Source: Blasia pusilla (lineage: Eukaryota). Taken from it: a stretch of 64,000 nt of DNA. Every line of letters starts with the position of its first letter. Position 1 is the stretch's first letter. Shown in pieces: positions 1-64,000 of this stretch. The stretch is taken from the NCBI GenBank assembly GCA_050084515.1, contig CM114271.1, positions 29,822,001 through 29,886,000 on the forward strand, in the 5' to 3' direction. Both the position numbers and the translations under genes were made by a program. Below the pieces are notes generated by a model. It did not search any database. It had not been told where the DNA came from and worked only from the letters and a program-made list of their open reading frames with translations.

Positions 1-1377
1 CTTCAAAATTAAACACCAAAGATGAATCTGTGCGAATCAATTTGACGCTTAATGAATAGGCATGAAATCGCACGGCTGCATTGTTTTGGTGTGCCTGGCT
101 ACTAGGTCATGATAGCGCTTGTGTCCTCAACGAATCACTACCATACTCACCTCGGCATGAGGCACTACAATCGCCCGCTTACTGCACAGCCAATGAAGGT
201 GAAAGGTTTGAAAGTATCACGTACAACGACAGTCACGGTAGATCTCAGTCCACAACTCCTTCACAAGTTCTTACGAAGTTGTATCCTTTCGTCAAGCGGA
301 ATGAATCGACTGGCTGAGCTTGTATCAGTGATTACATTATGCGTTGGGAGCCAAAGCTTTCAACATCAAGCTACCATGCTTGCCTGGTAGCTTGAGAGTC
401 GATCTCTAGAGGTTTTCTAGCAACAAAACCAGTGTGCGGCCCTTTGAGAGGGGATAGAAAATAATTCATAATTAAATACGTGTTCAATGACAAGCAGAAT
501 TCTGGAAGAGCGCGTATGCTCGAAGCAATTATGTCGAGCAAGATTGTGTGGAACCCCGCAACTTCATGTATTTGTGTGAAGCATGGAAGAAGGACCGAGC
601 TCTTCAATCGCTCGAATTGGAGAGCACAGTTCGCTGAGGTAGGAAAAGCTTCGAAATGCCAACCGACGCTGACTTCCAGCTCTGCACGAGCTGCAAACTG
701 GGGAAGATCGGTTCTTTTGAGGGAGAATTAATATTCATAATCTCCTCTTATTTGTGTCTGTTTGGACGTTGACGGAATGTCGGTCATCAAATTCTTGCTC
801 CTCATGGATCGAGTAGGCAGCTAGACCTCCCTTCTCCGTTTTTCCTCTATCAATGAGCTGTCTCTGCTTCACCTTTTGGATCGCCACACTCAAATGGGCC
901 GTGTGGAGTGAAGCAGATTTTCACTCATCCTGATCTCTCTTTCATCCGCCTTCAACTAATTCTTCCTGTCTCAAATTTTCAGCTGTTCCTCCCCATATGC
1001 ATTGAGTTTCTAGCAATCCAGCAGATCCGTAATTCCCTCGCTCTTCTGAATTCACATCTTTGTGGTGCTCACCATGCTTCCGATCGCCCACATAACGCAC
1101 TTTATCGTCTTTGTTGTCTCCCACCCACAGCCGAGAATTTGGCTTTCGTTCCGAGCTTAATTGTGACGGACGTAGACCAGAGTGTTCATTCACATGCCAC
1201 GGCTGATGAACTCGACAGTGCTGCTCGTGTGAATCACACCTACAGGTAGAAATGCTATCTCGGTTGTGGTCGTTGGAAAGTGCGTCGTCTACGTTGTGAC
1301 ACCCTGTTTAACCTGCAGGACGGAAAAAGCTGATCCGCACAGCCATTAACGCTGTGGATGAGGACCTTCATACAAGT

Positions 1378-3504
1378 GAGACGACTGACGCTTTGGAAAA
1401 AATGCGATAGCAAGTGGAATTAGCGGGCGGAGATGGCCAGGTAATTCTGAAATATATGGCCAGTATGCTGATCGATCACACAAGAAGCAACGAAATACTT
1501 TACGATTTTGTTGGTTTAGGGTGTAGAGCACATGCCAGAGTCGATCCATCGATTGTTAATTTCAAAGTGTACTGAAACGGAATCGATGAATCTGCACAGT
1601 TAGAAAGGGGTTGGTGGGTGTGCTTTCCCTTGGTGATGAAACCGATGTTGAATTGAGCGATGAAGGCTGATGATGACATCCAACTCTGCAATTCTTGCGA
1701 GCAAGTTCTATGGACATGGTGAAAGCTGCGACTGCATTCGTGGATCATCAGAAATGGCGATCCGAATTAGTGCCGAATGGTCGTTTCACCGAAGCTGATT
1801 TGCCCGCGGACCTTCACACAAAGAAATCATATTGGATAAGCAAAGTCAAACAGGGTCGTCCTGCACTCGTCACTCTTCGTGTACAACAAGAATGATTTTG
1901 ACGAATTTAAGCGTACACATCCAAACCTCACAATGCTCTTCAATGCCGAATCTCTCTTAGTGATGGTTATAGCATCCGGATGCTCCAACTTTTTATCCAA
2001 GATAGATTCATAATCCGCATTCTAGGATTACCATGCAGTCTATCCCAGGCTATAAACGTGTGATGAACGTGCTTCCCTCATTCCTTCCCAACAAAGCTGA
2101 GCGTAGTCTTTGTTCCAAGTGAACTTATCAGATGTTGAAGTCATGCTCTTACGGTTTCGATCGTTGGTTTGTGGCAGGTTTCATCATCTATGCACTTGAC
2201 AAGGTTATTTCTGGGTGAACTTTCAAACGTGTGAAATTTTTTTTGACCAGACTCCAACTTCATGCATCTGTTCAGTTTCGATGTGACGTCATAATTTTTT
2301 CTTGGATTGTTGGTTATCTTCGAAGGCAAAGCAGTGACTACTCAATCTTTGTTAGAACCATCAATTCTGCTAATTTGGACACTTCTTTCAACCAGAGAGA
2401 TTTTCTCAATTGTAACGAACACCACCGCGATTTGCTGCCATCATCCTTGTGTTTCTATCGCATAGCACCTCCAGGGACTCCTGATTTGTCGCCAACGTGC
2501 ACTGTAAAGTAATGTGAATGAAGAATGTAGACTCCAAAATTTTCCTAGCTTGAAGAGTTCAAATTCCTTGCGAGCAAGGAATTTGAACTCTTCATGATAA
2601 TTTTTAATTTCTATTATTCTATAAGAACAATAGAAATTAAAAAGAAAGAGAATTGGTTTAGAAAATAGACTGCCCGACAACAAGAAAAAAATTTGAATTT
2701 ATGTACAATATCATATAACTAAAAGGCACACGTGTAATACATAGAAAATAAAAAAATGTTTGAAGAGTTGATGTATAGCCCGCGAAAAGAAAAGATTAAT
2801 GATGTTGCACATGTGGACAGAAAAAAAATATTTGAATTTATGTAACATCATTAATATTATGTGAATTATAATATGTGAAACATTTTCTTGCTACCCAGAT
2901 GCCACATGTCAAACATAAAAATGTTTCCAAATCAAAAAGGCACTTTCCCATAATAATATAGATGTAGAGGGGCGGAAACGTTATGCAATCTTAAGTGTCT
3001 ACGGGAATGACTCATTCTACACTCACCTGTACGACCACAAACCGCATCTTCTCATGGTGTCTGCTAGAGATTTTCCTTCAGATTACTCTTGCCTAACAAT
3101 AAGTTGCCAATTCTGAAATTCTGATTTCATGTGCAGGACCATTATCCTGGACTTGTTGACAAGATCTTCATGGTCAACGTGCTTTCGATCTTCAATGGTC
3201 TTTGGAAAGTTGTGAGCCTCTTCATAGATGAAGGCACAAAGAAAAGAGTAGGTCTCGTAACTTCATTACACGACCATGTAGATTGATGTTCTTTGACCTG
3301 ATGCGTAGGTGGGCAAATTGCTAGGTCTGGTAAGGTGTGGAAGCTATGGAGAACTCATCTGGTTGTTCACCGTTGTTGCTTATCTGTCGACAAGAAGAAC
3401 CTGACGGAAACCCTTCTTACTGATTTTTATATGGAAGATCTGCCAAAGGAGTAAGATGGGAATGCTGAACTTGTACTCCAGCATGATGTTGTCATTCCGC
3501 AATG
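1378..3504 (+). pseudogene. CRAL-TRIO/Sec14-like lipid-binding protein pseudogene (multi-exon)
   Basis: Exon-like pieces translate to FLRASSMDMVKAATAFVDHQKWRSELVPNG...KQGRPALV (~1690-1880), FIIYALDKVIS (~2180), DHYPGLVDKIFMVNVLSIFNGLWKVVSLFIDEGTKKR (3137-3247, AG/GT flanked) and LLTDFYMEDLPKE*DGNAELV (~3410-3480). These match plant CRAL-TRIO motifs. In-frame stops and a frameshift are present. Confidence 0.8.
2690..2962 (-). mobile_element. Helitron-like AT-rich repeat fragment inside an intron of the Sec14 pseudogene
   Basis: Homologous to the 53690-54650 array unit (gtatagcccg...gattaatgatg...aatcaaaaaggcactttcccataataatataga). Begins A|TCTATATTATTATGGG on the minus strand, a typical Helitron 5' end. 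Confidence 0.5.
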
Positions 3505-5117
3505 ATCGCGATATTCTCATTTCCAATCATGGAGAGACCTGAAAATTGGAATCTAGCAACGTCAGCAAGGATCTTCCGTGGGAAGAGGTACTTGCCCGAT
3601 GCCTTGAATGAATGCAGTCCCCGGGTCTCTTCGTCTCGGCCAAATTCTCGGCAACAGTATATGTGTCGGGACCAAACCACCATATCATCATCCCATCAAG
3701 TGCTCCTCTGTTTCCTCTCATCCCAGTCTGCAATGATGCAACTGTATCATGGGTTCCAAAATCCCTCCAATGCAATTGATGAATGGAAGTAGAGCGAAAA
3801 GAAAGATTCACGCCAGAAAAGTTGCTGCGAATGTAGTTCACCTGAGGATCTACTTGCGAGAATATCAAGTCCTTACGTCATGGACACAGGAAGACAGATT
3901 GCATGGGCCGAACACCGACATTGTTTGGCAGTCATTGAACCAATGTTCCATCATTGTGTCAAAATCCATTCCAATAATCGAATACTTCACATGAGAGCAG
4001 AAGTTACTACTTAGAAGGTTCCTTCCCCTCTCGGTCAGAGCTTATTATCGTGTATTTTTTTTCCACTCTCCCGAGTCCCCGCTTCTATTTTCCTCTCATC
4101 CCTTTTGTATGCAGGACTGTCTTTTCTCGTCACATGAAAGCAGAATGCACCTGCGAAATGAACCATCCACTATGCCCTAGACTTGGTTTTAAACATTGGA
4201 AATTCTTGAGAAATTCATATCCAGAACGTAGCACTAGCACACTTCAAATCATAGCCCGGATGAAGGGAGGCTGCGTCCAAGTGTGCACTCAGATAACGAA
4301 TGCATGCGGCAGATTATTGACAAGAGACTAAGAATAGGAAAGGTAAGAAATTTTGAAAATCAATTTCAACCGACGACACCGGAAGTTCCGGTGGCAATTT
4401 TTATCCGGATGGGACAAAGGCGATCTTTAACATGCTCTACTCATTCGTAGGAACTCAGGCAATGCACTTCGTTTCTGTTGCACCTCAAATGTTGGTACAC
4501 AAAGAACCAGTCAGAACACTGCGCAAGCAACCGGCACCATCAGCAACAAAATACGAGCTCTGCTTTTTCGTTCAGTGTCCATCACGAGATCACCCTTTGC
4601 CCTGAATCCGTTCGATAATCATTTATGGACGAGGACTGGAACATCCGCGCATGCCTCACTGGACAATCTGCACATCTATGCAGACGGTGTTGGCTACAGG
4701 AGTTGACACTCAGGAGTCAGTTTGTATTGGTCTTTTTGCGAATATCGTCCTGATCTAAACTAAAAATGTCTACGACCAGTTTCAGATCAGATGTATCACG
4801 AACTAATGCATTCTAGTCATTAATAATAACTAGTTTCACACTGGTATTCTTACACGAAATCCACGTAAATCAATTCTTTCACAATAAGAAACTGAAACTC
4901 GAGAGTATTAATTATATCGACGAATTCCACATTATCTTGATTTATAAGAATTTTTCTTATGAGAGAAAATTGAATAAGGGGAAGATAATCGCAAATGATA
5001 AATTTTCCGAGTGAGGGTTTTCTCATAAAACAAATTTGATTTGATTTTTGATTGAAGAGGGATGGAGAAACAAGGAATAAATTTATAGTAAGGTAAGTTT
5101 CCCTAAAAATAGCAATC

Positions 5118-5520
5118 TTGATGGTAACCTACGCGCACAGGTTATCAAGGGCGGATGACCTCCTCAACAAGTCATTGTGCTATCAAAGACCAAAAGAGGA
5201 AAGTCGCCAAAAACGACGATCTCGACACAATGGACCCATCCTCAACCTCATCCGACATCTTGGGATGAAGTTACACTTAAGACAATCCGCTGGCTCTCTA
5301 TGCCGTCGTCGTGATAGATCTCTACTTATTGACTACTAAGATGTGACAACTGTGATGCGCATACATATTGCTACACAATACACATCAATGGTCACATCCA
5401 CACCACACAACATTGAGCTTCCCCGACACACGGATAGATCCACACATGTATAAAAATCAACTCAGGTATGTACGTCGAGATGACACAACCGCTCTCCTAA
5501 TTGACAGTTGGATCCTCCAA
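5118..5520 (-). mobile_element. Diverged fragment of the A/B terminal-repeat family containing a B-GT-A junction
   Basis: gatgtgaca-ac-tgtgatgcgcatacatattgctacacaa (junction at 5340-5360) matches the junction at 19350-19390. Confidence 0.65.
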
Positions 5521-5642
5521 ATATAGATAGTAGATATTGTAGAAAAACTGCTAAAGAAGCATAACTAATGGGATACGCACAATGATGAATCCATCATTGT
5601 GTTCCATAGCCCCCACATTGTCAGATAATTTCATATTTGGCA

Positions 5643-6188
5643 TGTTGAAATTTGTTAATATCTAGTTTAGTCATGCTCTAAAAATAATTAGTCAGATACT
5701 AACTTAGTTGGATACTAATTTAGTTAGTTAGAGATAATTTAGTGTTCCTCTATCTTTTAGGGTAACTTTGAATTAGGGCAATTCTCGAGTTAGGGTTAGC
5801 CACCATCTGTTATTTAGGGTATGGATCTGTTCAAGAAGATCTAAGGGCCAGAAGTGCTCACCCTGATGTATATAATGTCTCTGTTTAGAAAGCAGAAGCC
5901 AATTCTACAAAGATGCACAATTTTGGTGAGGACTCTGAGGCTCTTGGTCCCGCCAGAGTGATCGAAAGTAGGAAGAGGAGATTGAGACTAATTGCTGTGC
6001 TTGCTAGAGCCTCACCTGGAAGGCAGGTTGTTTTGTCTAGTATCTTTGATGGAGATTGTTTGTGCTCAATGGTGAGCCATGTCTGATCTCCGAGTGGTGA
6101 CATGTGAGAACCTGTCAGAGTGTGAGTGCAAGGTGTGGTGAGTAGAATCCTTCTTAGTATCTCTTAGATAGTAAGAAGAGTCACATCA
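5643..6188. mobile_element. Solo LTR
   Basis: TGTTG...CATCA termini; 5-bp target duplication TGGCA (5638-5642) / TGGTA (6189-6193) with one transition; internal TATATAA. Confidence 0.65.
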
Positions 6189-8943
6189 TGGTAGGCTCTG
6201 ATTTGGCAATAGAGATAGGAATTGATTTGCTGATTGTGTACAAGCTGAAATCATGGATGGTCTAGCTGATGCTAGCTCTGACTTTGTACAAGGAGATACT
6301 TCTGCTGGTCAAGCATATTCTCATGGCAGTCGCAGCATTTATGATATTCACATTCACTTAAGGAATTTCCAATCATGCGCTGGATGAATAGGATTATCTA
6401 ATATCGCCATTTATGCATGTCTTAACTATTACAAACTTTACAACAACAAAGTAGACTTGTGGGACCCTATTCACCATATGCATCTTTCTCTGTACAAGTG
6501 GTTCAGTACTTTGCTTTGTTAGTGGCTAATCTCTTCTCCTATACTTCACAGTTTCGTTGCATAAAAGTGTAGTCACATTCAGACATTCAGTTGCCTCCCC
6601 ATCTGCATCTTGGGCAGATGGGGAGGCAAATGTTCTAGTCAGAGACCGGACATATCTGTTGCCTCCCCATCCGGATCTTGAGCCAGTTACGCTCCTTCAT
6701 TTGATACTTTTGATGCAATAACAGGTGCACCTGAACTACGTTGGCTCGAAGGAAAGGCAGATCCGTGTGCACTATGGCTGCCTTCTAAGTGTCTTGCTGG
6801 TGAAATCAGGTATGCTTCACTTTCAAGCCTGAGCGAATCAGAAATGTGTACCAGTTTTGCGTAACTTTCTTCCAAAGTTGCTAGCTTTGCTGTTATATGT
6901 CGTTTCTCTCTGTCAAGGGCCCCTTCGGCCGCCAGGATTCCATGCGACTCTGTTGTTGGAACAGTTTCACAGTTGAGGCAATAGGAGTCTGGGCATGCCA
7001 TCAACGAAACCTTTCAGTTGACTAAGAGTGGATCTCACAAGACAGGGTAGTGATCAAATTTTCAGCTCTAAACGGCTGCCAACTTACATCATATCTAATA
7101 GTACGCCAGTTTGCTGCATCCCCTGTAAGCACTCTCCCACAACAACGGAATTTCGTGCGCAATCAACCAAATTGTCAGTAAGAGTGTTCAGAAGGTAAAT
7201 TCAATCAGCATTGAACAGGTGGTGGTCTCAAAGGATGGCCCACAGAATATCTTGAGTAGCTTAACATAGAAACTAGGAATGCTCATCCGTGACCCAACTT
7301 TATTCATCAAAGCTTGTGATAACACCTACTGATGGGATGACATAATCTAGCTTATTCTCTGCTGATGTCTAGTTCTAGTAAAATCTAGTTAGTTTTGTTA
7401 ACTACGGTTACCTGTTTACCACTGTTAAAATCCTCTGAGCTTATTTAGATTGATTGTTACTATCTACTCATCCAGTTAGAATCCTGCTCCTGATGTGGTG
7501 TTCTTGTGTGCTGGCCTGCTCCTAAATGTGCTAGCTCTTACCACCTTGCCCTGCCATGCAAAGGTTTCTTTTGCTGCGCGCAACCCACCTCCCACCCGTC
7601 TTGCTGGGGACTTTTTTAGTCTTCCCTCTTTCCTGCTCAGCTTGATTCACTTCTAGCTACTGCCCTCTAAGGTAGTGTGTTTCGAGATTATCTTCTAAAC
7701 ACCTGAAGGTCTGCTGGTTCCTTGGTCAACCAAGGACATACGTTTCGGTGTGGAGGATGCTCCTGAACCAATCTGTCACATAGTGCTGCATGTTGGTTCC
7801 ATTCACACCGGCTCAGGTCCTGTGTATTCTAATCAGGCGCTGCTCTGTTCAGCAACCCACTCTCACTAGAACTTGCAGAGATACTCTCCATGCAATCCCT
7901 GACTCTTCCAGGGTTGTAAGTGATTACCGTCTTGTACATGGTTCAGTGGAAGATCCTGGCAGGATGTACTCCCTTTCTAGACTTTAAGAGTTTTGAAGAT
8001 CAGATCTGAGAGAAGTAGCATTCTGATTTCAACAAAAGAACAGACAAAGACCAGAGAAACTATGTTTTACACTGGGATGATGTTACATCACTGGCCGTTG
8101 CGAGATTGGAGAAGAAATATTTGATTGCAAGACTTGACCACCATTCAAAGCGTCTGTTTCAAGGAAGTCTATCTTTGCTCCATCCCATACCTCAGCAACA
8201 GTATCACTCTGCAATCTATTTTGTGGCAGCTGGCCATTGCCAGGTTCATTGTGGAGAGTGCTGCTCCTGTCTGGTAAATTATCTCCAAAACGCGATGTCT
8301 GGTAAAGTTTCCAAAACGCGATTGGACTTGCCTGATTGACCGGAAACTTTGAGAGAACCCCTCCCATCAACTTGTTCTCTGGAACTTGCGAATACCCTCG
8401 CCGCCTCTTTTGTAAGAATTGTTTAAAGCACAAATGCTCCTCACTTGCAAGACTGAACAACCCCCAGAGCATGTACATAATTGTTACTAATATAGAAATG
8501 ATAAGACCACGCTAGTTAAGCATTTTTGCCATGCACTTAACTGTAAACTCGGTAAGCTTGACATCCACTTTCCAAAACCAGTATCTGTTGCGCAGAGGTA
8601 GAAAAACCCGATTGGTCAGGAATTCTTGATTGGTAGATGCAGCACCACAAAGCGAGCCACTAGTTCCTCCGGCATGAGCAGACTTAACAAGTTTATTGAG
8701 AGCCAAGCTTTTTCTCACCTTCAAAAGAACCTGCTCTGGTGACTTTCACCGGAGCAGAACAGAGAACAAGAGTACCACTCGCGAGATCTTCCTGACTGAG
8801 AAATGAATCAGATTTCAATCCCAATTGGGGTCCAGTCTTAGAGCGACACAGAAACTCGTTGAAATTGCCAACACCCTCTGGGCTGCCAGATGCATCTCCA
8901 CATTGTTCAGAAAAGTAACTTATTTCTGATGTGGAAGGAAACC

Positions 8944-9186
8944 CAGTCGCTGAACACATCATATAAGAGACAATAAACTTAGGGAACTGCATGGGCCGAA
9001 ATTTACACTACTCTAGTTCCAGTATTTAGGTCCATTCTAATTCTCACATTACAAGGATTCAGCAATCAGTCGCTGAACACGCTATGTAAGAGAATCAATT
9101 TAGGGACCAGCGTAGGCCAAAATTTACACGAGTCTAGTCCCCGTATTAGGTCCATTCTAATTATCACAGTACAAGGATTCAGCATC
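8944..9186. repeat. Two-copy ~122-bp tandem duplication
   Basis: cagtcgctgaacac...aggtccattctaatt.tcaca.tacaaggattcagca at 8944 and 9067. Confidence 0.85.
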
Positions 9187-9667
9187 AGCAAGAGTGCGGT
9201 AGCTAAGACCAGACGAATCATTCATAATGAAGCACCGAAATGGCGATGTATCTGCGCATCTGAAATTTCAATAAATAGGTCTTCGCCATCAGAGATTCCA
9301 GCGATAGTTTCATCTCAGAATACTGAGACGATCAAGAAATCACTACAGATGATCAGGACTGTAATGTCGACAAGTGATGACCAAAAGCTTCCAAAGATAT
9401 GCATGAAAGAAAACAAACCACTTTCCTGACGTTTCTGTCCATGAGTTGACAAAATCTTTCTTCTTCTAGGATCGACTTTATCAGTTTTAAGGACATATAT
9501 ACGGACAACACATGTACACTAAATCCTAGACATTATCAGACAGCTAATACAGGTTGGTCCAGGAGCTCAGGTCAGAGACACTTTCAAACACGAGAGTGAA
9601 CGACTTGGCTTACCTAGCAGAGGTCACCTAGTAGCTGTGTCAGCAAAGATTTGACTGTAGACACAAA

Positions 9668-9712
9668 GTTCACAGCCAGCGACTTCAAGTCTTGAAGTCG
9701 CTGGCTGTGAAC
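9668..9712. repeat. Perfect 45-bp palindrome (22-bp arms, 1-nt centre)
   Basis: gttcacagccagcgacttcaag-t-cttgaagtcgctggctgtgaac. Confidence 0.95.
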
Positions 9713-10808
9713 ATAAAAATAACGATAAAAAAACGACGTGGTTATGAACCAAATTTATCTATAGCAGGAGGATACATGTGATTTGATCAAATACAACGAT
9801 CTGCGAAGACTATATCTGTAGCACATGGACATGCCCTTAAGCGAGGCCTTAAGGCATTTATTTAATGTCATTGTGATCCATACCACCCGTTGAGGGTTTG
9901 GCTCGTGATGACTGCCTCTCTTCCTCCAAAACGTTCAGGTGAGCATTTATTTCCCGGCTGACAACAACAATCACAGGAAAATCAGTGAAGACGTCAGCTG
10001 GAAAGGATGTCAAACACCAATGAAATTTCCAGTTTTTGGCTTTGTGAGAATCTGTAATTTCAGGAACACAGAGACAGACATACAACCTACCTAAGTGAGA
10101 ACCTTGTCACTGACAGCAAAGGGAAACTGGACGCTCTTTGAGTGAGCAATGTCTCCACGGGCATTCTCCCCAGAGCCAAAATGAACCTTTCAAGATTCAT
10201 CCTCGTTCTTGTTTGCCAATGCCATGCTTGTGCACAAGCATGGCATTGACGAAAAATCCAGCGGGAAATAAGATTCTGAGTTATAAATTTTAATTGAAAT
10301 TCATCCAACAACTGTGCAGGAACAATGAGCATGCGCAGACAGTCAATCGCAGCTAAACACAGCAAGCACCAATTAGCATTTACTAAGGTTGGGTACGAAC
10401 GTAGTCGATTAAACATTTAGATCATGCAGACGTGCTGAACCGCATACAAAAAATAAAATAAAATGAAATAATGGATGAGCTAATAGCTTCTCTTAAGACC
10501 CAAATTTTACGTACAACAGATGCGAGACCATGAAAGACATGTGTTTACCCCATTGATCACTCAAACAACAATCAGCTTGGAATGATCATATGCCATGTGT
10601 CACCAACGGAACTCAATATCCGATAAACCACCAAGTATTAACTCTCATGTACGTATACTTGGACAGAACCCACACATAGAATAAAAAAGAAGGGAGACAG
10701 CTAAAATTCATCATTGACGATGTCATGTGATGTCATCATCTCGTCTGCATGAAGGCATATAAAGTGATGGATCAATCTAGCCTCCACACTGTTAAACAAT
10801 TGTGTGGG

Positions 10809-10929
10809 TTAACAATTGTAAGGGTTCCGGCCCATCTCATCCCACCTCATTTGTTGCGGTTTAACAATTGTTGGACGGAACCCTTACAATTGTTAAACCA
10901 CAACAAATGAGGTGGGATGAGATGGGCCG
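10809..10929. repeat. Nested inverted repeat
   Basis: 10828-10871 pairs with 10886-10929 (about 44 bp, 1 mismatch); ttaacaattgtaagggttccg pairs with cggaacccttacaattgttaa. Confidence 0.85.
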
Positions 10930-11500
10930 AGCCTCCAACCATGCACTAGCCCTTACACCACTACATGATCGACTATAGGCTCTCGATACCTTAGGTGTAT
11001 TGGATCCTAAATGAGTTTTGATGAAAGGTAACTATATAGATGGTCATAGAGGGTCAGATAATCCACTCTCCTCCATCATATATGTAGGGATAACCTCCTT
11101 GTGGAGCCTATCCCTACACTTGCGGAGTGCAAGTTGGAGTGGATATGATCCCTCTTGAACTTGCGAAAAAGTCTCTCAAGAGTGGAATGTGGTGTACTCC
11201 CAAGTGGGAGCTAAAAAATTGGGGCCACCAAACTCCATCAACCAAGGAATACTTAGGGAGCCGTCAACTCCTACATAACTATCAATACACCTAAAAACTG
11301 ACAAAAGCCAAGATGTTTGGGTCCTAGCCTTTACCTTGTCTAGGTCCTAGGAAAGCTCCAGGAAGTCCCACTCAAGACACTCAAAGACATCCATGAGGGT
11401 CGTGCCTAAGATCCTCAATCTAGCTTTAAAAGACTCTAAAGGGGCCATTGTGCAAACCCACTTTATTATAAAAGAAAACCTCGAAAGAGGACAAAGACAG

Positions 11501-11900
11501 CAAGGTTGCACGGAAACAAACTTGTCCAGACATGTTTGCAGACCTGCCATCCCGCTCCACACCCACATTTTTTTGGTAGCCAAGTCGCGAGGATGAGTTG
11601 TAGGCAACAAGTCGAGCATGGGCTTGCAGATAGAGGGGGGGTGGGGGCAGGGTTTGTGCCTATGTGCCCTGCACCCTGCCCATGCAAGAGGCCTAGGGAT
11701 GTGGATTGAAAAAAATTGGCCCGTACCTCTCTCATGCAAGCAAGGTATAAGGCGCGCGTGCACACATTGCCAAAAGCAGGGGGGTTTGCAAGAGGGACGT
11801 AGGCAAGGCGGGGTGCAAAGATGGGTTGGCAAGGGTCCAAGATTGGATGCAAAGATACATGCAAGGAGGACTCGGGGGTGCAAGATGCATGTAATCGAGC
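11501..11900. mobile_element. hAT-type MITE fragment (CAAGGTTGCAC TIR family)
   Basis: caaggttgcacggaaacaaac at 11501 followed by GC-rich subrepeats like 28805-29857 and 36017. The second TIR was not found. Confidence 0.5.
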
Positions 11901-11914
11901 CTGCACAAATATGT

Positions 11915-13240
11915 GTGTAGGAGTTCTCCATTCTCTTATTCTCCTTGATGCAAGATTTTGTGTAGCAAGTCATTGATTGTTGCCATTGGAAAGCATCACA
12001 CCTCCCCCTTTTTGGCTAAATTTCACCTTCCTAGAACACCACCTTCATAGCAATCCATCTTTCTTGTGCATTGTCAGCCATGAATCCATAAATTCCATAA
12101 AGTGGCCTTTTGTTTTCCTTCACCACCTCTAGTTGGAATAACCAACACATCTTCAAGGTGCCAACATACAAATATGGTTTTCAGTCCCTTCTCCACATTG
12201 TCATACATATGTGTATCCATGGTCAATCGTCCATACAAGACCATGTAGCAGATATCAAAGCTCAACTAGCTTCCAAACATATCTTCTCCTTCCCTCATTC
12301 TATCAATAAGATCAAGATCACCAGATGGTCCTCTAGAAGACATTTTAAATACATACACTCTAGATACCTTGCGTGCTTTGCCCATGAATTCCCATCTCTG
12401 AATAAATGGAAACTTGGAGTTTACTTTGAAAGGGTAATGGCATCCATCTTTGTGCTCTTTCCATAAAGTATTCGTGTTTGCTGCAACAAGTCCCTTAAAA
12501 AATTTGTATGAGCAAGAAGTGCAAGATTTTCCCAAAGTCATTTCTCCTCTACTATTGTGATCTCCCCTTCCAAGAATTTTATGGAAAATTTGTAAAGCCG
12601 TTTTGAGTTTGATCAGTCCAAGCTTAGAACCCGGAGAGTTTGTCTACACCTCAACCACTTTCTTGGCCACATCCTTCTTGATGTGTCTTTGAATGGCACC
12701 ACAAAAAGGGTGAGTCCAAGATCCAACATGAACCCACATCCTTGTGTACTTGGACGTAAAAGTGGTGTCATGCACTATGAAAAAATGTAAATAGAATATG
12801 CTCCAACACAAAAGCGGAGGCTTGACAATGAGGTGATCTATGGCCACTCGATGGTATGGTTGCAGTGACTGCGTAAGGAGTCTCTACATCTTTCGAGAGG
12901 AATTAGAAGGTATTTACTTCCCCATTTTTTTTCTAGGAAAGGGAAACGTGGACTTCTATACTCTAAAGCTTCAATGCATAGCGGCAAGACACAATCCATG
13001 GACTCTAGGATGACACAATCCATGAACTTTGGGAAGCACTAGTCTATTGAAGTTTGCATCATCGATGAAAGTCAAGTTTTTTGTCCATACCCTTCAAGGA
13101 TCCTCCATCTTTCTTTTGAGTAGGACCCGCCAATGGTGACAACCCAAAAATACAGTTTCCATTATAAGTTGTTGGCAACTCATCAACACCAATGTGCTTA
13201 AGTATTTTCAAGATAAGAGATGAAAGCAGCTATTGCGCAA
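11915..13240 (-). pseudogene. Degenerate MULE/Mutator-like DDE transposase
   Basis: Minus-strand pieces: LPTTYNGNCIFGL...GMDKKLDFHR, TRMWVHVGSWTHP, VFKMSSRGPSGDLDLIDRMREGED, THMYD, GFMAD (12073-12087), AFQWQQS (CxFHW-like). Multiple stops and frameshifts. Confidence 0.65.
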
Positions 13241-13979
13241 AACTTGAAGCAAGAATGTGTATGGAGATAATGGGTTAGCTTGGTTTACAATAGATCCAGT
13301 CATGTCAACGACACTCACAATGTCTTTATCTTGACTCACATGGTCACGGACTTAAGACTTGGGTGTTGAAGTTTGATTGGTAGGAGCAAGAGTCACATAT
13401 GTGTAACTTGGAGTATTGTGGCTTGAAGACCTTTAACATTAGATAAAGTAGGCTTTAGAGGCAAGCCATAAATTTTATATTGTCCATTTGAGCATGGTAA
13501 AAGATTCTATAATTTGGACTCTTCAATCTTGGGTTGGACAATTTCACCTATAACTTCATCCATTCCATCCACCCTCACATCCTTGAAAAAAAACTTCTAA
13601 AAATACCTCATGAGCAGCCTCAGGTTGCACGTGGATAATTTTTGATTGAGGAAGGGCCGTTAGGTGACTGCCACATGTGAGTTTGACAAAAATTCCATCT
13701 AGATAGAAGTGCAAAGATGATTGCAAGATAAAGGAAAATGAATGAGAATAAGAAAATGAAAAGGAATGTTGAATTTATAGTGGAAAAAGTCCGAGTAAGT
13801 TCTAACGTTACTCGTCTAACAAGCTGTTGGTAGTCCGATTCAACCATTGCCAACTGACTCTATCAAGGGATCAGGAATATTTTGCCACCAAAATGTTGGA
13901 TCTCGGACTTGTTTTTTGAATGATAAAAGATCAGACAAAGCATAGAAAGAAGAAGTTGAGGTGGTAGGTGTAGTTCATT

Positions 13980-15590
13980 TTTTCGGATAGAACAACTCAT
14001 CCCAACCTATCAAAGTTTGAAAATTTGGAGTTCCTAGAATTGCAAGGAAATTGTTGTGGGGTGGTCCCAACCTATCTGAATCCGCTAAGTTGCAGTACGT
14101 GGGGCTATGGGGAAGTTGGTATGGGAATGATGGCATAGAGGAGGGGGGAGGGATGACAAACTTGTCAGAATTCAAAAGGTTGCAATGCAAATTTTTGGAT
14201 TCCGATCGGTTGTAGGGGGTGGGATTGTTATGTTACAAATCCGTAGGGTTCCAATGGGTTGCAAGAAGCATTGGATCAGGGGATTCATATTAGGAAACGG
14301 GAGGTGCGGCTCTAGTGATGTCGATCCTTAGGGTTCCGATGGATTGCAAGAAGCAACTCAAAAAGGGATTTGGGGGTGGGGTTTGCGTAAGATAAACCCA
14401 TTGGATTCCAATGGGTTGTTGGAAACGCGGAAAGGGGATGGTTTCTGGCCATTGGGGTTGGCTAGTTGCAATGAGCTAATGGTAGGATGGCTAGGATATG
14501 GACACAGATTGCTCGAGGTGGTTTTGGGGAAACTCATCGAATTTGACGGGTTGCAATGAGTTGATGATACGTAGGGCGGTTGGGATATGGATGTAAGTTG
14601 GTATGGTTGGTGTTGAGGGGATCCATCAACTTCCGATGGGTTATAATTGTAGTGAGTATTTATGGGGATGGTGCAATGGGAACCTTGAAGAGCGGGGGGA
14701 TCAACCCATCAAAATGTGACGGGTTACATCTTGCCCCTAATGAGAATGCTCTACAATAGTCAATCATAAGGACCAATGGCTAGGAGAATCACTCAATCTC
14801 TCTCCAATGGTTGGGAGTCAGTGTCTCTCAATAAGTTTATAAAGGCCAACTTTCTTATTATCTCTTTTTCACTTTGCTATAAAATTTTGAGAGTTGGTCT
14901 TTCAAGAAGAGCTCTGATAGTTGGCATGAAGCAATTTGACAACCTTGTGAATTGGTTTTGGTAGTTGATCCTCATTCCTTGGGAGTCTCTCGACAAAATA
15001 GTTTGTCACTTCATTTGAAATGTCATAACTCATCACAAAACACCCCTTGCCAATCTTCGTGGTAACCTTTTAGACATGACTTTCAAGCTGAAATACTCTA
15101 GTTTGCCTCTTCTCTCTCATCTTGCTTCGATATGGCGAAGCTTTCCCCATAAGCGATAAGTTCCTTCTGTGTCATTTTTTGGGAGATCCATGATTTCTAT
15201 CATGCCTTGGAAGAAGGCCCAAGCCAAAAAAGGTGGAAGCTTCACTCCCATATCCTCTTGTACTTCAAAGTCGTCTTCTTCTATCCAAACCTCAACTACA
15301 AACATGTGGAGAGGAGGAAAGTGAAGCGGAGTTGGAAAAGCTCCCTTAGCAACAAAAGAAATTGATGGTAGAGGCAAAAAAGGCGGAGAAAAAGAGAATT
15401 TTCTATGCGACAAAAGAGAAGAAGAGGCAAGATGCCGAAGAAAGAAAAGCCAAATTTTTTGAACCCCGTAAGGAGAAGGCTGTGGCAAGAGAACAAGAAA
15501 CCCCCTTGCTCCACAAAGGCCAAAACCTAGTGATAGTGAGGAAATAGATGTTGGATTCTCAACATCCACTTCTCTGAGCACCATTAATAT
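13980..15590 (-). mobile_element. Decayed retrotransposon gag-like region with Pro/Asn-rich low-complexity tract
   Basis: Minus strand is rich in ccc/aac/cca repeats (14200-14700) downstream of a disrupted gag-like reading frame. No catalytic motif seen. Confidence 0.35.
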
Positions 15591-17372
15591 GATCAGCCCC
15601 CTTATATCAGGAGAAGCCTAGATTGATGGTTCCCACTCATACGTTGAAGGAGTCATAGTAATACAACGTATGTGGCTTATGGAGTACCGTTACTAGGATT
15701 ACTAGGATTATCTTACCAAAAAAAATCTTTTAATAGAAATAAAGAAAAATAGGTAAAAAAAACCCTAGTTTCCCAAGCAATGAAATAGTCGGGAGCCGCT
15801 GTGGTAGCGCATTCTCATATGTCGAGTTATCTCCATGTTCAAGTTCCATCGAAGCTCTTCTGTGAGCGCACAGACAGATTAGGCCACTTTGTATCTCCAA
15901 GTTTTGTAAAAGATTTCAGTGATTTCGTCACTTTCTGTTTTCTCAGAATAGAGGATGCTTCCTCTCAGAGATCAAGTAATGCGATGTAAAGGATCAACAT
16001 TGACGATGTCCCCAAATCCAATGAGTGAAAAGATGGTAGATGATTAAGAATCCAATTTTGGGAAAGGCAATTCATCTCCGTTGGACCCTCTCGCACAACA
16101 AGACATCTACTTCATAGACGAATCTTAAGTTAGAATTCCTACTGTAGCACCATAATAACTTATTTGGCAAGTCACAAACCCAATGTTCAAAAGGATAAGA
16201 GATGATCGAGATAATTTTTGTGTACATAATATACGCTTCATACTCTTTTGGAAGTCTGCTTAGCTGACAATCCATGATTTCTTGCACGTTGTAAAGCAGA
16301 TGGTTGTGGTTGACGAGCTAAAGGCACTAAGGATATCTCTATGTCTACTTTGAACTATGAAGTATGTTCATGAAATTCATGCAGATGAGCACATCAAGAA
16401 GCTGAAGTAGTCGATTGATGCTACTTAATTCATAAGTTGATAGCTTTCCTCCTTTATACGTTCAACCTTACGATGATCAAGGAAAGAAGTACCATTTCAT
16501 TGACAAAGACTTGGACAAGATGGATGCATTCTAAAAGATGAGGGATGCATAACTCTCGAAATCAATGGTCAACACAAAGTACAAGTAGATGCAACACTTG
16601 CACTTCTTCATCTAGGATGGGAACCACCGATTCATGGCATGCCCAATTTGCTTATGAGAGTCCAAATTCATTGGATGCGCATTTTTTCATGAAGATAGTT
16701 GTTCTACTTCCATTTCCAAATGATAGTGCTACACTTCAAATGGCACGTAAGTAATTCTTTACTTAGTCCATTTCACTTGGCATTTAGTTCAGATGGTCAC
16801 CAAGAGGTAGGAACCAACTCTTGTTTTGGCAACCCGTCGGATTCAAACAAGTTGCATGGAGTGTAGAATGTAGATACTTTTAGGTCTAGGTATAAGGTCA
16901 AGGATGCATTCAGTGCATTTACTAGAGGAGCGGTAAGTGGAGAGGAAGAGAGGAGAGAGAAAACTATTGTCAACCCAAAGAGATCATTTTTTGAAGAGAG
17001 TTTCATGTGATTCAAAGAGAGTTTCCTATAGGTTGCAGTTGGAGAGTAAGGAATTTTTTTGTTCAACATACACGCAAAAACCTTCCAATTCACAATGTTG
17101 TTCTTGACCCAATAAATTCTTCCTATTCCATTTCTACTATGTTTGTATTTTGTGGCCATAACTTCCATCTTAGCCACCGGAGCTAATACGATTTGCTTTG
17201 CCCTCTCTACCGATGGCATACTCCTTATATTTTTCTTCATTCTATTTCTAGATTCAAATAGAAATAGTGGATTGAGATCATCCATCTTTTCAAGATACAA
17301 GTTGACATCAATCTTAGATCAAATGCAAAATGCAAAAGACTCTATAATAAAAATGTGTTCCGAACTCCCCCT

Positions 17373-18003
17373 TGTCACGACTATTAGGATAGATCGATGG
17401 GATCTAGCAGATCGTCTTCACAAGTAGTGGAGGATAGGCCCAGGAGGTCAAGAATGACCTATTGAGGCCCCGAGAAACCTGAGAGAGCAGGTTTCCCCTT
17501 CGGCTCATTTGGAGCCATATAGAGAAAATTACTATTTTGAGTAAGTTTCCATATTGGGAATAGTTGACTTTCCAATTTGGGAAGTGGCCCTTAACCCGCT
17601 ACAGCAAGTCAAGAGCCAAGGAGATGACTTGCGAGCATAGGTTACCGTTGAGAGGGCTTGGGAGGGGAAAGGGGGTATACCTCGATCCAGGAGAGAGAGC
17701 TTGGGAGCTCATTCTCTTTTTGTTGAACATCTTGGCATAAGGCGGCAGAGCTATGGTCCCTTGCCTTGTGAGTGTAACCCAAGCCTCTCATTAGGAGAGT
17801 GGGTTTGGTTTGACATGAGAGAGGGTGCACACCTTTGAGAGCTATGGTGTGAGATGATGTAGAGAGAGATTGGATCTTATTTTATTGGAGATATTTTGGT
17901 ACTTCTTGCCTCTGTGTATGGATGTCATGAATTAGCATGGGATCGCGTGTGTGTGTTCGATGACAACGATGTATGTTGTGTAGCGATGTATATGCGCACG
18001 ATA
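17373..18003 (+). mobile_element. Solo A-B unit of the DNMT-gypsy terminal repeat family
   Basis: TGTCAC...GCACGATA termini with a perfect 4-bp duplication CCCT (17369-17372 / 18004-18007). 17373-17885 is homologous to 46756-46240 (A); 17886-18003 is homologous to 38262-38137 (B). Confidence 0.85.
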
Positions 18004-18727
18004 CCCTGTCTACCAAGCTAAATCCTAGACTTATAAGGATTTCCACTTCATCTTGAGTACAATTTGTATCTGCAACAATGGGCCAAATCGTAGGAATATT
18101 CCCTAGAGCTCTAATGGAAATTTTCGGTTTGATTTCCTGAACACGCATGATTAATTTGGACAAAAAATTATTTCAAATAATCTCTAATCCATCTAAAACG
18201 ATCGAAGGTTTTGAGCCCCCAAAAGGTTGTCAGTGGTCAGGTTGTCCTTACACACTTGTTAATATGGAATCGGGGGCTAGTATTATGGAAGGAGAGAGAA
18301 AGAGAGGAAGCTTAAGAGAGAAGGGTCTCTCTAAAAACAAGTACAAATCCTTAACCTCTCTTCAAAAATTTCTTCTAGTTTTTAATATTCTCATCTACTC
18401 GAAATACAAGACATATTTAAAATAGAGTTACTAGTGGACAAGGTTGGGGCATAAACTAACCTCATTTTTTCTGAGCAGGAAAATTATTTGGAAATGTGAA
18501 GACCACTTCACAAATGCTTAAATCACTCTCTATATAAGCCAGATTTACTCAAGCTGGAGGGTATTTTATCATTGTAGAATCATCATAAGGGAATTTCTTC
18601 ACTAGAGAACTAGAATAAATGGATATTAAAGATGGACTTGGACTTGGAAGAGATGGTAGAAAATTTTGATTAGGCCTAAACTGAAGGAGTAAAGAACCAT
18701 TTGGGGTTGGTGAAGTATCATGAGAGT

Positions 18728-20494
18728 TTTCATGCACATACATATGGTTACACAACACACATCTTTGTCATTGAATACGCACATAAACACACAAGATTCC
18801 ATGCTAACTTATGACATCTAAACATTGAGATGATAGAGTACCAAAATATCTCCAGTAAATCAAGGCAATTTGAACAAGATCTCTTACAAGGTGCACATAA
18901 GAGATCTCTCTCTCTCATGTCAAACCAAATCCACTCTCCTAATGAGAAGCTTGGGTTACTCACAAGGCAAGGAGGACCATAGCTCCATTGCCTCATGCGA
19001 AGAGGTTGAACAAAGAGAGAATGAGTTCTAAAGCTCTCTCTCCTTGGATTTACCTACTTCCCTCTCCCAAGCTCTCTCCATGGTAACCTATGGGCTTAGG
19101 TCATCTCCTTGGATCTTGACCTGCTATAGGGATCAAGGGAAACTTTCCAAAGCGGAAGTCAACTCTACTCAAAACTATAACTTCCTAAAAATATGAAGTT
19201 TCTCTATATAGCTCTAAATGAGCCAAAACGAAGTGGATACATACTCTCTTAGGTTACACGTGGCCTCAAGAGGTCATCCTTGACCTCTTGAGGTTGTTCT
19301 CCACTATCCTTAAAGACGCTCTACTAGATCTCATCGATCTATCCTAAAAGATGTGACAACTGTCGTGCGCATACACATCGCCATACAACATACATTTTTA
19401 TTACCAAATACACAAGAATTGTCGCTGTCTACTTCTCAACTAAGAATTTTACCAAAAGTTTTGAAATTGCTCCTTCCTTCACAAGTTGGCTATGGTAGCC
19501 CATAGAAATGGTCACAGCTTTGTGCTCAAATATCCAAATTGTGCTCAATTTCTTTGAAAACATGGTTAAATTTTTGATCTGCGATGTTGTCAAATTGGTT
19601 TGCTCATTTGACTTTCCATAAAAAATTGAAGACAATTGTCGTGCACGTCATGGCCTACTCTCCAAAATAAAATTTAGCAACGCTTCCACATTGATTTTTT
19701 CCACAAAAAATTGAGAAACTATGCAAACTAACTCCAGCAAGCTACAAGATACTCTTGAGAGCCCTAACATGGAGAACCCCATCCCCATACTCAAATCCTA
19801 TTAAAAATTGGGCAACGCTTCTACGCGCTACTTTCTCGTACAAAAATTTGCATCACAAAGCAGAGAAACGAGCGGCTCTTGCTCCCGTGAGCACTCCCAT
19901 AAGCTATTCAATGGGGAACACGATCCCCAACCTGAAAATGCAAGGAGAAAACAATGAGCACCCGCATTAATTATGGAGTTGTCAATCTTCCATTCTCTGT
20001 TTGTAAATCAAGGTTCTCTCAACAAGATCTCTCACAAGGTGCACACACTATATCTCTCTCTAATGTCAAACCAAACTTACTCTCCTAATGAGAGGCTTGG
20101 GTTACTCATAAGGCAAGGAGAACCATAGCTCTGCCACCTCAAGCAAAGAGATTCAACAACGACCAAATGAGCTCCAAATGTCTCTCTCCTTAGGTATAGC
20201 CCCTTCTTTCTCCCAAGCTCTCTCCACTCTAACCTACACTCGCAAGTCACCCTAGAGGATCAAGGCCCACTTCCCAAAGTGTAAATTTAACTCTACTTAA
20301 AAGGATAACTTACCCAAAATAGTAATTCTCTCTATATAGCTCCAATTAAATGAGACAAAACGAAGAGGAAATCTGCTCTCTCACGTTACCCATGGCCTCA
20401 CCAGGTCATCCTAAACCTCTTGAGCTAGGTTGTCCTCCACTATCCTAGAAGGTGCTCTTCTAGATCTTGTCGATCTATCCTAAAAGACATGACA
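18728..20494 (-). mobile_element. Internally deleted family member with A-leader-B(part)-GT-A-B architecture
   Basis: In element sense: A 20494-20003; leader 19960-19660, homologous to 46190-45895; partial B 19414-19361; GT spacer 19360-19359; A 19358-18855; B 18854-18728. Confidence 0.8.
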
Positions 20495-20924
20495 AAGCAG
20501 ATGAGACATTGTAATGGTCAATTTATCAAAGATCTCAAAATTTAGTCCTCCGCCATTTTGAATTCAAAAAAGTTCCAAGAAATGAGTAGTAAGGAGATAA
20601 TGTGGATGTAAAGTTTCTACCAAATGGAGAATTTCAATTTTTCCAAGAATGACTTAGAAGACTTGGAGGCCACGAATGACTTACAAAAATTGGCTAAATA
20701 GTGGTTAAATGGAGTCTTAAGAAAGTTGGTTTGTCAACTTTGGTTAAACACAAATGGTAGAAGTGAATGAAACCAACAAGCTTAAGGAAATGAAAATTGA
20801 AGAGGGAGTTGCAAAAATCAGTTCAAGAAAATGGAAATCGACAATCATAAAGAACAAACCTTAGAAGTAAATCCTACAACTTGTCAAAATCCCACAAGTT
20901 GTAGGACATCTCTTGGACTACTTC

Positions 20925-21365
20925 AATTGCCATTAAACATATGAGTTCCAACATGAATATATATCCTTGTGTAGTTGTACTTTGAATTTAAAGTTATATC
21001 GTACACTATGAAGAAAATGTTAGCCGAATAGGCTGCAATAGAAAATGGGGATGTTTGAAAATATAGACATTTGTGCCCACTAGATGATATAGTGGCTCCA
21101 ACGGTGCAAGGAGTCTCCACATTTTTGTGGGGGAATTAGGAGGTATTGACTTCTCTGTTTTTTTCCAAAAAGGGGCATCGTGGAGAAACAATTTATCAAA
21201 CGCTTGAGGTGGAAGTGCTAGTTTGTTGAAGTCTACACCAATGATGATAGTTGGATTTCCAATTCATACCCTTCAAGCATTCTCCAACTTTCTTTAGAGA
21301 AGAACATGCCACCGGAGGCAACTCAAAAATATAATTCCCACCATAAGTTGTCACCATAAGGCCCC
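20925..21365 (-). pseudogene. Second fragment of the MULE-like transposase N-terminal region
   Basis: TTYGGNYIFELPP...LKGMNWKSNYHHWCRLQQTS and IFFIVYDITLNSKYNYTRIYIHVGTH are homologous to 12700-13240. Confidence 0.65.
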
Positions 21366-21639
21366 ATGGAATCAATGATATCAACAATGTATTACTCAAG
21401 ACACATTTTCATAAACTTCAAACTTGGGAGTTGATGTTGGATTGATGCTTAGTTGACAAGACGATTGCAAATTGGCAAAATCTGGCAGGTGGCAGAAATA
21501 AGGACTCTTGGGACATTGCAACCCATTAGATTATAATGGATTTCTAGGGGGAAAGGGTTTTTCTTCTTCTTTTATTTTTTATTCTTTTTGAGGGGGGAGG
21601 GGGGCTAGCGCTCAATTTAAGGGCCACTGCAAAAAATTT

Positions 21640-22560
21640 CCTTTTCCTTCTACTCAACTTTTTGCATCATTTCCAACAATAAGAATAGTAGGCTTTTGTA
21701 GAGGTTGTACAGAGCTATACCAATCCTTTCAACTATTTATATGCCTAGATGCTCCACTATCGAGCACTCATGCATCTTCACTCTTTGACTTAGTGGGATA
21801 ATTTTCTTGTGTGCAAAAATCTTCAATTGCTACCCAAAAAATCTACCTCATATTCTTCCAATTCTAAAAAATTTCTAGACTTCTTCCTAGGTCTTAAGCA
21901 ACCATTCTTCTCATCCTAACTTCTCTATCTACAATCCTTGATAAAATGACCTATCTTATTATAATAGAAGCATTTGAAAGCTGTTTTGGGAAACTTCTTC
22001 TTTACATTAGAACTAGAAACTTTATTCCTTCCTCTCTCTATGTTGGCATTAAATATATGAGGCAGCATTTCCCTCTAGCTTTGAATCAGATTAATTTCCT
22101 CGTCTACCAATATTCCACTAAATTGTTCAAAGGCCAACAATATAGGTCTCAATGTTGTGACCAAATGGTCATACCTTAGAGCCAAAATACTTATGCAACA
22201 ACGAGCCAAATCCTCGGCCAAATCTTCACTTGAATTCAATATTCCTATCAACACCATCTGATCTTCAAGATTCTTTATCCTACTTAGGAATTACGTACTT
22301 CATGCTTCCTCTTTTTGAAAGATTTCTCGGACGTAAGCTGATTCTCCATAATTTGAATCCAAGTCTCATTCTTGATCTCTTACAAGTTCTTATATTACCA
22401 ATGTTTTTGAAGCTTTGAAAATTCAACGCCTCAACAACACTAGTCATATTTTACATGAGAGTCATGAAAAAATCAATTACATCCATGATAATGGCAAATA
22501 GGGCACCGACAATTGAGTGTTTTCCACACTAGCTAATCCAAATGGAAAAAAATATAGAAC
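21640..22560 (-). mobile_element. Ty1/copia gag-protease fragment
   Basis: UBN2-like gag (ILALRYDHLVTTL...ILVDEE), a decayed Zn knuckle and the copia protease motif *VLDSGASRHI..KDWY at ~21720-21775. Confidence 0.75.
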
Positions 22561-25500
22561 TTAGAATAGCTTGTGGATTCGAATTGACCCGTGTAGTTAT
22601 CTCATATATCTCAAATGATTCAAGGAAAATTCTCATCTTGAACTTTCGGAGTGTAACTTTCCTTCACACAACGAAGGAGCTAGGGCTAGCACAAACCGAC
22701 GAAAAAGTAGTCATCTTTCAAGAATTTGTGCAAACACAACAGATCACTAGAAACAAAATTGTGGCAAACCTATCGCTCTCATAGCATGTGAGAAAACAAT
22801 ATGTGAAAAAATCAAGAAAATTTATATGTGAAGAACCTAACAAGGAAAAAATTTGACAAATGAGAATAAGTCAAATTGATGTCCTTAATATTTTGATACT
22901 AAGGGGTTTTGACCTATTTTCTTCTATTTAGTTTATAAAAAATTCCAACTCTATTGTGGCTTTTGAACTTGCAAAGTCATTCACAATCACGAATGTGAAT
23001 TGTGAATGTAGTAGTGAGAGAAGAGAAGTTGCCTCCTCCTCCGCTCAATTTGCACCCAAACAACAACAAGCAAGGACTTGTCCCTGCTTGCTCACCTTAC
23101 CTCATCACTTGCCATTGGTCCCTACTTGATCTCTCCTTGCATAGGTTCCTCTCCATCCAATTCTATGCACACTTGATCCCAACATGTCGTTTGCTTGTGG
23201 GACGGGAATCTTGGAAGCATTCGTACCACTTCTAAAAGTGTTACAAGACGTAATCTAGAGATGGGCTCCTCCCATGCAAGGCCCCTCACGGAACACTCCT
23301 CGTTAAAACGTGGACACCTCCTGAATTCCGCTTACATAAAATCATGAAACTTAGTTGAAATTTGGGGTTGGAATTGTTACAGCCAGGAGCTGTTGGTGAG
23401 TTTCTTATGGTATGCTAGTCAGGAAATCATGTGTGCTCATCGAAGAAAACAACTCTAAAAACGTTAGGCCAACCGGGAACAAAGCCGAATGATCGCATGT
23501 CCAAGAGAGCACTACAACGAAGAAAAATCCAACACAACAGTCTCTAGTTATTCAGAAAGGATATCAAAGTCTACGAATTACTTTTCTCATATCTAGGGCA
23601 ATCTAGACCAAAGATCGACTTCGATGCCCCACGATGGCAGTTGTGGCACTCTGTCGCCATAACTGTATGGCTTTCCCATCACCAGCTGTGTGGGTTTCCC
23701 CATCGGAAGGGTGATGGAGAAACCCATCTCCCTTTTCACCCTTTTAGAAATTTGACCACTGGAAGAAGTTTGACCGTAATGACATGAAAAAAGTGCCTGT
23801 AGTTGGTACATCTGGGAGCACGATTGAGATGGTGAGAATGTCTAACAGAAATCATATCAAGAGGCATATAAGATGAGACGATGGGAATCTCTCTTCTGAA
23901 AGTCGCTCTAATCGTTTGTCAAGAAGCGCGCCAACTGACAATATGATCGTTTACCGTGTGCTCCGCTGTGTGCCGCCAGATTCGCCTGCAAAGGGCACCA
24001 TGCGCCTATGCCGTTCTTTGTCGTCACCTCATCATGTACATGAAACCTGTGAGCTCTGCTTTAGCAGTAACCCGGCATACCTCCCTGCGACCAGATGAAA
24101 GTACTAGCAGCTGCTATTCTGAAGTAGACCAACAGCTTGCATTGGGCCCAGATTCTTGCATCAAATATGTATATGCCGATGCTGAAAACCTTAAGCTTTT
24201 TGCAAAGTCCAGCGTGTACGGTAGATTAATAGCTGTGTGTGAGGAAAGCTGATAACGGAAAGTGGAATGCAACATTGGGAGAGTCATGTAGTCACTCCCT
24301 AATGTGACATCTGTTTTTGGGACCGTCGTGTCCAATGCTAGCTGTAGATCAGTGGAAGCTGAGTCGAGCAAATCCCTGTGGGAAGTGATGCTGCACTTTC
24401 GAATTGGCCATGAATAGCATGAGAAGACAGCAATGTTAGAGAGGGACAGTCAATGAGTTAAATCAGTATTATGAGAAGAGCGGAATGATGCATTGAGAAG
24501 CAATCAGAACGATCTGGTCCTTGAGGAAAGCGACGAAGTGGCCCTGTCCAGAAAGAGCTCCGATTCGACAGATGATACTAAGCAGGTGGCACGCGTATAC
24601 AAGACGATAAACGTCAGAAACAAGCCTCGAATCCCAAGTAATGTAAGAAAGTTGTCCACCAGAATGAGCGATATAGCTCCAAAGTTGAGGATAATTCAAG
24701 CACCCTCCACGGCCAGCTGGGATAACATGAAACATACATGTCATGTATCTGACTATTGATTCTTGATTGTTAAAGATGTAGTTCGAAAGGAATGAGTGAG
24801 ATTAAAATAGCTTTTAAAAGGGAATAGAAGGCATGAATAATAGAGGAACACAAGAAGGACTCACAATGCGCAGGAACTCTTTGGAGACGCTCAGTCCCAC
24901 AAGATCAGCAGAAACATGACTACGAACTATAAACCAATTTCTGAAAGCTAATTTCACCAACAGCAGTAGAACATGACTAGCAACGAGAAGCCAACTTCTA
25001 AAACATAAAATTTCTGAGACATAACTTCAACTTTGTCATTTTAATTAACTCCTTGCACTTGGGATCCCCGGATCCTATCTCCTGAACTCCGAATCATGAT
25101 TTAAAAATTGTCGTATGTTTAACGAATCCTACAACTCTTGCATTCTAGCCAAGAGTTTTTGCTCAGATACGCGCGTTTAATTACTGAGAGTTTTCGACGA
25201 ACGAGTGGGTGTCACGTACTCCTCGTTACGTACGCGTTTGTGGAATGAGGACGTTACCTCATAAACTTCTCCAAATGAAGATTTCAATCGTTTGTCCACT
25301 ATAATTATTTATATTGTCTTTTTGGCGTGCAAATTCAAAATTTTCGAAATAATTTTGCACACTTCTTGAATGTGCGTGTTCCCACAGATTTCTTGAGCTC
25401 TGTGCATCCAGAGGCAGCTGCGAAAGTCAAACATGAATAGTGGTGTTCCGCATATAATTTTGTAGAGACCATACACAACTTGCATCGGAAAGGTCATCAA

Positions 25501-27188
25501 AATTCAAATCCACTTAAGGGCATCTATGTGGGGCTACGGGTATCAGTGGCAGTGGATTCTTCCGCACTACAACCACTAAAGTAACATGTCTCTTGTCTAC
25601 TCCCAGAGCATACAGAATATGGAGATTAATGAGTACCTGGGCCGACATGCCCACATATTCGGCAAAATTCAATGAAAATTTTGAGTCCTAGTATTGAACA
25701 GTGAAATGGGTGGCTGATAAGTTCAGAGAATGAAGTTTCATTTGGATTGCAGTCACCAGCGTCCGAGCTAGCTGTCCTTCCATTTCCTCCCTCCATTTTT
25801 CTAGTAGGTTTAGCTTGACGATCAACACGCGACCGAGGGACATACAGCCAGCGAGTGAGAAAAGATAGGTATAGCAATCTGATTTCTCACCACGAACAAC
25901 TGCAGTTTAAGATTTTGGACATGTTGGTCGTTGAGTCGATTCATGGCCAGACCTAGTGACAGTGGAGACGAAAGCATCAATGCAGACCGCTATGCAGAGT
26001 GTAGATTACAATTCGACTTGGCCATGATGCATGTCTGAAGGACAGAAATTTATGCTCGTGCTCAACACAAATTTGTGCACTTCGTAGACGGTTTTGGTCT
26101 CATCGCAACGAAATGCCACGTTCAATTTCCAAGCCTGTACACCTAGACAACCATGCAATCTGGGGGCAAAGGTGAAGATTATAAGGATGGATCTTAACGT
26201 CGAATCTACACCTTAAAATTGATGATACTCGAGTGTGACTAGGTGGAGCAAAAAATCTTTCACTAGTCTCCAGACAAACACTCAGGAATCATTTCCATAG
26301 CAAATAAACAACTGGCTATTAGTGATAAGATCTAATGAAAGGACATGCCCTAACACGGTGCAAAAACATTAGCTCTAATGGGTGGACCGGTGACTGAAAT
26401 GTGGAGGTTTCTTGGTTCCCAACTGTACCCATATCGTTCCACGGCGATATGTAAAAAAATACCCCTTTGTATTTCATGGAGTGAAAAGTCTGGCAATTAA
26501 GACCTCTGGAGAATCGCTTCTTCTGCATTTCTCTTCCACGTTTACATACACATCACCATAGAACTGCGACATGTGCTGCGGAAGACCTACTCGCACCCGT
26601 AGCTCCGCCTAGAAAACTTGAAAATGTCCAAGTTTAACGCGTGCCCATGGGATGAGACGCAGGAGTAGATAGTCCCGAATAAGCGCAGCCCCTCAATCTT
26701 CTCCGATAATGTCTCCTTGAATGCTCCGGTTGTAGATTCTGTGCGGATTGCCTCCCCTTCCAAAACTGACTACTGGTTATCGTTATCGCCTTCAGGCTCT
26801 GGTTATTGGAATCTTAATCTGTTCTGCCTGGCAATGCTTTGCATGCGGCAGCAGTCTGTCAACTTTCCATTCGGGCTCCTCATTCACATTGATTACAGTC
26901 ACGACGGCAATTATCTACCCTGTGCGGCTGTGCATCGCCTAGCTTTTCCTATCACCTATCTGTGTCTGAAATCTGCACACGCTATAACTCAGACGAGAAT
27001 CCTTAACCTCCAATTGGTGGCCAAGCACCATGTCCAATCTTAGACGTAATGTGCGAGGAGAACAAATTACAAGAGAATCTACCATCTTTACCCTATCGAT
27101 TGTTCAATATCTTCACCATTTACAAGGATAAATGGCGAATTTCTTAGAAAGTTTCAAGTGTAGGGATGCAATTGCATGCCACATTTAA

Positions 27189-27217
27189 GTAGTAAGAGTG
27201 CCCGTGCGATGCACTGG
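27189..27217 (-). mobile_element. Putative Helitron 3' end
   Basis: Hairpin ccagtgcatcgcacggg 8 nt upstream of CTAC|T on the minus strand (canonical CTAG|T, one mismatch). Confidence 0.35.
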
Positions 27218-27889
27218 CGTCGGGAAGTTCGGGAACGCGATCTTTGGATCTCCTAGATCAACCACGGTGAATTCGTGGGCTCCCGCGGTGCCCCTCGGTA
27301 AGCGGGTTGGCAGTTGTAGTTCAACTCTACAGTGGACAGTGGTGCTTCCTCGGAGTTAGGTGTCCGCAGATTACGGAAGGAAGTCTGAACAGTAGTCTTG
27401 TTGTGGCAACGAGGCTACTGTTCTTCTTGCCACAACGTGTCCATCTGTTGATGTCTGCGATATCAAAACCCCTCGAACTCGACATGCGAAAGAACTCTTG
27501 CGCATTTTTGGACTCCTCTTTTGAGTTGTTATTACCTTGCTTTGTCCTCTTTTTAAGTTTATTTTATAGTAAAGTGGATGTATCTAGTAACTCACTCATT
27601 AAGAACATGTTAGAGCCGAGTAAAAACCCGAACTGCAGCGGATCCCCACCTGGCTACAGATCTTACAGGTTTCCATCGCTACGGTCTTTACATCCTCTCT
27701 ACACAAATCCTAAAGAAAAAAGAGAGGGGAAAGACTTAGCAAGCTCGTGCGGAAATGGTGAAACCATTCTGCGAGCCGTGCCTATCTCTGCGGTAGTCAC
27801 ATCCTCATCAGTCGAACTACTCTCGGATACTAATAGTGCAAACCATCTGGGCTTCGTCATAGAAAGCTAGCTATGACGATAACAATTTA

Positions 27890-30500
27890 GCAATTTTATG
27901 GCATGGAAGTTTTTTGTTTCAGCATTTTAGAAGGTCTTCCAATGGATTATTATAAGAGGTTTCAATTCTTACATCTTGTAGAGATCGATGCTTGTAGGGT
28001 GTGTTGGGCTTTAAGATGTATGTTCACTAGAGGTTGTTAGGCATATGATGGGGTAGTGAGGGAGGTTAGACCCACAACATCGGCCTAAGGACTAGACGGA
28101 GATGATGAGAGTGATGGCGATAAGGTGGGAAAGACCTTTGGTGGTAGAGCGCCACTTAGTTTCCGTCTATCATGAAATTATTCCTAGAGTTCGGGAGCAA
28201 CTACTAGGGCATGTGGATCAAAAAGTTGAAGAATCTACAAGATTTTTCAGCTAAGATCGGGTAAGAGTCTACAAAAGGCATTCATGCACATGCGACGGCT
28301 GATCATTACCACTCACGGAGTGATTGAGGCACATGCAATTCACTATTGGCATGGGGTTCTAGATCCATGGTCGCACATGAGAGTTCACGATACAATGTTG
28401 CTTCACACGACGAAGCCCACATCGAAGGTGATCTTTGAGTTGTTTGATTGGATTGAGATCAACATGAGTAAGCCTTAGTAAAGAGCATGTTGTGACTACG
28501 AGTCTCCCAAAAATTATTGGAGCGTAGGCAATTCAACATTGGTATGGGGTTTTGGATCTAGACTTGTAGAGGAGAGTTTAGGATGCAATGTTGCTTCATA
28601 CGAGGAAGCCCACATTTAAGGTGGTCTTCGAGTTGTTGGTTGGATTGAGCTCAACATGAGTGAGGAACATATTGTGACCACGAGATTCCCTCAAGATTCA
28701 ACGGATCCACATGTGTCCGAAGCCCCACAAGTGCCCCAACCCGCACCAATGCAACTAGAATAGATTGGTTTATCTAAAGAGCAAAGAAGGTCTTGTGAGA
28801 CTATCAAGGTTGCACACCGACAAAGTCCGTGTCCATGGAAATTTCCATGTGCCCGCGGGCCCGAATAGCTAGGAACGACACGCGAGCCCGAATAGCTAGG
28901 ATCGGCACGCGAGCCTGCCTCCAACCCGCACCCGTTGCGTGGCCCGCAGCCCGGCCTAGTGCGGGCCTCTAGCCTGCCTTGTGGACCTTGGATGCGGGCT
29001 TAAGGCCCGCTAAAATTGATCCGCTAGACCAAGATTTGGTCCGATAGACCACCTTTTGGTCCGGCTGATCACCTTTTGGTCTGCTAGACCAAATTTTTGC
29101 GGGCCCTCGAGCCCATGCCTTCTCTCCTCGAGGTTGTGCTTGCCCGCACCTTGCCCGCCCTAAGCCCGCGCCTACCTGCTCAGAGCCCGTACCTGCCCCC
29201 CTTAAGCTCCAGCCTGCCCGTCTGGAGCCCGCACCTGCCGGCCCTAGCCCGCGCATAACCGCCATAGCCCGCATCTGCACGCCCCAAGCCCGCACCTGCT
29301 TGCCCGGAGCATGGTTGCACAAAAACGGACAATTCCTTCCTTAGGATGGACATGGACGGACAAGTCTGGACATGTCCACGAACATGGATTCCAAGAGGTG
29401 GGACCCACACTTTTAGTTCATGATGGAAGGCAAGGCAGGGATGAGAGGAGCAATAAGGGAGGAGGGAGTGGAGGTGGAGGTGGAGGGAGGAAGAAATGGG
29501 GGAGTATGGAACATAAAGGCAAGTAAGGGGAATTAGACAGAAGGGAAAGGTGGGGCCCATACGTACAAGTCCTTCCATAGGACGGACATGGACATGTCCA
29601 CGAACACGGACTTTGTCCACATACAACCTTGTCCCGGAGCCCACACGTGCCCGTCGGGAGCCCGCCCTAGCCCGCACATGCCTACTTTGAGCCCACGCCT
29701 AGCCTACCCTGAGCCCATCCTGCGGGCACCCAACGGGTGCGGGCTCCGTCAACCCGGGTCTAGGTGGCACGCTCTGAGGTGGGCTCGAGTGCAGGCCCGA
29801 GTGCGGGCCAGACATGCCCGTCCCATAGACGGACTTGTCTATTTGCGTGCAACCTTGGAGACTATGAGGCAATGACCCATGCATATCTATGTTGGATAGC
29901 AAGGACCAAGTTTGGTGTGTTGGATGTGTGTTAGACCCCATAGATAGAGGGATTGCCCACAATATGATGGAGAGCCGGCCGAGGGCGCCTTGATCATAAT
30001 GTTCAAGAGCCACATAAGATAGCCCCACCATAGTCAAAATATGATCAATGTTATTGATATAATCATACTAGGGATATGTGTTTCAAGCTTCACCAAGGGA
30101 TTCGTCTAGAGATAGGACGAGGGCCAAGGAACAGGATATTTTGGGGAATTAATGACGGTGGTGGTAGAGTTCCATTGCTTGTCAGAGGAGATAGACAACA
30201 TGCATCTTATACAACCTTGCTCACTCCCATCGATTACTTGGTGGAGAGGATTGCTACCATGAGGATGACACAACCAGCTATGGACATGAAGCACAAGATA
30301 TTTCTTTAGCTTCAGCTTCCACATCATATCAAGATACGTAGGAGGACTTCTTTAGTATGGTATTTATATGTAGTGCGGCTCAGGAAGAGGTTGCGACTAT
30401 GGTAACTGAGACCTAAGGCACTGCGAGAGTGATCAAAGCTTAGATGAGATGGAGTTGAGATAGACCCAAAGGAGAGAGCTGATAGGTGATAGGTCAGGGT
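27890..30500 (+). mobile_element. Decayed gag of a relative of the DNMT-gypsy family, split by a hAT MITE
   Basis: EGLPMDYY, KLKNLQDF and HMRRLIITTHGVIEAHAIHYWHGVLD match EGAPMDDY, KLRSIHDF and HLRRLINVTQGVIEAQAIQSWYAMID at 43850-44330. Internal duplication at about 28390-28510 / 28585-28695. Confidence 0.7.
28805..29857. mobile_element. Non-autonomous hAT element (MITE)
   Basis: 11-bp TIR CAAGGTTGCAC/GTGCAACCTTG; perfect 8-bp TSD GAGACTAT (28797-28804, 29858-29865); GC-rich cccgcac subrepeats; an internal TIR-like end at ~29313. Confidence 0.9.
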
Positions 30501-30644
30501 TCCCCAATCATTTACAATGACGAAAGTATTACACACACCATCGATAGTGCCCAGACGACTAGCTATCTTCATTTCCTACACTCATTAATACTGAAAGGAA
30601 AAAAACTAAAATCAGAATGTGATTTATATAACATATTATTTTAG

Positions 30645-31070
30645 TAAGGTTACATGAAAACGGACATGACCAATAGATCCCCTACCAGAGTTTCCGGTAC
30701 CCCAACAACCCGCATGGACTCGAGACGAGAGAACGAGTGCAGGCTTGGATTAAGGGAGGCGGACACGGATCGAATGGACTTTTGGGCTATGAGCCGTCAC
30801 CTGGCCCGCATGAAGTGCACGCACGACCTGCACCAAGTCCACACTGGCCCTCGGCAGGCCCGTGGTAGATCCCAAGGCGGGTTGGGCCCCAACTAGCTAT
30901 GAGCGAGCCTTATGAGGGCCTAACCGCAAGCCAGTGCGGGCTACTACACCAGTGGCAAGAACGAGCAACAGGTTTGTGGACTGGGTGAGGGCAGAGTTGC
31001 AGGCCGCAAGTACAAGGGCCCACGGGGCATGTCAATCCTAGAGACAGACATGAGTCCGCATGTAACTTTG
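30645..31070. mobile_element. Non-autonomous hAT element, same family
   Basis: TAAGGTTACATG / CATGTAACTTTG termini; 8-bp TSD TATTTTAG / TCTTTTAG (7/8 match). Confidence 0.75.
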
Positions 31071-34000
31071 TCTTTTAGTAATTATAAAAAATGGTCAATT
31101 AAAAAAAATTTAATGCAAAGAAAAATATGGACCCTCAAATTGAATTACATAAGAGTTTTAAACTTAATATAACATAAGCTAAACTGATTTTTTTGCTTGC
31201 CAAGTTTTTATTTAGCATGGGCATATCTTGTATCAAAATTTTGGGTAGCTTAATTATTTTGATTATAGGATGTGTGCTATAATTGTAATGTATGGAGAGT
31301 CTTGTTATAGTTTCTTTTTCCCCGGATTCACTAATGTAGAAGCATTAAAATATAACTAATCTCAAATGAATATTGTTCTACCCTAAACAAATATTTTGTG
31401 AAGATTTTCTTTGTGTTTTATCTTTAGTTTGTTGGAGGTGTTTGATAATTGTTATGCATGCATAGTTTTTTGACATGTTTATTTTCTCTATTCACTAATC
31501 CTTGCATGACATGCTGTTCACAAAAAACATTTAATGGTGCAATATCTTTCTTACAAATTTAATGTACTAGCAATCCCAATCTTACACCTCCTTAATAAAA
31601 TTTAAAAGTAATGAACAAGAAACACACTTGGGAAAATTTCCTTACTAAAGATTTATAATAAGGTCCTGAAAACCATTTTTTCGGATTTCTTTTTATCAGA
31701 TATTTTGGGACAAAATATGGGCAAGCTTTTATTTTATTATATGAAAGTTTCTTTCTTCACTTATTCAAATCAAAAGAATTCAATTACAACCAATCTAGAA
31801 CTATTATGGTTTCACCCTAACAAATTTTTTAACCATATTTTGTTATTTTATTTTGAGTTTGCTGGACGTGCTTCATAATCATTACATATGCATCGTATTT
31901 TCTTAGCTTTATTTTCTCTATTCAATGATCTTAGTATGAAATTATATTAAGCAAATATTCTCAATTTTCTTACAAATAAATCTACTCATCCTAAAAAAAA
32001 TCACTTTTTAAAAAAAGTATTACTTTTTTTTAAAAGTATCAAAATCACTTTTTTTTAAAGTGATTTTTTTTAAATATTTTAAATTTTAAATTTTTTTAAT
32101 ACTTTTAAAAAAGATCATTCTTTAAAAATTAATTTTATTTTAAAAAAAGTTTCTAGAATTTCTTAAACCTCTTTCTATTCAAGTTGTGACTTAGTATAGG
32201 CAAAGTCAAACAAAATTTAAAAATCTGAAAGTGTATTTGAAGCATCTAAGTCACACTAATGCTCATAATAGTATGATTGCTTATATTTTTATGGAAAAAC
32301 AATTTTGACATTATTCCATTTTTAATGGTTTTATCATCAAATTGAAATATCATTAGCATGTATTTGTCTTGTTTTTTCCATTTCAAGGGTTTTCCTGCAT
32401 TTATTCAATTTTTTCATCCTTTCTATTCAAATTTTTCATAAACTTCTCATTTTAGACAATTTCTTATTACTTTGTTGTATGTGTATCATATGCTTCTACA
32501 AATATTTTTCTTAATCTGTAATTTCTCCATTAATCCTTATATGACATTATCTTAACATAAAAACGTTTATTGCTATGGTTTTTTAGAACAATAGTTTTTA
32601 GCAAACCCTAAAATACACTTCATAACAAAAATTTTCAAGATTAAAAAAATAATCAGATTTGGAAATTTTTCTAGAAAATAATTTTTATGCAATATAATTT
32701 GAGAGAAGCTTCTTCTTCAATCAGTGTTTTTTTAAGAAAGGTACATTCAAGAGATTTAAGAAACATTAATAGGATGGAGAAAATTGAAGAAAAGGGAGCC
32801 TTGGAAAAAGATCAAAGTAATTTATCTAATTTTCAAATTAGTAAATGAAAATAACACATTTTACTAAATAATGAAAATTTAATTACTTCATCACTTCCCC
32901 ATTAACTTGAGCATTCTTTCATAGGCACTTTTTCTTCTTCTTCTTACTTGTATTTTATTAGTTATTGGAAATTTAATTATTTGTTATGTTGGAGGTGTTT
33001 TGAAGCTCTCATGTAAGCAAAGTTTGTTCACATCATTTTTTTCTCTATTAAAAAATAATTGTAAGACATTATGTTAGAAGCTAAAGTAGAGAATATCTTG
33101 GCACTTTTGTTACGACATCTTATTATTACATGATAATCAATAAGAGCACTTGGAACAAATCCAATAAAATAATTGAATTTTCATGTAATTTGAAAGAAAA
33201 AAACTTATTCATCTATTTGTTTTTAGGCATAGGCTAATGTTTCCAATGTTACTTTCCAAAATATTCTTAAGAAAAACCATGACAACCAAACTTGAAAAAA
33301 CATAAAAATTAAATTAAAAAAACTTTAAATATTTCAGTACAATAGAAATAGGGATATATTTAGTCATATTTATTTACAATGAAGAGGTTATTTTTCATTT
33401 CAAAAACTTTAATGTCAAACTACAAAATATCGGCACCACGAGAACTCTTGCTGATTTCTCCTCTAACCACATCTGAAAAACGAGTCCTAATTGAGCTATC
33501 ACGTGGCACTAATTCTATCCTAGCAACATATATCGAGGCTCAATCCTGGATTATCTCTTAGAGAGTGGGTTAGGAGTGATCAATAAAGAAGATCACACAT
33601 ATTTTGGGAGTCCTTGTGTACACTTTCTCTTGCTGTTACAACAGTATGTATCTAATTCACGTATATGGGTGTTTAGATGAATCACGGTTGATTGCACATT
33701 TCATCAGAGTTCACAGTGCATATTCAAGTTTATTATTGGGGTTGTCTCGTCGTTTGTGTAGAGATGTTAGGATTCATAACTAGATGGATCTTAGACATGT
33801 GTGTGCATGACAGCCAACACAAACCTTTTTAATAATAGGCACTAAACCATAAAATGGATGTTGTAATGAAGACTAAGACTCAAATGTGTTATAGACCATC
33901 GATGTAGTAACAAATAATTAATGGTGGCCACAAAGAAACTTCAATACGGATCCGCTCAATGTTGGCAAGTGACCACGGAAACCTAATCCTACAGACATTT

Positions 34001-34129
34001 CTAGAATTCTACAGGTCCACATGATTGGAGCACTCAGTTGTATGTGCAGAAAATATGTAGTTGTGCACAAACCTCCGGGAGAACTGCAACTTAAGGTCTT
34101 TAAACTCGGGCCGTAAAAAATATAGAGGC

Positions 34130-35372
34130 CCTAATATGACAAAATAAGAATATGTTTGAATTTTTTTACTTAGTCATATAATATTAGATAGGTAGGCAAA
34201 ATGAATTTAGTGGAAGAGGAAAATAATTTTATTAATTAAAAATTAATATAATTAAAATTATAATGGATAATAAGATGTATAATAAGATAGTTTAAAAAAC
34301 TGTAAAAATAAATTATAATTTTTTATCTTAATTCATATTTGATGGGAAGAGAAAATAAAATTTAATGAAGAAGGAATAGATATTTTTAAAATTTTATGTA
34401 ACTGTAAAATTACTTAAGGGAGTGGGATATCATTTAAATTTTAATTGAGGAGTGGAATAACTTAGAAGAGTTGAATGTTATTTCTCTTCTAAGATGTAAG
34501 GAAAAAACTTTTAACTTTGAAATGAAAAATAGAATTATATTTTAAAGTAGTCAGATTAATTCAAATTCATATATTGGGAAAAGAAATTGAATTTGAATGG
34601 AAAAGGGAAATTATTTCATAAATTCAGATTAACTTATAATTTATTTGGTGGATCTTATTTTGGTGGGAAGGGTGTTAGGAGAAGAATAGGTATTTTTCAA
34701 ACGTTTATGGAGGAGTGAAATTATTTAGGAGAGATAGGAATTATTTGAAAATGAAATGTTTTTATTTTCTAAGATTTGAAAATTCGAAATTTTATTATAA
34801 AAGAACAAATTTCTGGAATTTTTAAACAAGAAAAATGTATAATTAAAATTGAAATAATATCTGATTCCCTCTGGTAATTTCATTTGTTCATAAAAGTTCA
34901 AATTATATCTACTCTTCCTTTTCGTTCTTCCCACCAAAGTAACATCCATTAATTAAATTATAAATTCATTTTAATTCATAAAATCATGTCCTCTTTTAAT
35001 TTAAATTCATTTTATTTTCCCAAAATAGAAATCTTGCATAAATATTACTATTTTAAAGTAATTAAAAAATTTTAAAATTTATATATAATTTCCACTTTCT
35101 CAAATCTTAAAAGAGTTATAACATTCTACTCTTCTAAATAATTTCGCTCCTCGATTAAAATTTAAATAATATCCAACTCTCCTAAAGAATTCTATTCTTC
35201 AATTAAATTTAAACAATACTCATTCTTGCCTCAGTTGTCCTTCCACCAAAGTACCACTTATTAATTAAAATATTAGTTAAGAATTATTTTAACTAATAAA
35301 ATCATTTCCTTCTTCCATTTAAATTCATTTCAAGACAAAATTTCAAGCTTATCCTTATTTTGTCTTGTAGTC
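34130..35372. mobile_element. AT-rich foldback element with long (~600 bp) imperfect inverted arms
   Basis: Inverted pairs by eye: gacaaaataagaata / tatccttattttgtc; gaagagttgaatgttat / ataacattctactcttc; ttggtgggaag / cttcccaccaa. Confidence 0.65.
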
Positions 35373-35404
35373 CCGCTAGTTTGTCTTATTGTGCTTTATT
35401 GGAC

Positions 35405-36136
35405 TTGGCGTGCAACGTACCCATTGGGCATGTCCAAATTTATCCGTTTTTGTGCAACCTTGCGCCCATTGTAATATAGATAGATATACACTGCATTTAA
35501 ATAGAATCACAAATATAGGTGTCGTCATTCAAATAGTCTTCTATCCCTCTACCTGATTCTGACCTTTTTTTATCAAAATAGGTTGAACGCGGACAAAGTT
35601 CATGTTCGAAGACTTTTCCATGTCCACAGACTTATGTTTGTCCAAAGACAAACACATCCGTGTGGGCCTGATCGCCAACTTCCTGCACCTGATCTTGACC
35701 CGCATCCTTCATGCAAACCCAACCCTCATCTAGCCCGTACGAGAGAGGTACAGCCAAGATGTGGACTGAGTGTTGATCAATTTTTAAAAATAAAATTTTT
35801 TTTCCAAAGAAATTAGAAAACATTTTTTAGGGCCTACGCCTAGGTTGTGTGAGCCCTTGTCGGGCCCGCGTATGAGGAGCACGAGCCGATCACGGGCTGA
35901 ATGTGGCCAGAGGTTGCGGGGAAGGATTGCGGTAGGGACGGCCCAAAGGGACAACGATGCAAGAAGAGGTGCAGAATCTGGTGCAAAATGGCATGTCCGC
36001 GATCATGTCTACACAACAAGGTTGCACAGAAACAAACAAGTCCGGATATGTCCACAAACAAGTCACTCGGATACCCGCGACCTGCATTTGAGCCCATCGC
36101 GTAAATATCCGAAGATCAATCGTTCATGCAATTTTG
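35405..36136. mobile_element. Cluster of hAT-MITE fragments (CAAGGTTGCAC family)
   Basis: gtgcaaccttg at ~35452, taggttgaacgcggacaaag at ~35579, caaggttgcacagaaac at 36017, catgcaattttg at ~36125. Confidence 0.6.
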
Positions 36137-36229
36137 TGATGTCTCTTAGTATTATCTTGTGGTGGGAACCTCTTTATAGTGCCTCATTTATGCGGGCCCA
36201 AATTCAGGAAAAGAACTAATAAATGAGAC

Positions 36230-38136
36230 ATGGGAAATATAAAAGTAAAGTAGTGGATTGGTATATTAATTAAAATAAGCTAAAATAGAGTTGGTTGGTT
36301 GCTAGGGTAGTTCGGATAGTTTGGAGGATAGTAAGTGGATTTAGGGGGATATTTTAGGAGGAGATAGCGTGTAATCTAATTCTCTCAAAATAGGATGGGC
36401 CAAACCTTCAAAGGAAGCTATATGGCATAAGATAAGATTAGTCGTATCAAGTAAAGATTCTCTTCGTAGATAGGCACTGGTTTACTCGTTATCTAGTCTA
36501 TCACTTTGGAGAGGCATTCATGAACCAGGTCGTGCAATCACCAATCCCAGTCATAGTTCCTATTATCACGTATGGAAAGACTTGGGATTGTACTTTATAT
36601 GTCCTTATTTAGCGATCTCCAGACGTAAATAGGTCTGCTTGAATAGGGTTCAATACTAGTTGTGCTATTTTTCTTACGTACAAACATAAAGTAGTTTATA
36701 GAGACTTCATAGTTGGATATTTTGGGGTTAGATGTTACAATGAAGTGATTGCCTTCATACTACCGTTCGTGATTCTTGTTGTGAGAGAATGGAGAGTGTG
36801 TGTAGTGATTCTATACTATAAAACTTATTATAGAATTCAATCTTGCATCAACGACTACGTAGCTAGAAGGTCTGTCTTTACTCAAAGAAAACTCTTGATA
36901 GGACAAATGGTGCTTCCACTAAGAGATCTTTGAGATGGTCGATTGTGTTTTGCAAATTTTGGTTTTATCAAGATTACTTCTTTAGGTTGTGCTTTATCAA
37001 TGGAAACTGAGGAAGTTGAGGATCTTCTCCAAACTTTGACAACATTATTGAGTCAACAAAGCGGAGTTCACATGGGAGAGCAAAGATAAAAAAAAGGGCT
37101 CTTCCCAGGGTTTGATGGGAGAAATATCACCAAATATGTTCGAGAGTAAGTATGTGAGATGGTAGAACATCGTGTTCTCAAAAGTGAAATGATGTTAAGT
37201 TTTAAATTAGCTGTAATACCAAAGATTCATAATGAGGTGAAGAAATTGGGAGCTCAAAATCCAACCTCATAGGAGGAGTTTGAGCAATTATTGAAAGGAG
37301 AATTCTTTGATGACGATGTGGATCGAGTAACCAAGAGGACTTTCTTAGAATGGATAGAGCAACGTCTAAGAAAGGGAATGACTCCTCACGAATTATTGCG
37401 TAAGTTTAAGAAGCGATTTTTCCAATTATCTTCTTCTATAAGGGAAATTCTTGAATCTTGATTTGAGGAAAACCGAGCTATTTTTTGAGGCAACTATTGA
37501 TAATTTGAAGGAAAAGCTTTTCCTAATGCCAGTTGATGAGACCGAAGAAGCAGGTATAAGTACGGATGGGAAGAAAGTAGAAGAAGTTGTTTCCATCATC
37601 ACGAAGCAGAGCCGTGGTAGAGATAGAGCTGCAATGTTCAAGTTAGAGGTATCAATTTTGACTTCCTTGAATTGCAGAACCCCGTAGTAACAAAGCTCAA
37701 AGATTCTGCCATTGATAAGTTGGTGAAAGGTTTGACAGAGTTGAGAGTAGAGATGGCCGAGCTTAAGCATGATAGGAATCCTAGTGTTTATGCTCTTTTG
37801 ACAAGTAACAACTTTGTGAGGAGATGCATATGATGTGATAGTATTGAGTATTAAGAATGTGGGGAGTTCTCGGAAGCTCTCAGGAATAGAGTTGTAAATT
37901 TCAGAGATGGAAAGATTCATTCAATACATATTAATATGCCGTTGAATACCAATTTTGGTAAAGGAGGAATGAAGAGCTTATTGAGAGGTCAAGTGAGAAT
38001 GGCCACTATGATATTAGATTCTAAGATCTTTGCAGTGAAGATAGAAGCACCTATTATATCTATAGCTAAGATTGAATAATTAAAATTTCCTATAGAAATG
38101 ATGCTACGAGGGATAGAGACTATCCGTCATCTGACT
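36230..38136 (+). mobile_element. Host Ty3/gypsy element: 5' LTR end, PBS and decayed gag (continues after 46756)
   Basis: LTR end ...GGACA (36905), PBS-like TGGTGCTTCCACTAAGAG (36908), gag from ATG 37000 (FDGRNITKY, EFFDDDVDRVTKRTFLEWIE, TNFGKGGMK). The frame IRHLT| resumes as RWDDYVEV at 46761. The left boundary is approximate. Confidence 0.75.
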
Positions 38137-38449
38137 TGTCGTGCGCATACATATCGCTACACAACATACATCATTGTCACCGAACATACACACAAACACA
38201 TACGATCCCATGCTAACTTATGGCATCCAAACAACAAGACAAGAAGTACCAAAATATATCCAATAGCCCCCCTAGCACGTGGTTAGGTTCCTCTAACTCC
38301 AGATAGTCATCTATCCTACCTACCATGACATACATCTCTCCGACGCTAAGAGCAAGAAGATCGGGTGCTCATGTGGCCCCATCATTAGTCGCCTTATTGT
38401 CATCCATGTCACAGACACAAGTTGGAATGTAGAACTACCTAATCTATGT

Positions 38450-38584
38450 ACATCTGGGACACATCCATTGTCCCTGAGGAACCCTAGTGAGAGGTGGCGT
38501 CAAACATGCCATATGCTATCCTTTCAAACATCCATCACAGACTAGCATAATAGCTGCACCGCGCGCAGAACCACACAACATACA
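38450..38584 (-). pseudogene. PHD finger at the integrase C-terminus
   Basis: CMLC...[31 protein letters not shown] is a C4HC3 PHD consensus with one W->stop. Confidence 0.9.
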
Positions 38585-38785
38585 TCGCAAGTCTGCAAGA
38601 ACTACTACTAAGCTCGGATCAACTATACCGTCAATGTTCGAAAGGTGACACGGTGCACAATTACGCACATGGTCCTTCCAAACCATACCATTGCGTCCCT
38701 CCAATAAGAGAACACCTAATGGCAAAACCTCATGCACTCTCAAGATGGTGCGCCCTGCAGTCACATCCAACGTTGTAGGTGCCGT

Positions 38786-39720
38786 CTATTGCAAGTAGAC
38801 ATAGTCTCCTTGATTAAACCTCTGGATAGTAGGTTGATAACCACCTCCCCATATAGTCGCATACCTCAATGTATCCCGATGTTGCGCAATCGCTAAGTTG
38901 TCAAACGACATGGGCATCACTCTCCGAAATAATTTAGCCCTCTGAGAACATGCTCGCATCCATACATCACGGTCATCAAGGTTCAACACCGCACCAACAT
39001 CTCGACGAATGGCCGTAGGTAAATCTGGGTCACGGCCATAAAGCACCAAGTACGGTGAGAAAGACGCTAAGGATGCCTGGCTGCTGAATCTGTATCCCAT
39101 CGCCAACCATGGCAACTAAAGGTCTCAATCTCCTAGGTAACCTCTCTGCAAGCCATACTTACGTAATCCTCTCTTCACCATCTGCACAACCCTCTCTACT
39201 AGTCCATCCACCTTAGGATGATCTCGTGAAGTGGTGCAATGGTCAATTAGTGCCTAATCACACAAGGCTTGAAACTCCCCGCGAAACTATGTTCCTCGTC
39301 TGTCAACACCTCAGCTGGTGCGCCGTAATGACTCAACACTCGATCTAGGAAGGCATACGCTACTCCCTCATTCGCTTTGTCAAGCAATGCAACCAATTCT
39401 ATCCACTTCGAGAAGTGCTCGATCATCACCAACACATAACGACTATAGCGCTCTATCAAAGGCAAAGGTCCTGCAAAATCCAAACTCTATCTATAACCTA
39501 AACCCATGATCAAAAGTTGATGCAACTATGGAGTCAAAGCATTCAATGATGCTCGGACTTGATCACACACCATGCATCTAGCAACAAACTGTTGAACGTC
39601 AGTCTGCATGCCTCGCCACCAATACTGAATCTAGAGCAAGTTGTACGTCCGCTTCATTCCAAAATGACCCAACTCCTCATGGGCATGACGCACCAAACGT
39701 GCTCTCTACGAAGGATGAGG
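38786..39720 (-). pseudogene. Retrotransposon integrase
   Basis: HEELGHFG..CMVC Zn finger, DFAGPL, EHFSKWIELVAL, VLTD, GLVERVVQMVKRGL, FSPYLVLYGRDPDLP. Confidence 0.9.
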
Positions 39721-40049
39721 CACTACACGCACTCTACCATCCTCCCACACTCGCAACACATATGTCCCCTCCCACCGAAACCGTGTGGCTCATTGTAGGA
39801 TCCGATCCCGCTCTCTAGCACCCACTGTGCTCGCGACGCTGCCAATATGCAGATACTCCAAGACCACTCCATCGTCGCAAATATCTCGGCCACTTGTTGT
39901 CTAGTCATCAGCCTCTGGATCTAAGGACTTTCCATCAAACCTCACCATCGAAGTCTCAACAGTCTCCATAGCCAACAAGCCCAAATAGGCTGACACATGC
40001 CATCCTGGCACCAACTCCTCATCACTCTCACCATGCAAACGACCTCCAC

Positions 40050-41385
40050 TCGCATCTCGCTGACTCGGGCATGGGTTACGGCTCAAACCATCTGTATCTT
40101 AGTTGAGCGTCTCAGGTCTATGCACCACCTAGAAGTCATACTCCTGCAACAAAAGACCTCACCACGCAAGCTTCCTTGTAAGCTTGTCGGACTCCATCAA
40201 CCACTTAAGTGGATGATGATTAGTAATGATGGTAAACGGATTGCCAAATAGATAACATGTGAAGTGAACGACAGTCCACACTACAGCCAAGCACTCACCA
40301 TCATACGAGCTTTACTTTGCCTTTGCAGCGTTGTGCGAGCGACTAGCGTAAGCCACCATGAACTCTCTACCATCATCATCATGTTGGGTGGGCACGGCTC
40401 CAAGCCCCAACATGCTCCAATCGGTATGCAAACGGAAAGGATGCCCCTTGATTGGTCTCTTCAATATGGGCGCGGACATCAATCTGTCCTTCAACATTTG
40501 AAATGCTCTCCTCTTCTCATCCCCGTAGTGCAACTCCTGATCCATCTTGGTCAGAATGGTCAGCGACTTTGCAATCGAGCTGAAACCCTCGACGTACCAT
40601 CGATAGAAGTTTGCCAATCCCATAAATGCACCAACTCGACTCACATCTATAGAGCATGGAATGCCTGAAATAGCCTCTACCTTCCTCTGCTGCACACCAA
40701 GGTCCCCTGGGTATATCATATGACCCAAGTACTCAATCTGGTCGTAGAAGAACTTGCACTTGCCTGGATGTAGCTTCAGCCCATATAATTGCAATCTTCA
40801 AAACACCTCCTCTAGATGTCGCTCATGCTCCTCAACCGTGGCGCTAAAGACTACAATGTCATAATAAAACATCTAGCAAAATCCAGACCTGCCAAGATCC
40901 TATCCATGACCCTATGAAACTTAGCTAAGGCGTTCTTTAACCAAAATGGTAAGAACCGCCACTGGTACAAACAATCCTTCCCGTAAGGATCGATGCCCCA
41001 AAATGTCATCTTGTGCTTGATACGTCTTGTGATCCTCCAATTTGATAGGCAGCTGATGGCATCCGACTCGCAAATCCAATGAACTGAAGACCTTTGCATG
41101 CCCAATCGCATCAAAGATCTCCTCAGGTGTGGGCATGGCATACCTATCGGACTTTGTCTACCGATTGATAGGTCGGTAATCTCCACACATCCGCCTATAC
41201 GTCTAGTTGCCATGCACATCCTTCTTGGCAGGCATGAAAGTGGCAGATGCATACTCCCCATGCGACATCTCCACTAGTCCTGCTCCGACCAAGTGCTGGC
41301 TCTTACTCTGAATCAAAGCCCTCGCCATATCACTATACCTGTAGGGTCGTCGGAAGATCGGCATTTCGCTCGACAACTCAATGCG
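40050..41385 (-). pseudogene. Ty3/gypsy reverse transcriptase and RNase H
   Basis: IFRRPYRY, MPTPEEIFDAIGHAKVFSSLDLRVG, FLPFWLKNA, frameshifted (Y)IDDIVVFS at ~40855, KLHPGKC..YLGH, LHTDWSMLGLGAV. Confidence 0.9.
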
Positions 41386-41389
41386 AATC

Positions 41390-41971
41390 CCTCCGCAACA
41401 CCTCGTGTGGTACCAAGTTGGTCCCCAAAAAATGCAGGGGATGTGCTCGTAAACCCACACTCGCCGCATCCAACAAAACTATCGGGCCGATCCATGCGCG
41501 CACCTGATATGCACTCGTCATCACACAGGACCTCGAATCGCCCAAAAGTGGTACATTCTCTAGAATGTATGCTGGAGGACAAGACTAATGCTCCTACAAG
41601 TGTCACAAGATCCACATCATCTCCCAAAACAACCTGGACCGAGAGTCAACTAATCCGCTACCCCGTCCAGTACTCGACTGGCCCTAACATGGCCAACCAG
41701 CAATAACCAAGTCTATGGTCCCAACCCGCTCCAAGTCCTGTGCCCCCAACAATGAAATATCCCTCGGTAGGGAACTCTGGTAACCCTATATGGCGAACGC
41801 ATACAACAAGTCAAGAAAATGGAGGCGTAACTGCGCCACATGGTGAAGTAAAGCGCGCCTTGTAACATCATCAATCTCCACATACAAGTACTACTGCACG
41901 CGCACTCTAGCATGCAAAACAGCAGCTAACCCAATGTTGATCCCTCCAAAGAGATCAAAAACCCAAATACC
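41390..41971 (-). pseudogene. C5-cytosine DNA methyltransferase domain (DNMT3/bacterial-type motif order), C-terminally truncated
   Basis: One unbroken frame with 6 stops: GIWVFDLFGGINIGLAAV (I), YLYVEID (II), DISLL (III), IDLVIAGWPC*GQSSTGRGSGLVDSRSRLFWEM (IV/V), YILENV (VI), LDAASVGLRAHPLHFLGTNL (VIII). Confidence 0.9.
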
Positions 41972-42399
41972 CTCCTCTAGGATGCACCACACAATCGGGT
42001 TGGTGTCCAAAGGGGTCATAGCAGCACTCTTGCCTACCTGGGATTCCTCTAACCTGTCACACTCTGGTGCAAACGTCTCGCTCCACGCGGTTTGCGCATG
42101 CTCAGTGGCTAAGCGTCGAAGCTCCTCAGCCCCAAAGCGGCACCTCTCCTCCACGGAATGATGCGGCTACCATGACACTCCTCTCCATAGAAATATCAGG
42201 AACAGGAGTATCCTCTGTATGGACATGTCCCTAAATCAAATCACTAGGCCAAGTGATGGCACTACTAAATGCTGCTAAGATCGCCATCTCTTCTGGCCGT
42301 CGCTCTATCACTGCACCTGTGAATCGAACAAGTAATGAGCTAAGGTGCCCATCACCTGACTCCCATCCTGGTCTATAGGACGTTGACTCCTCCCAATCA

Positions 42400-42760
42400 T
42401 CCAAGGAAAATCCCATCGGGTATAACATAGCTCCACCAACCAAGACATCGCAAGACTCTGCATCGGTCCCTATCGCCTTGGCTTGCACCACGGACTCATC
42501 TATAGGATGTCCTAGGCGAATTCTCACCACGACCTCCTGTCGGGTGATATATTGTGTGATACTTGCTCCATCCAAGGATGTCTGCATCTAGAATGGACAA
42601 TGCTCCACATCGGCTCTCGTCAAGCCCAATCCTTTGAATGAAACTTTCCCAACATCAGGGGTTGCGCTCCTAAATCCAACAAGACGTGATGCGGACTAAA
42701 AGCTCTACCTCCATGACTCACCAACTGGAAGACCTCTCCCCGGTTATCTAGCAACACAAC
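42400..42760 (-). pseudogene. Aspartic protease
   Basis: HVLLDLGAQPLMLG (DSG-like active site) and downstream DVLVGG motif. Confidence 0.7.
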
Positions 42761-43399
42761 ACTAGGAGAAGCCATAGCACGCTCTATCGCGGGTCTAGCG
42801 AGCATCTCCGCCATCCTAGCATCCACAGCCTGCCATGAATCTGACATGGACGGCCCAAACATCCGCTCCAAGGGCAAGTCCATCACCTCCTCTGTCATCA
42901 TCTCTGAACGTGATGCAGGAACTCCAACTCTGACTCACATAACGTAGCGGCCAGCCGGAACACCTCGGCGGGCACAACTCCCAATGTTATAACATCGGAA
43001 GCAGAAAATAGCGGATCACGGTACACCATCGTGGTCAGCCCCCAACATTGTACTCGACACATGCTCCTCCTAAGCATCAGCAATAGGAGTCGTTGCACTC
43101 GTTTATCCCATTGCCTTCCATGCCTGCACACCAATAATATCACCAACTCTCCGGGAACTCTTATGAGAACCCATCGATAGGGTCCTCATTGCCTCGGACA
43201 ACGTGAAAGATTGAGGAAGCGTGGTCTGTTTCCTGGCTTCCCCTCATTATGGATCCAACTCTGCGGCTGCTCCACGCATCACAACTACGGCGGTCTCTAT
43301 TTGGGCAATCCCGCACATCCAACCAGGATCCTCTATATCTCTGGCTGCTCCATATGATTTCGATGCCATGGATCCGGCATCAGATAACCTCAATGCCAT

Positions 43400-44481
43400 A
43401 GCGGCAATCTGCTCCTCTAGTTGCTATATCTGAGCAGCCAACCCAACCTCATGCCCCACATCTCCCTCAACGCGTCCAGGTGTGTGACCATATCTCTCAC
43501 AATAGTCACACAGATAACCTCCCGGTGCAACATTATCTCCTCCTCCATACTGAGGCACATGTCCAAGATACTAACAAGTGCAATCACGTTGATGATGGGC
43601 TCCACCACATGACCAACAAGTAATCGTAGGCGGTTGCTACTAAGCTGCATATGGCACGGCCTCTCGGTATCCTCTCTGAGCTCGTGGTGCCACAGTCGAC
43701 CTATCTCGGAGTCCACATTGCTGCATAGGTGGTGTAGACAATCGTGACTACTCTCGCCCAAAACCCATGGTGGCTACGCTTTGCTCGGCCATGTTGCGCT
43801 TAATGTTCTCGGCGGTCCAAAAAACATCTCTCAACATAGGGGAGGTGTTCATAAGAAGCACCCCTCCCGCACCCGTGTCCACAGGATTCGGTCAATCATC
43901 GCATACCATGACTGGATAGCCTGAGCCTCTATCACCCCTTGAGTGACGTTGATCAACCGACGCAAGTGAGTGCAAGCCTCGCGCAAACTCTCACCCGGGC
44001 GCCTCAAGAAGTCATGGATGCTCCGCAACTTCTCCGTCCGTACCCCTTGGTAGCTCGCCCTCAACTCAACGAAGAACTTAACCACGGGGTTGAACCTGGG
44101 AGGAACCCGACTAGATGGTGCAACTACTCTAGTGCGAGTGACCCCTCCTAAAACATCACTAGTGGAAGAGGAAGTAGCCTCTCCTAACTCCTCCTCCTCA
44201 TCTGGGAATGGCTCCATCCATGACACATAGTGTGGGTTATAGTAGAGTTGCCATGCCTCAATCTCCTAGGCATATCTGTGGGAGAACTCATGGTAATCGT
44301 CCATGGGTGCCCCCTCTAAATTCTCGAACATACCTTTCCATGCTGTGAACGGGTTGAACTCTCTAGAGTTCCTAGCCCGTTGTGAGTCACACCAATCCCT
44401 AAACTCTGCAATGAAGTCGTGTAACTCTATAGTGCCTACAACACCCGAAAACCTACACGGTCCTCTACCCCGGTCGTCCAT
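43400..44481 (-). pseudogene. Gag
   Basis: CRFSGVVGTIELHDFIAEFRDWCD, KLRSIHDFLRRPGESLREACTHLRRL (major-homology-region-like), decayed Zn knuckle near 43550. Confidence 0.7.
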
Positions 44482-47400
44482 CTCCTACGCCCAACTGGTA
44501 GGACCACTTAATGTGTATGGTGGATCACTAACACACTCCTTTACACGCTCCCCCTCTTCTGAAGACGACACATAAGGAGATCGAGGTGGTCTCTCACGTG
44601 GAGACCCTCGAAACCCTCCAGAGCTACTCTCAGGTCCACTACCTCGCCTCTCAAAATCCTGAAAGCATGCCGTGATGGCCCTCATGCCCCTTGTGCCCCT
44701 CTCACACAATCACTCCTAATCTCACAAGTAATCCCTCAATCACTCAAACTAAACATGCGGCACTCAATCTACACTCTCTCATTGAGACGTGTGATGTACA
44801 GAAAAGTAATTGATCTATCGTCTCATCCACAAACCATCCTCAACTCAGGACATCCCACACAGTTCTATGTCCCCTAAACCCATACATCATCGATGCTCTC
44901 AGCATCAGCACAAAACCCAATATCCCAAATAACTTCCCAATAGCCGAAAATCCCTCACACGTGCAGGGTAGAAGACCAGAATGGGTAACCTCACAATAAT
45001 GTCGATGTCGCTCCTCGGAAATTGCAAATCTCGGCCCCAACTCGGTCATGAAGACAACTCCTCCAATCAGCAAGTCGTACTCCTCTCGTACTGACGCTGC
45101 TCAAACCTCCTCGATATGCAGCACTAACGGCACAGAACGGCTACAAACGGCACGACACTCGGGAATGGGGTGTGGCACTTGGCGGAATACCCTCCTCAAT
45201 CAGAAATTCACACGCTCAGCTCCTCAGTGAAGGAGTGGCTCCGTGATAGAGATGGTGCGGTGCGGCCATGAGCGGCACGGCGCGGCAATCGGCGGCGCGT
45301 TGCGGCTACAGGCGTCACGGCACGGGACTCGATTGTCATCGAGCGGCTACTAATCACAACATAGCAGCATGAAAGGAAAACCCAAACACCATAACCCAAT
45401 GTCATCTACCATCACTAGTTGATAACGATACTGTGATGATGGTGGCGGCCAAAACAAAGTACGTGGTGGCGGCGCAAATCAGAGAATCAACGATCGTCTT
45501 GGAAGACCCTCCACTATGTAATGGCGGCAATGGCAACCAAGGGTTGACAAGGGCCGAACGCAGCTCTGAGCAACGCTAGGCGGTGGCGGCAGCCGACGGT
45601 GGATGGTGGTCCGTTTACGGTCAATGGTGACAGTTGACCGTTGATGATGACTCTGACGGCAATAGCCGCCGCCGGCGCGGGGGCTGGTTTAGGGTTTGAA
45701 AATTTTAACCCTAAAAATCGCATAGAAATGGAAGTTTTGAAAGATTGACCATAACTTTTTGCTTGCAAATCCAAATTGCGTAGTATCTTTAATACAGCGT
45801 GCACAGCTTTACGATTTACAACAATGTCAAAAAATATTTTGAATCGGACATTCTAGTAAAAATTGATGGGGACTGTTGTACAGCCCAACGTCTCTTTCTC
45901 CTACACAAAATTTGGCAGCGCTTCCGCTCTAATTTCTCCCAACAAAAATGTAAAACCTATGAGAACACAAATCAACAAGCTACATGGTGCTCCCGAGAGC
46001 ACCGGCATGGAGCAATCTGCCCCCATACTCAATTCCTATCAAAAATTGGGCAGCGCTTCCGCATGCCACTCTTCCGTACAAAAAATCAGCAAAGCAAAAC
46101 AACAAATTCGCATGGCTCTTGCTCCGGTGAGCACTCCCATGAGCCATGAAGGGGGGAACATGGTCCCCGAACCTGCACCAAACATCGAGCAACCATAGAG
46201 CTCCCCCATGAAGCTCTCTCACTCAATCATTCTTTCTTTGTAAAATAAGATTCAATCTCTCTCACAATACCATAGTTATCACATGTATGCACTCTCACAT
46301 GTCTCGCTCAATGTCAAACCAAACCCACTCTCCTAATGAGAGGCTTGGATTACATTCATAAGGCAAGGGATCATAGCTCTGCCACCTCGTGCCAAGAAGT
46401 TCAACAAAGAGAGAATGAGCTCTTAAGCTCTCTCTCCCTGAGGTATATCCCTCCTCTCTCCCAAACTCTCTCCTTGGTAACATATGCTCCCAAGTCACCT
46501 CCTTGGCTCTTGACCTGATGTAGGAGGTCAAGGGTCACTTACCAAAAATATATAGTCGACCATATACTCAAAATGGTACTAACCTAAATTAGTAAGTTCT
46601 TCAATATGGCTCCAAATGACCCGAAACGAAGGGGAAACCTGCACTCTCAGATTTCCCGTGGCCTCAACATGTCATTCTCGACCTCTTGAGCCTATCCTCC
46701 ACTACTTGCGAAGGCGCTCTACTAGATCTCACCGATCTATCCTAAAAGATGTGACTTACTAGATGGGATGATTATGTGGAAGTGGGTACGTTAAAGCATA
46801 TTAACATAAGAGAAACATTTCAGTTGGCAAGATGCAAGTGTGGAAGAGAAGAGGCGATGCGATAATAATGGTGGTGATCTTTGAGGAAGCTGCAAGAAGA
46901 GCGAGAATTACAAGAAGGAAAGGTAACTAGAGGTGTAAGCATCAAGAGAAGAAAGGCCTTCTACGTGTGAATCTATGATGGATTCTCACGTTTGAGGAGG
47001 ACTTTGGACAAAATCTCTCCATCAAGGAAGTGTAAGGAACCTTTGATATTGACTACATCTAGTTGGAGGAGTCCAAATCCACATCTTTGGACGTAGGTTC
47101 CATTTCTTTTCAGAGAGATTATCGTGGAATCTTCTCGACCATCAACCTCATATAGTCGAGCAATGGTAACTAGAGAGGCATCCAAAGCAACACTGCTTGC
47201 TCACAATAATAGAGCTCCACCTCCGTGTTGAGGCTCACACTGGTTAGGCTTTGAGACTTCTTGAGAGCTGATAAATGTACTTCTCTTCTCTACTTTGGAG
47301 AAGGGAGAGGCGGAAGTGAATCGAAAGCTCTGTTCTGACAGTGGAGAGAGTGGAAATGCTAGAATCGTAGCACCTACCATCGGAGGAGGGTGTGGTAGCG

Positions 47401-50400
47401 GAGCAGGGTGTGGCAAGAAATCTGCAATCGCATGCAATGACCAGAAGGAAAATCTGTGCGAAGGTACTTTCTGTTGGTGAGAGTGAAAAGCTGGTAAGAA
47501 GATGACTCTCTCAAATTTGCCACAGAAGAAGAAATCCTCCATACCCACCAAATGGCCCCTCCGCCATTGCGATGTCAATTCAATGTTCCACTCCGATTCT
47601 GATCATGTTTCTCTGGGAGAATCAGAGTTAGGGGATTGCACACCATGAGGAGCTCCCCGAGTCCAACATCTTTGGTCAAGAAGCGTCTGCGGCCCTTCTG
47701 AGGAGCTTGACGGATCTCCACAGACCCAAAATAGTCTGTGCACAAGGGAGGGAGAGCCTTGCAAGCACCGCACGAGAATGCGGCGAGCTCATTCTAGAGA
47801 TCTAGCTTGTCCACGGGATCCAGGCCTCCATCAACTGCACCCCGCAACACTATTCTGTTTCTTGCTTCAAAGTCCAACCCCATAGTTGAGCTTCTGCACT
47901 CCAAAACCCTCAAGCACTACAGGAAGGTCCAATTTGTCATGGTAGATGAGACGTAGGGCGAGATAGTATTGAGGCCTTAGAGGAGTCCTGTACTTTTGTA
48001 TTTTGAGAGGTCGTATATGACCTGCTCTTAGGAAGTGACCTACCAGTGTAGGTCACCCTTCCCTTTATGCGGAGTGGCAACCTTGGAGAGGTTGACCTTC
48101 CCAGCCATGTATGGCTCCACTTGGACCTATAGGGTCGTGGGTTAGTTGATAGTTGGTCTCATGAGGAGACTGCATGTGTAGTCGTTAGGGAGCTAGTATG
48201 TATGTACTATTGCCCCTCCATGAACAGAGGAAATGCCCCTCCATGAACGCATGAAATCAAATCATAATCTACCAACCAATCCTCCGCCCAAGTCGGGAAG
48301 CGAAAATAGGATCCCTTACAATAACAAAAAAATATTTTTAAGGGTATAGGCATCACTTCTTATAGCCATCATGCCTATTTTTTTTCTTTTTTCCTTTCCA
48401 CACATAATAACCACCATCCATACTATATAACATAGGATGGGTTTAGAATCCCTCCTCCTCCTATTGACACTTGTCCTATGGGGACTTTCTTGGTGGTGAC
48501 ACATGGCAAAATGGGAATTAGATTTAATCAATGAAAGAAGGGGATGGAGACATTTCGGGTCTATGAACAATGGAGGTCTGTACAGTTCCTCCTTACCCAA
48601 TTTTTTTCCCAAGTTTCATGTCACTTGTGGTGCATAGCACACACGGGCAACGCTCTAGTGTTCAACGCTCTAGATTCTCTTCTCCAAGGCCGCGCACGGT
48701 TGTACGAGTGGGGTCGCCCATTATTAAATATAGATGGTACTCCCCAAAAGCGGAGTTTCGTAAGCTGCCTCTTTTAAGGAAAGATGCACTTCGATAGAAA
48801 CGAGTGATGGAAAACCCATCGGAAAGCGTCGTATCTGTTAGAGTTTCTATTTCCGCTCCCCTCTGTTCGGAGAGGCCGCACATGCTCTGGATGGATTACA
48901 CACAGTCACGCTGCCCGGGGAGTTTTTCTCCCCAGAAACCGGTATTTACCAGGTCATTTATACAGTCAGACTCAGTTTTCCTACTTTTTTCAATTTCTGC
49001 CTACTGTTCGATACAAAATCCAAAAAACCCCTTATTTCCAGCCCATTTTATCCCCGGAGGTTATGGAGAGAAACGGCATTCTTGATTTCTTGTCCAGTAG
49101 TCATGGACTCCGCGTAAGGAGCTCACGTGCACTAAATGGCGGTATGGGGTACATAGTGCCATGATGCCCGAACACATTCCTCGACATGTCTCTTGTCAAC
49201 GGTCTATGCACGGTTTGGTTTCCTCTAGCCGAGATATTCGGCAACAAACTTTGATTTAATTCGGACTGGTCTCGCCATAGTTCTCCACGATGAGACGATT
49301 CCTCACAGCCACGGCCAAAAGACGGGTGGGCGATGCACGTCGCTTCGAAATGCGCGGACATGAGAAAGTGAGGCCAAGAAAGAACCCCGGGAGTGTTCAC
49401 TCGGTTATTTTAGAACCGACCTCGAAGCCCGGTGACGTGTGGTCATTCATCCACGTCATAGGGAAAGGCAAAAGCACTTCTAAGTTCCAACAAGTTCCAA
49501 CCATCCAGTTCCGACAGTTCATGCGTCACAAGAGTTGCAAGATTTTTGTTCCTCCGCCTGGAACCTCCGGACGTGACCGACATGGGAGACCAGGCAATGT
49601 ACATGCTCTAGCAGCGGACTCCTTTGACCGTTCCTCGCAGAGTTCGGTTTAGTCAGCCCACATGCAATGCGATTCCGGACCTCGGATGCTTCGCAACACG
49701 CTGGGCGGTCCCATGAGACCTTTCGTCAGCGCTGATTTCAACTCCGGCGTCATACATCCTTTTATCGTGCGCTGTTGGGAAAAAACATGGCGGAGTATCG
49801 GTAAGATCGGCCTACATGAGGCTGGCGCAGAGGAATTAGTCAGCCAAACTGGTTTTGTGTTCTCCAGGGTGCCAGGCAGGAAAGAGCGTTCAAAGCACCC
49901 ACCTTCGAGCTGGAAAGAAAACATGCTGGGTAAATTTTGGGTGCAAGTCCGACCTTGAGGTAGATTGTTCGCAGAGAAGCTGTTGGATCGACGTGTCCCC
50001 CAAACTTCGCCTGGCCCAGGTATTGATACAGCAGAAAGAGATCACAAGGATAACATTGAGACAGTTTGTATCAGCCCAGTGCAGCGCAATTTATCACATA
50101 ATGCGACAAACTAGATCGGTGCAAAACTTACACAATCAAATTTCAGTTTTATCGTGCTCCTGACACTTCTCTGCCGCTATCTTCCTTCCCCGAGCCTTTT
50201 CTGCGCAGATTTACAATTTGCTCTCCTTGTCCTTGTCCTCTTGGGCATGGTTGGCTCCATCAATCTCGACTACTATCAAATCGCATTTTGTGGTCTCGTA
50301 GTGGTTGTGTGTGGGTGGGTGCCCCTCCGTAGTTTACCATTTTGGGATGCGTGATTCCCGGGGAAGAACTTCTGTCGTGAGGTGCACTTTCGTCAAATTC

Positions 50401-51540
50401 ACGATGAACATAGGGAGAGTCAGCGGAACCTGTCGTTTCACACATTGGAGTTTCAAGAACTCAGATGAATTCTACTCGGTATTAAGCCGAAAATAGTGGG
50501 GCTAGAACGTGGGTTTCCTCTAATTACTAGGCAAGTAACCTTCCATCCATGACCAAGCGAAAGATCTAAAATTAATTTTTTTAACTTGTATCTTACTTTA
50601 CCTTCCCCGCACTCTTCTACAACCGAATTGATTTCACACATTGTTTTGTTTCGTTTGGACTTATGTTCCAGGAGTTGAAGTATTCGAACAAAGGACTAAA
50701 CAAATTCGATCGACGCCATAAAATCTACGAAATTGACTACAGATAAGAGTGATAGTTATTGTTTAGGGACTTTGTCGACCGAATGGTGCGATGCTATGGG
50801 TTTTAACATATTATTCGAAAAGCGAAAGCCCGTTACCACAACTCAAACGATCATGAACTGCATTTTGTAAAGCATGGCTGATTGCGGAGAGGGTTCATAT
50901 TCCCAATGTGCAACTGCGTCCAATGTCCGAAGCTTCATGGATAGGTCCAAATTGAATTCTTAGACGATTTCTCCCATTCTAAACTAAGATATTTTGATCA
51001 CGGAAAAAAAACCTGCTTTGCAGAGTTTGGGTCGCGTCTCCTTAAATACTTCTCACCTTGTACTTTATGATAGAAATTTGAAGTTTGACATCACGTTTTA
51101 ATAAACGAATAGTCGGAGTCATCACGTTTTAATAGACCATCACGTTTTTATAGACGAATAGTCGGAGTCATATCATAATTTTAGTGAAATTGTTGTAGAA
51201 AGAATATCCATCCTATTAAGAGATCTTATTACCACATTCATCATAAGTTCCAACGTGGTACTTCTGTAGATAAGGCCGTGAAAGAAGACCTTGTGATCCT
51301 TTTAATTAAACCCTATTTATTTAAGAAGCATCATAGAATCCTTTGAATAACCCTAATACTCATCCTGGTGACTAATAACCAGAAAGTAATTTGCAATTTC
51401 TAATCAAAGGGGGGGCGTGTGGAACTGCATCCTATCAAAATAGGGTACAATGAAATGAAATTCCGCAAATCGTATCCATCGTGAGATGTCCAGTGATAGG
51501 TCTATCGGAAGAAGTTTGATGTAGGTCGCTTGATACAGAT

Positions 51541-53295
51541 ATGTACTGCCATTGTCCATGTCTGATATATTGCTGGTGCAGTGGCTATCGCCAGCGGCAT
51601 TTTGAACAAATCTGGAATGCTCGAGCGATAAGTGACAACGCTTTTGACTCGAGAAATGGAGATAAAGGCAAGGAGTCGCGGATGGACGAGAATAATCAGG
51701 ATGAAGAGAGAGTTGCTTTTAAGAACTCTATTGAAGGAGGATGGGCCATTGAAACAAAGCGGCCCGAAACCGAAAACGACCGAGATCATGCAACCCTAAA
51801 TGAGCTACACCAATCTCTTCAGGAATGGCCTTCATTCAAGCAAATTCTGTCAGAAATCAACAAGCAGAATAAAATTGGCGGGCCCATAGCAGCAATGAAT
51901 TTGATGTGGTTTGCGAGGTTCATTATCTCCACTTTCTTTTTGGGGCACATGGGTTCTCTACAGCTTGCGGGGGGCACTATGGCCTTGACTTACGCCAATG
52001 TCACCGGATTTTCCATCCTCATGGGGTTATCGGGTGGAATGGAGCCAGTTTGCAGCCAGGCGTATGGAGCTAAGCGTTACATGCTCCTGGGGCTGGCACT
52101 CCAACGTGCCATTCTCATTCTCCTGGTCACATGTTTCCCCATCACAATTGCCTGGTTGAACGTCGAGAGAGTGCTGATTTATTTCGATCAAGATGCGGCC
52201 ATTGCATCTATAGCCAAGGACTACTTGCACTACTTGTTGCCAGACCTCGTAGCTACGGCAGTTTTAGCTCCGCTCAGAATCTACCTCCGATCGCAGTGCA
52301 TAACCAAACCCATGATGCTGTGTTCCGCTATTGCCATGTCGTTGCATATTCCCCTGAATCTTCTCCTTGTCTTCGGCTTGAATTTGGGTGCCTCGGGTAC
52401 TGCTCTCGCCTCATGTTTGACCGACTTCAATCTCATCTTCATGCTGCTCTTGTACATCCGCCTTACGGGGATCCACCGAAGCTCTTGGCCAGGCTGGTCC
52501 AAGTACAGCATGCGGGATTGGGTCCCATTCATGCGCGTGGCTGGCCCCACTTGCTTAATGACGTGCTTGGAGTGGTGGTGCTACGAAACCATGACGATTC
52601 TCACAGGATTTTTGCCCGACGCCCATAAAGCCATAGCCACCATGGCCATCGTCCTAAATGGAGACACCATGTGCTACGCCCTTCAAGTCGCCCTGGGCTC
52701 ATGCGCGTCTACCCGTGTCGGCAATGAGCTCGGAGCGAATTCCCCTTTGGCCGCCTATCATGCTTCGTTGGCTGCCCTTAGCCTTAGCATAGCACTCGCC
52801 TGTTTAGGTGCAGCCGGACTCATTGGCGCTCGCCAAATTTGGGGCAAGCTCTTCACATCCGACCAGCAAATCCTGCTCGGGGTAGCAAAACTTTTGCCCA
52901 TCATGGGACTCTGCGAATTTGGGAACTTCCCTCAGACAGTCTGTTGCGGTGTTTTACGTGGGAGTGCTCGTCCTTCCACTGGTGCTTATGCCAATCTCGG
53001 AGCTTTCTATCTTGTGGGTATACCTCTTGGTGTCTACTTAGCCTTCTCGGTGAAACTGGGCCTTCTTGGTCTCTGGCTTGGGCTCCTGGCCGCTGTGCTC
53101 ACTTGCGCAGTTTTGACGATTACCGCTGTTCTTAGAACAGATTGGATTCAACAAGCCCTTCGTGCCCAGGAGTTGACTTCGTCTGGGACTGCTGTTGATC
53201 CATATGAGTATTCTCCTCCTCGCTCACCTCTCGACCTGCCCTACTGCACTCCCGCGGACAATTCTCATCAGATCCTTGCCCATCAATCACCATGA
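51541..53295 (+). CDS. MATE/DETOXIFICATION efflux transporter, intronless DTX56-like clade
   Basis: Intact 584-aa ORF with MATE motifs FLGHMGSLQLAGG, ANVTGFSIL, CSQAYGAK, CLEWWCYE, STRVGNELGAN, GVLRGSARP, NLGAFYLVGIP. AMNLMWFA and AIVLNGD resemble DTX56 by recall. An alternative in-frame start is ATG 51682. Confidence 0.95.
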   Translation: MYCHCPCLIYCWCSGYRQRHFEQIWNARAISDNAFDSRNGDKGKESRMDENNQDEERVAFKNSIEGGWAIETKRPETENDRDHATLNELHQSLQEWPSFKQILSEINKQNKIGGPIAAMNLMWFARFIISTFFLGHMGSLQLAGGTMALTYANVTGFSILMGLSGGMEPVCSQAYGAKRYMLLGLALQRAILILLVTCFPITIAWLNVERVLIYFDQDAAIASIAKDYLHYLLPDLVATAVLAPLRIYLRSQCITKPMMLCSAIAMSLHIPLNLLLVFGLNLGASGTALASCLTDFNLIFMLLLYIRLTGIHRSSWPGWSKYSMRDWVPFMRVAGPTCLMTCLEWWCYETMTILTGFLPDAHKAIATMAIVLNGDTMCYALQVALGSCASTRVGNELGANSPLAAYHASLAALSLSIALACLGAAGLIGARQIWGKLFTSDQQILLGVAKLLPIMGLCEFGNFPQTVCCGVLRGSARPSTGAYANLGAFYLVGIPLGVYLAFSVKLGLLGLWLGLLAAVLTCAVLTITAVLRTDWIQQALRAQELTSSGTAVDPYEYSPPRSPLDLPYCTPADNSHQILAHQSP

Positions 53296-53451
53296 ATTAA
53301 CGTTTCGGTAACGGCTAGACGCTTTGAAACCACGTTCTCTAAGAAATGAAACGTATCGAAAGTTTTGAAATGCAAGATATTCACGACCTTTTAAGCTCCT
53401 CGACACTTCTGATTTCGAAGTTATCAGACTGTAATATTTTAATGGTCCGTG

Positions 53452-53615
53452 CTATGGATAAAAAATAAATTTTAAGATTTGAATGATTTTTTTTAAATGT
53501 TTAGGAGAAGCTATATGAGGAGAGAACAAAATTTTTATTTCTATGGATAAAAAATAAATTTTAAGAATGGAATGATTTTTTTAAATGTAGGCTATGATGA
53601 GAGAACAACTTTTTG
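53452..53615. repeat. Two-copy ~89-bp tandem repeat
   Basis: ctatggataaaaaataaattttaaga at 53452 and 53541. Confidence 0.8.
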
Positions 53616-53689
53616 ATTTGTAAATTCTAGTAAGATCCCCATGGGATGCACGAGATATTAAAAAAATGTTTAAGAATTAGTAGATAGCT

Positions 53690-54650
53690 CGTGAAGGGAA
53701 GGGATTAATGACGTTGCACACAAATTCAATTTTTTTTTAATCCCATAGCATGTGAAATATTTTCTTGCTGCCCAATTGCCACATTTCAAGCAAAGAGGTG
53801 TTTGCAAATCAAGAAGGCACTCTCCCATAATAATATAGATATAGATTGCCGGTTCTTGGATGCGCTCCTACACAACCAAGAACCGGCAATCTATATTATT
53901 ATTATGGGAGATAGTATATAGCCCGTGGAGGAAAAGGTGAAGGGAAAAGATTGATGATGGTGCACATAAATTCAATTTTTTTCTTGCTACCAGAAGCAAT
54001 TGAAATATTTTCTTGCTACACAGAGGTGTTTGCAAATCAAAAATGCACTCTCCCATACTAATAATATAGATATAGATTTCCGGTTCTTGGGTGTGCAGGA
54101 GCGCAGCCAAGAACCGGCAATCTATATTATTATTATGGGATATAGTATATATCCCGTAGAGGAAGAGGTGAAGGGAAAAGATTGATGATGCTGACCACGA
54201 ATTTAATTTTTTCCTTGCTGCCAGTAACATGTGAAATATTTTCTTGGTATCCCATTGCCATGTGTCAAGCAGAGAGGTGTTTGCAAATCAAGAAGGCACT
54301 CTTCCATAATAATATAAACATAGATTTTCGGTTCTTGGTTTGCGGGAGCGAACCCAAAAATTGGCAATCTATATTATTTTTATGGGAGATAGTATATAGC
54401 CCGTGAAGGAAGAGGTGAAGGGAAAAAAATTAAGGATGTTGCAAATACGTTGCCAATGAAATAAAAAAAGTGTTTGAAGAGCTAGTGTATAGCCCATGAA
54501 GGAAAGAGATTAATGATGTTGTACGTAAATTCAAATTTTTTTCTTGCTGCCCGTAACATGTGAAACATTTTCTTTCCGCCCAGTTGCCACATCTCAAGTA
54601 GAGAGGTGTTTGCAAATCGAGAAGGCACTCTCCTATAATAACATAGATGT
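53690..54650. repeat. Tandem array of ~235-245-bp units, each with an internal hairpin
   Basis: Units start gtgaagggaa at ~53691, 53937, 54168 and 54415. The hairpin tatagattgccggttcttgg...ccaagaaccggcaatctata is a perfect 20-bp stem in unit 1. Confidence 0.85.
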
Positions 54651-54696
54651 CTTGAAAAAAAATTGGTCATATGAGTAGAAAAAATTGGGAAAATCA

Positions 54697-54864
54697 TCTA
54701 TATTATTAAAAGAGGACGGGGTTTGGAGAACCCCGTCCTCTGGTGTCAACACACATGCGTTTTGAAGCCTTCCCGTGTTGACACGTGTAAGAGGCCAAAC
54801 GTACGATTAATTAAGTGTTAAACGCTCATTTTTTCACCCTTGCAACGCGCAGGCAGCATTCTAG
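54697..54864 (+). mobile_element. 168-bp non-autonomous Helitron
   Basis: A|TCTATATTATTAAAAG...GCAACGCGCAGGC..CTAG|T; inserted between A and T without TSD; internal hairpin gaggacgggg/ccccgtcctc. Confidence 0.8.
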
Positions 54865-55044
54865 TAATAATAATTTATAATCATGATTGGTTGAAGACTA
54901 GTTTTAATAACAATAAATAGTTTAAATTTTCAGAAGGAATACATGCCATCCTCGAATATTTTCTAATCTTTAATCCCTAACAATTGTAATAATATAAATA
55001 TTATCTTATATGGTTCACTTCAACTTCAATGATTATCATGCTTA

Positions 55045-55127
55045 CTAAATGTACTAGTTAGCATGCTAACTAGTACATTTAGAAACTTCCTTTTGGTACT
55101 TTACCCTAAAGCACCAAAAGGAAGTTT
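55045..55127. repeat. Perfect 38-bp palindrome followed directly by a second hairpin
   Basis: ctaaatgtactagttagcatgctaactagtacatttag, then aaacttccttttggt...accaaaaggaagttt. Confidence 0.9.
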
Positions 55128-57103
55128 TTGTAAAAGTAATTTAGAAATCATCTTCCACTCCTCTATAATTTTCTCCATTCATTCTTCTACTTTATTAAAG
55201 TAATAAATCTCACTCCCTTTAATAACCCCACTCCTTAATAAAGGTTGAAATAATATCCCAAGCCTTCATAATTTGAAATAATACTCCACTCCCTCGTAAA
55301 TTTTGCAATAGCACCTCTCCTCAACAAGATGGAAGTAACATCCCTCTCCGCTATAATGATTCAAGTAATACCCACTCCTTCCTAGAATTAACAACCTTTC
55401 TTCATCAAACCACTTCCACTCTCCCAAAAATTTAATTCATTTTCCCTCTCCATAAACGTAAATAAAATAGAAATAAAATGGTACCCTTGTTACTAGTTTT
55501 TCCTATTGTCTCGCTATTTTATCTTCCTATGGGTTGCCAACAATATTATAGATAAGTGTTCGCACTACATGTGGATCGAAATCAAGAGGCAATAATGGTA
55601 ACGTTAAGTTCACTTCATTACCTAGGTAGAACTTATAGGAAGTGTCAAGGGTTGCACAAGCTAGCCTAAACTAGTTTGATTTCAAAATATGCCATGCAAA
55701 ATACACCATTATAGGTAGTAAATTAGTGATAGGATGACTAGTTAAATTTAAAACATAATTCTTATGCTCATCATTGATAATTTTTTTCTTAATAACAAGT
55801 CTGAGTCATGAAATACCCATAAGTAAAAAAATATTAAGATATGACCACACGAACTCGTAGTAGGGAAACTCAAGCCTATAGGCTCATAGACTTTTGAAAG
55901 GATGAGTTATGAGAGATATTCATTTATCATGGATGACACGAAAAGTTTCATGTTTATCATGATAGTTCTTACACATGCACACCATACATATTTTCATATC
56001 ATATGAAGATTTGTACATGTAAACTCTCCCTCTCTCCCAACAATAATCCATCCAAAACTAGCTAAAGATACAATCTGTCCAAAAATCCAATTTCTACTCC
56101 AAGGCTATGTTTCCAACCATACCAACTAGTTTCATGTTGATGTATCTTTTCTTGCTATACACAAAAAGGAGACTCTTTCTAAATTTTCATCTATATCATT
56201 ATTTTCAACATACATTTAAAATGAGAAAAACTAGCATATCAATAAGAAAATAAATATTATATATTTACTATTTTGATTCTGAAGTGTCCCTTGAAATTCG
56301 ATACTTTGGTGGATATAAAGTTTGGGGGAGGGAAAGAGGTTGTGTTTGAATCTTGGGGAGAATGGAATTGGTCATAAATCAAAAGAATTATTTGGTACTC
56401 CCAATGAAAGTAGTAGTAACCAAGATGTAGAAGAACAATCTATTTATTAAGGGTTTGGAGCCCAAAGAAATTCAAGTTTTTGTATTACTTATGGCTTGGC
56501 CTCATCACTTGGAACAAGCTCCTCTAGATATTGACTCATGAGAAATTTTTTTCATGTGAAACTTCTAGAGCTTATAATATGCTAATCTAACTTCTTGCCT
56601 ATGATTTTTATTAAAGAATATTCAATCAAAAGTTATATTACTCTCAAATTATAATTGGAAGTATTACAATATCCCAATTGAAGCATAGATCACTCCAATA
56701 TAGACATTAATCTCAAATTCGCCTAAAGAGAGCATATCACACAATTCTCCACTAGTTACACGTTCCTACACTAAAATTCTTGTTATAAAATGTCAAAATA
56801 GAAGGATTTTGGATATATTGGAAAGCTCTTAATAAGCTTTACAAGATGGTCAAGACTTGCCTTTGGAATTTTTTAGATTGTTAACCACATAGATTGTTGA
56901 ATTGACCAGGAAAAACCTTTAAAATGCCCCAATTTTTTTATCATTTTTATAGCTCCTCTTGAAATCTTTTACCAATAACCTCTAACTAAACTCTCCTTGC
57001 CCCAAAGTGAAATTTTGACTATTACTACTAATCTCATAATCCATTTCAACCAATTCAGATCCATTGCGTGACGCAAGATATAAAGTTAAGATACCTCCAA
57101 TAG

Positions 57104-57106
<3 letters not shown>

Positions 57107-57184
<78 letters not shown>
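57107..57184. repeat. (TC)39 microsatellite
   Basis: Direct read. Confidence 0.95.
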
Positions 57185-57186
<2 letters not shown>

Positions 57187-57204
57187 ACAGGAAAGCAAAA
57201 AAAT

Positions 57205-60200
57205 CATTACTTATGATAGATATCTTAGATCCAAAATAGAATCCACAAAAAAATGGGAGGAACACTCTACTCGTGCATATACATGCTCTACAACACCTCG
57301 TGTGGCACCAAGTTGGTTCACCATAGACGCAAGCAATGTGCTTATAAATCTACATCCGCTGCATCCAAAAACACTATTGGGCCTATCCATGTACGCACCT
57401 GGTGTGCACTTGTCACCACTTGTGATGAGACTCGTGACCTAGAATCGCCCAAGATCAGTACATTCTCAAGAATGTACGCTAGAGACGTATACCAATGTTC
57501 CAGCAAGTGCCACAAGATTCTCATCATCTCCCAAAATAACCTAGATAGAGTGTCAACTAGACCACGTTCTTGTACAGCACTTGACTAGACCTAACATGGC
57601 CAACCTACAACAAGGATCCCCATCCGATCCAAATCCTGCACCCCCAATAAGGAAATGTTCCTCAGTAAGAAACTATGGTGATTCTGTAAGGCTGACGCAA
57701 ATAAAAAGTCAAGAAAATGAAGGCGAAACTACCCCATATGCTAATGTGTCAACCCTCATAACCAAACGAGCGCCAAGCGGAACACCTAGGATGGTTTTCG
57801 CGTTGGGATGACGCTTGGAAGAGACACAAGAGATGAGACACAAACAAGGTTGAGCATTTCATGAATTTATGATTGCAACTATGGAACGTGGACCAAACGC
57901 AAACCAAGACTTAAGAGGAGTCAGGTCTAGGAAGGCTGGTTGCTAAAGAGGTAAGAACTAGATTTGGAACGTGGCTAGCGTTTGGAATTTTGACTTTATT
58001 CTGGACCATAACTTTTAGTCTCAAGATACATTTGGAACAAATAAGGTGGCGTTATAAATTTTATGAAAATTTAGTTTCAACCCACTAAAAATCTTTGCCA
58101 ATGCACAAGCACAAGCTGAGATATTGGCCAAAACTAAATATAGGGGAAGTTGGGTTGAGGGCCAAAAAGAGGGGTCGGAGTGTCTCTTCCTGAAAGGTAG
58201 GGGAAGGGCGGAGATCCCTAGAAGTAGTAATAAGGGGGAAGGTATCCAAGAGTGCTTGGGACTCGAACCCCACTTTGGAGTGTCGTGGGGCGACTCAAGG
58301 ACACATAATGAATCACAAGTTTTGGCGTTGGGATTCGAAGCCCAAACCAAGTCCAAAAGAGTGGATTTTGGAGGTCCCTATTGGATTCCAACTTGCAACT
58401 CATTTATTTGGGTCTCGATTTGGGGGCTCATGCAAGGTCCATTGGACAATTAGGACCGCTAGGCGAGCAAATATTGTTTTGGGTTTCTAGACTAACCAGA
58501 GAGTCTATCCAAAGTCTCGGAAGACTAGAGTGTGTTGGAAAGCTAGGAACAAGGGAAGGTTGAGCTTAATGAGGTGCCAAGTTGAGACTCAGTGGGTTGG
58601 AAGGCCAATTGATCCAAACCGGACTAACGTGATTGTGTTTGGGTGTAGATCGATGATGAGAGTGTGTCCTAATGAACATACGCTTCCACAACACTAAAGA
58701 TTGACATTCAAGAGAAATAGGTGCACATTGGCTAGATTGAGATATGCCTCATAATTTAATTTTTCTCCACATAAAAATATGCTACATGCACACTCGTGGT
58801 AGCCAAACAATAGCCAACCCAATTTCAATCCCTCCAAAGAGATCCCACACTTGAATACCCTCATCTAGAATGCGCCATGCAATTGGTGTCATGTGCTAGG
58901 GTGACATTGTAGCACTTCTGGTTGCCTGAGGTTTCTCTGACATATCACGCTCTTGTGCAAATGTCTCACACCATACCATATGCATATGGGCTAAACGTCA
59001 AAGCTCTTCTCTCCATCCCCACAAATCCACTTCTCCTCCATGGAATAATTCTCCTACATAACACTCCTCTCCATAGGGATGTCAATCATGAGTGTGTCCT
59101 ATGCATGGTCATATACTTAATCAAATCCTTAGGCCAAGTGATGGCGCTACTAAATGCTACTAGAGTCACCATCTCTCTTGGCCGTTGTTCGATCGCTCCA
59201 CTCGTGAATCAAACGAGTAGTGAGCTAAGTCATCCATCACATGACTATCGTCTTAGTCTGTATGATACTAACTCCTCCAAATAATCCACAGAAACCCCCA
59301 TCGGATACAACATTGCTCCACCAACGAGACGTCACAGGACTTGATATCGATCACTATTATCTTGGCTCACACCACACACTCATTTGACATAAATCTTGGT
59401 CAAATCCTCACCACGACCTCATGTTGGGTAATAAACTCTATCGTACTTGCTCCACCTAAGGATGTTTGTATCCTAAATGGGAAATGCTCCACATCAACCC
59501 TTGTCAAGCCCAATCCCGTAAACCCCACCTTCCCCAACATTAGGGATAACGTTGCAATCCTAAATCCAAAAAGACACAATGAGGACTAAACACTCTACCT
59601 CTTGGACTCAACAACTAGAAGATCTCTCCCCGATTATCCAACAAGACATTGTCAACACCAAGAGAAACCATGGCTCGCTATGTCACGAGTGTAGCAGGCA
59701 TCTTTGCCATCCTTTGTCACCTGCCATGAATCTGAGGTGGACGGCTTGAGCATAGGCTTCAAGGACAAGACCACCATCTCCTCTCCAACTATCTCTCAAG
59801 GTGAGGCAGTAAGATCATCTACATACTCGCATAGCGTAGCAGCCAACCAAAAAACCTCGATTTGAGTACCTCCAAATATCGCAACATCAGAAGTTGAAAA
59901 CCATGGGGCGCGGTACTTAACAATGGCCGCCCCCAACAACGTACTCAACACAAGATTCACCTTACCATGAGGAGTCATCCCACTTGGTTCTCCCCTTGTC
60001 TGTCATGCTTGTACACCACCAACATCCATCCTCCTAGAACTTTGATCACGACCCATCGATGGGGTCCTCATCGCCTTAAAAAAAGTAAATGACTAGGATA
60101 GTCTGATTTGTTTCTTAGCTTCTCCCTACTATGGATCCAACTCTACAATTGATCCATATATAACAATAGTGTTTGCCTCCATGTGTGCAACCCCACACTT

Positions 60201-60320
60201 TCAACCACGATCCTCCATATCTCTAGCTACTCCATTTGAGGTTGATGCCACTAACATGGCATGAAGTAACCTCAAGGCCATTGCAACAATCTACTATTCT
60301 AACTACTTTATTTGTACAAT
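57205..60320 (-). mobile_element. Second, diverged and truncated copy of the DNMT-gypsy element (gag end-PR-DNMT)
   Basis: Colinear with 41390-43420: GIQVWDLFGGIEIGLA (58860-58810), LVVGWPC* (57591-57615), LFWEMMRIL, YILENV (57459-57476), LDAADVDL*AHCLRLW*TNLVPHE. Interrupted by an insertion at ~57747-58737. Confidence 0.88.
57747..58706. mobile_element. LTR-like insertion within the second DNMT domain
   Basis: TGTCAA...TTGACA inverted termini; interrupts DNMT homology between motifs II and III. No clean TSD; about 30 extra bp follow before homology resumes at ~58738. Confidence 0.55.
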
Positions 60321-60516
60321 CGTCCCTGCCTTACGTCTCGAGTCTCCCTCAACTTCTCTATGTGTTGGGCCTCTACCTCCTTCATTGGTATATCCACCGC
60401 CCCCACGAGAAAATCAAACTCCTCGTCCCCGGGGCTACAAGACCACTTGGCGCACAACCTCTGGGCGCCCTCCCCCAAACCATCAAGTTGCTCTTGTGCT
60501 TTCTTTGGCCCTCGAT

Positions 60517-63500
60517 TCAACCATTGAGGTTGAGCGTCTTGCTAAAAGGCAAACGGTTACAGGTGCGGTTGGTCCGTGAGGTTCCAGCGAAAATGGAGTT
60601 TGTGAACTCGACCACAAGGAGGAGCATGACCGAGTTGGAGGATGGATTTCTCTGCTTGATGAGACAAGTGGAGGAGGCTACAAGCAGTATACGCAGAGAT
60701 CAGGACACTGCTTCAAGGGGAGTCCCAAAACCACTCCAGGAAGTGGTCAAGGAGTTTGAGGATGTCTTGACAAATGAGCTTCCGACTGAATTGCCGCCGC
60801 ATAGAGCCGTAGATCATAAGATAGAGATCATACCCGGTTCCCAACCGCCTTCAAAAGCACCATATAGGTTGAATCAGGAGGAACTTCTTGAGTTGAAAAG
60901 ATTAAGTGAGCTCTTGGAAAAGGGTTACATTAGGACTAGCAAGTCACCTTATGGAGCACATGTTCTCTTTGTAAAGAAGAAGGATGGAAAGATGAGGTGT
61001 GTGTTGATTACCGTGCCTTTGAACAAAGTGACGGTTCGAACAATTATCCTCTTCCGGGGATAGATGATCTCTTTGATAGGTGGCGGCAGCGAGATATTTC
61101 CGTAGGATTGACTTGAAGTCAAGATATTACCATATTCGGATTGCCGAGGCAGATGTGGAGAAGACTGCGTGTAGGACGAGATACGGTTCCTTTGAGTTTA
61201 TAGTGATGCCTTTCGGTCTATGTAACGCGCCTCCAACGTTCACCACATTGATGAACTCCATTTTTCACAAGGAAATGGATGAGTATGTTATCATCTATAT
61301 CGATGACATACTTATCTATTCGAAGTCACTGGAGGAGCACGTTCGACATGTGAGAGCGGTCTTGTCTAAGCTAAGGGCAAATCAGCTGTATGCGAATGTA
61401 GAGAAGAGCGAATTCGGTTTGAGAAAGATCAAATTCTTGGGGCACGTGGTCAGTGCAGATGGCGTCAGAACGGACATGGAAAAGGTAAAGGCGATTTCCG
61501 AGTGGGAATCCCCATCCACTGTAAAGGGGATGAGGAGGTTCATAGGTGCAGTGCAATTTTATCGTACTTATGTGAAAAAAATTTGGGAATTGTGAGACCT
61601 CTCACGGATTGGACAGCAAAGTTTGCCAACACGACTTGGACCCAGGAAGTTAATGAGGCATTCAACCGAATGAAGCAGATTCTATCGCAGGAACCAGTGT
61701 TAAAGCTACCGGAGTTTGACAAACCGTTCGAAGTGCATACCGATGCTAGTGATTTCGCGGTTGCAAGAATGTTGGTGCAAGAAGGGAGATCGGTGGCATA
61801 TGAGAGCAAGAAGCTTAGCGATACTGAAAGGAGATGGCCTACTCACGAGAAAGAGTTGTTCGCGGTGGAACATTGCGTGAGGAAGTGGCGGCATTATCTA
61901 GGGCTCCACAGGACTCGAGTATTCACCGATAATATATCACTCAAGTATTTTGAGACCCAGGATCGAGTGACACCGAAAAAATTTCGATGGCATGATACCT
62001 TGGCGCTGATGGATGTTGAGTTGATTCATAAGCCAGGTAAAGATAATGTGATTCCAGATGCGTTAAGTCGCAAGGAGGAACACATGCCGTCGACAACACA
62101 GGTCTTGAGAGCAATGTTCCCTAAGGAAACAGATCTGGAAAGAAGGATTCGTGAAGGATATATGAAGGATGCTCAAGCAGGGGAATACCTGAGGAAGTTG
62201 AAGCAGGGTGAGAAGGTGGCCAACATAAGTTTGAGGCACGGATTACTAAGGTTCAAACAGAGTAGGATCTATGTAGGGCAAGGCAGGATGCGAACCAAGG
62301 TGTTAGCGGAATGTCACGACGGGCCCTTGGCAGGACATAAAGGAGAGAAATCTACGCTAGCTGTTCTGTCGAAGCGGTTCTTTTGGCCCAACATGAAAGA
62401 GGATGTTGCTCAATATGTGAAGACCTGTGTGACCTGCCAAGTGAATAGAGTCTCTTATAATACGAAACAGGGCTTGCTGCATCCCTTGCCGATCCCAGAA
62501 GGACCCTTGCAAAGTGTGAGTATGGATTTCATCACGAGTCTTCCGGAATCTGAGGGATACAACGCTATACTTGCGATTGTTGATCGGTTTAGCAAGTTGG
62601 TGAGATTCGTGCGGACGGTGGATTCCGCAACGGCGTATACAACGGCGCAACTATTCCTCGATAGCTGGTGGCGTGCTTATGGTTTGCCGAGGAGCATCGT
62701 TTCAGATTGGGATCCAAAGTTTACCAGTGCTTTCTGGAAGCACTTGTTCAGAAGGTTTAAGACCAAGCTGAGTTTCAGACCGGCTTTCCACCCACAGACG
62801 GATGGACAGACTGAAAAGGTAAACTCTATCGTGAATCAGTACTTAAGGAATTATGTCAGTGCTGATCAACGCGATTGGGTCAGGTGGCTGAGCATGGCGG
62901 AATACTGCTACAACTCGACCAAGCATTCTGCAACTGGAGAATCTTCGTTTCTCCTGGAAAATGGACGAGAGCCAGAAGGGCCTCTTGATCTAGCCCTTTG
63001 GAAGGGTACTACATTGGCATGAACACGACAAGCGAGAACGAGAAGAGCACACGAGGCGAAGTCTTGCAAAGGCTCAAATGAGATACGTTAAGCATGCTAA
63101 CAAGAGTCGGCGCCAAGTACGATTCCAAGTTGGAGAACAAGTGTGGTTGAGTGTAAAGAATCTCACTCTTCCGAAAGAGTTGTCTGCGAAGCTGTCTGCC
63201 AAGTATGATGGACCGTATGTGATTGTGGCAAACCCGTTTGAGGATGTGTATACGTTGAGGCTGCCGGACGAGTTCAAGATTCACCCGACCTTTCATGTGT
63301 TATTGTTGAAGAAATATCTTCAAGATAATGGACGTTTCGAGCGGAGACAGGTGGTGAGACCGCACCCGGTCATCGTAAATGAAGAGCCAGAGTTTGAGAT
63401 GGAGACTATCTTACGTTCGAGACGTCGGGCCAACAAGTATGAATACTTGGTAAAATGGAAGGGCTACCATGTGAAGGAGGCGACTTGGATTGCAGAGGCG

Positions 63501-63785
63501 GATTTGGAACACGCGCAAGAGTTGTTGCGTGACTTCAAGCGAACACAAGCGAAGCACATACGTTAGTACGAGAAGAAGCTACAGACATGACTTGTAACCA
63601 GTGGAATCTTGGGCCGAAGGCCGTTGTAACTAGAATATGCTAGTGTTGCAATAAAGGAGTGTATGGATTTGGAGATTCGATACGAGTGTTGATTGCAATT
63701 TGTATGTGGTAGTGCATGGCAATGAGTCGTTCATCATAGGCTTAGAATGTACGACAAGAGGACAAGATCCTCTTAAAAAAAGGAT
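60517..63785 (+). mobile_element. Chromovirus (Ty3/gypsy) pol fragment: RT-RH-INT-chromodomain, PPT-like end
   Basis: PYRL, MPFGLCNAP, YIDDILIYS, HTDASDFAV, GH..C..C, SMDFI, HPQTDGQTE, GPY motif, chromodomain EFEMETIL...YLVKWKGY...TW (63390-63540), gaggacaagatcctcttaaaaaaagg. Several frameshifts; gag, PR and LTRs are not visible. Confidence 0.93.
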
Positions 63786-64000
63786 CAACTCACTAAAATT
63801 ATCTCAAATTTGGGTCATATATATTCTTCTAAACCCCACGAATCTTGATTTAGTACCAACTTAATAAATTTATCACTCACTTTCCTCCAAATAATAAGTT
63901 TATCTTGAGTATCCACTAAAACTAATAAGTTCCTATTTTTCTGCACTCCTCCTAAAGAGTCAACCAATGCGAATTTGCAAAATGGGAAATGGCTCTGACA

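Follow-up and report, generated by a model that had tools for sequence, protein, structure and literature searches.

Split terminal repeats in a gypsy-order retrotransposon with a Dnmt3-like methyltransferase from Blasia pusilla

It was found that a gypsy-order retrotransposon of Blasia pusilla begins with one terminal block (A, ~513 bp) and ends with a different one (B, 126 bp), the complete form being A1-interior-B1-NN-A2-B2, where NN is a 2-bp spacer. Several copies lie in the window, a 64,000-nucleotide stretch of contig CM114271.1 (Table 1). LTR retrotransposons are defined by a pair of identical LTRs, and the outer ends of these serve as cDNA ends and, at the same time, as integrase substrates. 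The Gypsy-DNMT3 element appears to break this equivalence. The split-terminal-repeat observation was confirmed. Four further points, read from the sequence, are new: a polypurine tract adjoins B, a Tf1-like self-primer site adjoins A, the A|B joint matches the blunt-joined predicted cDNA ends, and the B|A joint is a palindrome, decayed in part. The initial annotation called split repeats untypical of gypsy elements, but the layout itself is not unprecedented there. A precedent is KnitGypsy-Dnmt3 of Klebsormidium nitens, whose repeats are 'the same as that of a DIRS retrotransposon' (de Mendoza et al. 2018, PMC5890265); the layout seems to have been noted previously only there, in the legend of Fig. 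4c.

The copies in the window were mapped by blastn with the solo A-B copy and the 8.6-kb copy as queries against the whole window, and all the A and B blocks of the initial annotation were recovered at their coordinates. The 8.6-kb copy is A-interior-B on the minus strand (46756-38137). Its A is 82% identical to the solo A, and its B (38265-38139 in blastn) is 84% identical to the solo B. In a four-way alignment, A ends at one common column in all four aligned copies. Two of them continue with B (TGGAG...), and the remaining two with a common leader (AAAGAAAG / AAACAGAG). The A|B joint falls at a fixed point, as had been claimed. Block A starts with TGTCAC in the family, as annotated, but not in the 8.6-kb copy, where base 46756 is A. 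The solo copy has an exact 4-bp target-site duplication (TSD), CCCT/CCCT. The flanks of the 8.6-kb copy match at three of four positions (AGTA/AGTC) and those of locus 2 at two of four (GCTT/ACTC). The window copies are all old and rearranged. As annotated, the 8.6-kb copy has no matching LTRs; no A2-B2 remnant was detected 3′ of it (local alignment score of 11 versus a shuffle mean of 11.2). The A-start-like sequence after this copy (AGTCAGATG...) was rejected as an A2 remnant because its alignment score is no better than those of shuffles. A conventional chromovirus adjoins and overlaps the upstream side of the second copy.

Table 1. Features of the split-repeat element in the window (numbering of the whole stretch)
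Feature	Position	Strand	Remarks
Block A (A1), 8.6-kb copy	46244..46756	-	AGTCAC start (family TGTCAC), end ...TTATTTT
TATA-like GATATACC	46450-46443	-	~29 nt upstream of candidate self-primer
Candidate self-primer/R start TCATTCTCTCTTTGT	46404..46418	-	175 nt before A end
Candidate primer-binding site ACAAAGAAAGAATGA	46229..46243	-	directly 3′ of A
Gag-like region	43852..44484	-	open frames; no Pfam match
Dnmt3-like C5 cytosine methyltransferase domain	41315..42166	-	9 stops; motifs DLFGG, PC-stop, ENVP
Reverse transcriptase remnant	40854..41273	-	motif by eye; Pfam silent on fragment
RNase H domain	40162..40797	-	RT_RNaseH_2 1e-16; RT_RNaseH 1.8e-12
Integrase core and C-terminal part	38789..39486	-	rve 5e-06, 27.1 bits, under 32.6 cut-off
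Polypurine tract AGGGGGG, then CTAT	38263..38273	-	adjoins B; same motif before metagenome B1
Block B, 8.6-kb copy	38137..38262	-	TGGATAT...GCGCACGACA
Solo A-B	17373..18003	+	CCCT at 17369-17372 and 18004-18007
Locus 2, full form with internal deletion	18728..20494	-	blastn and four-way alignment
Locus 2 A1	20494-~20007 (20494-20056 in blastn)	-	then leader, then unrelated or deleted stretch
Locus 2 B1 tail	19414-19361	-	56 nt given; then GT 19360-19359
Locus 2 A2, B2	19358-18855, 18854-18728	-	A-B blastn match 19358-18730
Further-copy fragment	5338..5409	-	B tail, GT, first ~12 nt of A; B-GT-A order
Second copy, both ends truncated	57286..60429	-	protease-like to DNMT region, 72-78% identity

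The Pol order of the 8.6-kb copy is RT-RNaseH-integrase, which is the gypsy order. The initial annotation, as a DDE-integrase gypsy element, had overlooked the self-primer site and a DNA methyltransferase domain. Located between RT and the protease-like region, this domain scores 35.3 bits for PF00145 (1.1e-08; cut-off 22). Its closest solved structures are DNMT3A/3B and DRM2. It was detected only with stop codons read through as X; when the broken frames were scanned singly, Pfam gave no match to the DNMT, RT, or gag regions. In a related metagenome locus (L002), zf-CCHC lies upstream of DNMT, and Pfam found RVT_1, RT_RNaseH, Integrase_H2C2, and rve, with RVT_1 at the position homologous to the RT remnant in the window. 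Marchantia, Calypogeia, and Sphagnum are the named sources of homologs in which DNMT is combined with RT, RNase H, and integrase domains. Two domain orders exist among the homologs, PR-DNMT-RT as in the window element and RT-RH-DNMT-IN in P0030 and P0032, and their C-terminal end has a PHD finger and no chromodomain in precomputed Pfam annotation. It is near certain that the interior is a decayed gypsy-order element with its own Dnmt3-like methyltransferase, and the architecture and the family assignment are equally firm. Because of this combination, the Blasia element is likely to be a relative of KnitGypsy-Dnmt3, which is described as having gypsy domains, a Dnmt3-type methyltransferase inside Pol, and A-coding-B-A-B repeats (PMC5890265). 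The hosts differ, one being a charophyte and the other probably a liverwort, and the likeness is one of domain content and published description. None of the homolog hits was identified as a Klebsormidium sequence. The main text on KnitGypsy-Dnmt3 (PMC5890265), in the parts that describe the element, gives no TSD, junction, PBS, or PPT detail.

Related loci were obtained by a metagenome scan with an alignment as the query; a scan with the single protein P0032 gave no relative. The full form proposed in the initial annotation was found intact in L051, which has the complete A1-interior-B1-NN-A2-B2 layout and the TSD AAGG/AAGG, and its 3′ part was found in L005, L030, L037, and L063. The integrated ends are TGTCA...GACA. 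Of the six loci with both ends, five (L051, L013, L035, L040, and L041) are flanked at the A start and the B end by exact 4-bp TSDs, and the sixth (L015) matches at three of four positions. Three of those with exact TSDs, L013, L035, and L040, are A-interior-B copies. No copy has an identical repeat at each terminus; A forms the 5′ end and B the 3′ end. No copy bounded by a B start and an A end was found, and in the contigs, where this was counted, B lies upstream of 0 of 17 A-leader 5′ ends, which represent 14 distinct flanks. B is directly followed by the flank in nine metagenome loci versus five with B-NN-A-B. One locus has two readings, L037, in which A2-B2 is present, and L013, in which it is missing, a difference that may be due to an assembler skipping the B-A-B loop. 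Compared with B1 and B2, the single B of L013 is a mosaic at the diagnostic sites, which are mostly C/T.

The two joints were then counted in host reads, using ~1.4% of the reads of each of two WGS runs, X12 and X13. The element is abundant in the host, with a depth of ~860 to 4,700 in these samples. B-NN-A junction reads ('goes back') numbered 670 in X12 and 704 in X13, and A|B junction reads ('skip') 568 and 576. In either run, the junction reads have over 100 different start points. With such numbers in both runs, neither joint is a rare accident; the suspicion that B-GT-A joints might be chance insertions can be set aside. The spacer is AC in 176/202 reads (X12/X13), GC in 109/92, GT in 73/73, and AT in 49/55. 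It is GC, AC, AT, GC, and AC in the five metagenome loci and GT, twice, in the window. The B|A joint of L051 is a perfect 14-nt palindrome (ATGACAGCTGTCAT), and C>T and G>A are the dominant differences in the family. From these sequences, the B|A joint is a palindrome, GACA-GC-TGTC, decayed via transitions to GT, AC, or AT. A non-templated or flank-derived origin of the spacer was rejected because one or two transitions from GC account for the six spacers and the four read classes.

The polypurine tract adjoins B1 in 10 of the 13 distinct B1 starts in the metagenome, as it does in the window (the 13 starts come from 14 rows, since L030 and L032, identical as read, possibly represent a single locus). 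On the other side, the initial annotation had reported that no tRNA primer-binding site follows A. There is indeed no TGG start, but a candidate self-primer site is present there. The self-primer and this site are complementary at 15 of 15 positions in L047 and L051, at 14 in L005, L028, and the window copy, and at 12 in L040 and L041. The match is 11 or less in nine of the 16 copies, which are decayed, L003 having a different leader. None of 5000 dinucleotide shuffles reached the observed complementarity. The self-primer sequence differs between two families, while its distance to the A end is identical (175 nt). Since the copies are dead and decaying, this between-family comparison alone is informative. 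Transcription probably starts at the self-primer segment. The A|B joint consists of the A end, the 2 nt found 3′ of the polypurine tract, and B; it would correspond to the two predicted cDNA ends joined blunt. With the polypurine tract before B and the self-primer site after A, and given the joints, the ends of reverse transcription and those of integration appear to be permuted.

A possible replication route can be read from these signals, and I lean somewhat toward the explanation as a whole, comprising the architecture, the family, self-primed reverse transcription, and integrase acting on an internal palindrome. The transcript would begin at the self-primer segment inside A. Reverse transcription would be self-primed as in Tf1, with the plus strand primed at the polypurine tract. 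Self-priming after A and plus-strand priming at this tract would give a cDNA with a conventional LTR, B-NN-A, in which U3 would be B, NN, and the 5′ part of A, and R-U5 the last 175 nt of A. The A|B joint would arise when the two cDNA ends are joined, via a 2-LTR-type circle or an end-to-end template switch. The integrase would then ignore the cDNA ends and act on the GACA-GC-TGTC palindrome inside the LTR, cutting after CA on both strands; this would leave 2-nt overhangs and give a permuted unit with A first and B last. The palindrome and the permuted ends fit integrase cutting of GACA-NN-TGTC, a step that, taken alone, is proposed tentatively. That integration is uncoupled from the cDNA ends, with a circular or concatemeric cDNA cut on both strands at the internal palindrome and inserted as a circular permutation, is conceivable but rather doubtful. 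The 8.6-kb A-interior-B copy may be the product of B x B recombination and the solo A-B that of A x A, which is consistent with the data but unproven. Both forms are without the downstream A that the transcript needs as the first-strand-transfer acceptor. Opening of a 2-LTR-type circle at one or the other of its two identical palindromes predicts that A-B-NN-A-interior-B should be equally common. This form was seen at none of the 14 distinct 5′ ends, versus five metagenome loci and one window locus with A-interior-B-NN-A-B. Thus, the simple circle model is incomplete.

An unlikely alternative, which would explain the single permutation (no B ahead of 14 distinct 5′ ends versus six copies), is that extra template switches during reverse transcription already yield a linear cDNA from the A start to the B end. 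This A-interior-B-NN-A-B molecule, perhaps with 2 extra nt per end, would be used by the integrase at ordinary ends without a circle or an internal cut, and the TGTCA...GACA ends and the 4-bp TSD look like ordinary integrase ends. However, the polypurine tract lies before B and not A, and the self-primer site lies after A1 and not B2, so that standard strand transfers from them yield B...A ends. The B|A joint is not rich in purines, and no second priming site was seen there.

The A-interior-B copies could also be the primary product or an assembly artefact. In the former case, which is quite improbable, the palindrome would be cut in each LTR of a linear cDNA with loss of the outer B and the outer A, and the full form would be a rarer outcome of circles or concatemers. 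The excess of B-flank over B-NN-A among the metagenome loci (nine versus five), the exact TSDs of the three A-interior-B copies, and the 8.6-kb window copy without an A2-B2 trace agree with this. On the other hand, A-interior-B without a downstream R acceptor could not replicate, B-NN-A joints match A|B joints in frequency in the host, indicating that full-type 3′ ends are common, and assemblers can omit the B-A-B loop, as the two readings of the single L013/L037 locus illustrate.

It is very improbable that this is an ordinary element with B-NN-A or A-B as the LTR, its block orders coming from chance tandem or nested insertions or misassembly. Although B-NN-A is the LTR predicted from reverse transcription and the window copies are rearranged throughout, this reading is already contradicted by the lack of any copy from a B start to an A end, by the TSDs at the A start and the B end in five of six loci and the window solo, by the recurrence of the layout in five metagenome loci, the window, and hundreds of junction reads, and by the like description of the Klebsormidium elements (PMC5890265). 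A circle of the DIRS/Ngaro/PAT kind, made by a recombinase or host recombination with the integrase irrelevant, shares the split-direct-repeat order but is scarcely tenable, since no tyrosine recombinase was matched by Pfam in 20 window frames and three L002 frames, rve and Integrase_H2C2 are present, and DDE integration is indicated by the exact 4-bp TSDs, which contradict such a circle, and by the TG...CA termini.

Several known systems share parts of this design. The A1-internal-B1-A2-B2 termini are those of the DIRS-order elements Ngaro, PAT, and VIPER, which have a tyrosine recombinase, whereas the Blasia element has a DDE integrase, 4-bp TSDs, and TG...CA ends; DIRS elements are described as lacking TSDs. 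The palindrome resembles the junction of 2-LTR circles in that head-to-head ends form a CA...TG palindrome, the proposed integrase substrate. That junction is a ligation by-product with a 4-bp spacer, while in the Blasia element it is permanent inside the LTR with a 2-bp spacer. Delelis and colleagues reportedly returned to integrase and the palindromic LTR-LTR junction of 2-LTR circles in 2007. In retroviruses, integrase cleaves the palindromic junction of such circles (Delelis et al. 2005, PMC1180852). Tf1/sushi elements and the plant Tcn1 chromoviruses are described as self-priming (Neumann et al. 2019, PMC6317226), with a site 3′ of the 5′ repeat complementary to a segment within the repeat and not to a tRNA, like the candidate site here. 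In contrast, their LTR ends are the integration ends, which does not seem to be the case in the Blasia element, and they differ from its PHD-finger homologs in having a chromodomain. The DNA transposons Ginger1 and Ginger2 are reported to share the gypsy-type integrase, the TGTNR termini, and the 4-bp TSD (Bao et al. 2010, PMC2836005). Their TIRs are 40-270 bp long, and they lack RT and RNase H; the Blasia element retains RT, RNase H, PPT, and PBS, with inverted termini of only ~7 bp.

The layout raises the question of whether an integrase can cut an internal palindrome. The element may be under-annotated in bryophyte genomes, since LTR-finding pipelines that require matching LTRs and a TSD are likely to mis-call or drop such elements. 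If the proposed route is true, it would be a natural case of a DDE-integrase retroelement with a '2-LTR-circle-like' molecule as the obligatory integration substrate. The element would then be a living intermediate among LTR retrotransposons, DIRS-like split-repeat elements, and integrase-derived transposons such as Ginger.

When the 631-bp solo copy, in which the terminal blocks A and B are directly joined, was used as a blastn query against the window, four matches were found, as listed in the table below with the other features of the window. Searches with the solo and 8.6-kb copies placed the blocks where the initial annotation had put them. In a four-way alignment, the A end lies in one common column in all copies, followed by B (TGGAGATATTTTGG) in both A-B copies and by the leader (AAAGAAAGAATG or AAACAGAGAATG) in the other two copies. 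Thus, the A/B joint does fall at the same point in two loci. The solo copy has CCCT on each side, in agreement with the annotated 4-bp target site duplication (TSD). The flanks are AGTA/AGTC for the 8.6-kb copy and GCTT/ACTC for locus 2, an internally deleted copy. The 8.6-kb copy does start at block A, but not with TGTCAC, since its first base is A. Local alignment revealed no A2-B2 remnant (second copies of the blocks) 3′ of the 8.6-kb copy, since the score of 11 is no better than the mean of 11.2 obtained with shuffles.

Positions of the terminal blocks, coding remnants and neighbouring features in the window
Feature	Position	Strand	Evidence or remark
Solo A-B copy	17373-18003	+	blastn query
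A of 8.6-kb copy	46755-46303	-	82% to solo copy (blastn)
B of 8.6-kb copy	38265-38139	-	84% to solo copy (blastn)
A-B of locus 2	19358-18730	-	76% to solo copy (blastn)
Second A, locus 2	20494-20056	-	75% to solo copy (blastn)
Leader after A, locus 2	20487-19659	-	73% to 8.6-kb copy, element 8-860 (blastn, 8.6-kb query)
56-nt B tail, locus 2	19414-19361	-	blastn, 8.6-kb query
B-GT-A joint, locus 2	19370-19351	-	...GCGCACGACA GT TGTCACATC...
Fourth, short fragment	5409-5338	-	B tail-GT-A start, as in locus 2
RT_RNaseH_2, RT_RNaseH	40797-40162		Pfam, 1e-16 and 1.8e-12
rve	39486-39250		Pfam, weak (5e-06, under cut-off)
Second Gypsy-DNMT3 copy	60429-57286		both ends truncated
Conventional chromovirus	60227-63563	+	RVT_1, RNase H, Integrase_H2C2, rve, Tf2-1-like SH3, chromodomain
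Part of chromovirus	61370-63019	+	69-74% identical to Riccia proteins
591-codon open frame	51520-53292	+	two MatE domains (3.5e-61)
Tandem array and (CT)n run	53746-54667, 57107-57190		period ~231-247 bp, copies 86-88% identical
gag/protease-like matches	27918-30546	+	weak tblastx matches to the element

The interior of the 8.6-kb copy is heavily decayed (longest frame at most 161 codons), with RNase H followed by rve, the gypsy order. The C5-methyltransferase motifs DLFGG, PC(stop) and ENVP lie in one frame between the protease-like region and the RT. With its 9 stops read as X, this frame matches PF00145 (1.1e-08, 35.3 bits, cut-off 22), and its closest solved relatives are DNMT3A/3B and DRM2. 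A homologue search among longer proteins gave 33 matches; the top homologues (55% identity), attributed to Calypogeia fissa, Marchantia polymorpha and Sphagnum, include several with RVT_1 and RNase H, and the metagenome proteins among the matches additionally have rve and PHD. The metagenome locus with the fewest stops (L002) has the order zf-CCHC, DNA_methylase, RVT_1, RNase H, Integrase_H2C2, rve. DNMT-bearing gypsy polyproteins show two domain orders, RT-RNaseH-DNMT-integrase-PHD (proteins P0030 and P0032) and gag-protease-DNMT-RT (the window family, protein P0025 and L002), which suggests two captures or one domain move. As for the neighbourhood, the chromovirus abuts the second Gypsy-DNMT3 copy at its upstream end, overlaps it there, and may extend past the window; its likeness to Riccia proteins makes a liverwort the probable host. 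The 591-codon frame, amid decayed repeats, probably represents a single-exon host gene for a MATE transporter, and the weak gag/protease-like matches may mark a much older third copy in opposite orientation.

Eighty metagenome loci were retrieved with an alignment of 14 family proteins. L001-L063 were kept, and L064-L080 were dropped as weak matches (E 1e-7 or worse) that covered only the methyltransferase portion of the query; the metagenome contigs may be chimaeras of different repeat copies. When the 20 loci of at least 9 kb were each compared with themselves, two repeat pairs appeared in L051, 1676-2017 with 10350-10691 (92%) and 10238-10350 with 10693-10805 (94%). Thus, L051 has the structure A1-interior-B1-A2-B2. 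Its left end is an AAGG flank followed by TGTCATGACC..., its right end is ...CGCACGACA followed by an AAGG flank, and its B1/A2 joint reads ...ATGACA GC TGTCAT..., a palindrome perfect over 14 nt. The A and B of L051 were then searched by blastn against all 63 loci and the end contexts were read. B is followed by a 2-nt spacer and A (B-NN-A) in 5 of the 16 loci with enough sequence after B (L005, which is cut inside A2, L030, L037, L051 and L063; spacers GC, AC, AT, GC and AC) and by flank in 9 (L012, L013, L015, L017, L022, L033, L035, L040 and L048), the remaining two (L041 and L042) being one rearranged locus seen twice. B was never found before the 5′ end of A-leader (0 of 17 ends, with 14 distinct flanks, in the metagenome loci). 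An exact 4-bp TSD (AAGG, TGTG, TACA, ATTA or CACA) is present in five of the six loci with both ends, and the sixth, L015, matches at 3 of 4 positions.

L013 (B-flank) and L037 (B-A-B) have a common 3′ flank (95-99% identity), and thus the same locus is present with and without A2-B. The L013 B is a mosaic of L037 B1 and B2 sites, which may reflect either real recombination or loop-skipping by the assembler. The locus shared by L041 and L042 contains an inverted A fragment and has 16 extra nt at its A/B joint (L041 14237-14252, L042 5691-5706), the first 9 of which match the beginning of the candidate self-primer site (CTCAAAGAA) described below; the joint looks like an aberrant circle junction retaining PBS sequence. 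In the internally deleted L015 (~7296-7304), L017 (~4600-4608) and L033 (~5761-5769), B lacks the canonical polypurine tract and is preceded by other purine-ending sequence (..AAAAAG, ..GGAGGAAG and ..AAGGTGAA), which suggests deletion via template switching at short homology.

Is the B-NN-A joint common in the host genome? A sample of about 1.4% of each of two 139-Gb host WGS runs (X12 and X13) was mapped to 38000-46900 at 80% likeness or more. The read depth, with both mate orientations summed, is ~4,650 on A and, in the bins of the interior, ~860 to 3,770. Such depths would imply a very high copy number, which at an assumed 10- to 100-fold genome coverage by the runs would be about 10^3 to 10^4. 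Among the best-supported joints listed (444 more lie beyond them), reads skipping from the A end to the B start number at least 568 in X12 (220+42+96+46+164) and at least 576 in X13, and reads going back from the B end to the A start at least 670 (32+70+37+237+205+89) and at least 704, with tens to more than 100 different start places per joint class. In the loose-end consensus, the B end continues into the A start and the A start into the B end. Thus, B-NN-A joints are a regular component of the family, occur about as often as A/B joints, and are not the rare chance tandem insertions that would have spoken against the initial annotation. The spacers decoded from the listed joints of X12/X13 are AC (at least 176/202), GC (109/92), GT (73/73) and AT (49/55), these counts all being minima, and C>T (1478 places) and G>A (1220 places) are by far the commonest differences in X12. 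Since all the spacers are transitions from GC, the joint is the palindrome GACA-GC-TGTC.

More than 1,000 reads per run depart from the reference at 38172 and at 46311 (loose ends of host reads, ~0.9 agreement). Most family members therefore have another 5′ half of B, like that of the short fragment, and an A whose 3′ part resembles that of the solo copy. The 8.6-kb copy represents a minority subfamily. Roughly 67 reads per run link both flanks of this copy (38136 to 46808), omitting it and ~50 nt more; they may stem from paralogous empty sites, should the element lie within another repeat.

The polypurine tract, with an upstream GGARGTTAGAGGRACCTAACCAC motif, abuts B in the window copy as well as in the metagenome family; in L051 it is CTAGGGGGGCGAG, immediately 5′ of B1. 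On the other side, the 15 nt immediately 3′ of A are complementary to a segment within A. Among 16 copies tested, the complementarity is 15/15 in L047 and L051, 14/15 in L005, L028 and the window 8.6-kb copy, 12/15 in L040 and L041, and 11/15 or less in the other nine. Dinucleotide shuffles of A never reached the observed complementarity (0 of 5000), be it that of the window copy or that of L051 (whose 15-mer was offset by 2 nt in this test, scoring 14/15). The two families differ in the complementary sequences (TCATTCTCTCTTTGT with ACAAAGAAAGAATGA in that of the window, ACATAGTTCTTTGAG with CTCAAAGAACTATGT in that of the metagenome loci) but share a distance of 175 nt from the segment to the A end. 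Self-priming Tf1 has the same arrangement, and Neumann et al. (2019, PMC6317226) predicted self-priming for plant elements of the Tcn1 clade. The A/B joint consists of the A end, the 2 nt following the polypurine tract, and B (...TTTTCA + GT-TGTGG in the metagenome family, ...TTATTTT + AT-TGGAG in the window family), and in sequence it equals the predicted cDNA ends joined blunt.

Integrated units thus run from A to B and are bounded by integrase-type ends and TSDs, and the priming signals define an LTR that begins at B and ends at A. All copies in the window are dead, and the following route is read from sequence. The cDNA would be LTR(B-GC-A)-interior-LTR(B-GC-A), whose ends would be joined either in a circle of the 2-LTR type or through template switching from one end to the other. 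Next, the integrase would cut each strand of the internal palindrome after CA, which gives the usual 2-nt overhangs, and insert the permuted molecule. Subsequent A x A recombination would yield solo A-B, and B x B recombination A-interior-B. HIV-1 integrase reportedly offers a comparable case at the 2-LTR circle junction. Foamy-virus integrase is described as cleaving such a junction in 2-LTR circles by Delelis (2005, PMC1180852). Although the circle would carry the palindrome twice, in identical form, none of the 14 distinct 5′ ends of the metagenome loci shows the alternative permutation A-B-GC-A-interior-B; thus, some directional step is missing from the circle model. Such a step would be supplied if a linear cDNA were made through extra template switches, or if A-interior-B molecules were the primary products, and both are possible. 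In contrast, a DIRS-like recombinase route is contradicted by the TSDs and the junction counts, as are chance tandem insertions.

With DIRS, Ngaro and PAT the element shares only the repeat order; unlike them, it has TSDs, and no tyrosine recombinase was found in the frames scanned (20 of the window, 3 of L002). Ginger transposons (PMC2836005) share the TGTNR ends and 4-bp TSD, while the element, unlike Ginger, keeps an RT. The initial annotation regarded split repeats as untypical of gypsy. The element does lack the two identical LTRs of ordinary gypsy, but there is a precedent: KnitGypsy-Dnmt3 of Klebsormidium nitens is a gypsy element with Dnmt3 in Pol, and its repeats are described as DIRS-like by de Mendoza et al. 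(2018, PMC5890265). Its name was absent from the other literature searched, and later papers do no more than cite 'Gypsy-DNMT3' in streptophytes. The main texts searched held no description of termini for a split-repeat gypsy, the Marchantia DNMT3-gypsy or liverwort methyltransferase-LTR elements, nor this terminal anatomy or a high-copy occurrence in bryophytes. New here are the presence of Gypsy-DNMT3, in many copies, in bryophyte-type hosts; its anatomy, with a 4-bp TSD, a palindromic joint, a polypurine tract that precedes B and a candidate self-primer that follows A; and the reading of the A/B joint as putatively joined cDNA ends. By the features tested, the element belongs with the Klebsormidium Gypsy-DNMT3 elements, and it probably works like them.

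Follow-up and report, generated by a model that had tools for sequence, protein, structure and literature searches.

The window (the whole 64,000-nucleotide stretch of Blasia pusilla DNA that was analysed) contains a dead Ty3/Gypsy-Dnmt3 retrotransposon, one copy of a high-copy element with split terminal repeats, A-coding-B-A-B. The Pol protein of this element ends in a PHD finger, and the same element carries a cytosine methyltransferase (DNMT). The pairing of the two domains is a family trait. A sequence-only reading of the window had placed a chromatin reader and a DNA methyltransferase in one retrotransposon and had likened them to the ADD finger and catalytic domain of animal DNMT3. The pairing is borne out by the rest of the family, and the likeness is not.

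The element in the window

Gag, protease, the C5 methyltransferase, reverse transcriptase (RT) and RNase H all lie upstream of the finger (Table 1), and the order protease, RT, RNase H, integrase is that of Gypsy elements. Many stops and frameshifts interrupt the copy, and only A-coding-B is kept of the family layout.

Table 1. Parts of the retrotransposon copy in the window.
Feature	Position	Strand	Basis or remark
C4HC3 PHD finger, last Pol domain	38450..38584	-	in-frame stop 38518-38516; family stop codon 38446-38444
5' terminal repeat A, ~515 bp	46241..46756	-	sister copies have it again 3' of the PHD, within B-A-B; starts TG there
gag, decayed; CCHC zinc knuckle ~43580-43618	43400..44466	-	tblastn with Marchantia protein P0030, 50% identity
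Aspartic protease region	42130..42750	-	tblastn with P0030; equivalent region of L099 matches Asp_protease_2
Dnmt3-like C5 cytosine methyltransferase, motifs I, IV, VI and VIII only	41390..41970	-	motif positions 41950, 41698, 41560, 41449
RT and RNase H, decayed	40150..41388	-	RT_RNaseH_2 E 1e-16; RVT_1 weak; tblastn with P0005, 54%
DDE integrase: H2C2 finger, core, SH3-like C-terminal barrel, conserved CxPCH	38600..39750	-	rve E 5e-6; tblastn with P0005, 63%
Repeat B, ~127 bp, ends CA; final A-B unit absent in window copy	38137..38263	-	sister-copy comparison
Probable 4-bp target-site duplication, 3' copy	38133..38136	-	partner 46757-46760; 3/4 bases match

Translation of the finger gives all eight C4HC3 ligands, in frame behind the C-terminal part of the integrase. 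The finger had been described as complete. Its ligands and its place stand, but codon 23 is a TGA stop, so the window finger is not complete as a product. The half that follows the stop is by itself recognized by the PHD profile PF00628 (26.3 bits, cut-off 24; E 7.5e-6), and four stop-free sister copies reach 49-50 bits. Ligands and fold are those of the PHD class, although the window copy is broken by its stop. A natural open frame is found in sister copy L051. The frame of the sister copies ends two codons past the PHD; a chromodomain was sought 3' of the PHD in these copies and none was found, nor does any tail follow the finger in the family.

The finger occupies the place of the chromovirus chromodomain, as had been proposed. 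A chromovirus-type Ty3 element in the same window (60227-63566, + strand; RNase H, integrase, SH3_Tf2-1, Chromo) has its SH3 and Chromo domains at the equivalent place (62994-63563). In a structure model, the end of the integrase forms a five-strand barrel, which is followed by the PHD. A CxPCH motif before the PHD (window ~38650-38680, - strand) has a Cys and a His that are invariant in 24 homologues; it is a possible extra zinc site.

The DNMT of the window copy retains only motifs I-VIII. Relative to five sister copies, a deletion of ~835 bp at ~41390 has removed the target-recognition part, motifs IX and X, and a stop codon that is discussed below. The claim that a DNMT belongs to the same element is sustained by the sister copies, in which the domain matches PF00145 (E 5e-13) and has DNMT3A as its best PDB match (E 1.2e-10); the window itself preserves a fragment. 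Matches to DNMT3A/B in the PDB (E 1e-10) are far stronger than those to bacterial enzymes (2e-4) or DRM (4e-4). The motifs are in order and mostly kept, in a frame shared with RT apart from one stop. By these features the enzyme appears to be a Dnmt3-related, unrearranged and intronless DNMT within the polyprotein frame.

In the family, the layout is A (515 bp)-coding-B (127 bp)-A-B, starting with TG and ending with CA. Among ten two-ended sister copies, an exact 4-bp target duplication is found in seven, three of four bases match in one, and two have none. Duplications of 4 bp demonstrate integration by the DDE integrase, and they show no sequence preference. The same split repeats are present in the metagenome relatives L090 and L106. 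The B-A junction of sister copies (for example L052 and L055) reads CA, two bases (mostly purine-pyrimidine), TG. It resembles an unprocessed end-to-end junction, and may account for the way in which an element with split repeats feeds a DDE integrase. The window also has solo A-B units from the family, the equivalents of solo LTRs, at 17374-18001 (+), 18730-19357 (-) and 20050-20493 (-).

Co-occurrence in the genome and beyond

Searches of the 390 Mb B. pusilla genome gave 5,578 first-look candidates with DNA of the PHD region and 5,680 with DNA of the DNMT region (40 scored for each), and 5,347 with the PF00145 profile. These counts are not copy numbers, yet they show that there are thousands of copies.

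In 10-kb stretches around the best 20 DNMT matches, the PHD is whole in 14, partial in 1 and absent in 5, and the last five have lost most or all of the integrase as well. Around the best 20 PHD matches, a whole DNMT in matching orientation is found at 10, a partial one at 2 and one on the opposite strand only at 2; the remaining 6 have none, and the protease is missing from these six too. An independent sample was formed by every third of the first 60 chromosomal PF00145 matches (n = 20, one overlapping an earlier locus). Its members are 76-88% identical to the window. Ten of the 20 have the PHD; only 11 extend to the C-terminal part of the integrase, and these 11 include all 10. Co-occurrence across family members, proposed earlier as a check, holds as a rule. 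Every sampled copy with a whole integrase has the finger. This family-wide co-occurrence rules out that a host PHD or DNMT became fused to the window copy by chance nesting.

All 60 loci examined at length in the genome are decayed, and the longest stop-free stretch is below 470 codons (40 loci checked). Only 12 of the 43 sister copies that cover the finger have all ligands without a stop or indel; together with paired repeats that are 86-96% alike, this points to an old burst. Two small contigs with the best PF00145 matches (C20 and C23 of G000) align from the start of the profile, unlike the element copies, and may be bacterial contigs.

The family is transcribed, as observed in RNA reads, which do not imply functional mRNA. 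Three RNA runs from one study, with the same species label, have 5,542, 6,235 and 5,695 reads of 10-12 million on one copy (L050, 85% likeness). The reads cover all 30 bins of this copy, and more than 90% are on one strand, which is the sense strand if the usual stranded protocol was used. Most derive from other copies, and nearly half continue into unlike sequence.

Homologues are found in Marchantia polymorpha, Calypogeia fissa, Riccia sorocarpa and Sphagnum, and among algae in a Coleochaete scutata transcript, in Closterium and in the chlorophyte Hariotina reticulata. Of 101 matches to a DNMT profile, 58 reach the integrase end, and the PHD is present in 54 of these. Nearly all other DNMT-bearing elements have the PHD, and four do not. 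One (P0162) ends just short of the PHD position; the other three (P0194, P0197 and P0213) have lost the PHD and kept the DNMT, and are nested among PHD-bearing elements in the tree. In the reverse search, started from integrase-PHD, the stretch from RNase H to integrase is spanned by 32 of the best 150 matches, and 27 of the 32 have the DNMT.

Relatives in metagenomes were taken as the best 80 of 487 loci, 27 of them with at least 3.6 kb upstream. The DNMT is present in 25 of these 27 and the PHD in 22 of the 25; of the three exceptions, two end at a contig edge and one has no PHD match. Several of these loci are repeat assemblies of one element. No relative was found in viral contigs, and a first metagenome scan gave no matches. 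Two proteins labelled bacterial in public databases (P0102 and P0184) are members of the eukaryotic element clade, and are probably mis-binned.

Two layouts can be distinguished: protease-DNMT-RT-RNase H-integrase-PHD, and a chlorophyte-type RT-RNase H-DNMT-integrase-PHD that often has an adenine-methylase-like tail (Atlas lead 0.90; N6_Mtase on 39% of members). In L160:3348-9893, P0136, P0149, P0157, P0169 and others, RT, RNase H, DNMT3, integrase and PHD are joined by a small Tudor-like barrel (recognized by eye) and an adenine-methyltransferase-like tail. The DNMT and RT trees both split the two layouts (support 87 and 100, FastTree). A motif filter had removed 35 of the 67 intended rows from the first RT tree; the second has 38 rows (FastTree, no bootstrap). 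Because both trees separate the layouts, the pairing would be old and the DNMT would have changed place within the element. Horizontal transfer is a possible alternative for the tree pattern. Judged from these sequences, the PHD-DNMT pairing is old and widespread, in chlorophytes, charophytes, Sphagnum and liverworts.

Both domains are under purifying selection in open-frame relatives: in one pair of metagenome relatives from outside the B. pusilla genome (L097 and L099), dN/dS is 0.05 for the PHD, 0.12 for the DNMT and 0.04 for RT. The observed/expected ratio of CpG is 0.66 in the copies and 0.57-0.70 in relatives; the values do not differ and are uninformative on self-methylation.

The stop codon, the finger and the proposed mechanism

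Gag-protease-DNMT and RT-RNase H-integrase-PHD share one frame and are parted by a conserved stop, TAG-CAR-YYA. The stop is present at the DNMT/RT boundary in 27 of 32 copies (24 TAG, 3 TAA), and CAR-YYA follows the boundary codon in 31 of the 32. Among 1,498 coding codons, no other internal position is stopped in more than 36% of copies. In the independent sample, 15 of 20 copies have the stop where it is expected. The alternative of a frameshift at the DNMT/RT boundary is ruled out by the shared frame and single stop.

The stop was also sought in the 27 metagenome loci, where motif X could be located in 10. It is followed by CAR-YY in nine of these ten, with the exact CAR-YYA in L097, L098 and L099 and one base off in six. 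The linkers of L097, L098 and L099 differ, yet the stop context is kept. In L099, the stop codon alone parts an open frame of 1,369 aa with protease and DNMT from one of 1,047 aa with RT, RNase H, integrase and PHD. Of 149 homologous proteins, 41 are protease-DNMT products that end before RT. The stop is not universal, being absent from P0056 (a single 2,811-aa frame) and L144. UAG followed by CAR-YYA is the readthrough signal of TMV, about 10% efficient in vivo according to the accessible part of PMC2754532, and readthrough would accordingly be expected at the DNMT/RT stop.

In animals, DNMT3 couples an ADD finger to an adjacent catalytic domain in one chain. The retrotransposon shares with it DNMT3-type catalysis and a zinc finger of the unmodified-H3 class. 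Its PHD, however, is canonical, C-terminal and not coupled in translation to the catalytic domain. The leaky stop falls between writer and reader, which are some 1,300 codons from each other, on either side of RT, RNase H and integrase. With an ordinary PHD, a stop in 27 of 32 copies and four of 58 homologues without a PHD, the analogy with ADD-DNMT3 drawn from the window is not supported.

The best PDB relatives of the finger are CHD4, PHF12, KDM5 PHD1, MOZ/DPF, BHC80, AIRE, BAZ2 and UHRF1, and no ADD domain is among its 60 best PDB matches. In an AlphaFold model of the integrase end and PHD (pLDDT 81), the finger superposes on the DPF, UHRF1 and BAZ2 fingers at ~1 Å. The closest solved fingers and folds are binders of unmodified H3. 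Homology to Tudor-PHD proteins, suggested by whole-model matches to PHF1 and UHRF1, was rejected: TM is ~0.3 with an rmsd of 11-15 Å, and the matches reflect the SH3-like integrase barrel beside the PHD.

Contact residues can be assigned by alignment to KDM5B PHD1, in which L325, D328, P347, G349 and W351 bind A1 and R2 of H3 (PMC4225485). Their equivalents are kept in 39, 43, 36, 42 and 40 of 43 copies, respectively, so the A1 pocket and R2 aspartate of fingers for unmodified H3 (KDM5 PHD1, BAZ2 and CHD4 type) are present. In KDM5B, D308 contacts unmethylated K4 (PMC4225485) and E321 forms an acidic wall (PMC5415848). Both equivalents are non-acidic in the B. pusilla family, and the acidic wall is found in 3 of 14 streptophyte-type fingers versus 41 of 55 chlorophyte-type fingers. 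Because the K4 acid and the wall are absent, binding may be weak or blind to the state of K4.

The Trp of the H3K4me3 cage is presumed to lie two residues before the zinc His. This position holds Gly in 42 of 43 copies; among 69 homologous fingers, 1 has Trp there. The aromatic cage, which serves in H3K4me3 reading (PMC4225485, PMC5415848), thus lacks the Trp of the ING/BPTF/TAF3 class, and the replacement argues that the finger is not an H3K4me3 reader. The finger is probably a binder of the free H3 N-terminus, with uncertain selectivity in the B. pusilla family. The earlier reading is supported in so far as the end of the integrase has what resembles a binder of the H3 tail; for want of the cage, and with the K4-contacting acids missing as well, it is uncertain that the finger reads the methylation state of H3K4. 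A complex prediction of a stop-free PHD with the H3 tail of the same genome scored 0.31 (mark 0.34) and speaks neither for nor against binding; PHD finger and H3 tail are themselves a textbook pair.

The explanation leaned towards, with slightly better than even confidence, is that the DNMT, synthesized together with Gag and packed, methylates cDNA in cis, while the PHD tethers the integrase to nucleosomes away from H3K4me3. Most ribosomes would halt after the DNMT and a minority would read through, so that the DNMT would be made at a Gag-like level and packed into the particle, and the PHD would be made at the level of the integrase. The protease would then separate the DNMT from integrase-PHD. 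Inside the particle, the DNMT would methylate the element's own cDNA, and new copies would therefore arrive pre-methylated, as self-marking or self-restraint. The PHD would stay on the integrase and tether the integration complex to nucleosomes through A1 and R2 of the free H3 N-terminus, doing the job of the chromoviral chromodomain. Because it has no cage for trimethyl-lysine, H3K4me3 promoters would not attract it, and insertions would fall in gene-poor chromatin. Reader and writer would be two complementary steps of one life cycle, not one allosterically coupled enzyme. Methylation of cDNA in cis has already been proposed for Gypsy-Dnmt3 elements, and a Klebsormidium Gypsy DNMT expressed in yeast gave no methylation, a result that need not mean inactivity, as described in the available text of PMC5890265.

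The near-universal co-retention of PHD and DNMT could indicate a tighter coupling than this explanation proposes. A wider account can be offered tentatively, as a doubtful but real possibility. The elements would form an undescribed ancient Ty3 clade of the green lineage, older than the chlorophyte-streptophyte split. Their integration complex, with its own H3-tail reader and de novo DNMT3 (and in chlorophyte members also Tudor-like and adenine-methylase-like domains), would write silent chromatin at each insertion. Streptophyte members would have moved the DNMT to the Gag side behind the leaky stop, raising its dose, and the element would have shaped the methylome of bryophytes with thousands of copies.

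A coupled reader and writer, split over the polyprotein in the manner of ADD-DNMT3 and suggested by the sequence-only reading, is unlikely. Here the DNMT would travel with the integration complex, the PHD would pick nucleosomes with unmethylated H3K4, and the DNMT would methylate the site and its flanks. Such coupling would give the co-retention that is seen: 54 of 58 homologues have both domains, as do 27 of 32 proteins that are anchored on integrase-PHD and span RNase H to integrase. The deep split is also the same in the DNMT and RT trees. The chlorophyte-type order, with both domains on one side of RT, the DNMT directly before the integrase and acid-rich fingers, fits it better than the B. 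pusilla layout does. Against it stand the leaky stop and the ~1,300 codons between DNMT and PHD in the B. pusilla family, a finger that is not an ADD and is without K4 acids, and the existence of DNMT elements without a PHD.

It is more doubtful still that the PHD serves as a nucleosome tether blind to histone marks, or as a structural or protein-binding appendage of the integrase, with no targeting by histone state in the family. The lack of both cage Trp and K4 acids would agree with this, as would target duplications without sequence preference and the invariant Cys-His before the PHD, a hint of a larger structural unit. Selection nevertheless keeps the A1 pocket and R2 aspartate, and a PHD-bearing Gypsy of Chlamydomonas inserts between genes 2.6 times more often than by chance, although selection may contribute there (available text of PMC9940879).

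Least probable, and hardly likely, is a DNMT made in excess with Gag that modifies genomic copies or the host genome in trans (as copy-number restraint or added de novo methylation) independently of integration: the stop would make the DNMT the abundant product, ~5,300 first-look DNMT candidates are in the genome and family reads occur in the three RNA runs, mostly on one strand, but all 60 loci examined at length are decayed and selection should be weaker on a trans-acting than on a cis-acting enzyme of a selfish element.

Relation to known elements

The closest described system is KnitGypsy-Dnmt3 of Klebsormidium nitens (de Mendoza et al. 2018, PMC5890265). In the available parts of that source, it resembles the B. 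pusilla element in having Gypsy domains and an unrearranged Dnmt3-like domain in the polyprotein, a DIRS-like A-coding-B-A-B layout and purifying selection on the DNMT. A PHD is unmentioned in its text and readable supplements; Fig. 4c and the supplementary figures may show one. KnitGypsy-Dnmt3 is described there with few copies in the K. nitens lineage, compared with thousands in B. pusilla, and its review file has DNMT and RT in the same ORF, in contrast to the leaky stop of the B. pusilla family. Assignment to Gypsy-Dnmt3 is based on features, as no Klebsormidium-labelled protein was among the homologues returned.

PHD fingers in retrotransposons, including Gypsy elements, are already known (available parts of PMC9940879 and PMC6673714). 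Gypsy-7a_cRei of Chlamydomonas shares a PHD in Gypsy Gag-Pol and an LTR with sub-parts, and its PHD has been proposed to limit harmful insertions; the domains listed in the accessible text of PMC9940879 do not include a DNMT, and the element is compared with the B. pusilla clade by description only. REM1 is cited as another PHD-bearing Gypsy of Chlamydomonas.

EpiLTRs likewise combine a chromatin reader and a cytosine methyltransferase in one LTR retrotransposon. Their reader is a chromodomain, accompanied by DAM, and their DNMT groups as sister to DNMT4 and is set apart from Gypsy-DNMT3 by the authors; EpiLTRs occur in Cymbomonas and Euglena and are absent from streptophytes, with no PHD mentioned in the part of the preprint available (bioRxiv 10.64898/2026.05.21.726589). 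The B. pusilla element has no chromodomain and its DNMT is DNMT3-like, which places it outside the EpiLTRs. The chlorophyte-type relatives are their PHD/DNMT3 counterpart. Chromoviruses also have a reader at the integrase C-terminus, but it is a chromodomain after the SH3-like domain, and none is present in the B. pusilla family. The RT is ~33% identical to that of B. pusilla chromoviruses and is on a long separate branch, outside their clade, in a tree with three chromoviruses of the same genome and no outgroup.

Each half of the combination, retrotransposon DNMT3 and retrotransposon PHD, has been published. The combination and its breadth were not found in the literature searched: in a body of work that left out most subscription papers and Repbase, there was no DNMT3 with PHD in one Ty3 element, no bryophyte expansion and no leaky stop. 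Companion domains of DNMT3 are treated in the available part of PMC12344493, and the accessible REXdb text is without a PHD (related literature: 10.1101/363937, PMC6317226, 10.1101/2021.11.30.470311).

The earlier report of retrotransposon-borne DNMT3 in plant relatives concerned one alga. The present finding pairs DNMT3 with a PHD-tipped integrase in liverworts, peat moss, charophytes and chlorophytes. Since the family is present in the model Marchantia polymorpha, the methylomes and histone maps already available allow self-methylation and the choice of silent chromatin to be tested. The conserved leaky stop offers a concrete prediction on enzyme dose. Dozens of bryophyte gene models named "DNA methyltransferase" or "PHD" are pieces of the Gypsy-Dnmt3 element.

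Other features of the window include a second, more divergent remnant of the DNMT family (57279-60431, - strand; 71-78%), with pieces of gag, protease and DNMT and no RT or PHD seen, and a gag fragment related to the family gag (27918-28635, + strand; 32%). An intronless ORF of 591 aa for a MATE transporter is found at 51520-53295 (+ strand), and an AT-rich long inverted repeat at 34366-35233 is MITE- or foldback-like.

Follow-up and report, generated by a model that had tools for sequence, protein, structure and literature searches.

A truncated DNMT3-type methyltransferase domain in a dead Gypsy-type element of the liverwort Blasia pusilla, and the retrotransposon family to which it belongs

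Retrotransposons that carry a cytosine methyltransferase (DNMT) have been explicitly described only from dinoflagellates and one charophyte alga. The earlier note on this DNA had cited that precedent, in Symbiodinium and Klebsormidium, and the text of de Mendoza et al. (2018, PMC5890265) confirms it in the parts available. As described there, KnitGypsy-Dnmt3 of Klebsormidium nitens joins Gypsy content and an unrearranged Dnmt3-type domain to split direct repeats in the order A-coding-B-A-B, as in DIRS elements; its DNMT is under purifying selection, and the low number of copies in K. nitens is stressed. In yeast, no methylation by the Klebsormidium enzyme was seen, an outcome that its authors regard as inconclusive. 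SymbioDIRS-Dnmt3 of Symbiodinium is described with A-coding-B-A-B repeats, a tyrosine recombinase, and a DNMT that performs de novo CG methylation in yeast (PMC5890265). Two later texts refer to de Mendoza et al. (2018) and, in the parts available, mention only "streptophytes"; their supplementary trees may include bryophyte sequences. Full-text searches turned up no retrotransposon of a land plant that is explicitly described as DNMT-bearing.

The window, that is, the whole stretch analysed, comprises 64,000 nucleotides of Blasia pusilla (assembly GCA_050084515.1, contig CM114271.1, positions 29,822,001 to 29,886,000, forward strand). We interpret 41393-41980 as the surviving N-terminal half of a DNMT3-type domain, within a dead, internally deleted Gypsy-type copy (copy 1, 38127-46768, minus strand) of a family that has the DNMT as a standard module; a probability of about 85% is assigned to this whole explanation, including the mechanism proposed below for active members. 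Judged by the published description of KnitGypsy-Dnmt3, the family shares with it a Dnmt3-type domain within the polyprotein, Gypsy domains, DIRS-like repeats and purifying selection. It differs in its liverwort host (relatives are found in a moss and in further liverworts) and in copies that number in the thousands, versus few in K. nitens; its conserved in-frame stop and PHD finger are absent from the available description of the algal element, in which "PHD" has 0 occurrences. SymbioDIRS-Dnmt3, as described, has the Dnmt3-type domain and A-coding-B-A-B repeats in common with the family, which carries a DDE integrase with an H2C2 domain instead of a tyrosine recombinase. Elements of the DIRS, Ngaro and PAT groups also have such termini, whereas the reverse transcriptase (RT), RNase H and integrase of the family are Gypsy-type; in copy 1 and the relatives examined, Pfam found Integrase_H2C2 and rve and no tyrosine recombinase.

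Anatomy of the decayed copy

The features of copy 1, from its 5' end, and those of its relatives in the window are as follows.

46241-46768, minus: terminal repeat A, 5' end of copy 1; starts GTCACATCTTTTAGGATAGATCG; similar to 17374-17884, 18909-19357 and 20003-20506; read joints at 46755 and 46241
44485-46240, minus: untranslated leader, repeat A to gag; gag similarity begins at 44466
42935-44484, minus: gag, decayed; CCHC zinc knuckle, 43618-43580 (P0004 residues 9-215 and 214-649 by tblastn; open reading frames)
42129-42934, minus: aspartic protease region and linker to the DNMT (tblastn of P0004 residues 646-823)
41393-41980, minus: DNMT3-type C5-methyltransferase domain, N-terminal half; motifs I, II, IV, VI and VIII; six in-frame stops (PF00145; alignment to intact relatives)
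41391-41392, minus: internal deletion junction, about 163 codons; the lost codons cover the target-recognition region, motifs IX and X, the tail of ORF1 and the stretch linking it to RT
40714-41391, minus: reverse transcriptase; starts GIRIEL at 41391 (RVT_1, E 4.8e-12, about 41220-40714)
40138-40524, minus: RNase H (RT_RNaseH_2, 91.9 bits; RT_RNaseH, 89.5 bits)
39280-39714, minus: integrase, H2C2 zinc domain and DDE core (Integrase_H2C2, 59.6 bits; rve, 22.3 bits, below cut-off; P0029 aligns at 41%)
38450-38584, minus: PHD finger, C-terminal end of the integrase reading frame, with one stop inside (PF00628, 36.6 bits)
38127-38265, minus: terminal repeat B, closing copy 1 at its 3' end; resembles 17883-18001 and 18718-18857; read joints at 38136-38139 and 38263-38265
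57226-60431, minus: second, more decayed copy (copy 2), 71-74% identical in nucleotides to copy 1 (tblastn)
17374-18001, plus: solo A-B unit, A (17374-17884) and B (17883-18001) contiguous
18718-20506, minus: internally deleted element; A1 and leader 20506-19513, partial B1 19414-19361, A2 19357-18909, B2 18857-18718

When stops are read through, the minus-strand frame 41393-41980 presents C5-methyltransferase motifs I-VIII in order: DLFGG (41956-41942), VEID, AGWPC (41701-41687), LFWE, ENV (41560-41552) and a motif VIII of the form DAASVGLRAH..TNLVPHEVL, the last base of which is 41396. Ordered motifs between protease and RT on this strand were what the earlier note had claimed, and they lie between a protease motif at 42682-42644 and an RT that begins at 41391; its coordinates for the catalytic Pro-Cys (41692-41687) and for ENV prove exact. 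It was also correct that stops interrupt the frame, which from 42166 has 10 of them in 321 codons; six of the 10 (five TAG, one TGA) fall within 41393-41980, and the Pro-Cys immediately precedes an in-frame stop. The PF00145 search that it proposed gave a significant match of 34.9 bits (E 1.5e-8; Pfam cut-off 22) for the read-through translation, and 30.6 bits with the entire 9-kb frame as query. The best solved relatives of the domain are DNMT3A, DNMT3B and DRM2 (E approximately 7e-4 to 1.3e-3).

The claim of a methyltransferase stands as to the identity of the domain, of which only the N-terminal half, ending after motif VIII, remains here, a point that the earlier note had overlooked. Intact relatives have the target-recognition region and motifs IX and X; in copy 1 these are missing and motif VIII runs directly into RT. 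The deletion was mapped by tblastn of the Marchantia protein P0010, residues 350-573 of which align to 42094-41393 and residues 737-1190 to 41391-39751, and RNA reads extend beyond 41391 into letters that translate to MEDLGMLKGP, a match to the P0010 linker. With its stops and frameshifts, and without motifs IX and X, copy 1 cannot make an active enzyme. Its protease motif reads LLDLGAQ (42682-42644), with DLG where relatives have DSG (Asp_protease_2 is matched in the relatives P0021, P0022 and L001), and its RT catalytic site (40868-40854) is FIMT where relatives have YIDD. The CpG observed/expected ratio does not discriminate, since it is 0.72 for the element and 0.64 for the whole window.

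Copy 2 retains gag-protease (60431-59116), DNMT motif I (58844-58830) and motifs IV-VIII (57740-57226), and is truncated beside a (TC)39 repeat. Its PF00145 score of 21.8 bits is just under the cut-off of 22. Within its DNMT lies an unrelated insert of about 1 kb (58763-57741) that has no terminal inverted repeats and no further copy in the window.

Termini, copy number and transcription

The protease, RT, RNase H, integrase order of copy 1, found also in the metagenome locus L001, is that of Ty3/gypsy elements, and to that extent the label given in the earlier note is retained; the termini, however, are not LTRs. Conventional LTRs were considered and rejected: the two ends of copy 1 share no similarity with each other, and the pattern is instead A...B-A-B. 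The family termini are therefore split direct repeats in the order A-coding-B-A-B. Four repeat A copies have a common start base, and 46768 down to 45750 aligns unbroken to 20506 down to 19513, without a B unit. Three letters separate B1 from A2 in the 18718-20506 element. The complete A...B-A-B pattern is present in two of the 14 long loci examined (L012 and L033), and the A2-B2 units expected beyond repeat B of copy 1 are absent. Among the joints listed, B-to-A junctions are crossed by hundreds of DNA reads and by 15-67 RNA reads per joint, and A-to-B junctions (38263-38265 to 46241/46258) by at least 308 DNA reads. No target-site duplications are evident around the solo A-B unit, nor, by eye, is a tRNA primer-binding site downstream of repeat A.

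Abundance and transcription were assessed with raw DNA and RNA reads, the RNA runs being those under the same species label. Mean DNA read depth is 1715 over the element versus 0.55 over its flanks, so that the family is present in the window's host at roughly 3000 times single-copy depth. Its transcripts are, moreover, strongly biased to one strand: RNA reads reach a depth of 62-74 in one direction versus 1.8-5.4 in the other, where calling the former "sense" assumes the usual type of stranded library. The RNA evidence applies at the level of the family, as just 4-15 reads per run are at least 99% like the window copy. Over the bin 41619-42135, which holds most of the DNMT, both DNA and RNA depth are about half of those in neighbouring bins; some family members may lack the DNMT or be more divergent there.

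Intact relatives and the nature of the methyltransferase

Even this decayed query recovered 33 relatives (best E 1.4e-66), among them 16 Marchantia polymorpha models, one protein of Calypogeia and one of Sphagnum. A profile built from nine DNMT domains collected 144 proteins at E<=1e-10; no Klebsormidium-named match is among these or among the 33. A full-library scan returned 266 cluster representatives at E<=1e-30, and the best 150 matches listed from it, all with E<=3.4e-42, are all of transposon type. Related stretches in metagenome contigs number 299. The earlier suggestion of a land-plant family with a methyltransferase of its own is borne out: intact relatives are known by name from Marchantia polymorpha, Calypogeia fissa and Sphagnum troendelagicum, and a MATE gene in the window assigns the host to the marchantiopsid liverworts. 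That gene is closest to Marchantia (77%) and then to Riccia (72% and 71%).

The family layout is gag-PR-DNMT-RT-RNaseH-integrase-PHD. It is complete in L001, where an ORF1 of 1369 codons (gag-PR-DNMT; PF00145, 51.1 bits) is followed by a TAG and, in the same frame, by an ORF2 of 1047 codons (RT-RH-IN-PHD). The order PR-DNMT-RT recurs in 61 of 80 metagenome loci, as well as in copy 2 and the Marchantia proteins P0010 and P0015. Of 61 related loci, 40 have the end of the DNMT and the head of RT in a common frame (14 of these lack a stop between the two, 17 have one), and protease and DNMT are in frame in 26 of 34; together with the reading frame of L001 this answers the concern, raised at the outset, that the DNMT might never be in frame with PR and RT in other copies. 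The junction is frame-shifted in the remaining 21 of 61, from which it follows that many copies are decayed.

The in-frame stop that follows the DNMT is kept in three subfamilies and is lacking in others. Its context is TAG CAR YYA in three loci and TAR CAA CC followed by CATG or TGTG in nine (eight with CAACCCATG; L064 with CAACCTGTG), and in 25 of 26 group-A proteins the chain stops 23-168 residues past the DNMT. According to the text available, UAG-CAR-YYA is the leaky-stop signal of tobamoviruses (PMC3159437).

For the intact Calypogeia domain the best match is DNMT3A (8.4e-11), ahead of DNMT3B and DNMT3C, which are followed by tobacco DRM (3.9e-7) and HaeIII (4.4e-4). In this domain as in copy 1, the nearest solved relatives are DNMT3 enzymes and not DNMT1, DNMT2 or bacterial ones. 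The motifs of the Calypogeia domain are in unrearranged order, which sets the family apart from DRM enzymes. From sequence comparison the family DNMT would share the catalytic fold and motifs I-X of DNMT3A, DNMT3B, plant DNMT3 and DRM2, with a motif VIII that appears alike; it differs from host de novo methyltransferases in having neither PWWP nor ADD on the same chain, in its place inside a gag-pol polyprotein, and in a motif X that reads LGQAMD. Invariant in nine aligned domains are G..G, AGWPCQ, ENV, DAA..GS.AHR.R..W.NL, E.E and LG...D. All catalytic motifs are thus held constant across identities of 35-100%, which speaks for the importance of catalysis. Between the two DNMT regions of the window, dN/dS is 0.33 (bootstrap 0.20-0.53; none of 2000 replicates reaches 1), versus 0.60 and 0.94 in the two wrong frames. 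Purifying selection has acted on the DNMT region.

Gypsy-type elements with both a DNMT and a PHD finger are also found in green algae (P0031 of Hariotina reticulata, P0260 of Haematococcus lacustris) and among many metagenome proteins; a search of the literature found no paper that describes the green-algal ones. Their DNMTs are 35-38% identical to those of the bryophyte family over approximately 310 residues; for integrase plus PHD the figure is 41%. The green-algal order is RT-RH-DNMT-IN-PHD, with the DNMT between RNase H and integrase, whereas the bryophyte DNMT lies between protease and RT; in a tree the two DNMT groups form separate, fully supported clades.

Proposed function and competing explanations

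In active members, the DNMT would be synthesised at the C-terminal end of a Gag-PR-DNMT precursor, and therefore presumably in Gag-level amounts where the stop is present; stop-bearing members would obtain RT-RH-IN-PHD by occasional read-through. The DNMT may then be packaged into the particle, or accompany it, be released by the protease, and carry out de novo cytosine methylation on the cDNA or the new insertion of the element that encodes it, while the PHD finger of the integrase would direct insertion to chromatin with unmodified histone H3 tails. For active members, read-through, packaging, self-methylation and PHD specificity are all inferred; copy 1 itself performs none of these steps.

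Viewed alone, a local half domain riddled with stops would fit a piece of a host gene or pseudogene for DNMT3 or DRM, captured once by a single Gypsy copy or merely lying in it. Such a one-off is extremely improbable, given the same PR-DNMT-RT arrangement in copy 2, P0010, P0015, L001 and 61 of 80 metagenome loci, the dN/dS of 0.33, and DNMT bins covered by reads at thousands-fold depth. It might also be argued that the bryophyte proteins come from domesticated genes of the host, in which a DNMT3-like gene is joined to gag and protease of retrotransposon origin, and that the window holds a pseudogene of this sort instead of a mobile element: the Marchantia models are annotated as hypothetical proteins, some UniRef names read DNA (cytosine-5-)-methyltransferase, and 25 of 26 proteins stop soon after the DNMT. 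We consider domestication very unlikely in view of the RT-RH-IN-PHD that continues in frame past a single stop, the terminal repeats and solo units, the depth of approximately 3000-fold, and the numerous decayed copies. Where the DNMT of a mobile family acts is a separate matter. It could be directed at the host, by methylation in trans (e.g., silencing of defence or of competitor elements), or it could serve mainly as a chromatin tether with catalysis secondary. In members with the stop, the DNMT is predicted in amounts like those of Gag, not of integrase; the abundance and transcription of the family make effects in trans conceivable; and accidental action of a retrotransposon Dnmt3 on the host genome is raised in the available discussion of de Mendoza et al. 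(2018, PMC5890265). The invariance of the catalytic motifs across 35-100% identity speaks against a tether, and host-directed action is a minority prospect, though by no means a negligible one.

That the bryophyte family acquired its DNMT in a third, convergent capture, independent of the green-algal and Klebsormidium elements, would agree with the different position of the domain in the polyproteins of the bryophyte and green-algal groups and with a between-group RT similarity of 34%, hardly over the 32% to an unrelated Gypsy element in the window. We think it unlikely, since identity between the two sets of DNMTs is 35-38% along the full domain, with the target-recognition region, and unusual motif variants are common to both, integrase and PHD align at 41%, and the A-coding-B-A-B repeats match the Klebsormidium element as far as its published description goes. 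The presence of homologous DNMT and integrase-PHD modules in liverworts, a moss and chlorophytes suggests a clade of greater age and breadth, which bears on the 2018 reading, as available, of the charophyte acquisition as lineage-specific. In its fullest form the proposal, speculative and to be doubted as a whole, is of an old green-lineage clade of integrase-bearing elements, from green algae to bryophytes, that kept DNMT, PHD finger and split-repeat termini, supplies the bryophyte DNMT at Gag stoichiometry via a leaky stop, and is live in at least one liverwort in thousands of transcribed copies. If this were so, an element-encoded DNMT3 may write a measurable share of de novo methylation in the genome of that liverwort, on its own insertions or in trans, and part of the bryophyte methylome would be written by transposons instead of by the host.

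Elements of this kind are shown here to occur in land plants, where they are transcribed and reach very high copy numbers. As the family is present in Marchantia polymorpha, where knock-outs and methylome maps are routine, the question of how the DNMT benefits the element moves into a testable system. For transposon specialists, points of interest are a DDE-integrase element bounded by split direct repeats, an in-frame stop conserved in a tobamovirus-like read-through context, and a PHD finger in place of a chromodomain. The PHD finger of the intact L001 is closest to those of CHD4, PHF12, PHF21A, KAT6A, KDM5, ATXR5, UHRF1 and AIRE, which are readers of the unmodified H3 tail. Chromoviruses are Ty3/gypsy elements whose integrase ends in a chromodomain at its C-terminus, where it presumably serves target-site choice; the present family likewise places a chromatin-reader domain on that terminus, but it is a PHD finger, and the family termini are not LTRs. 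A chromovirus-like element also lies in the window, at 60227-63566.

Methyltransferase domain and decay of copy 1

An earlier note, made from sequence alone, had claimed a C5 cytosine methyltransferase inside a Ty3/gypsy pol at 41390-41971. The claimed motifs are present, in order, in a stop-hidden frame of copy 1 (the decayed Gypsy-type element at 38127-46768, minus strand), and the note's coordinates for the Pro-Cys and ENV are exact. The principal features are as follows.

44466-42641, minus: gag (tblastn with intact relatives)
43618-43580, minus: CCHC knuckle of gag (motif)
around 42682-42644, minus: protease region (tblastn with intact relatives; motif)
41956-41942, minus: DLFGG motif
between DLFGG and AGWPC, minus: VEID motif
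41701-41687, minus: AGWPC motif
between AGWPC and ENV, minus: LFWE motif
41560-41552, minus: ENV motif
ending at 41396, minus: DAASVGLRAH...TNLVPHEVL

The methyltransferase (DNMT) motifs were read in the minus-strand frame from 42166, in which ten stops are read through; six stops (five TAG and one TGA) lie within 41393-41980. The proposed search of this translation against Pfam PF00145 was significant (34.9 bits, E 1.5e-8; curated cut-off, 22 bits), and among solved structures its best matches are DNMT3A, DNMT3B and DRM2. From the ordered motifs, the PF00145 match and the solved relatives, the DNMT of copy 1 is real and well outside chance. Scanning 37000-46000 with Pfam in all three minus frames, stops read through, placed RVT_1, two RNase H models, Integrase_H2C2 and a PHD finger 3' of the DNMT, together with an rve match that scores under its cut-off. 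The DNMT thus lies between protease and reverse transcriptase (RT), as had been proposed.

Copy 1 is dead. Its protease active-site motif is DLG, versus DSG in relatives, the catalytic motif of RT is altered, and protease, DNMT and RT occupy different frames. Residues 350-573 of P0010, a Marchantia model, align (tblastn) up to base 41393, and the alignment restarts with residue 737 at base 41391, so that about 163 codons are missing; these comprise the target-recognition region, motifs IX and X and the linker to RT. Alignment against twelve intact domains gives the identical loss, and copy 1 is therefore a relic with half a methyltransferase domain. At four sites the majority of reads carry one base more than the window, which accounts for frameshifts in the latter.

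Split terminal repeats

LTR termini were rejected, since the ends of copy 1 show no similarity to each other. The split-repeat structure was recognised from three remnants clustered at 17372-20506, which comprise a plus-strand solo A-B and, on the minus strand, an A-leader...B-A-B element with an internal deletion.

46768 down to 46241, minus: repeat A, 5' end of copy 1, recurs in the window
38265 down to 38127, minus: repeat B, 3' end of copy 1, recurs in the window
17374-18001, plus: contiguous A-B unit, solo (window self-comparison)
19414 down to 18718, minus: partial B, then A, then B (window self-comparison)
20506 down to 19513, minus: A and leader, no B (window self-comparison)

When the ends are aligned, A shares its first base and B its last, and three letters join B1 to A2. 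Among 14 long metagenome loci examined, the full A ... B-A-B is present in L012 and L033 (repeat pairs 92-94% identical), the A pair in L003 and L058, and a pair compatible with B1/B2 in L019 and L020; the other eight have no such repeat pair. This arrangement is the one given in the text of de Mendoza et al. 2018 (PMC5890265) for DIRS elements, 'A-coding region-B-A-B', and for the Klebsormidium Gypsy-Dnmt3 element. Copy 1 retains A ... B only; both this form and the solo A-B would be the products expected from recombination between repeated units. Joints from B to A (46755 back to 38136-38139) occur in hundreds of DNA reads and 15-67 RNA reads, and the listed A-to-B joints (38263-38265 to 46241/46258) in 308 DNA reads in total.

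Relatives, selection and the conserved stop

Window self-comparison located a second decayed copy on the same strand (copy 2, 57226-60431), with matches of 71% between 41875-43471 and 58764-60353 and 74% between 41396-41842 and 57291-57740. The order is again gag-protease then DNMT, and the DNMT scores 21.8 bits against PF00145, barely under the cut-off of 22. An unrelated insert of about 1 kb (57741-58763), with no inverted repeats and no second copy within the window, divides this DNMT between motifs I and IV, and copy 2 ends abruptly at a perfect (TC)39 microsatellite (57107-57184). Over 131 aligned DNMT codons of the two copies, dN is 0.194 and dS 0.597, a ratio of 0.33 (bootstrap interval 0.20-0.53; 0 of 2000 replicates reach 1), as against 0.60 and 0.94 for the same nucleotides in the two wrong frames and 0.48 for an 88-codon stretch beside the protease. 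The two lineages therefore diverged in part while purifying selection acted on the DNMT.

The decayed window query recovered 33 longer proteins, 16 from Marchantia polymorpha and one each from Calypogeia fissa and Sphagnum troendelagicum (the remaining 15 lack a species name or are more distant), with best matches at 57-60% identity. The suggestion of a land-plant family is thereby borne out, as is the reading of the element as one of a family, given the second window copy and relatives in proteins and metagenome contigs. PF00145, RT and RNase H occur together in P0010 and P0015, both Marchantia models. A profile of nine intact DNMT domains matched 144 proteins at E<=1e-10, and the domain of L001 (a metagenome locus) matched 266 representatives of the whole 50%-clustered library at E<=1e-30. 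The intact Calypogeia domain, in which motif order is unrearranged, is closest to DNMT3A (8.4e-11), next to DNMT3B and DNMT3C, and then to DRM enzymes.

DNMT-bearing relatives have two architectures. Group A (bryophytes plus some of the metagenome proteins) has gag-protease-DNMT, then RT, and the protein ends 23-168 residues past the DNMT in 25 of 26 with a full-length domain. Group B, ordered RT-RNaseH-DNMT-integrase-PHD, includes Hariotina reticulata (P0031) and Haematococcus lacustris (P0260); about 95 further proteins make this a large green-algal set, common in metagenome assemblies and apparently undescribed. The groups share invariant catalytic motifs, with 35-38% identity across the entire DNMT and 41% across integrase and PHD. 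A DNMT tree of 41 rows took in every one of the 26 group-A domains, a partial Sphagnum domain, the two window copies and 12 of 95 group-B domains, 83 being left out. Support is 100/100 for group A, which has 29 rows, and likewise for group B, which has 12; copies 1 and 2 pair at 100/98 within a 19-row clade containing bryophytes. The partial DNMT of Sphagnum, a moss, joins Marchantia copies and does not fall outside all liverwort copies, with support of only 89/86; lineages that have long co-existed, or movement from one host to another, could each account for this placement.

A scan of metagenome contigs gave 299 stretches encoding relatives, of which 80 were retained as loci for junction analysis. 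The coding part of L001 is intact.

L001 976-5085: ORF1, 1369 codons, Asp_protease_2 and PF00145 (51.1 bits)
L001 5086-8229: ORF2, 1047 codons, RVT_1, RNase H, integrase and PHD

ORF1 and ORF2 share one frame, with a single TAG between them, then CAG TTA. In 61 of the 80 loci an RT head follows within 1.5 kb of the DNMT C-terminus, in one frame in 40 and frame-shifted in 21; protease precedes DNMT in 34 loci, in one frame in 26. The DNMT is thus in frame with both neighbours elsewhere, a point the earlier note had left for checking, and the L001 ORFs and these junctions indicate an in-frame module of the polyprotein.

Stops across the 40 in-frame junctions number none in 14, one in 17, two in 6 and more in 3. 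Single stops return at fixed sites with conserved contexts: TAG CAR YYA in L001, L002 and L070; TTTGCR TAR CAA CC, with CATG next in eight loci and TGTG in L064; and TGA or TAG, then CAC CCC, in two loci. Of the 17 one-stop loci, 14 carry a conserved in-frame stop (L001:5083-5094 and homologous sites), and TAG and TAA alternate at one site in the nine CAA CC loci. According to text of PMC3159437, UAG-CAR-YYA is the consensus at which tobacco mosaic virus is read through efficiently. In several subfamilies the DNMT is the last domain ahead of a conserved, probably leaky stop.

Transcription, possible role and neighbouring features

Raw reads under one species label (one DNA run, three RNA runs) were mapped to 38000-53500 at a likeness of at least 85%. 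DNA depth, directions summed, averages 1715 (range 824-3337) over 17 element bins and 0.55 over nine flank bins, a ratio of about 3100. Most reads are 85-95% like the window copy, which marks copy 1 as divergent within a very large family. Mean RNA depths in the three runs are 62, 74 and 64 in one direction versus 5.4, 1.8 and 5.2 in the other. If the libraries are stranded in the usual way, this RNA has the sense orientation of the element, and the climb of coverage toward the element 3' end fits this. RNA reads at least 99% like copy 1 number just 4-15 per run, and the signal therefore derives from other copies. At 41391, 46 and 56 RNA reads (two runs) go on with letters unlike the window; read in element orientation, these translate to MEDLGMLKGP, a match to MKELGVLIGP, the P0010 linker that directly precedes GIRIEL, and expressed copies thus retain the segment lost from copy 1. 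Over the bin 41619-42135, where most of the DNMT lies, DNA and RNA depth both fall to about half that of adjoining bins, through either higher divergence among copies or a part of the family without the DNMT region.

The intact PHD finger of L001 is closest to that of CHD4 (7.6e-17), and further near fingers are those of PHF12, PHF21A, KAT6A, KDM5A, KDM5B, ATXR5, DPF3, UHRF1 and AIRE, fingers that read the unmodified H3 tail. In active members the main product would be Gag-PR-DNMT, to which read-through would add RT-RH-IN-PHD; stop-less members would make a single fusion polyprotein. The protease would release the DNMT3-type enzyme, which might then methylate the element cDNA or fresh insertion, and the PHD-integrase would target H3K4-unmethylated chromatin for insertion.

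Self-methylation of the element is our leading but tentative reading of the DNMT, at roughly 45%. That the enzyme acts on host DNA in trans seems unlikely, and what probability remains falls to a role without catalysis or of another kind. In print, a Gypsy-Dnmt3 enzyme has had a single direct test, called inconclusive in the text of de Mendoza et al. 2018 (PMC5890265). That text describes retrotransposons bearing a DNMT in Symbiodinium and in K. nitens, where they are treated as acquired within the K. nitens lineage; 'Marchantia' has 0 occurrences in its main text. Passages of a 2026 preprint and a 2025 paper name 'streptophytes', citing de Mendoza et al. 2018. No explicit description of a DNMT-bearing retrotransposon in a land plant was found in full-text searches of the literature. 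Possibly new, when set against the published text on K. nitens, are the conserved stop, the PHD finger and a DNMT position that differs from that in the algal group. The interest lies in the family, whose architecture, conservation, abundance and transcription are established here, the local copy being a relic.

Other features of the window are listed below.

51682-53292, plus: MATE/DETOXIFICATION (DTX) transporter gene, intronless, 537 codons (protein similarity)
60227-63566, plus: other Gypsy element, nearly open (ORFs of 278, 171, 550 and 190 codons; RT, RNase H, integrase)
27918-30552, plus: weak gag-like remnant in a GC-rich patch
53786-54426: 231-base tandem repeat, 2.7 copies, with related pieces at 2743-2968

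The MATE gene product is 77% identical to a protein of Marchantia polymorpha, 72% and 71% to proteins of Riccia and 63% to one of a moss, which assigns the window to a marchantiopsid liverwort distinct from M. polymorpha; the gene has next to no RNA depth in the three runs. The other Gypsy element, immediately upstream of copy 2, has by eye a chromodomain-like C-terminus, and its RT has only 32-36% identity to that of the DNMT family. The gag-like remnant is 24-32% identical to the gag of P0004, a gag-bearing relative, two short segments reaching 53-54%.
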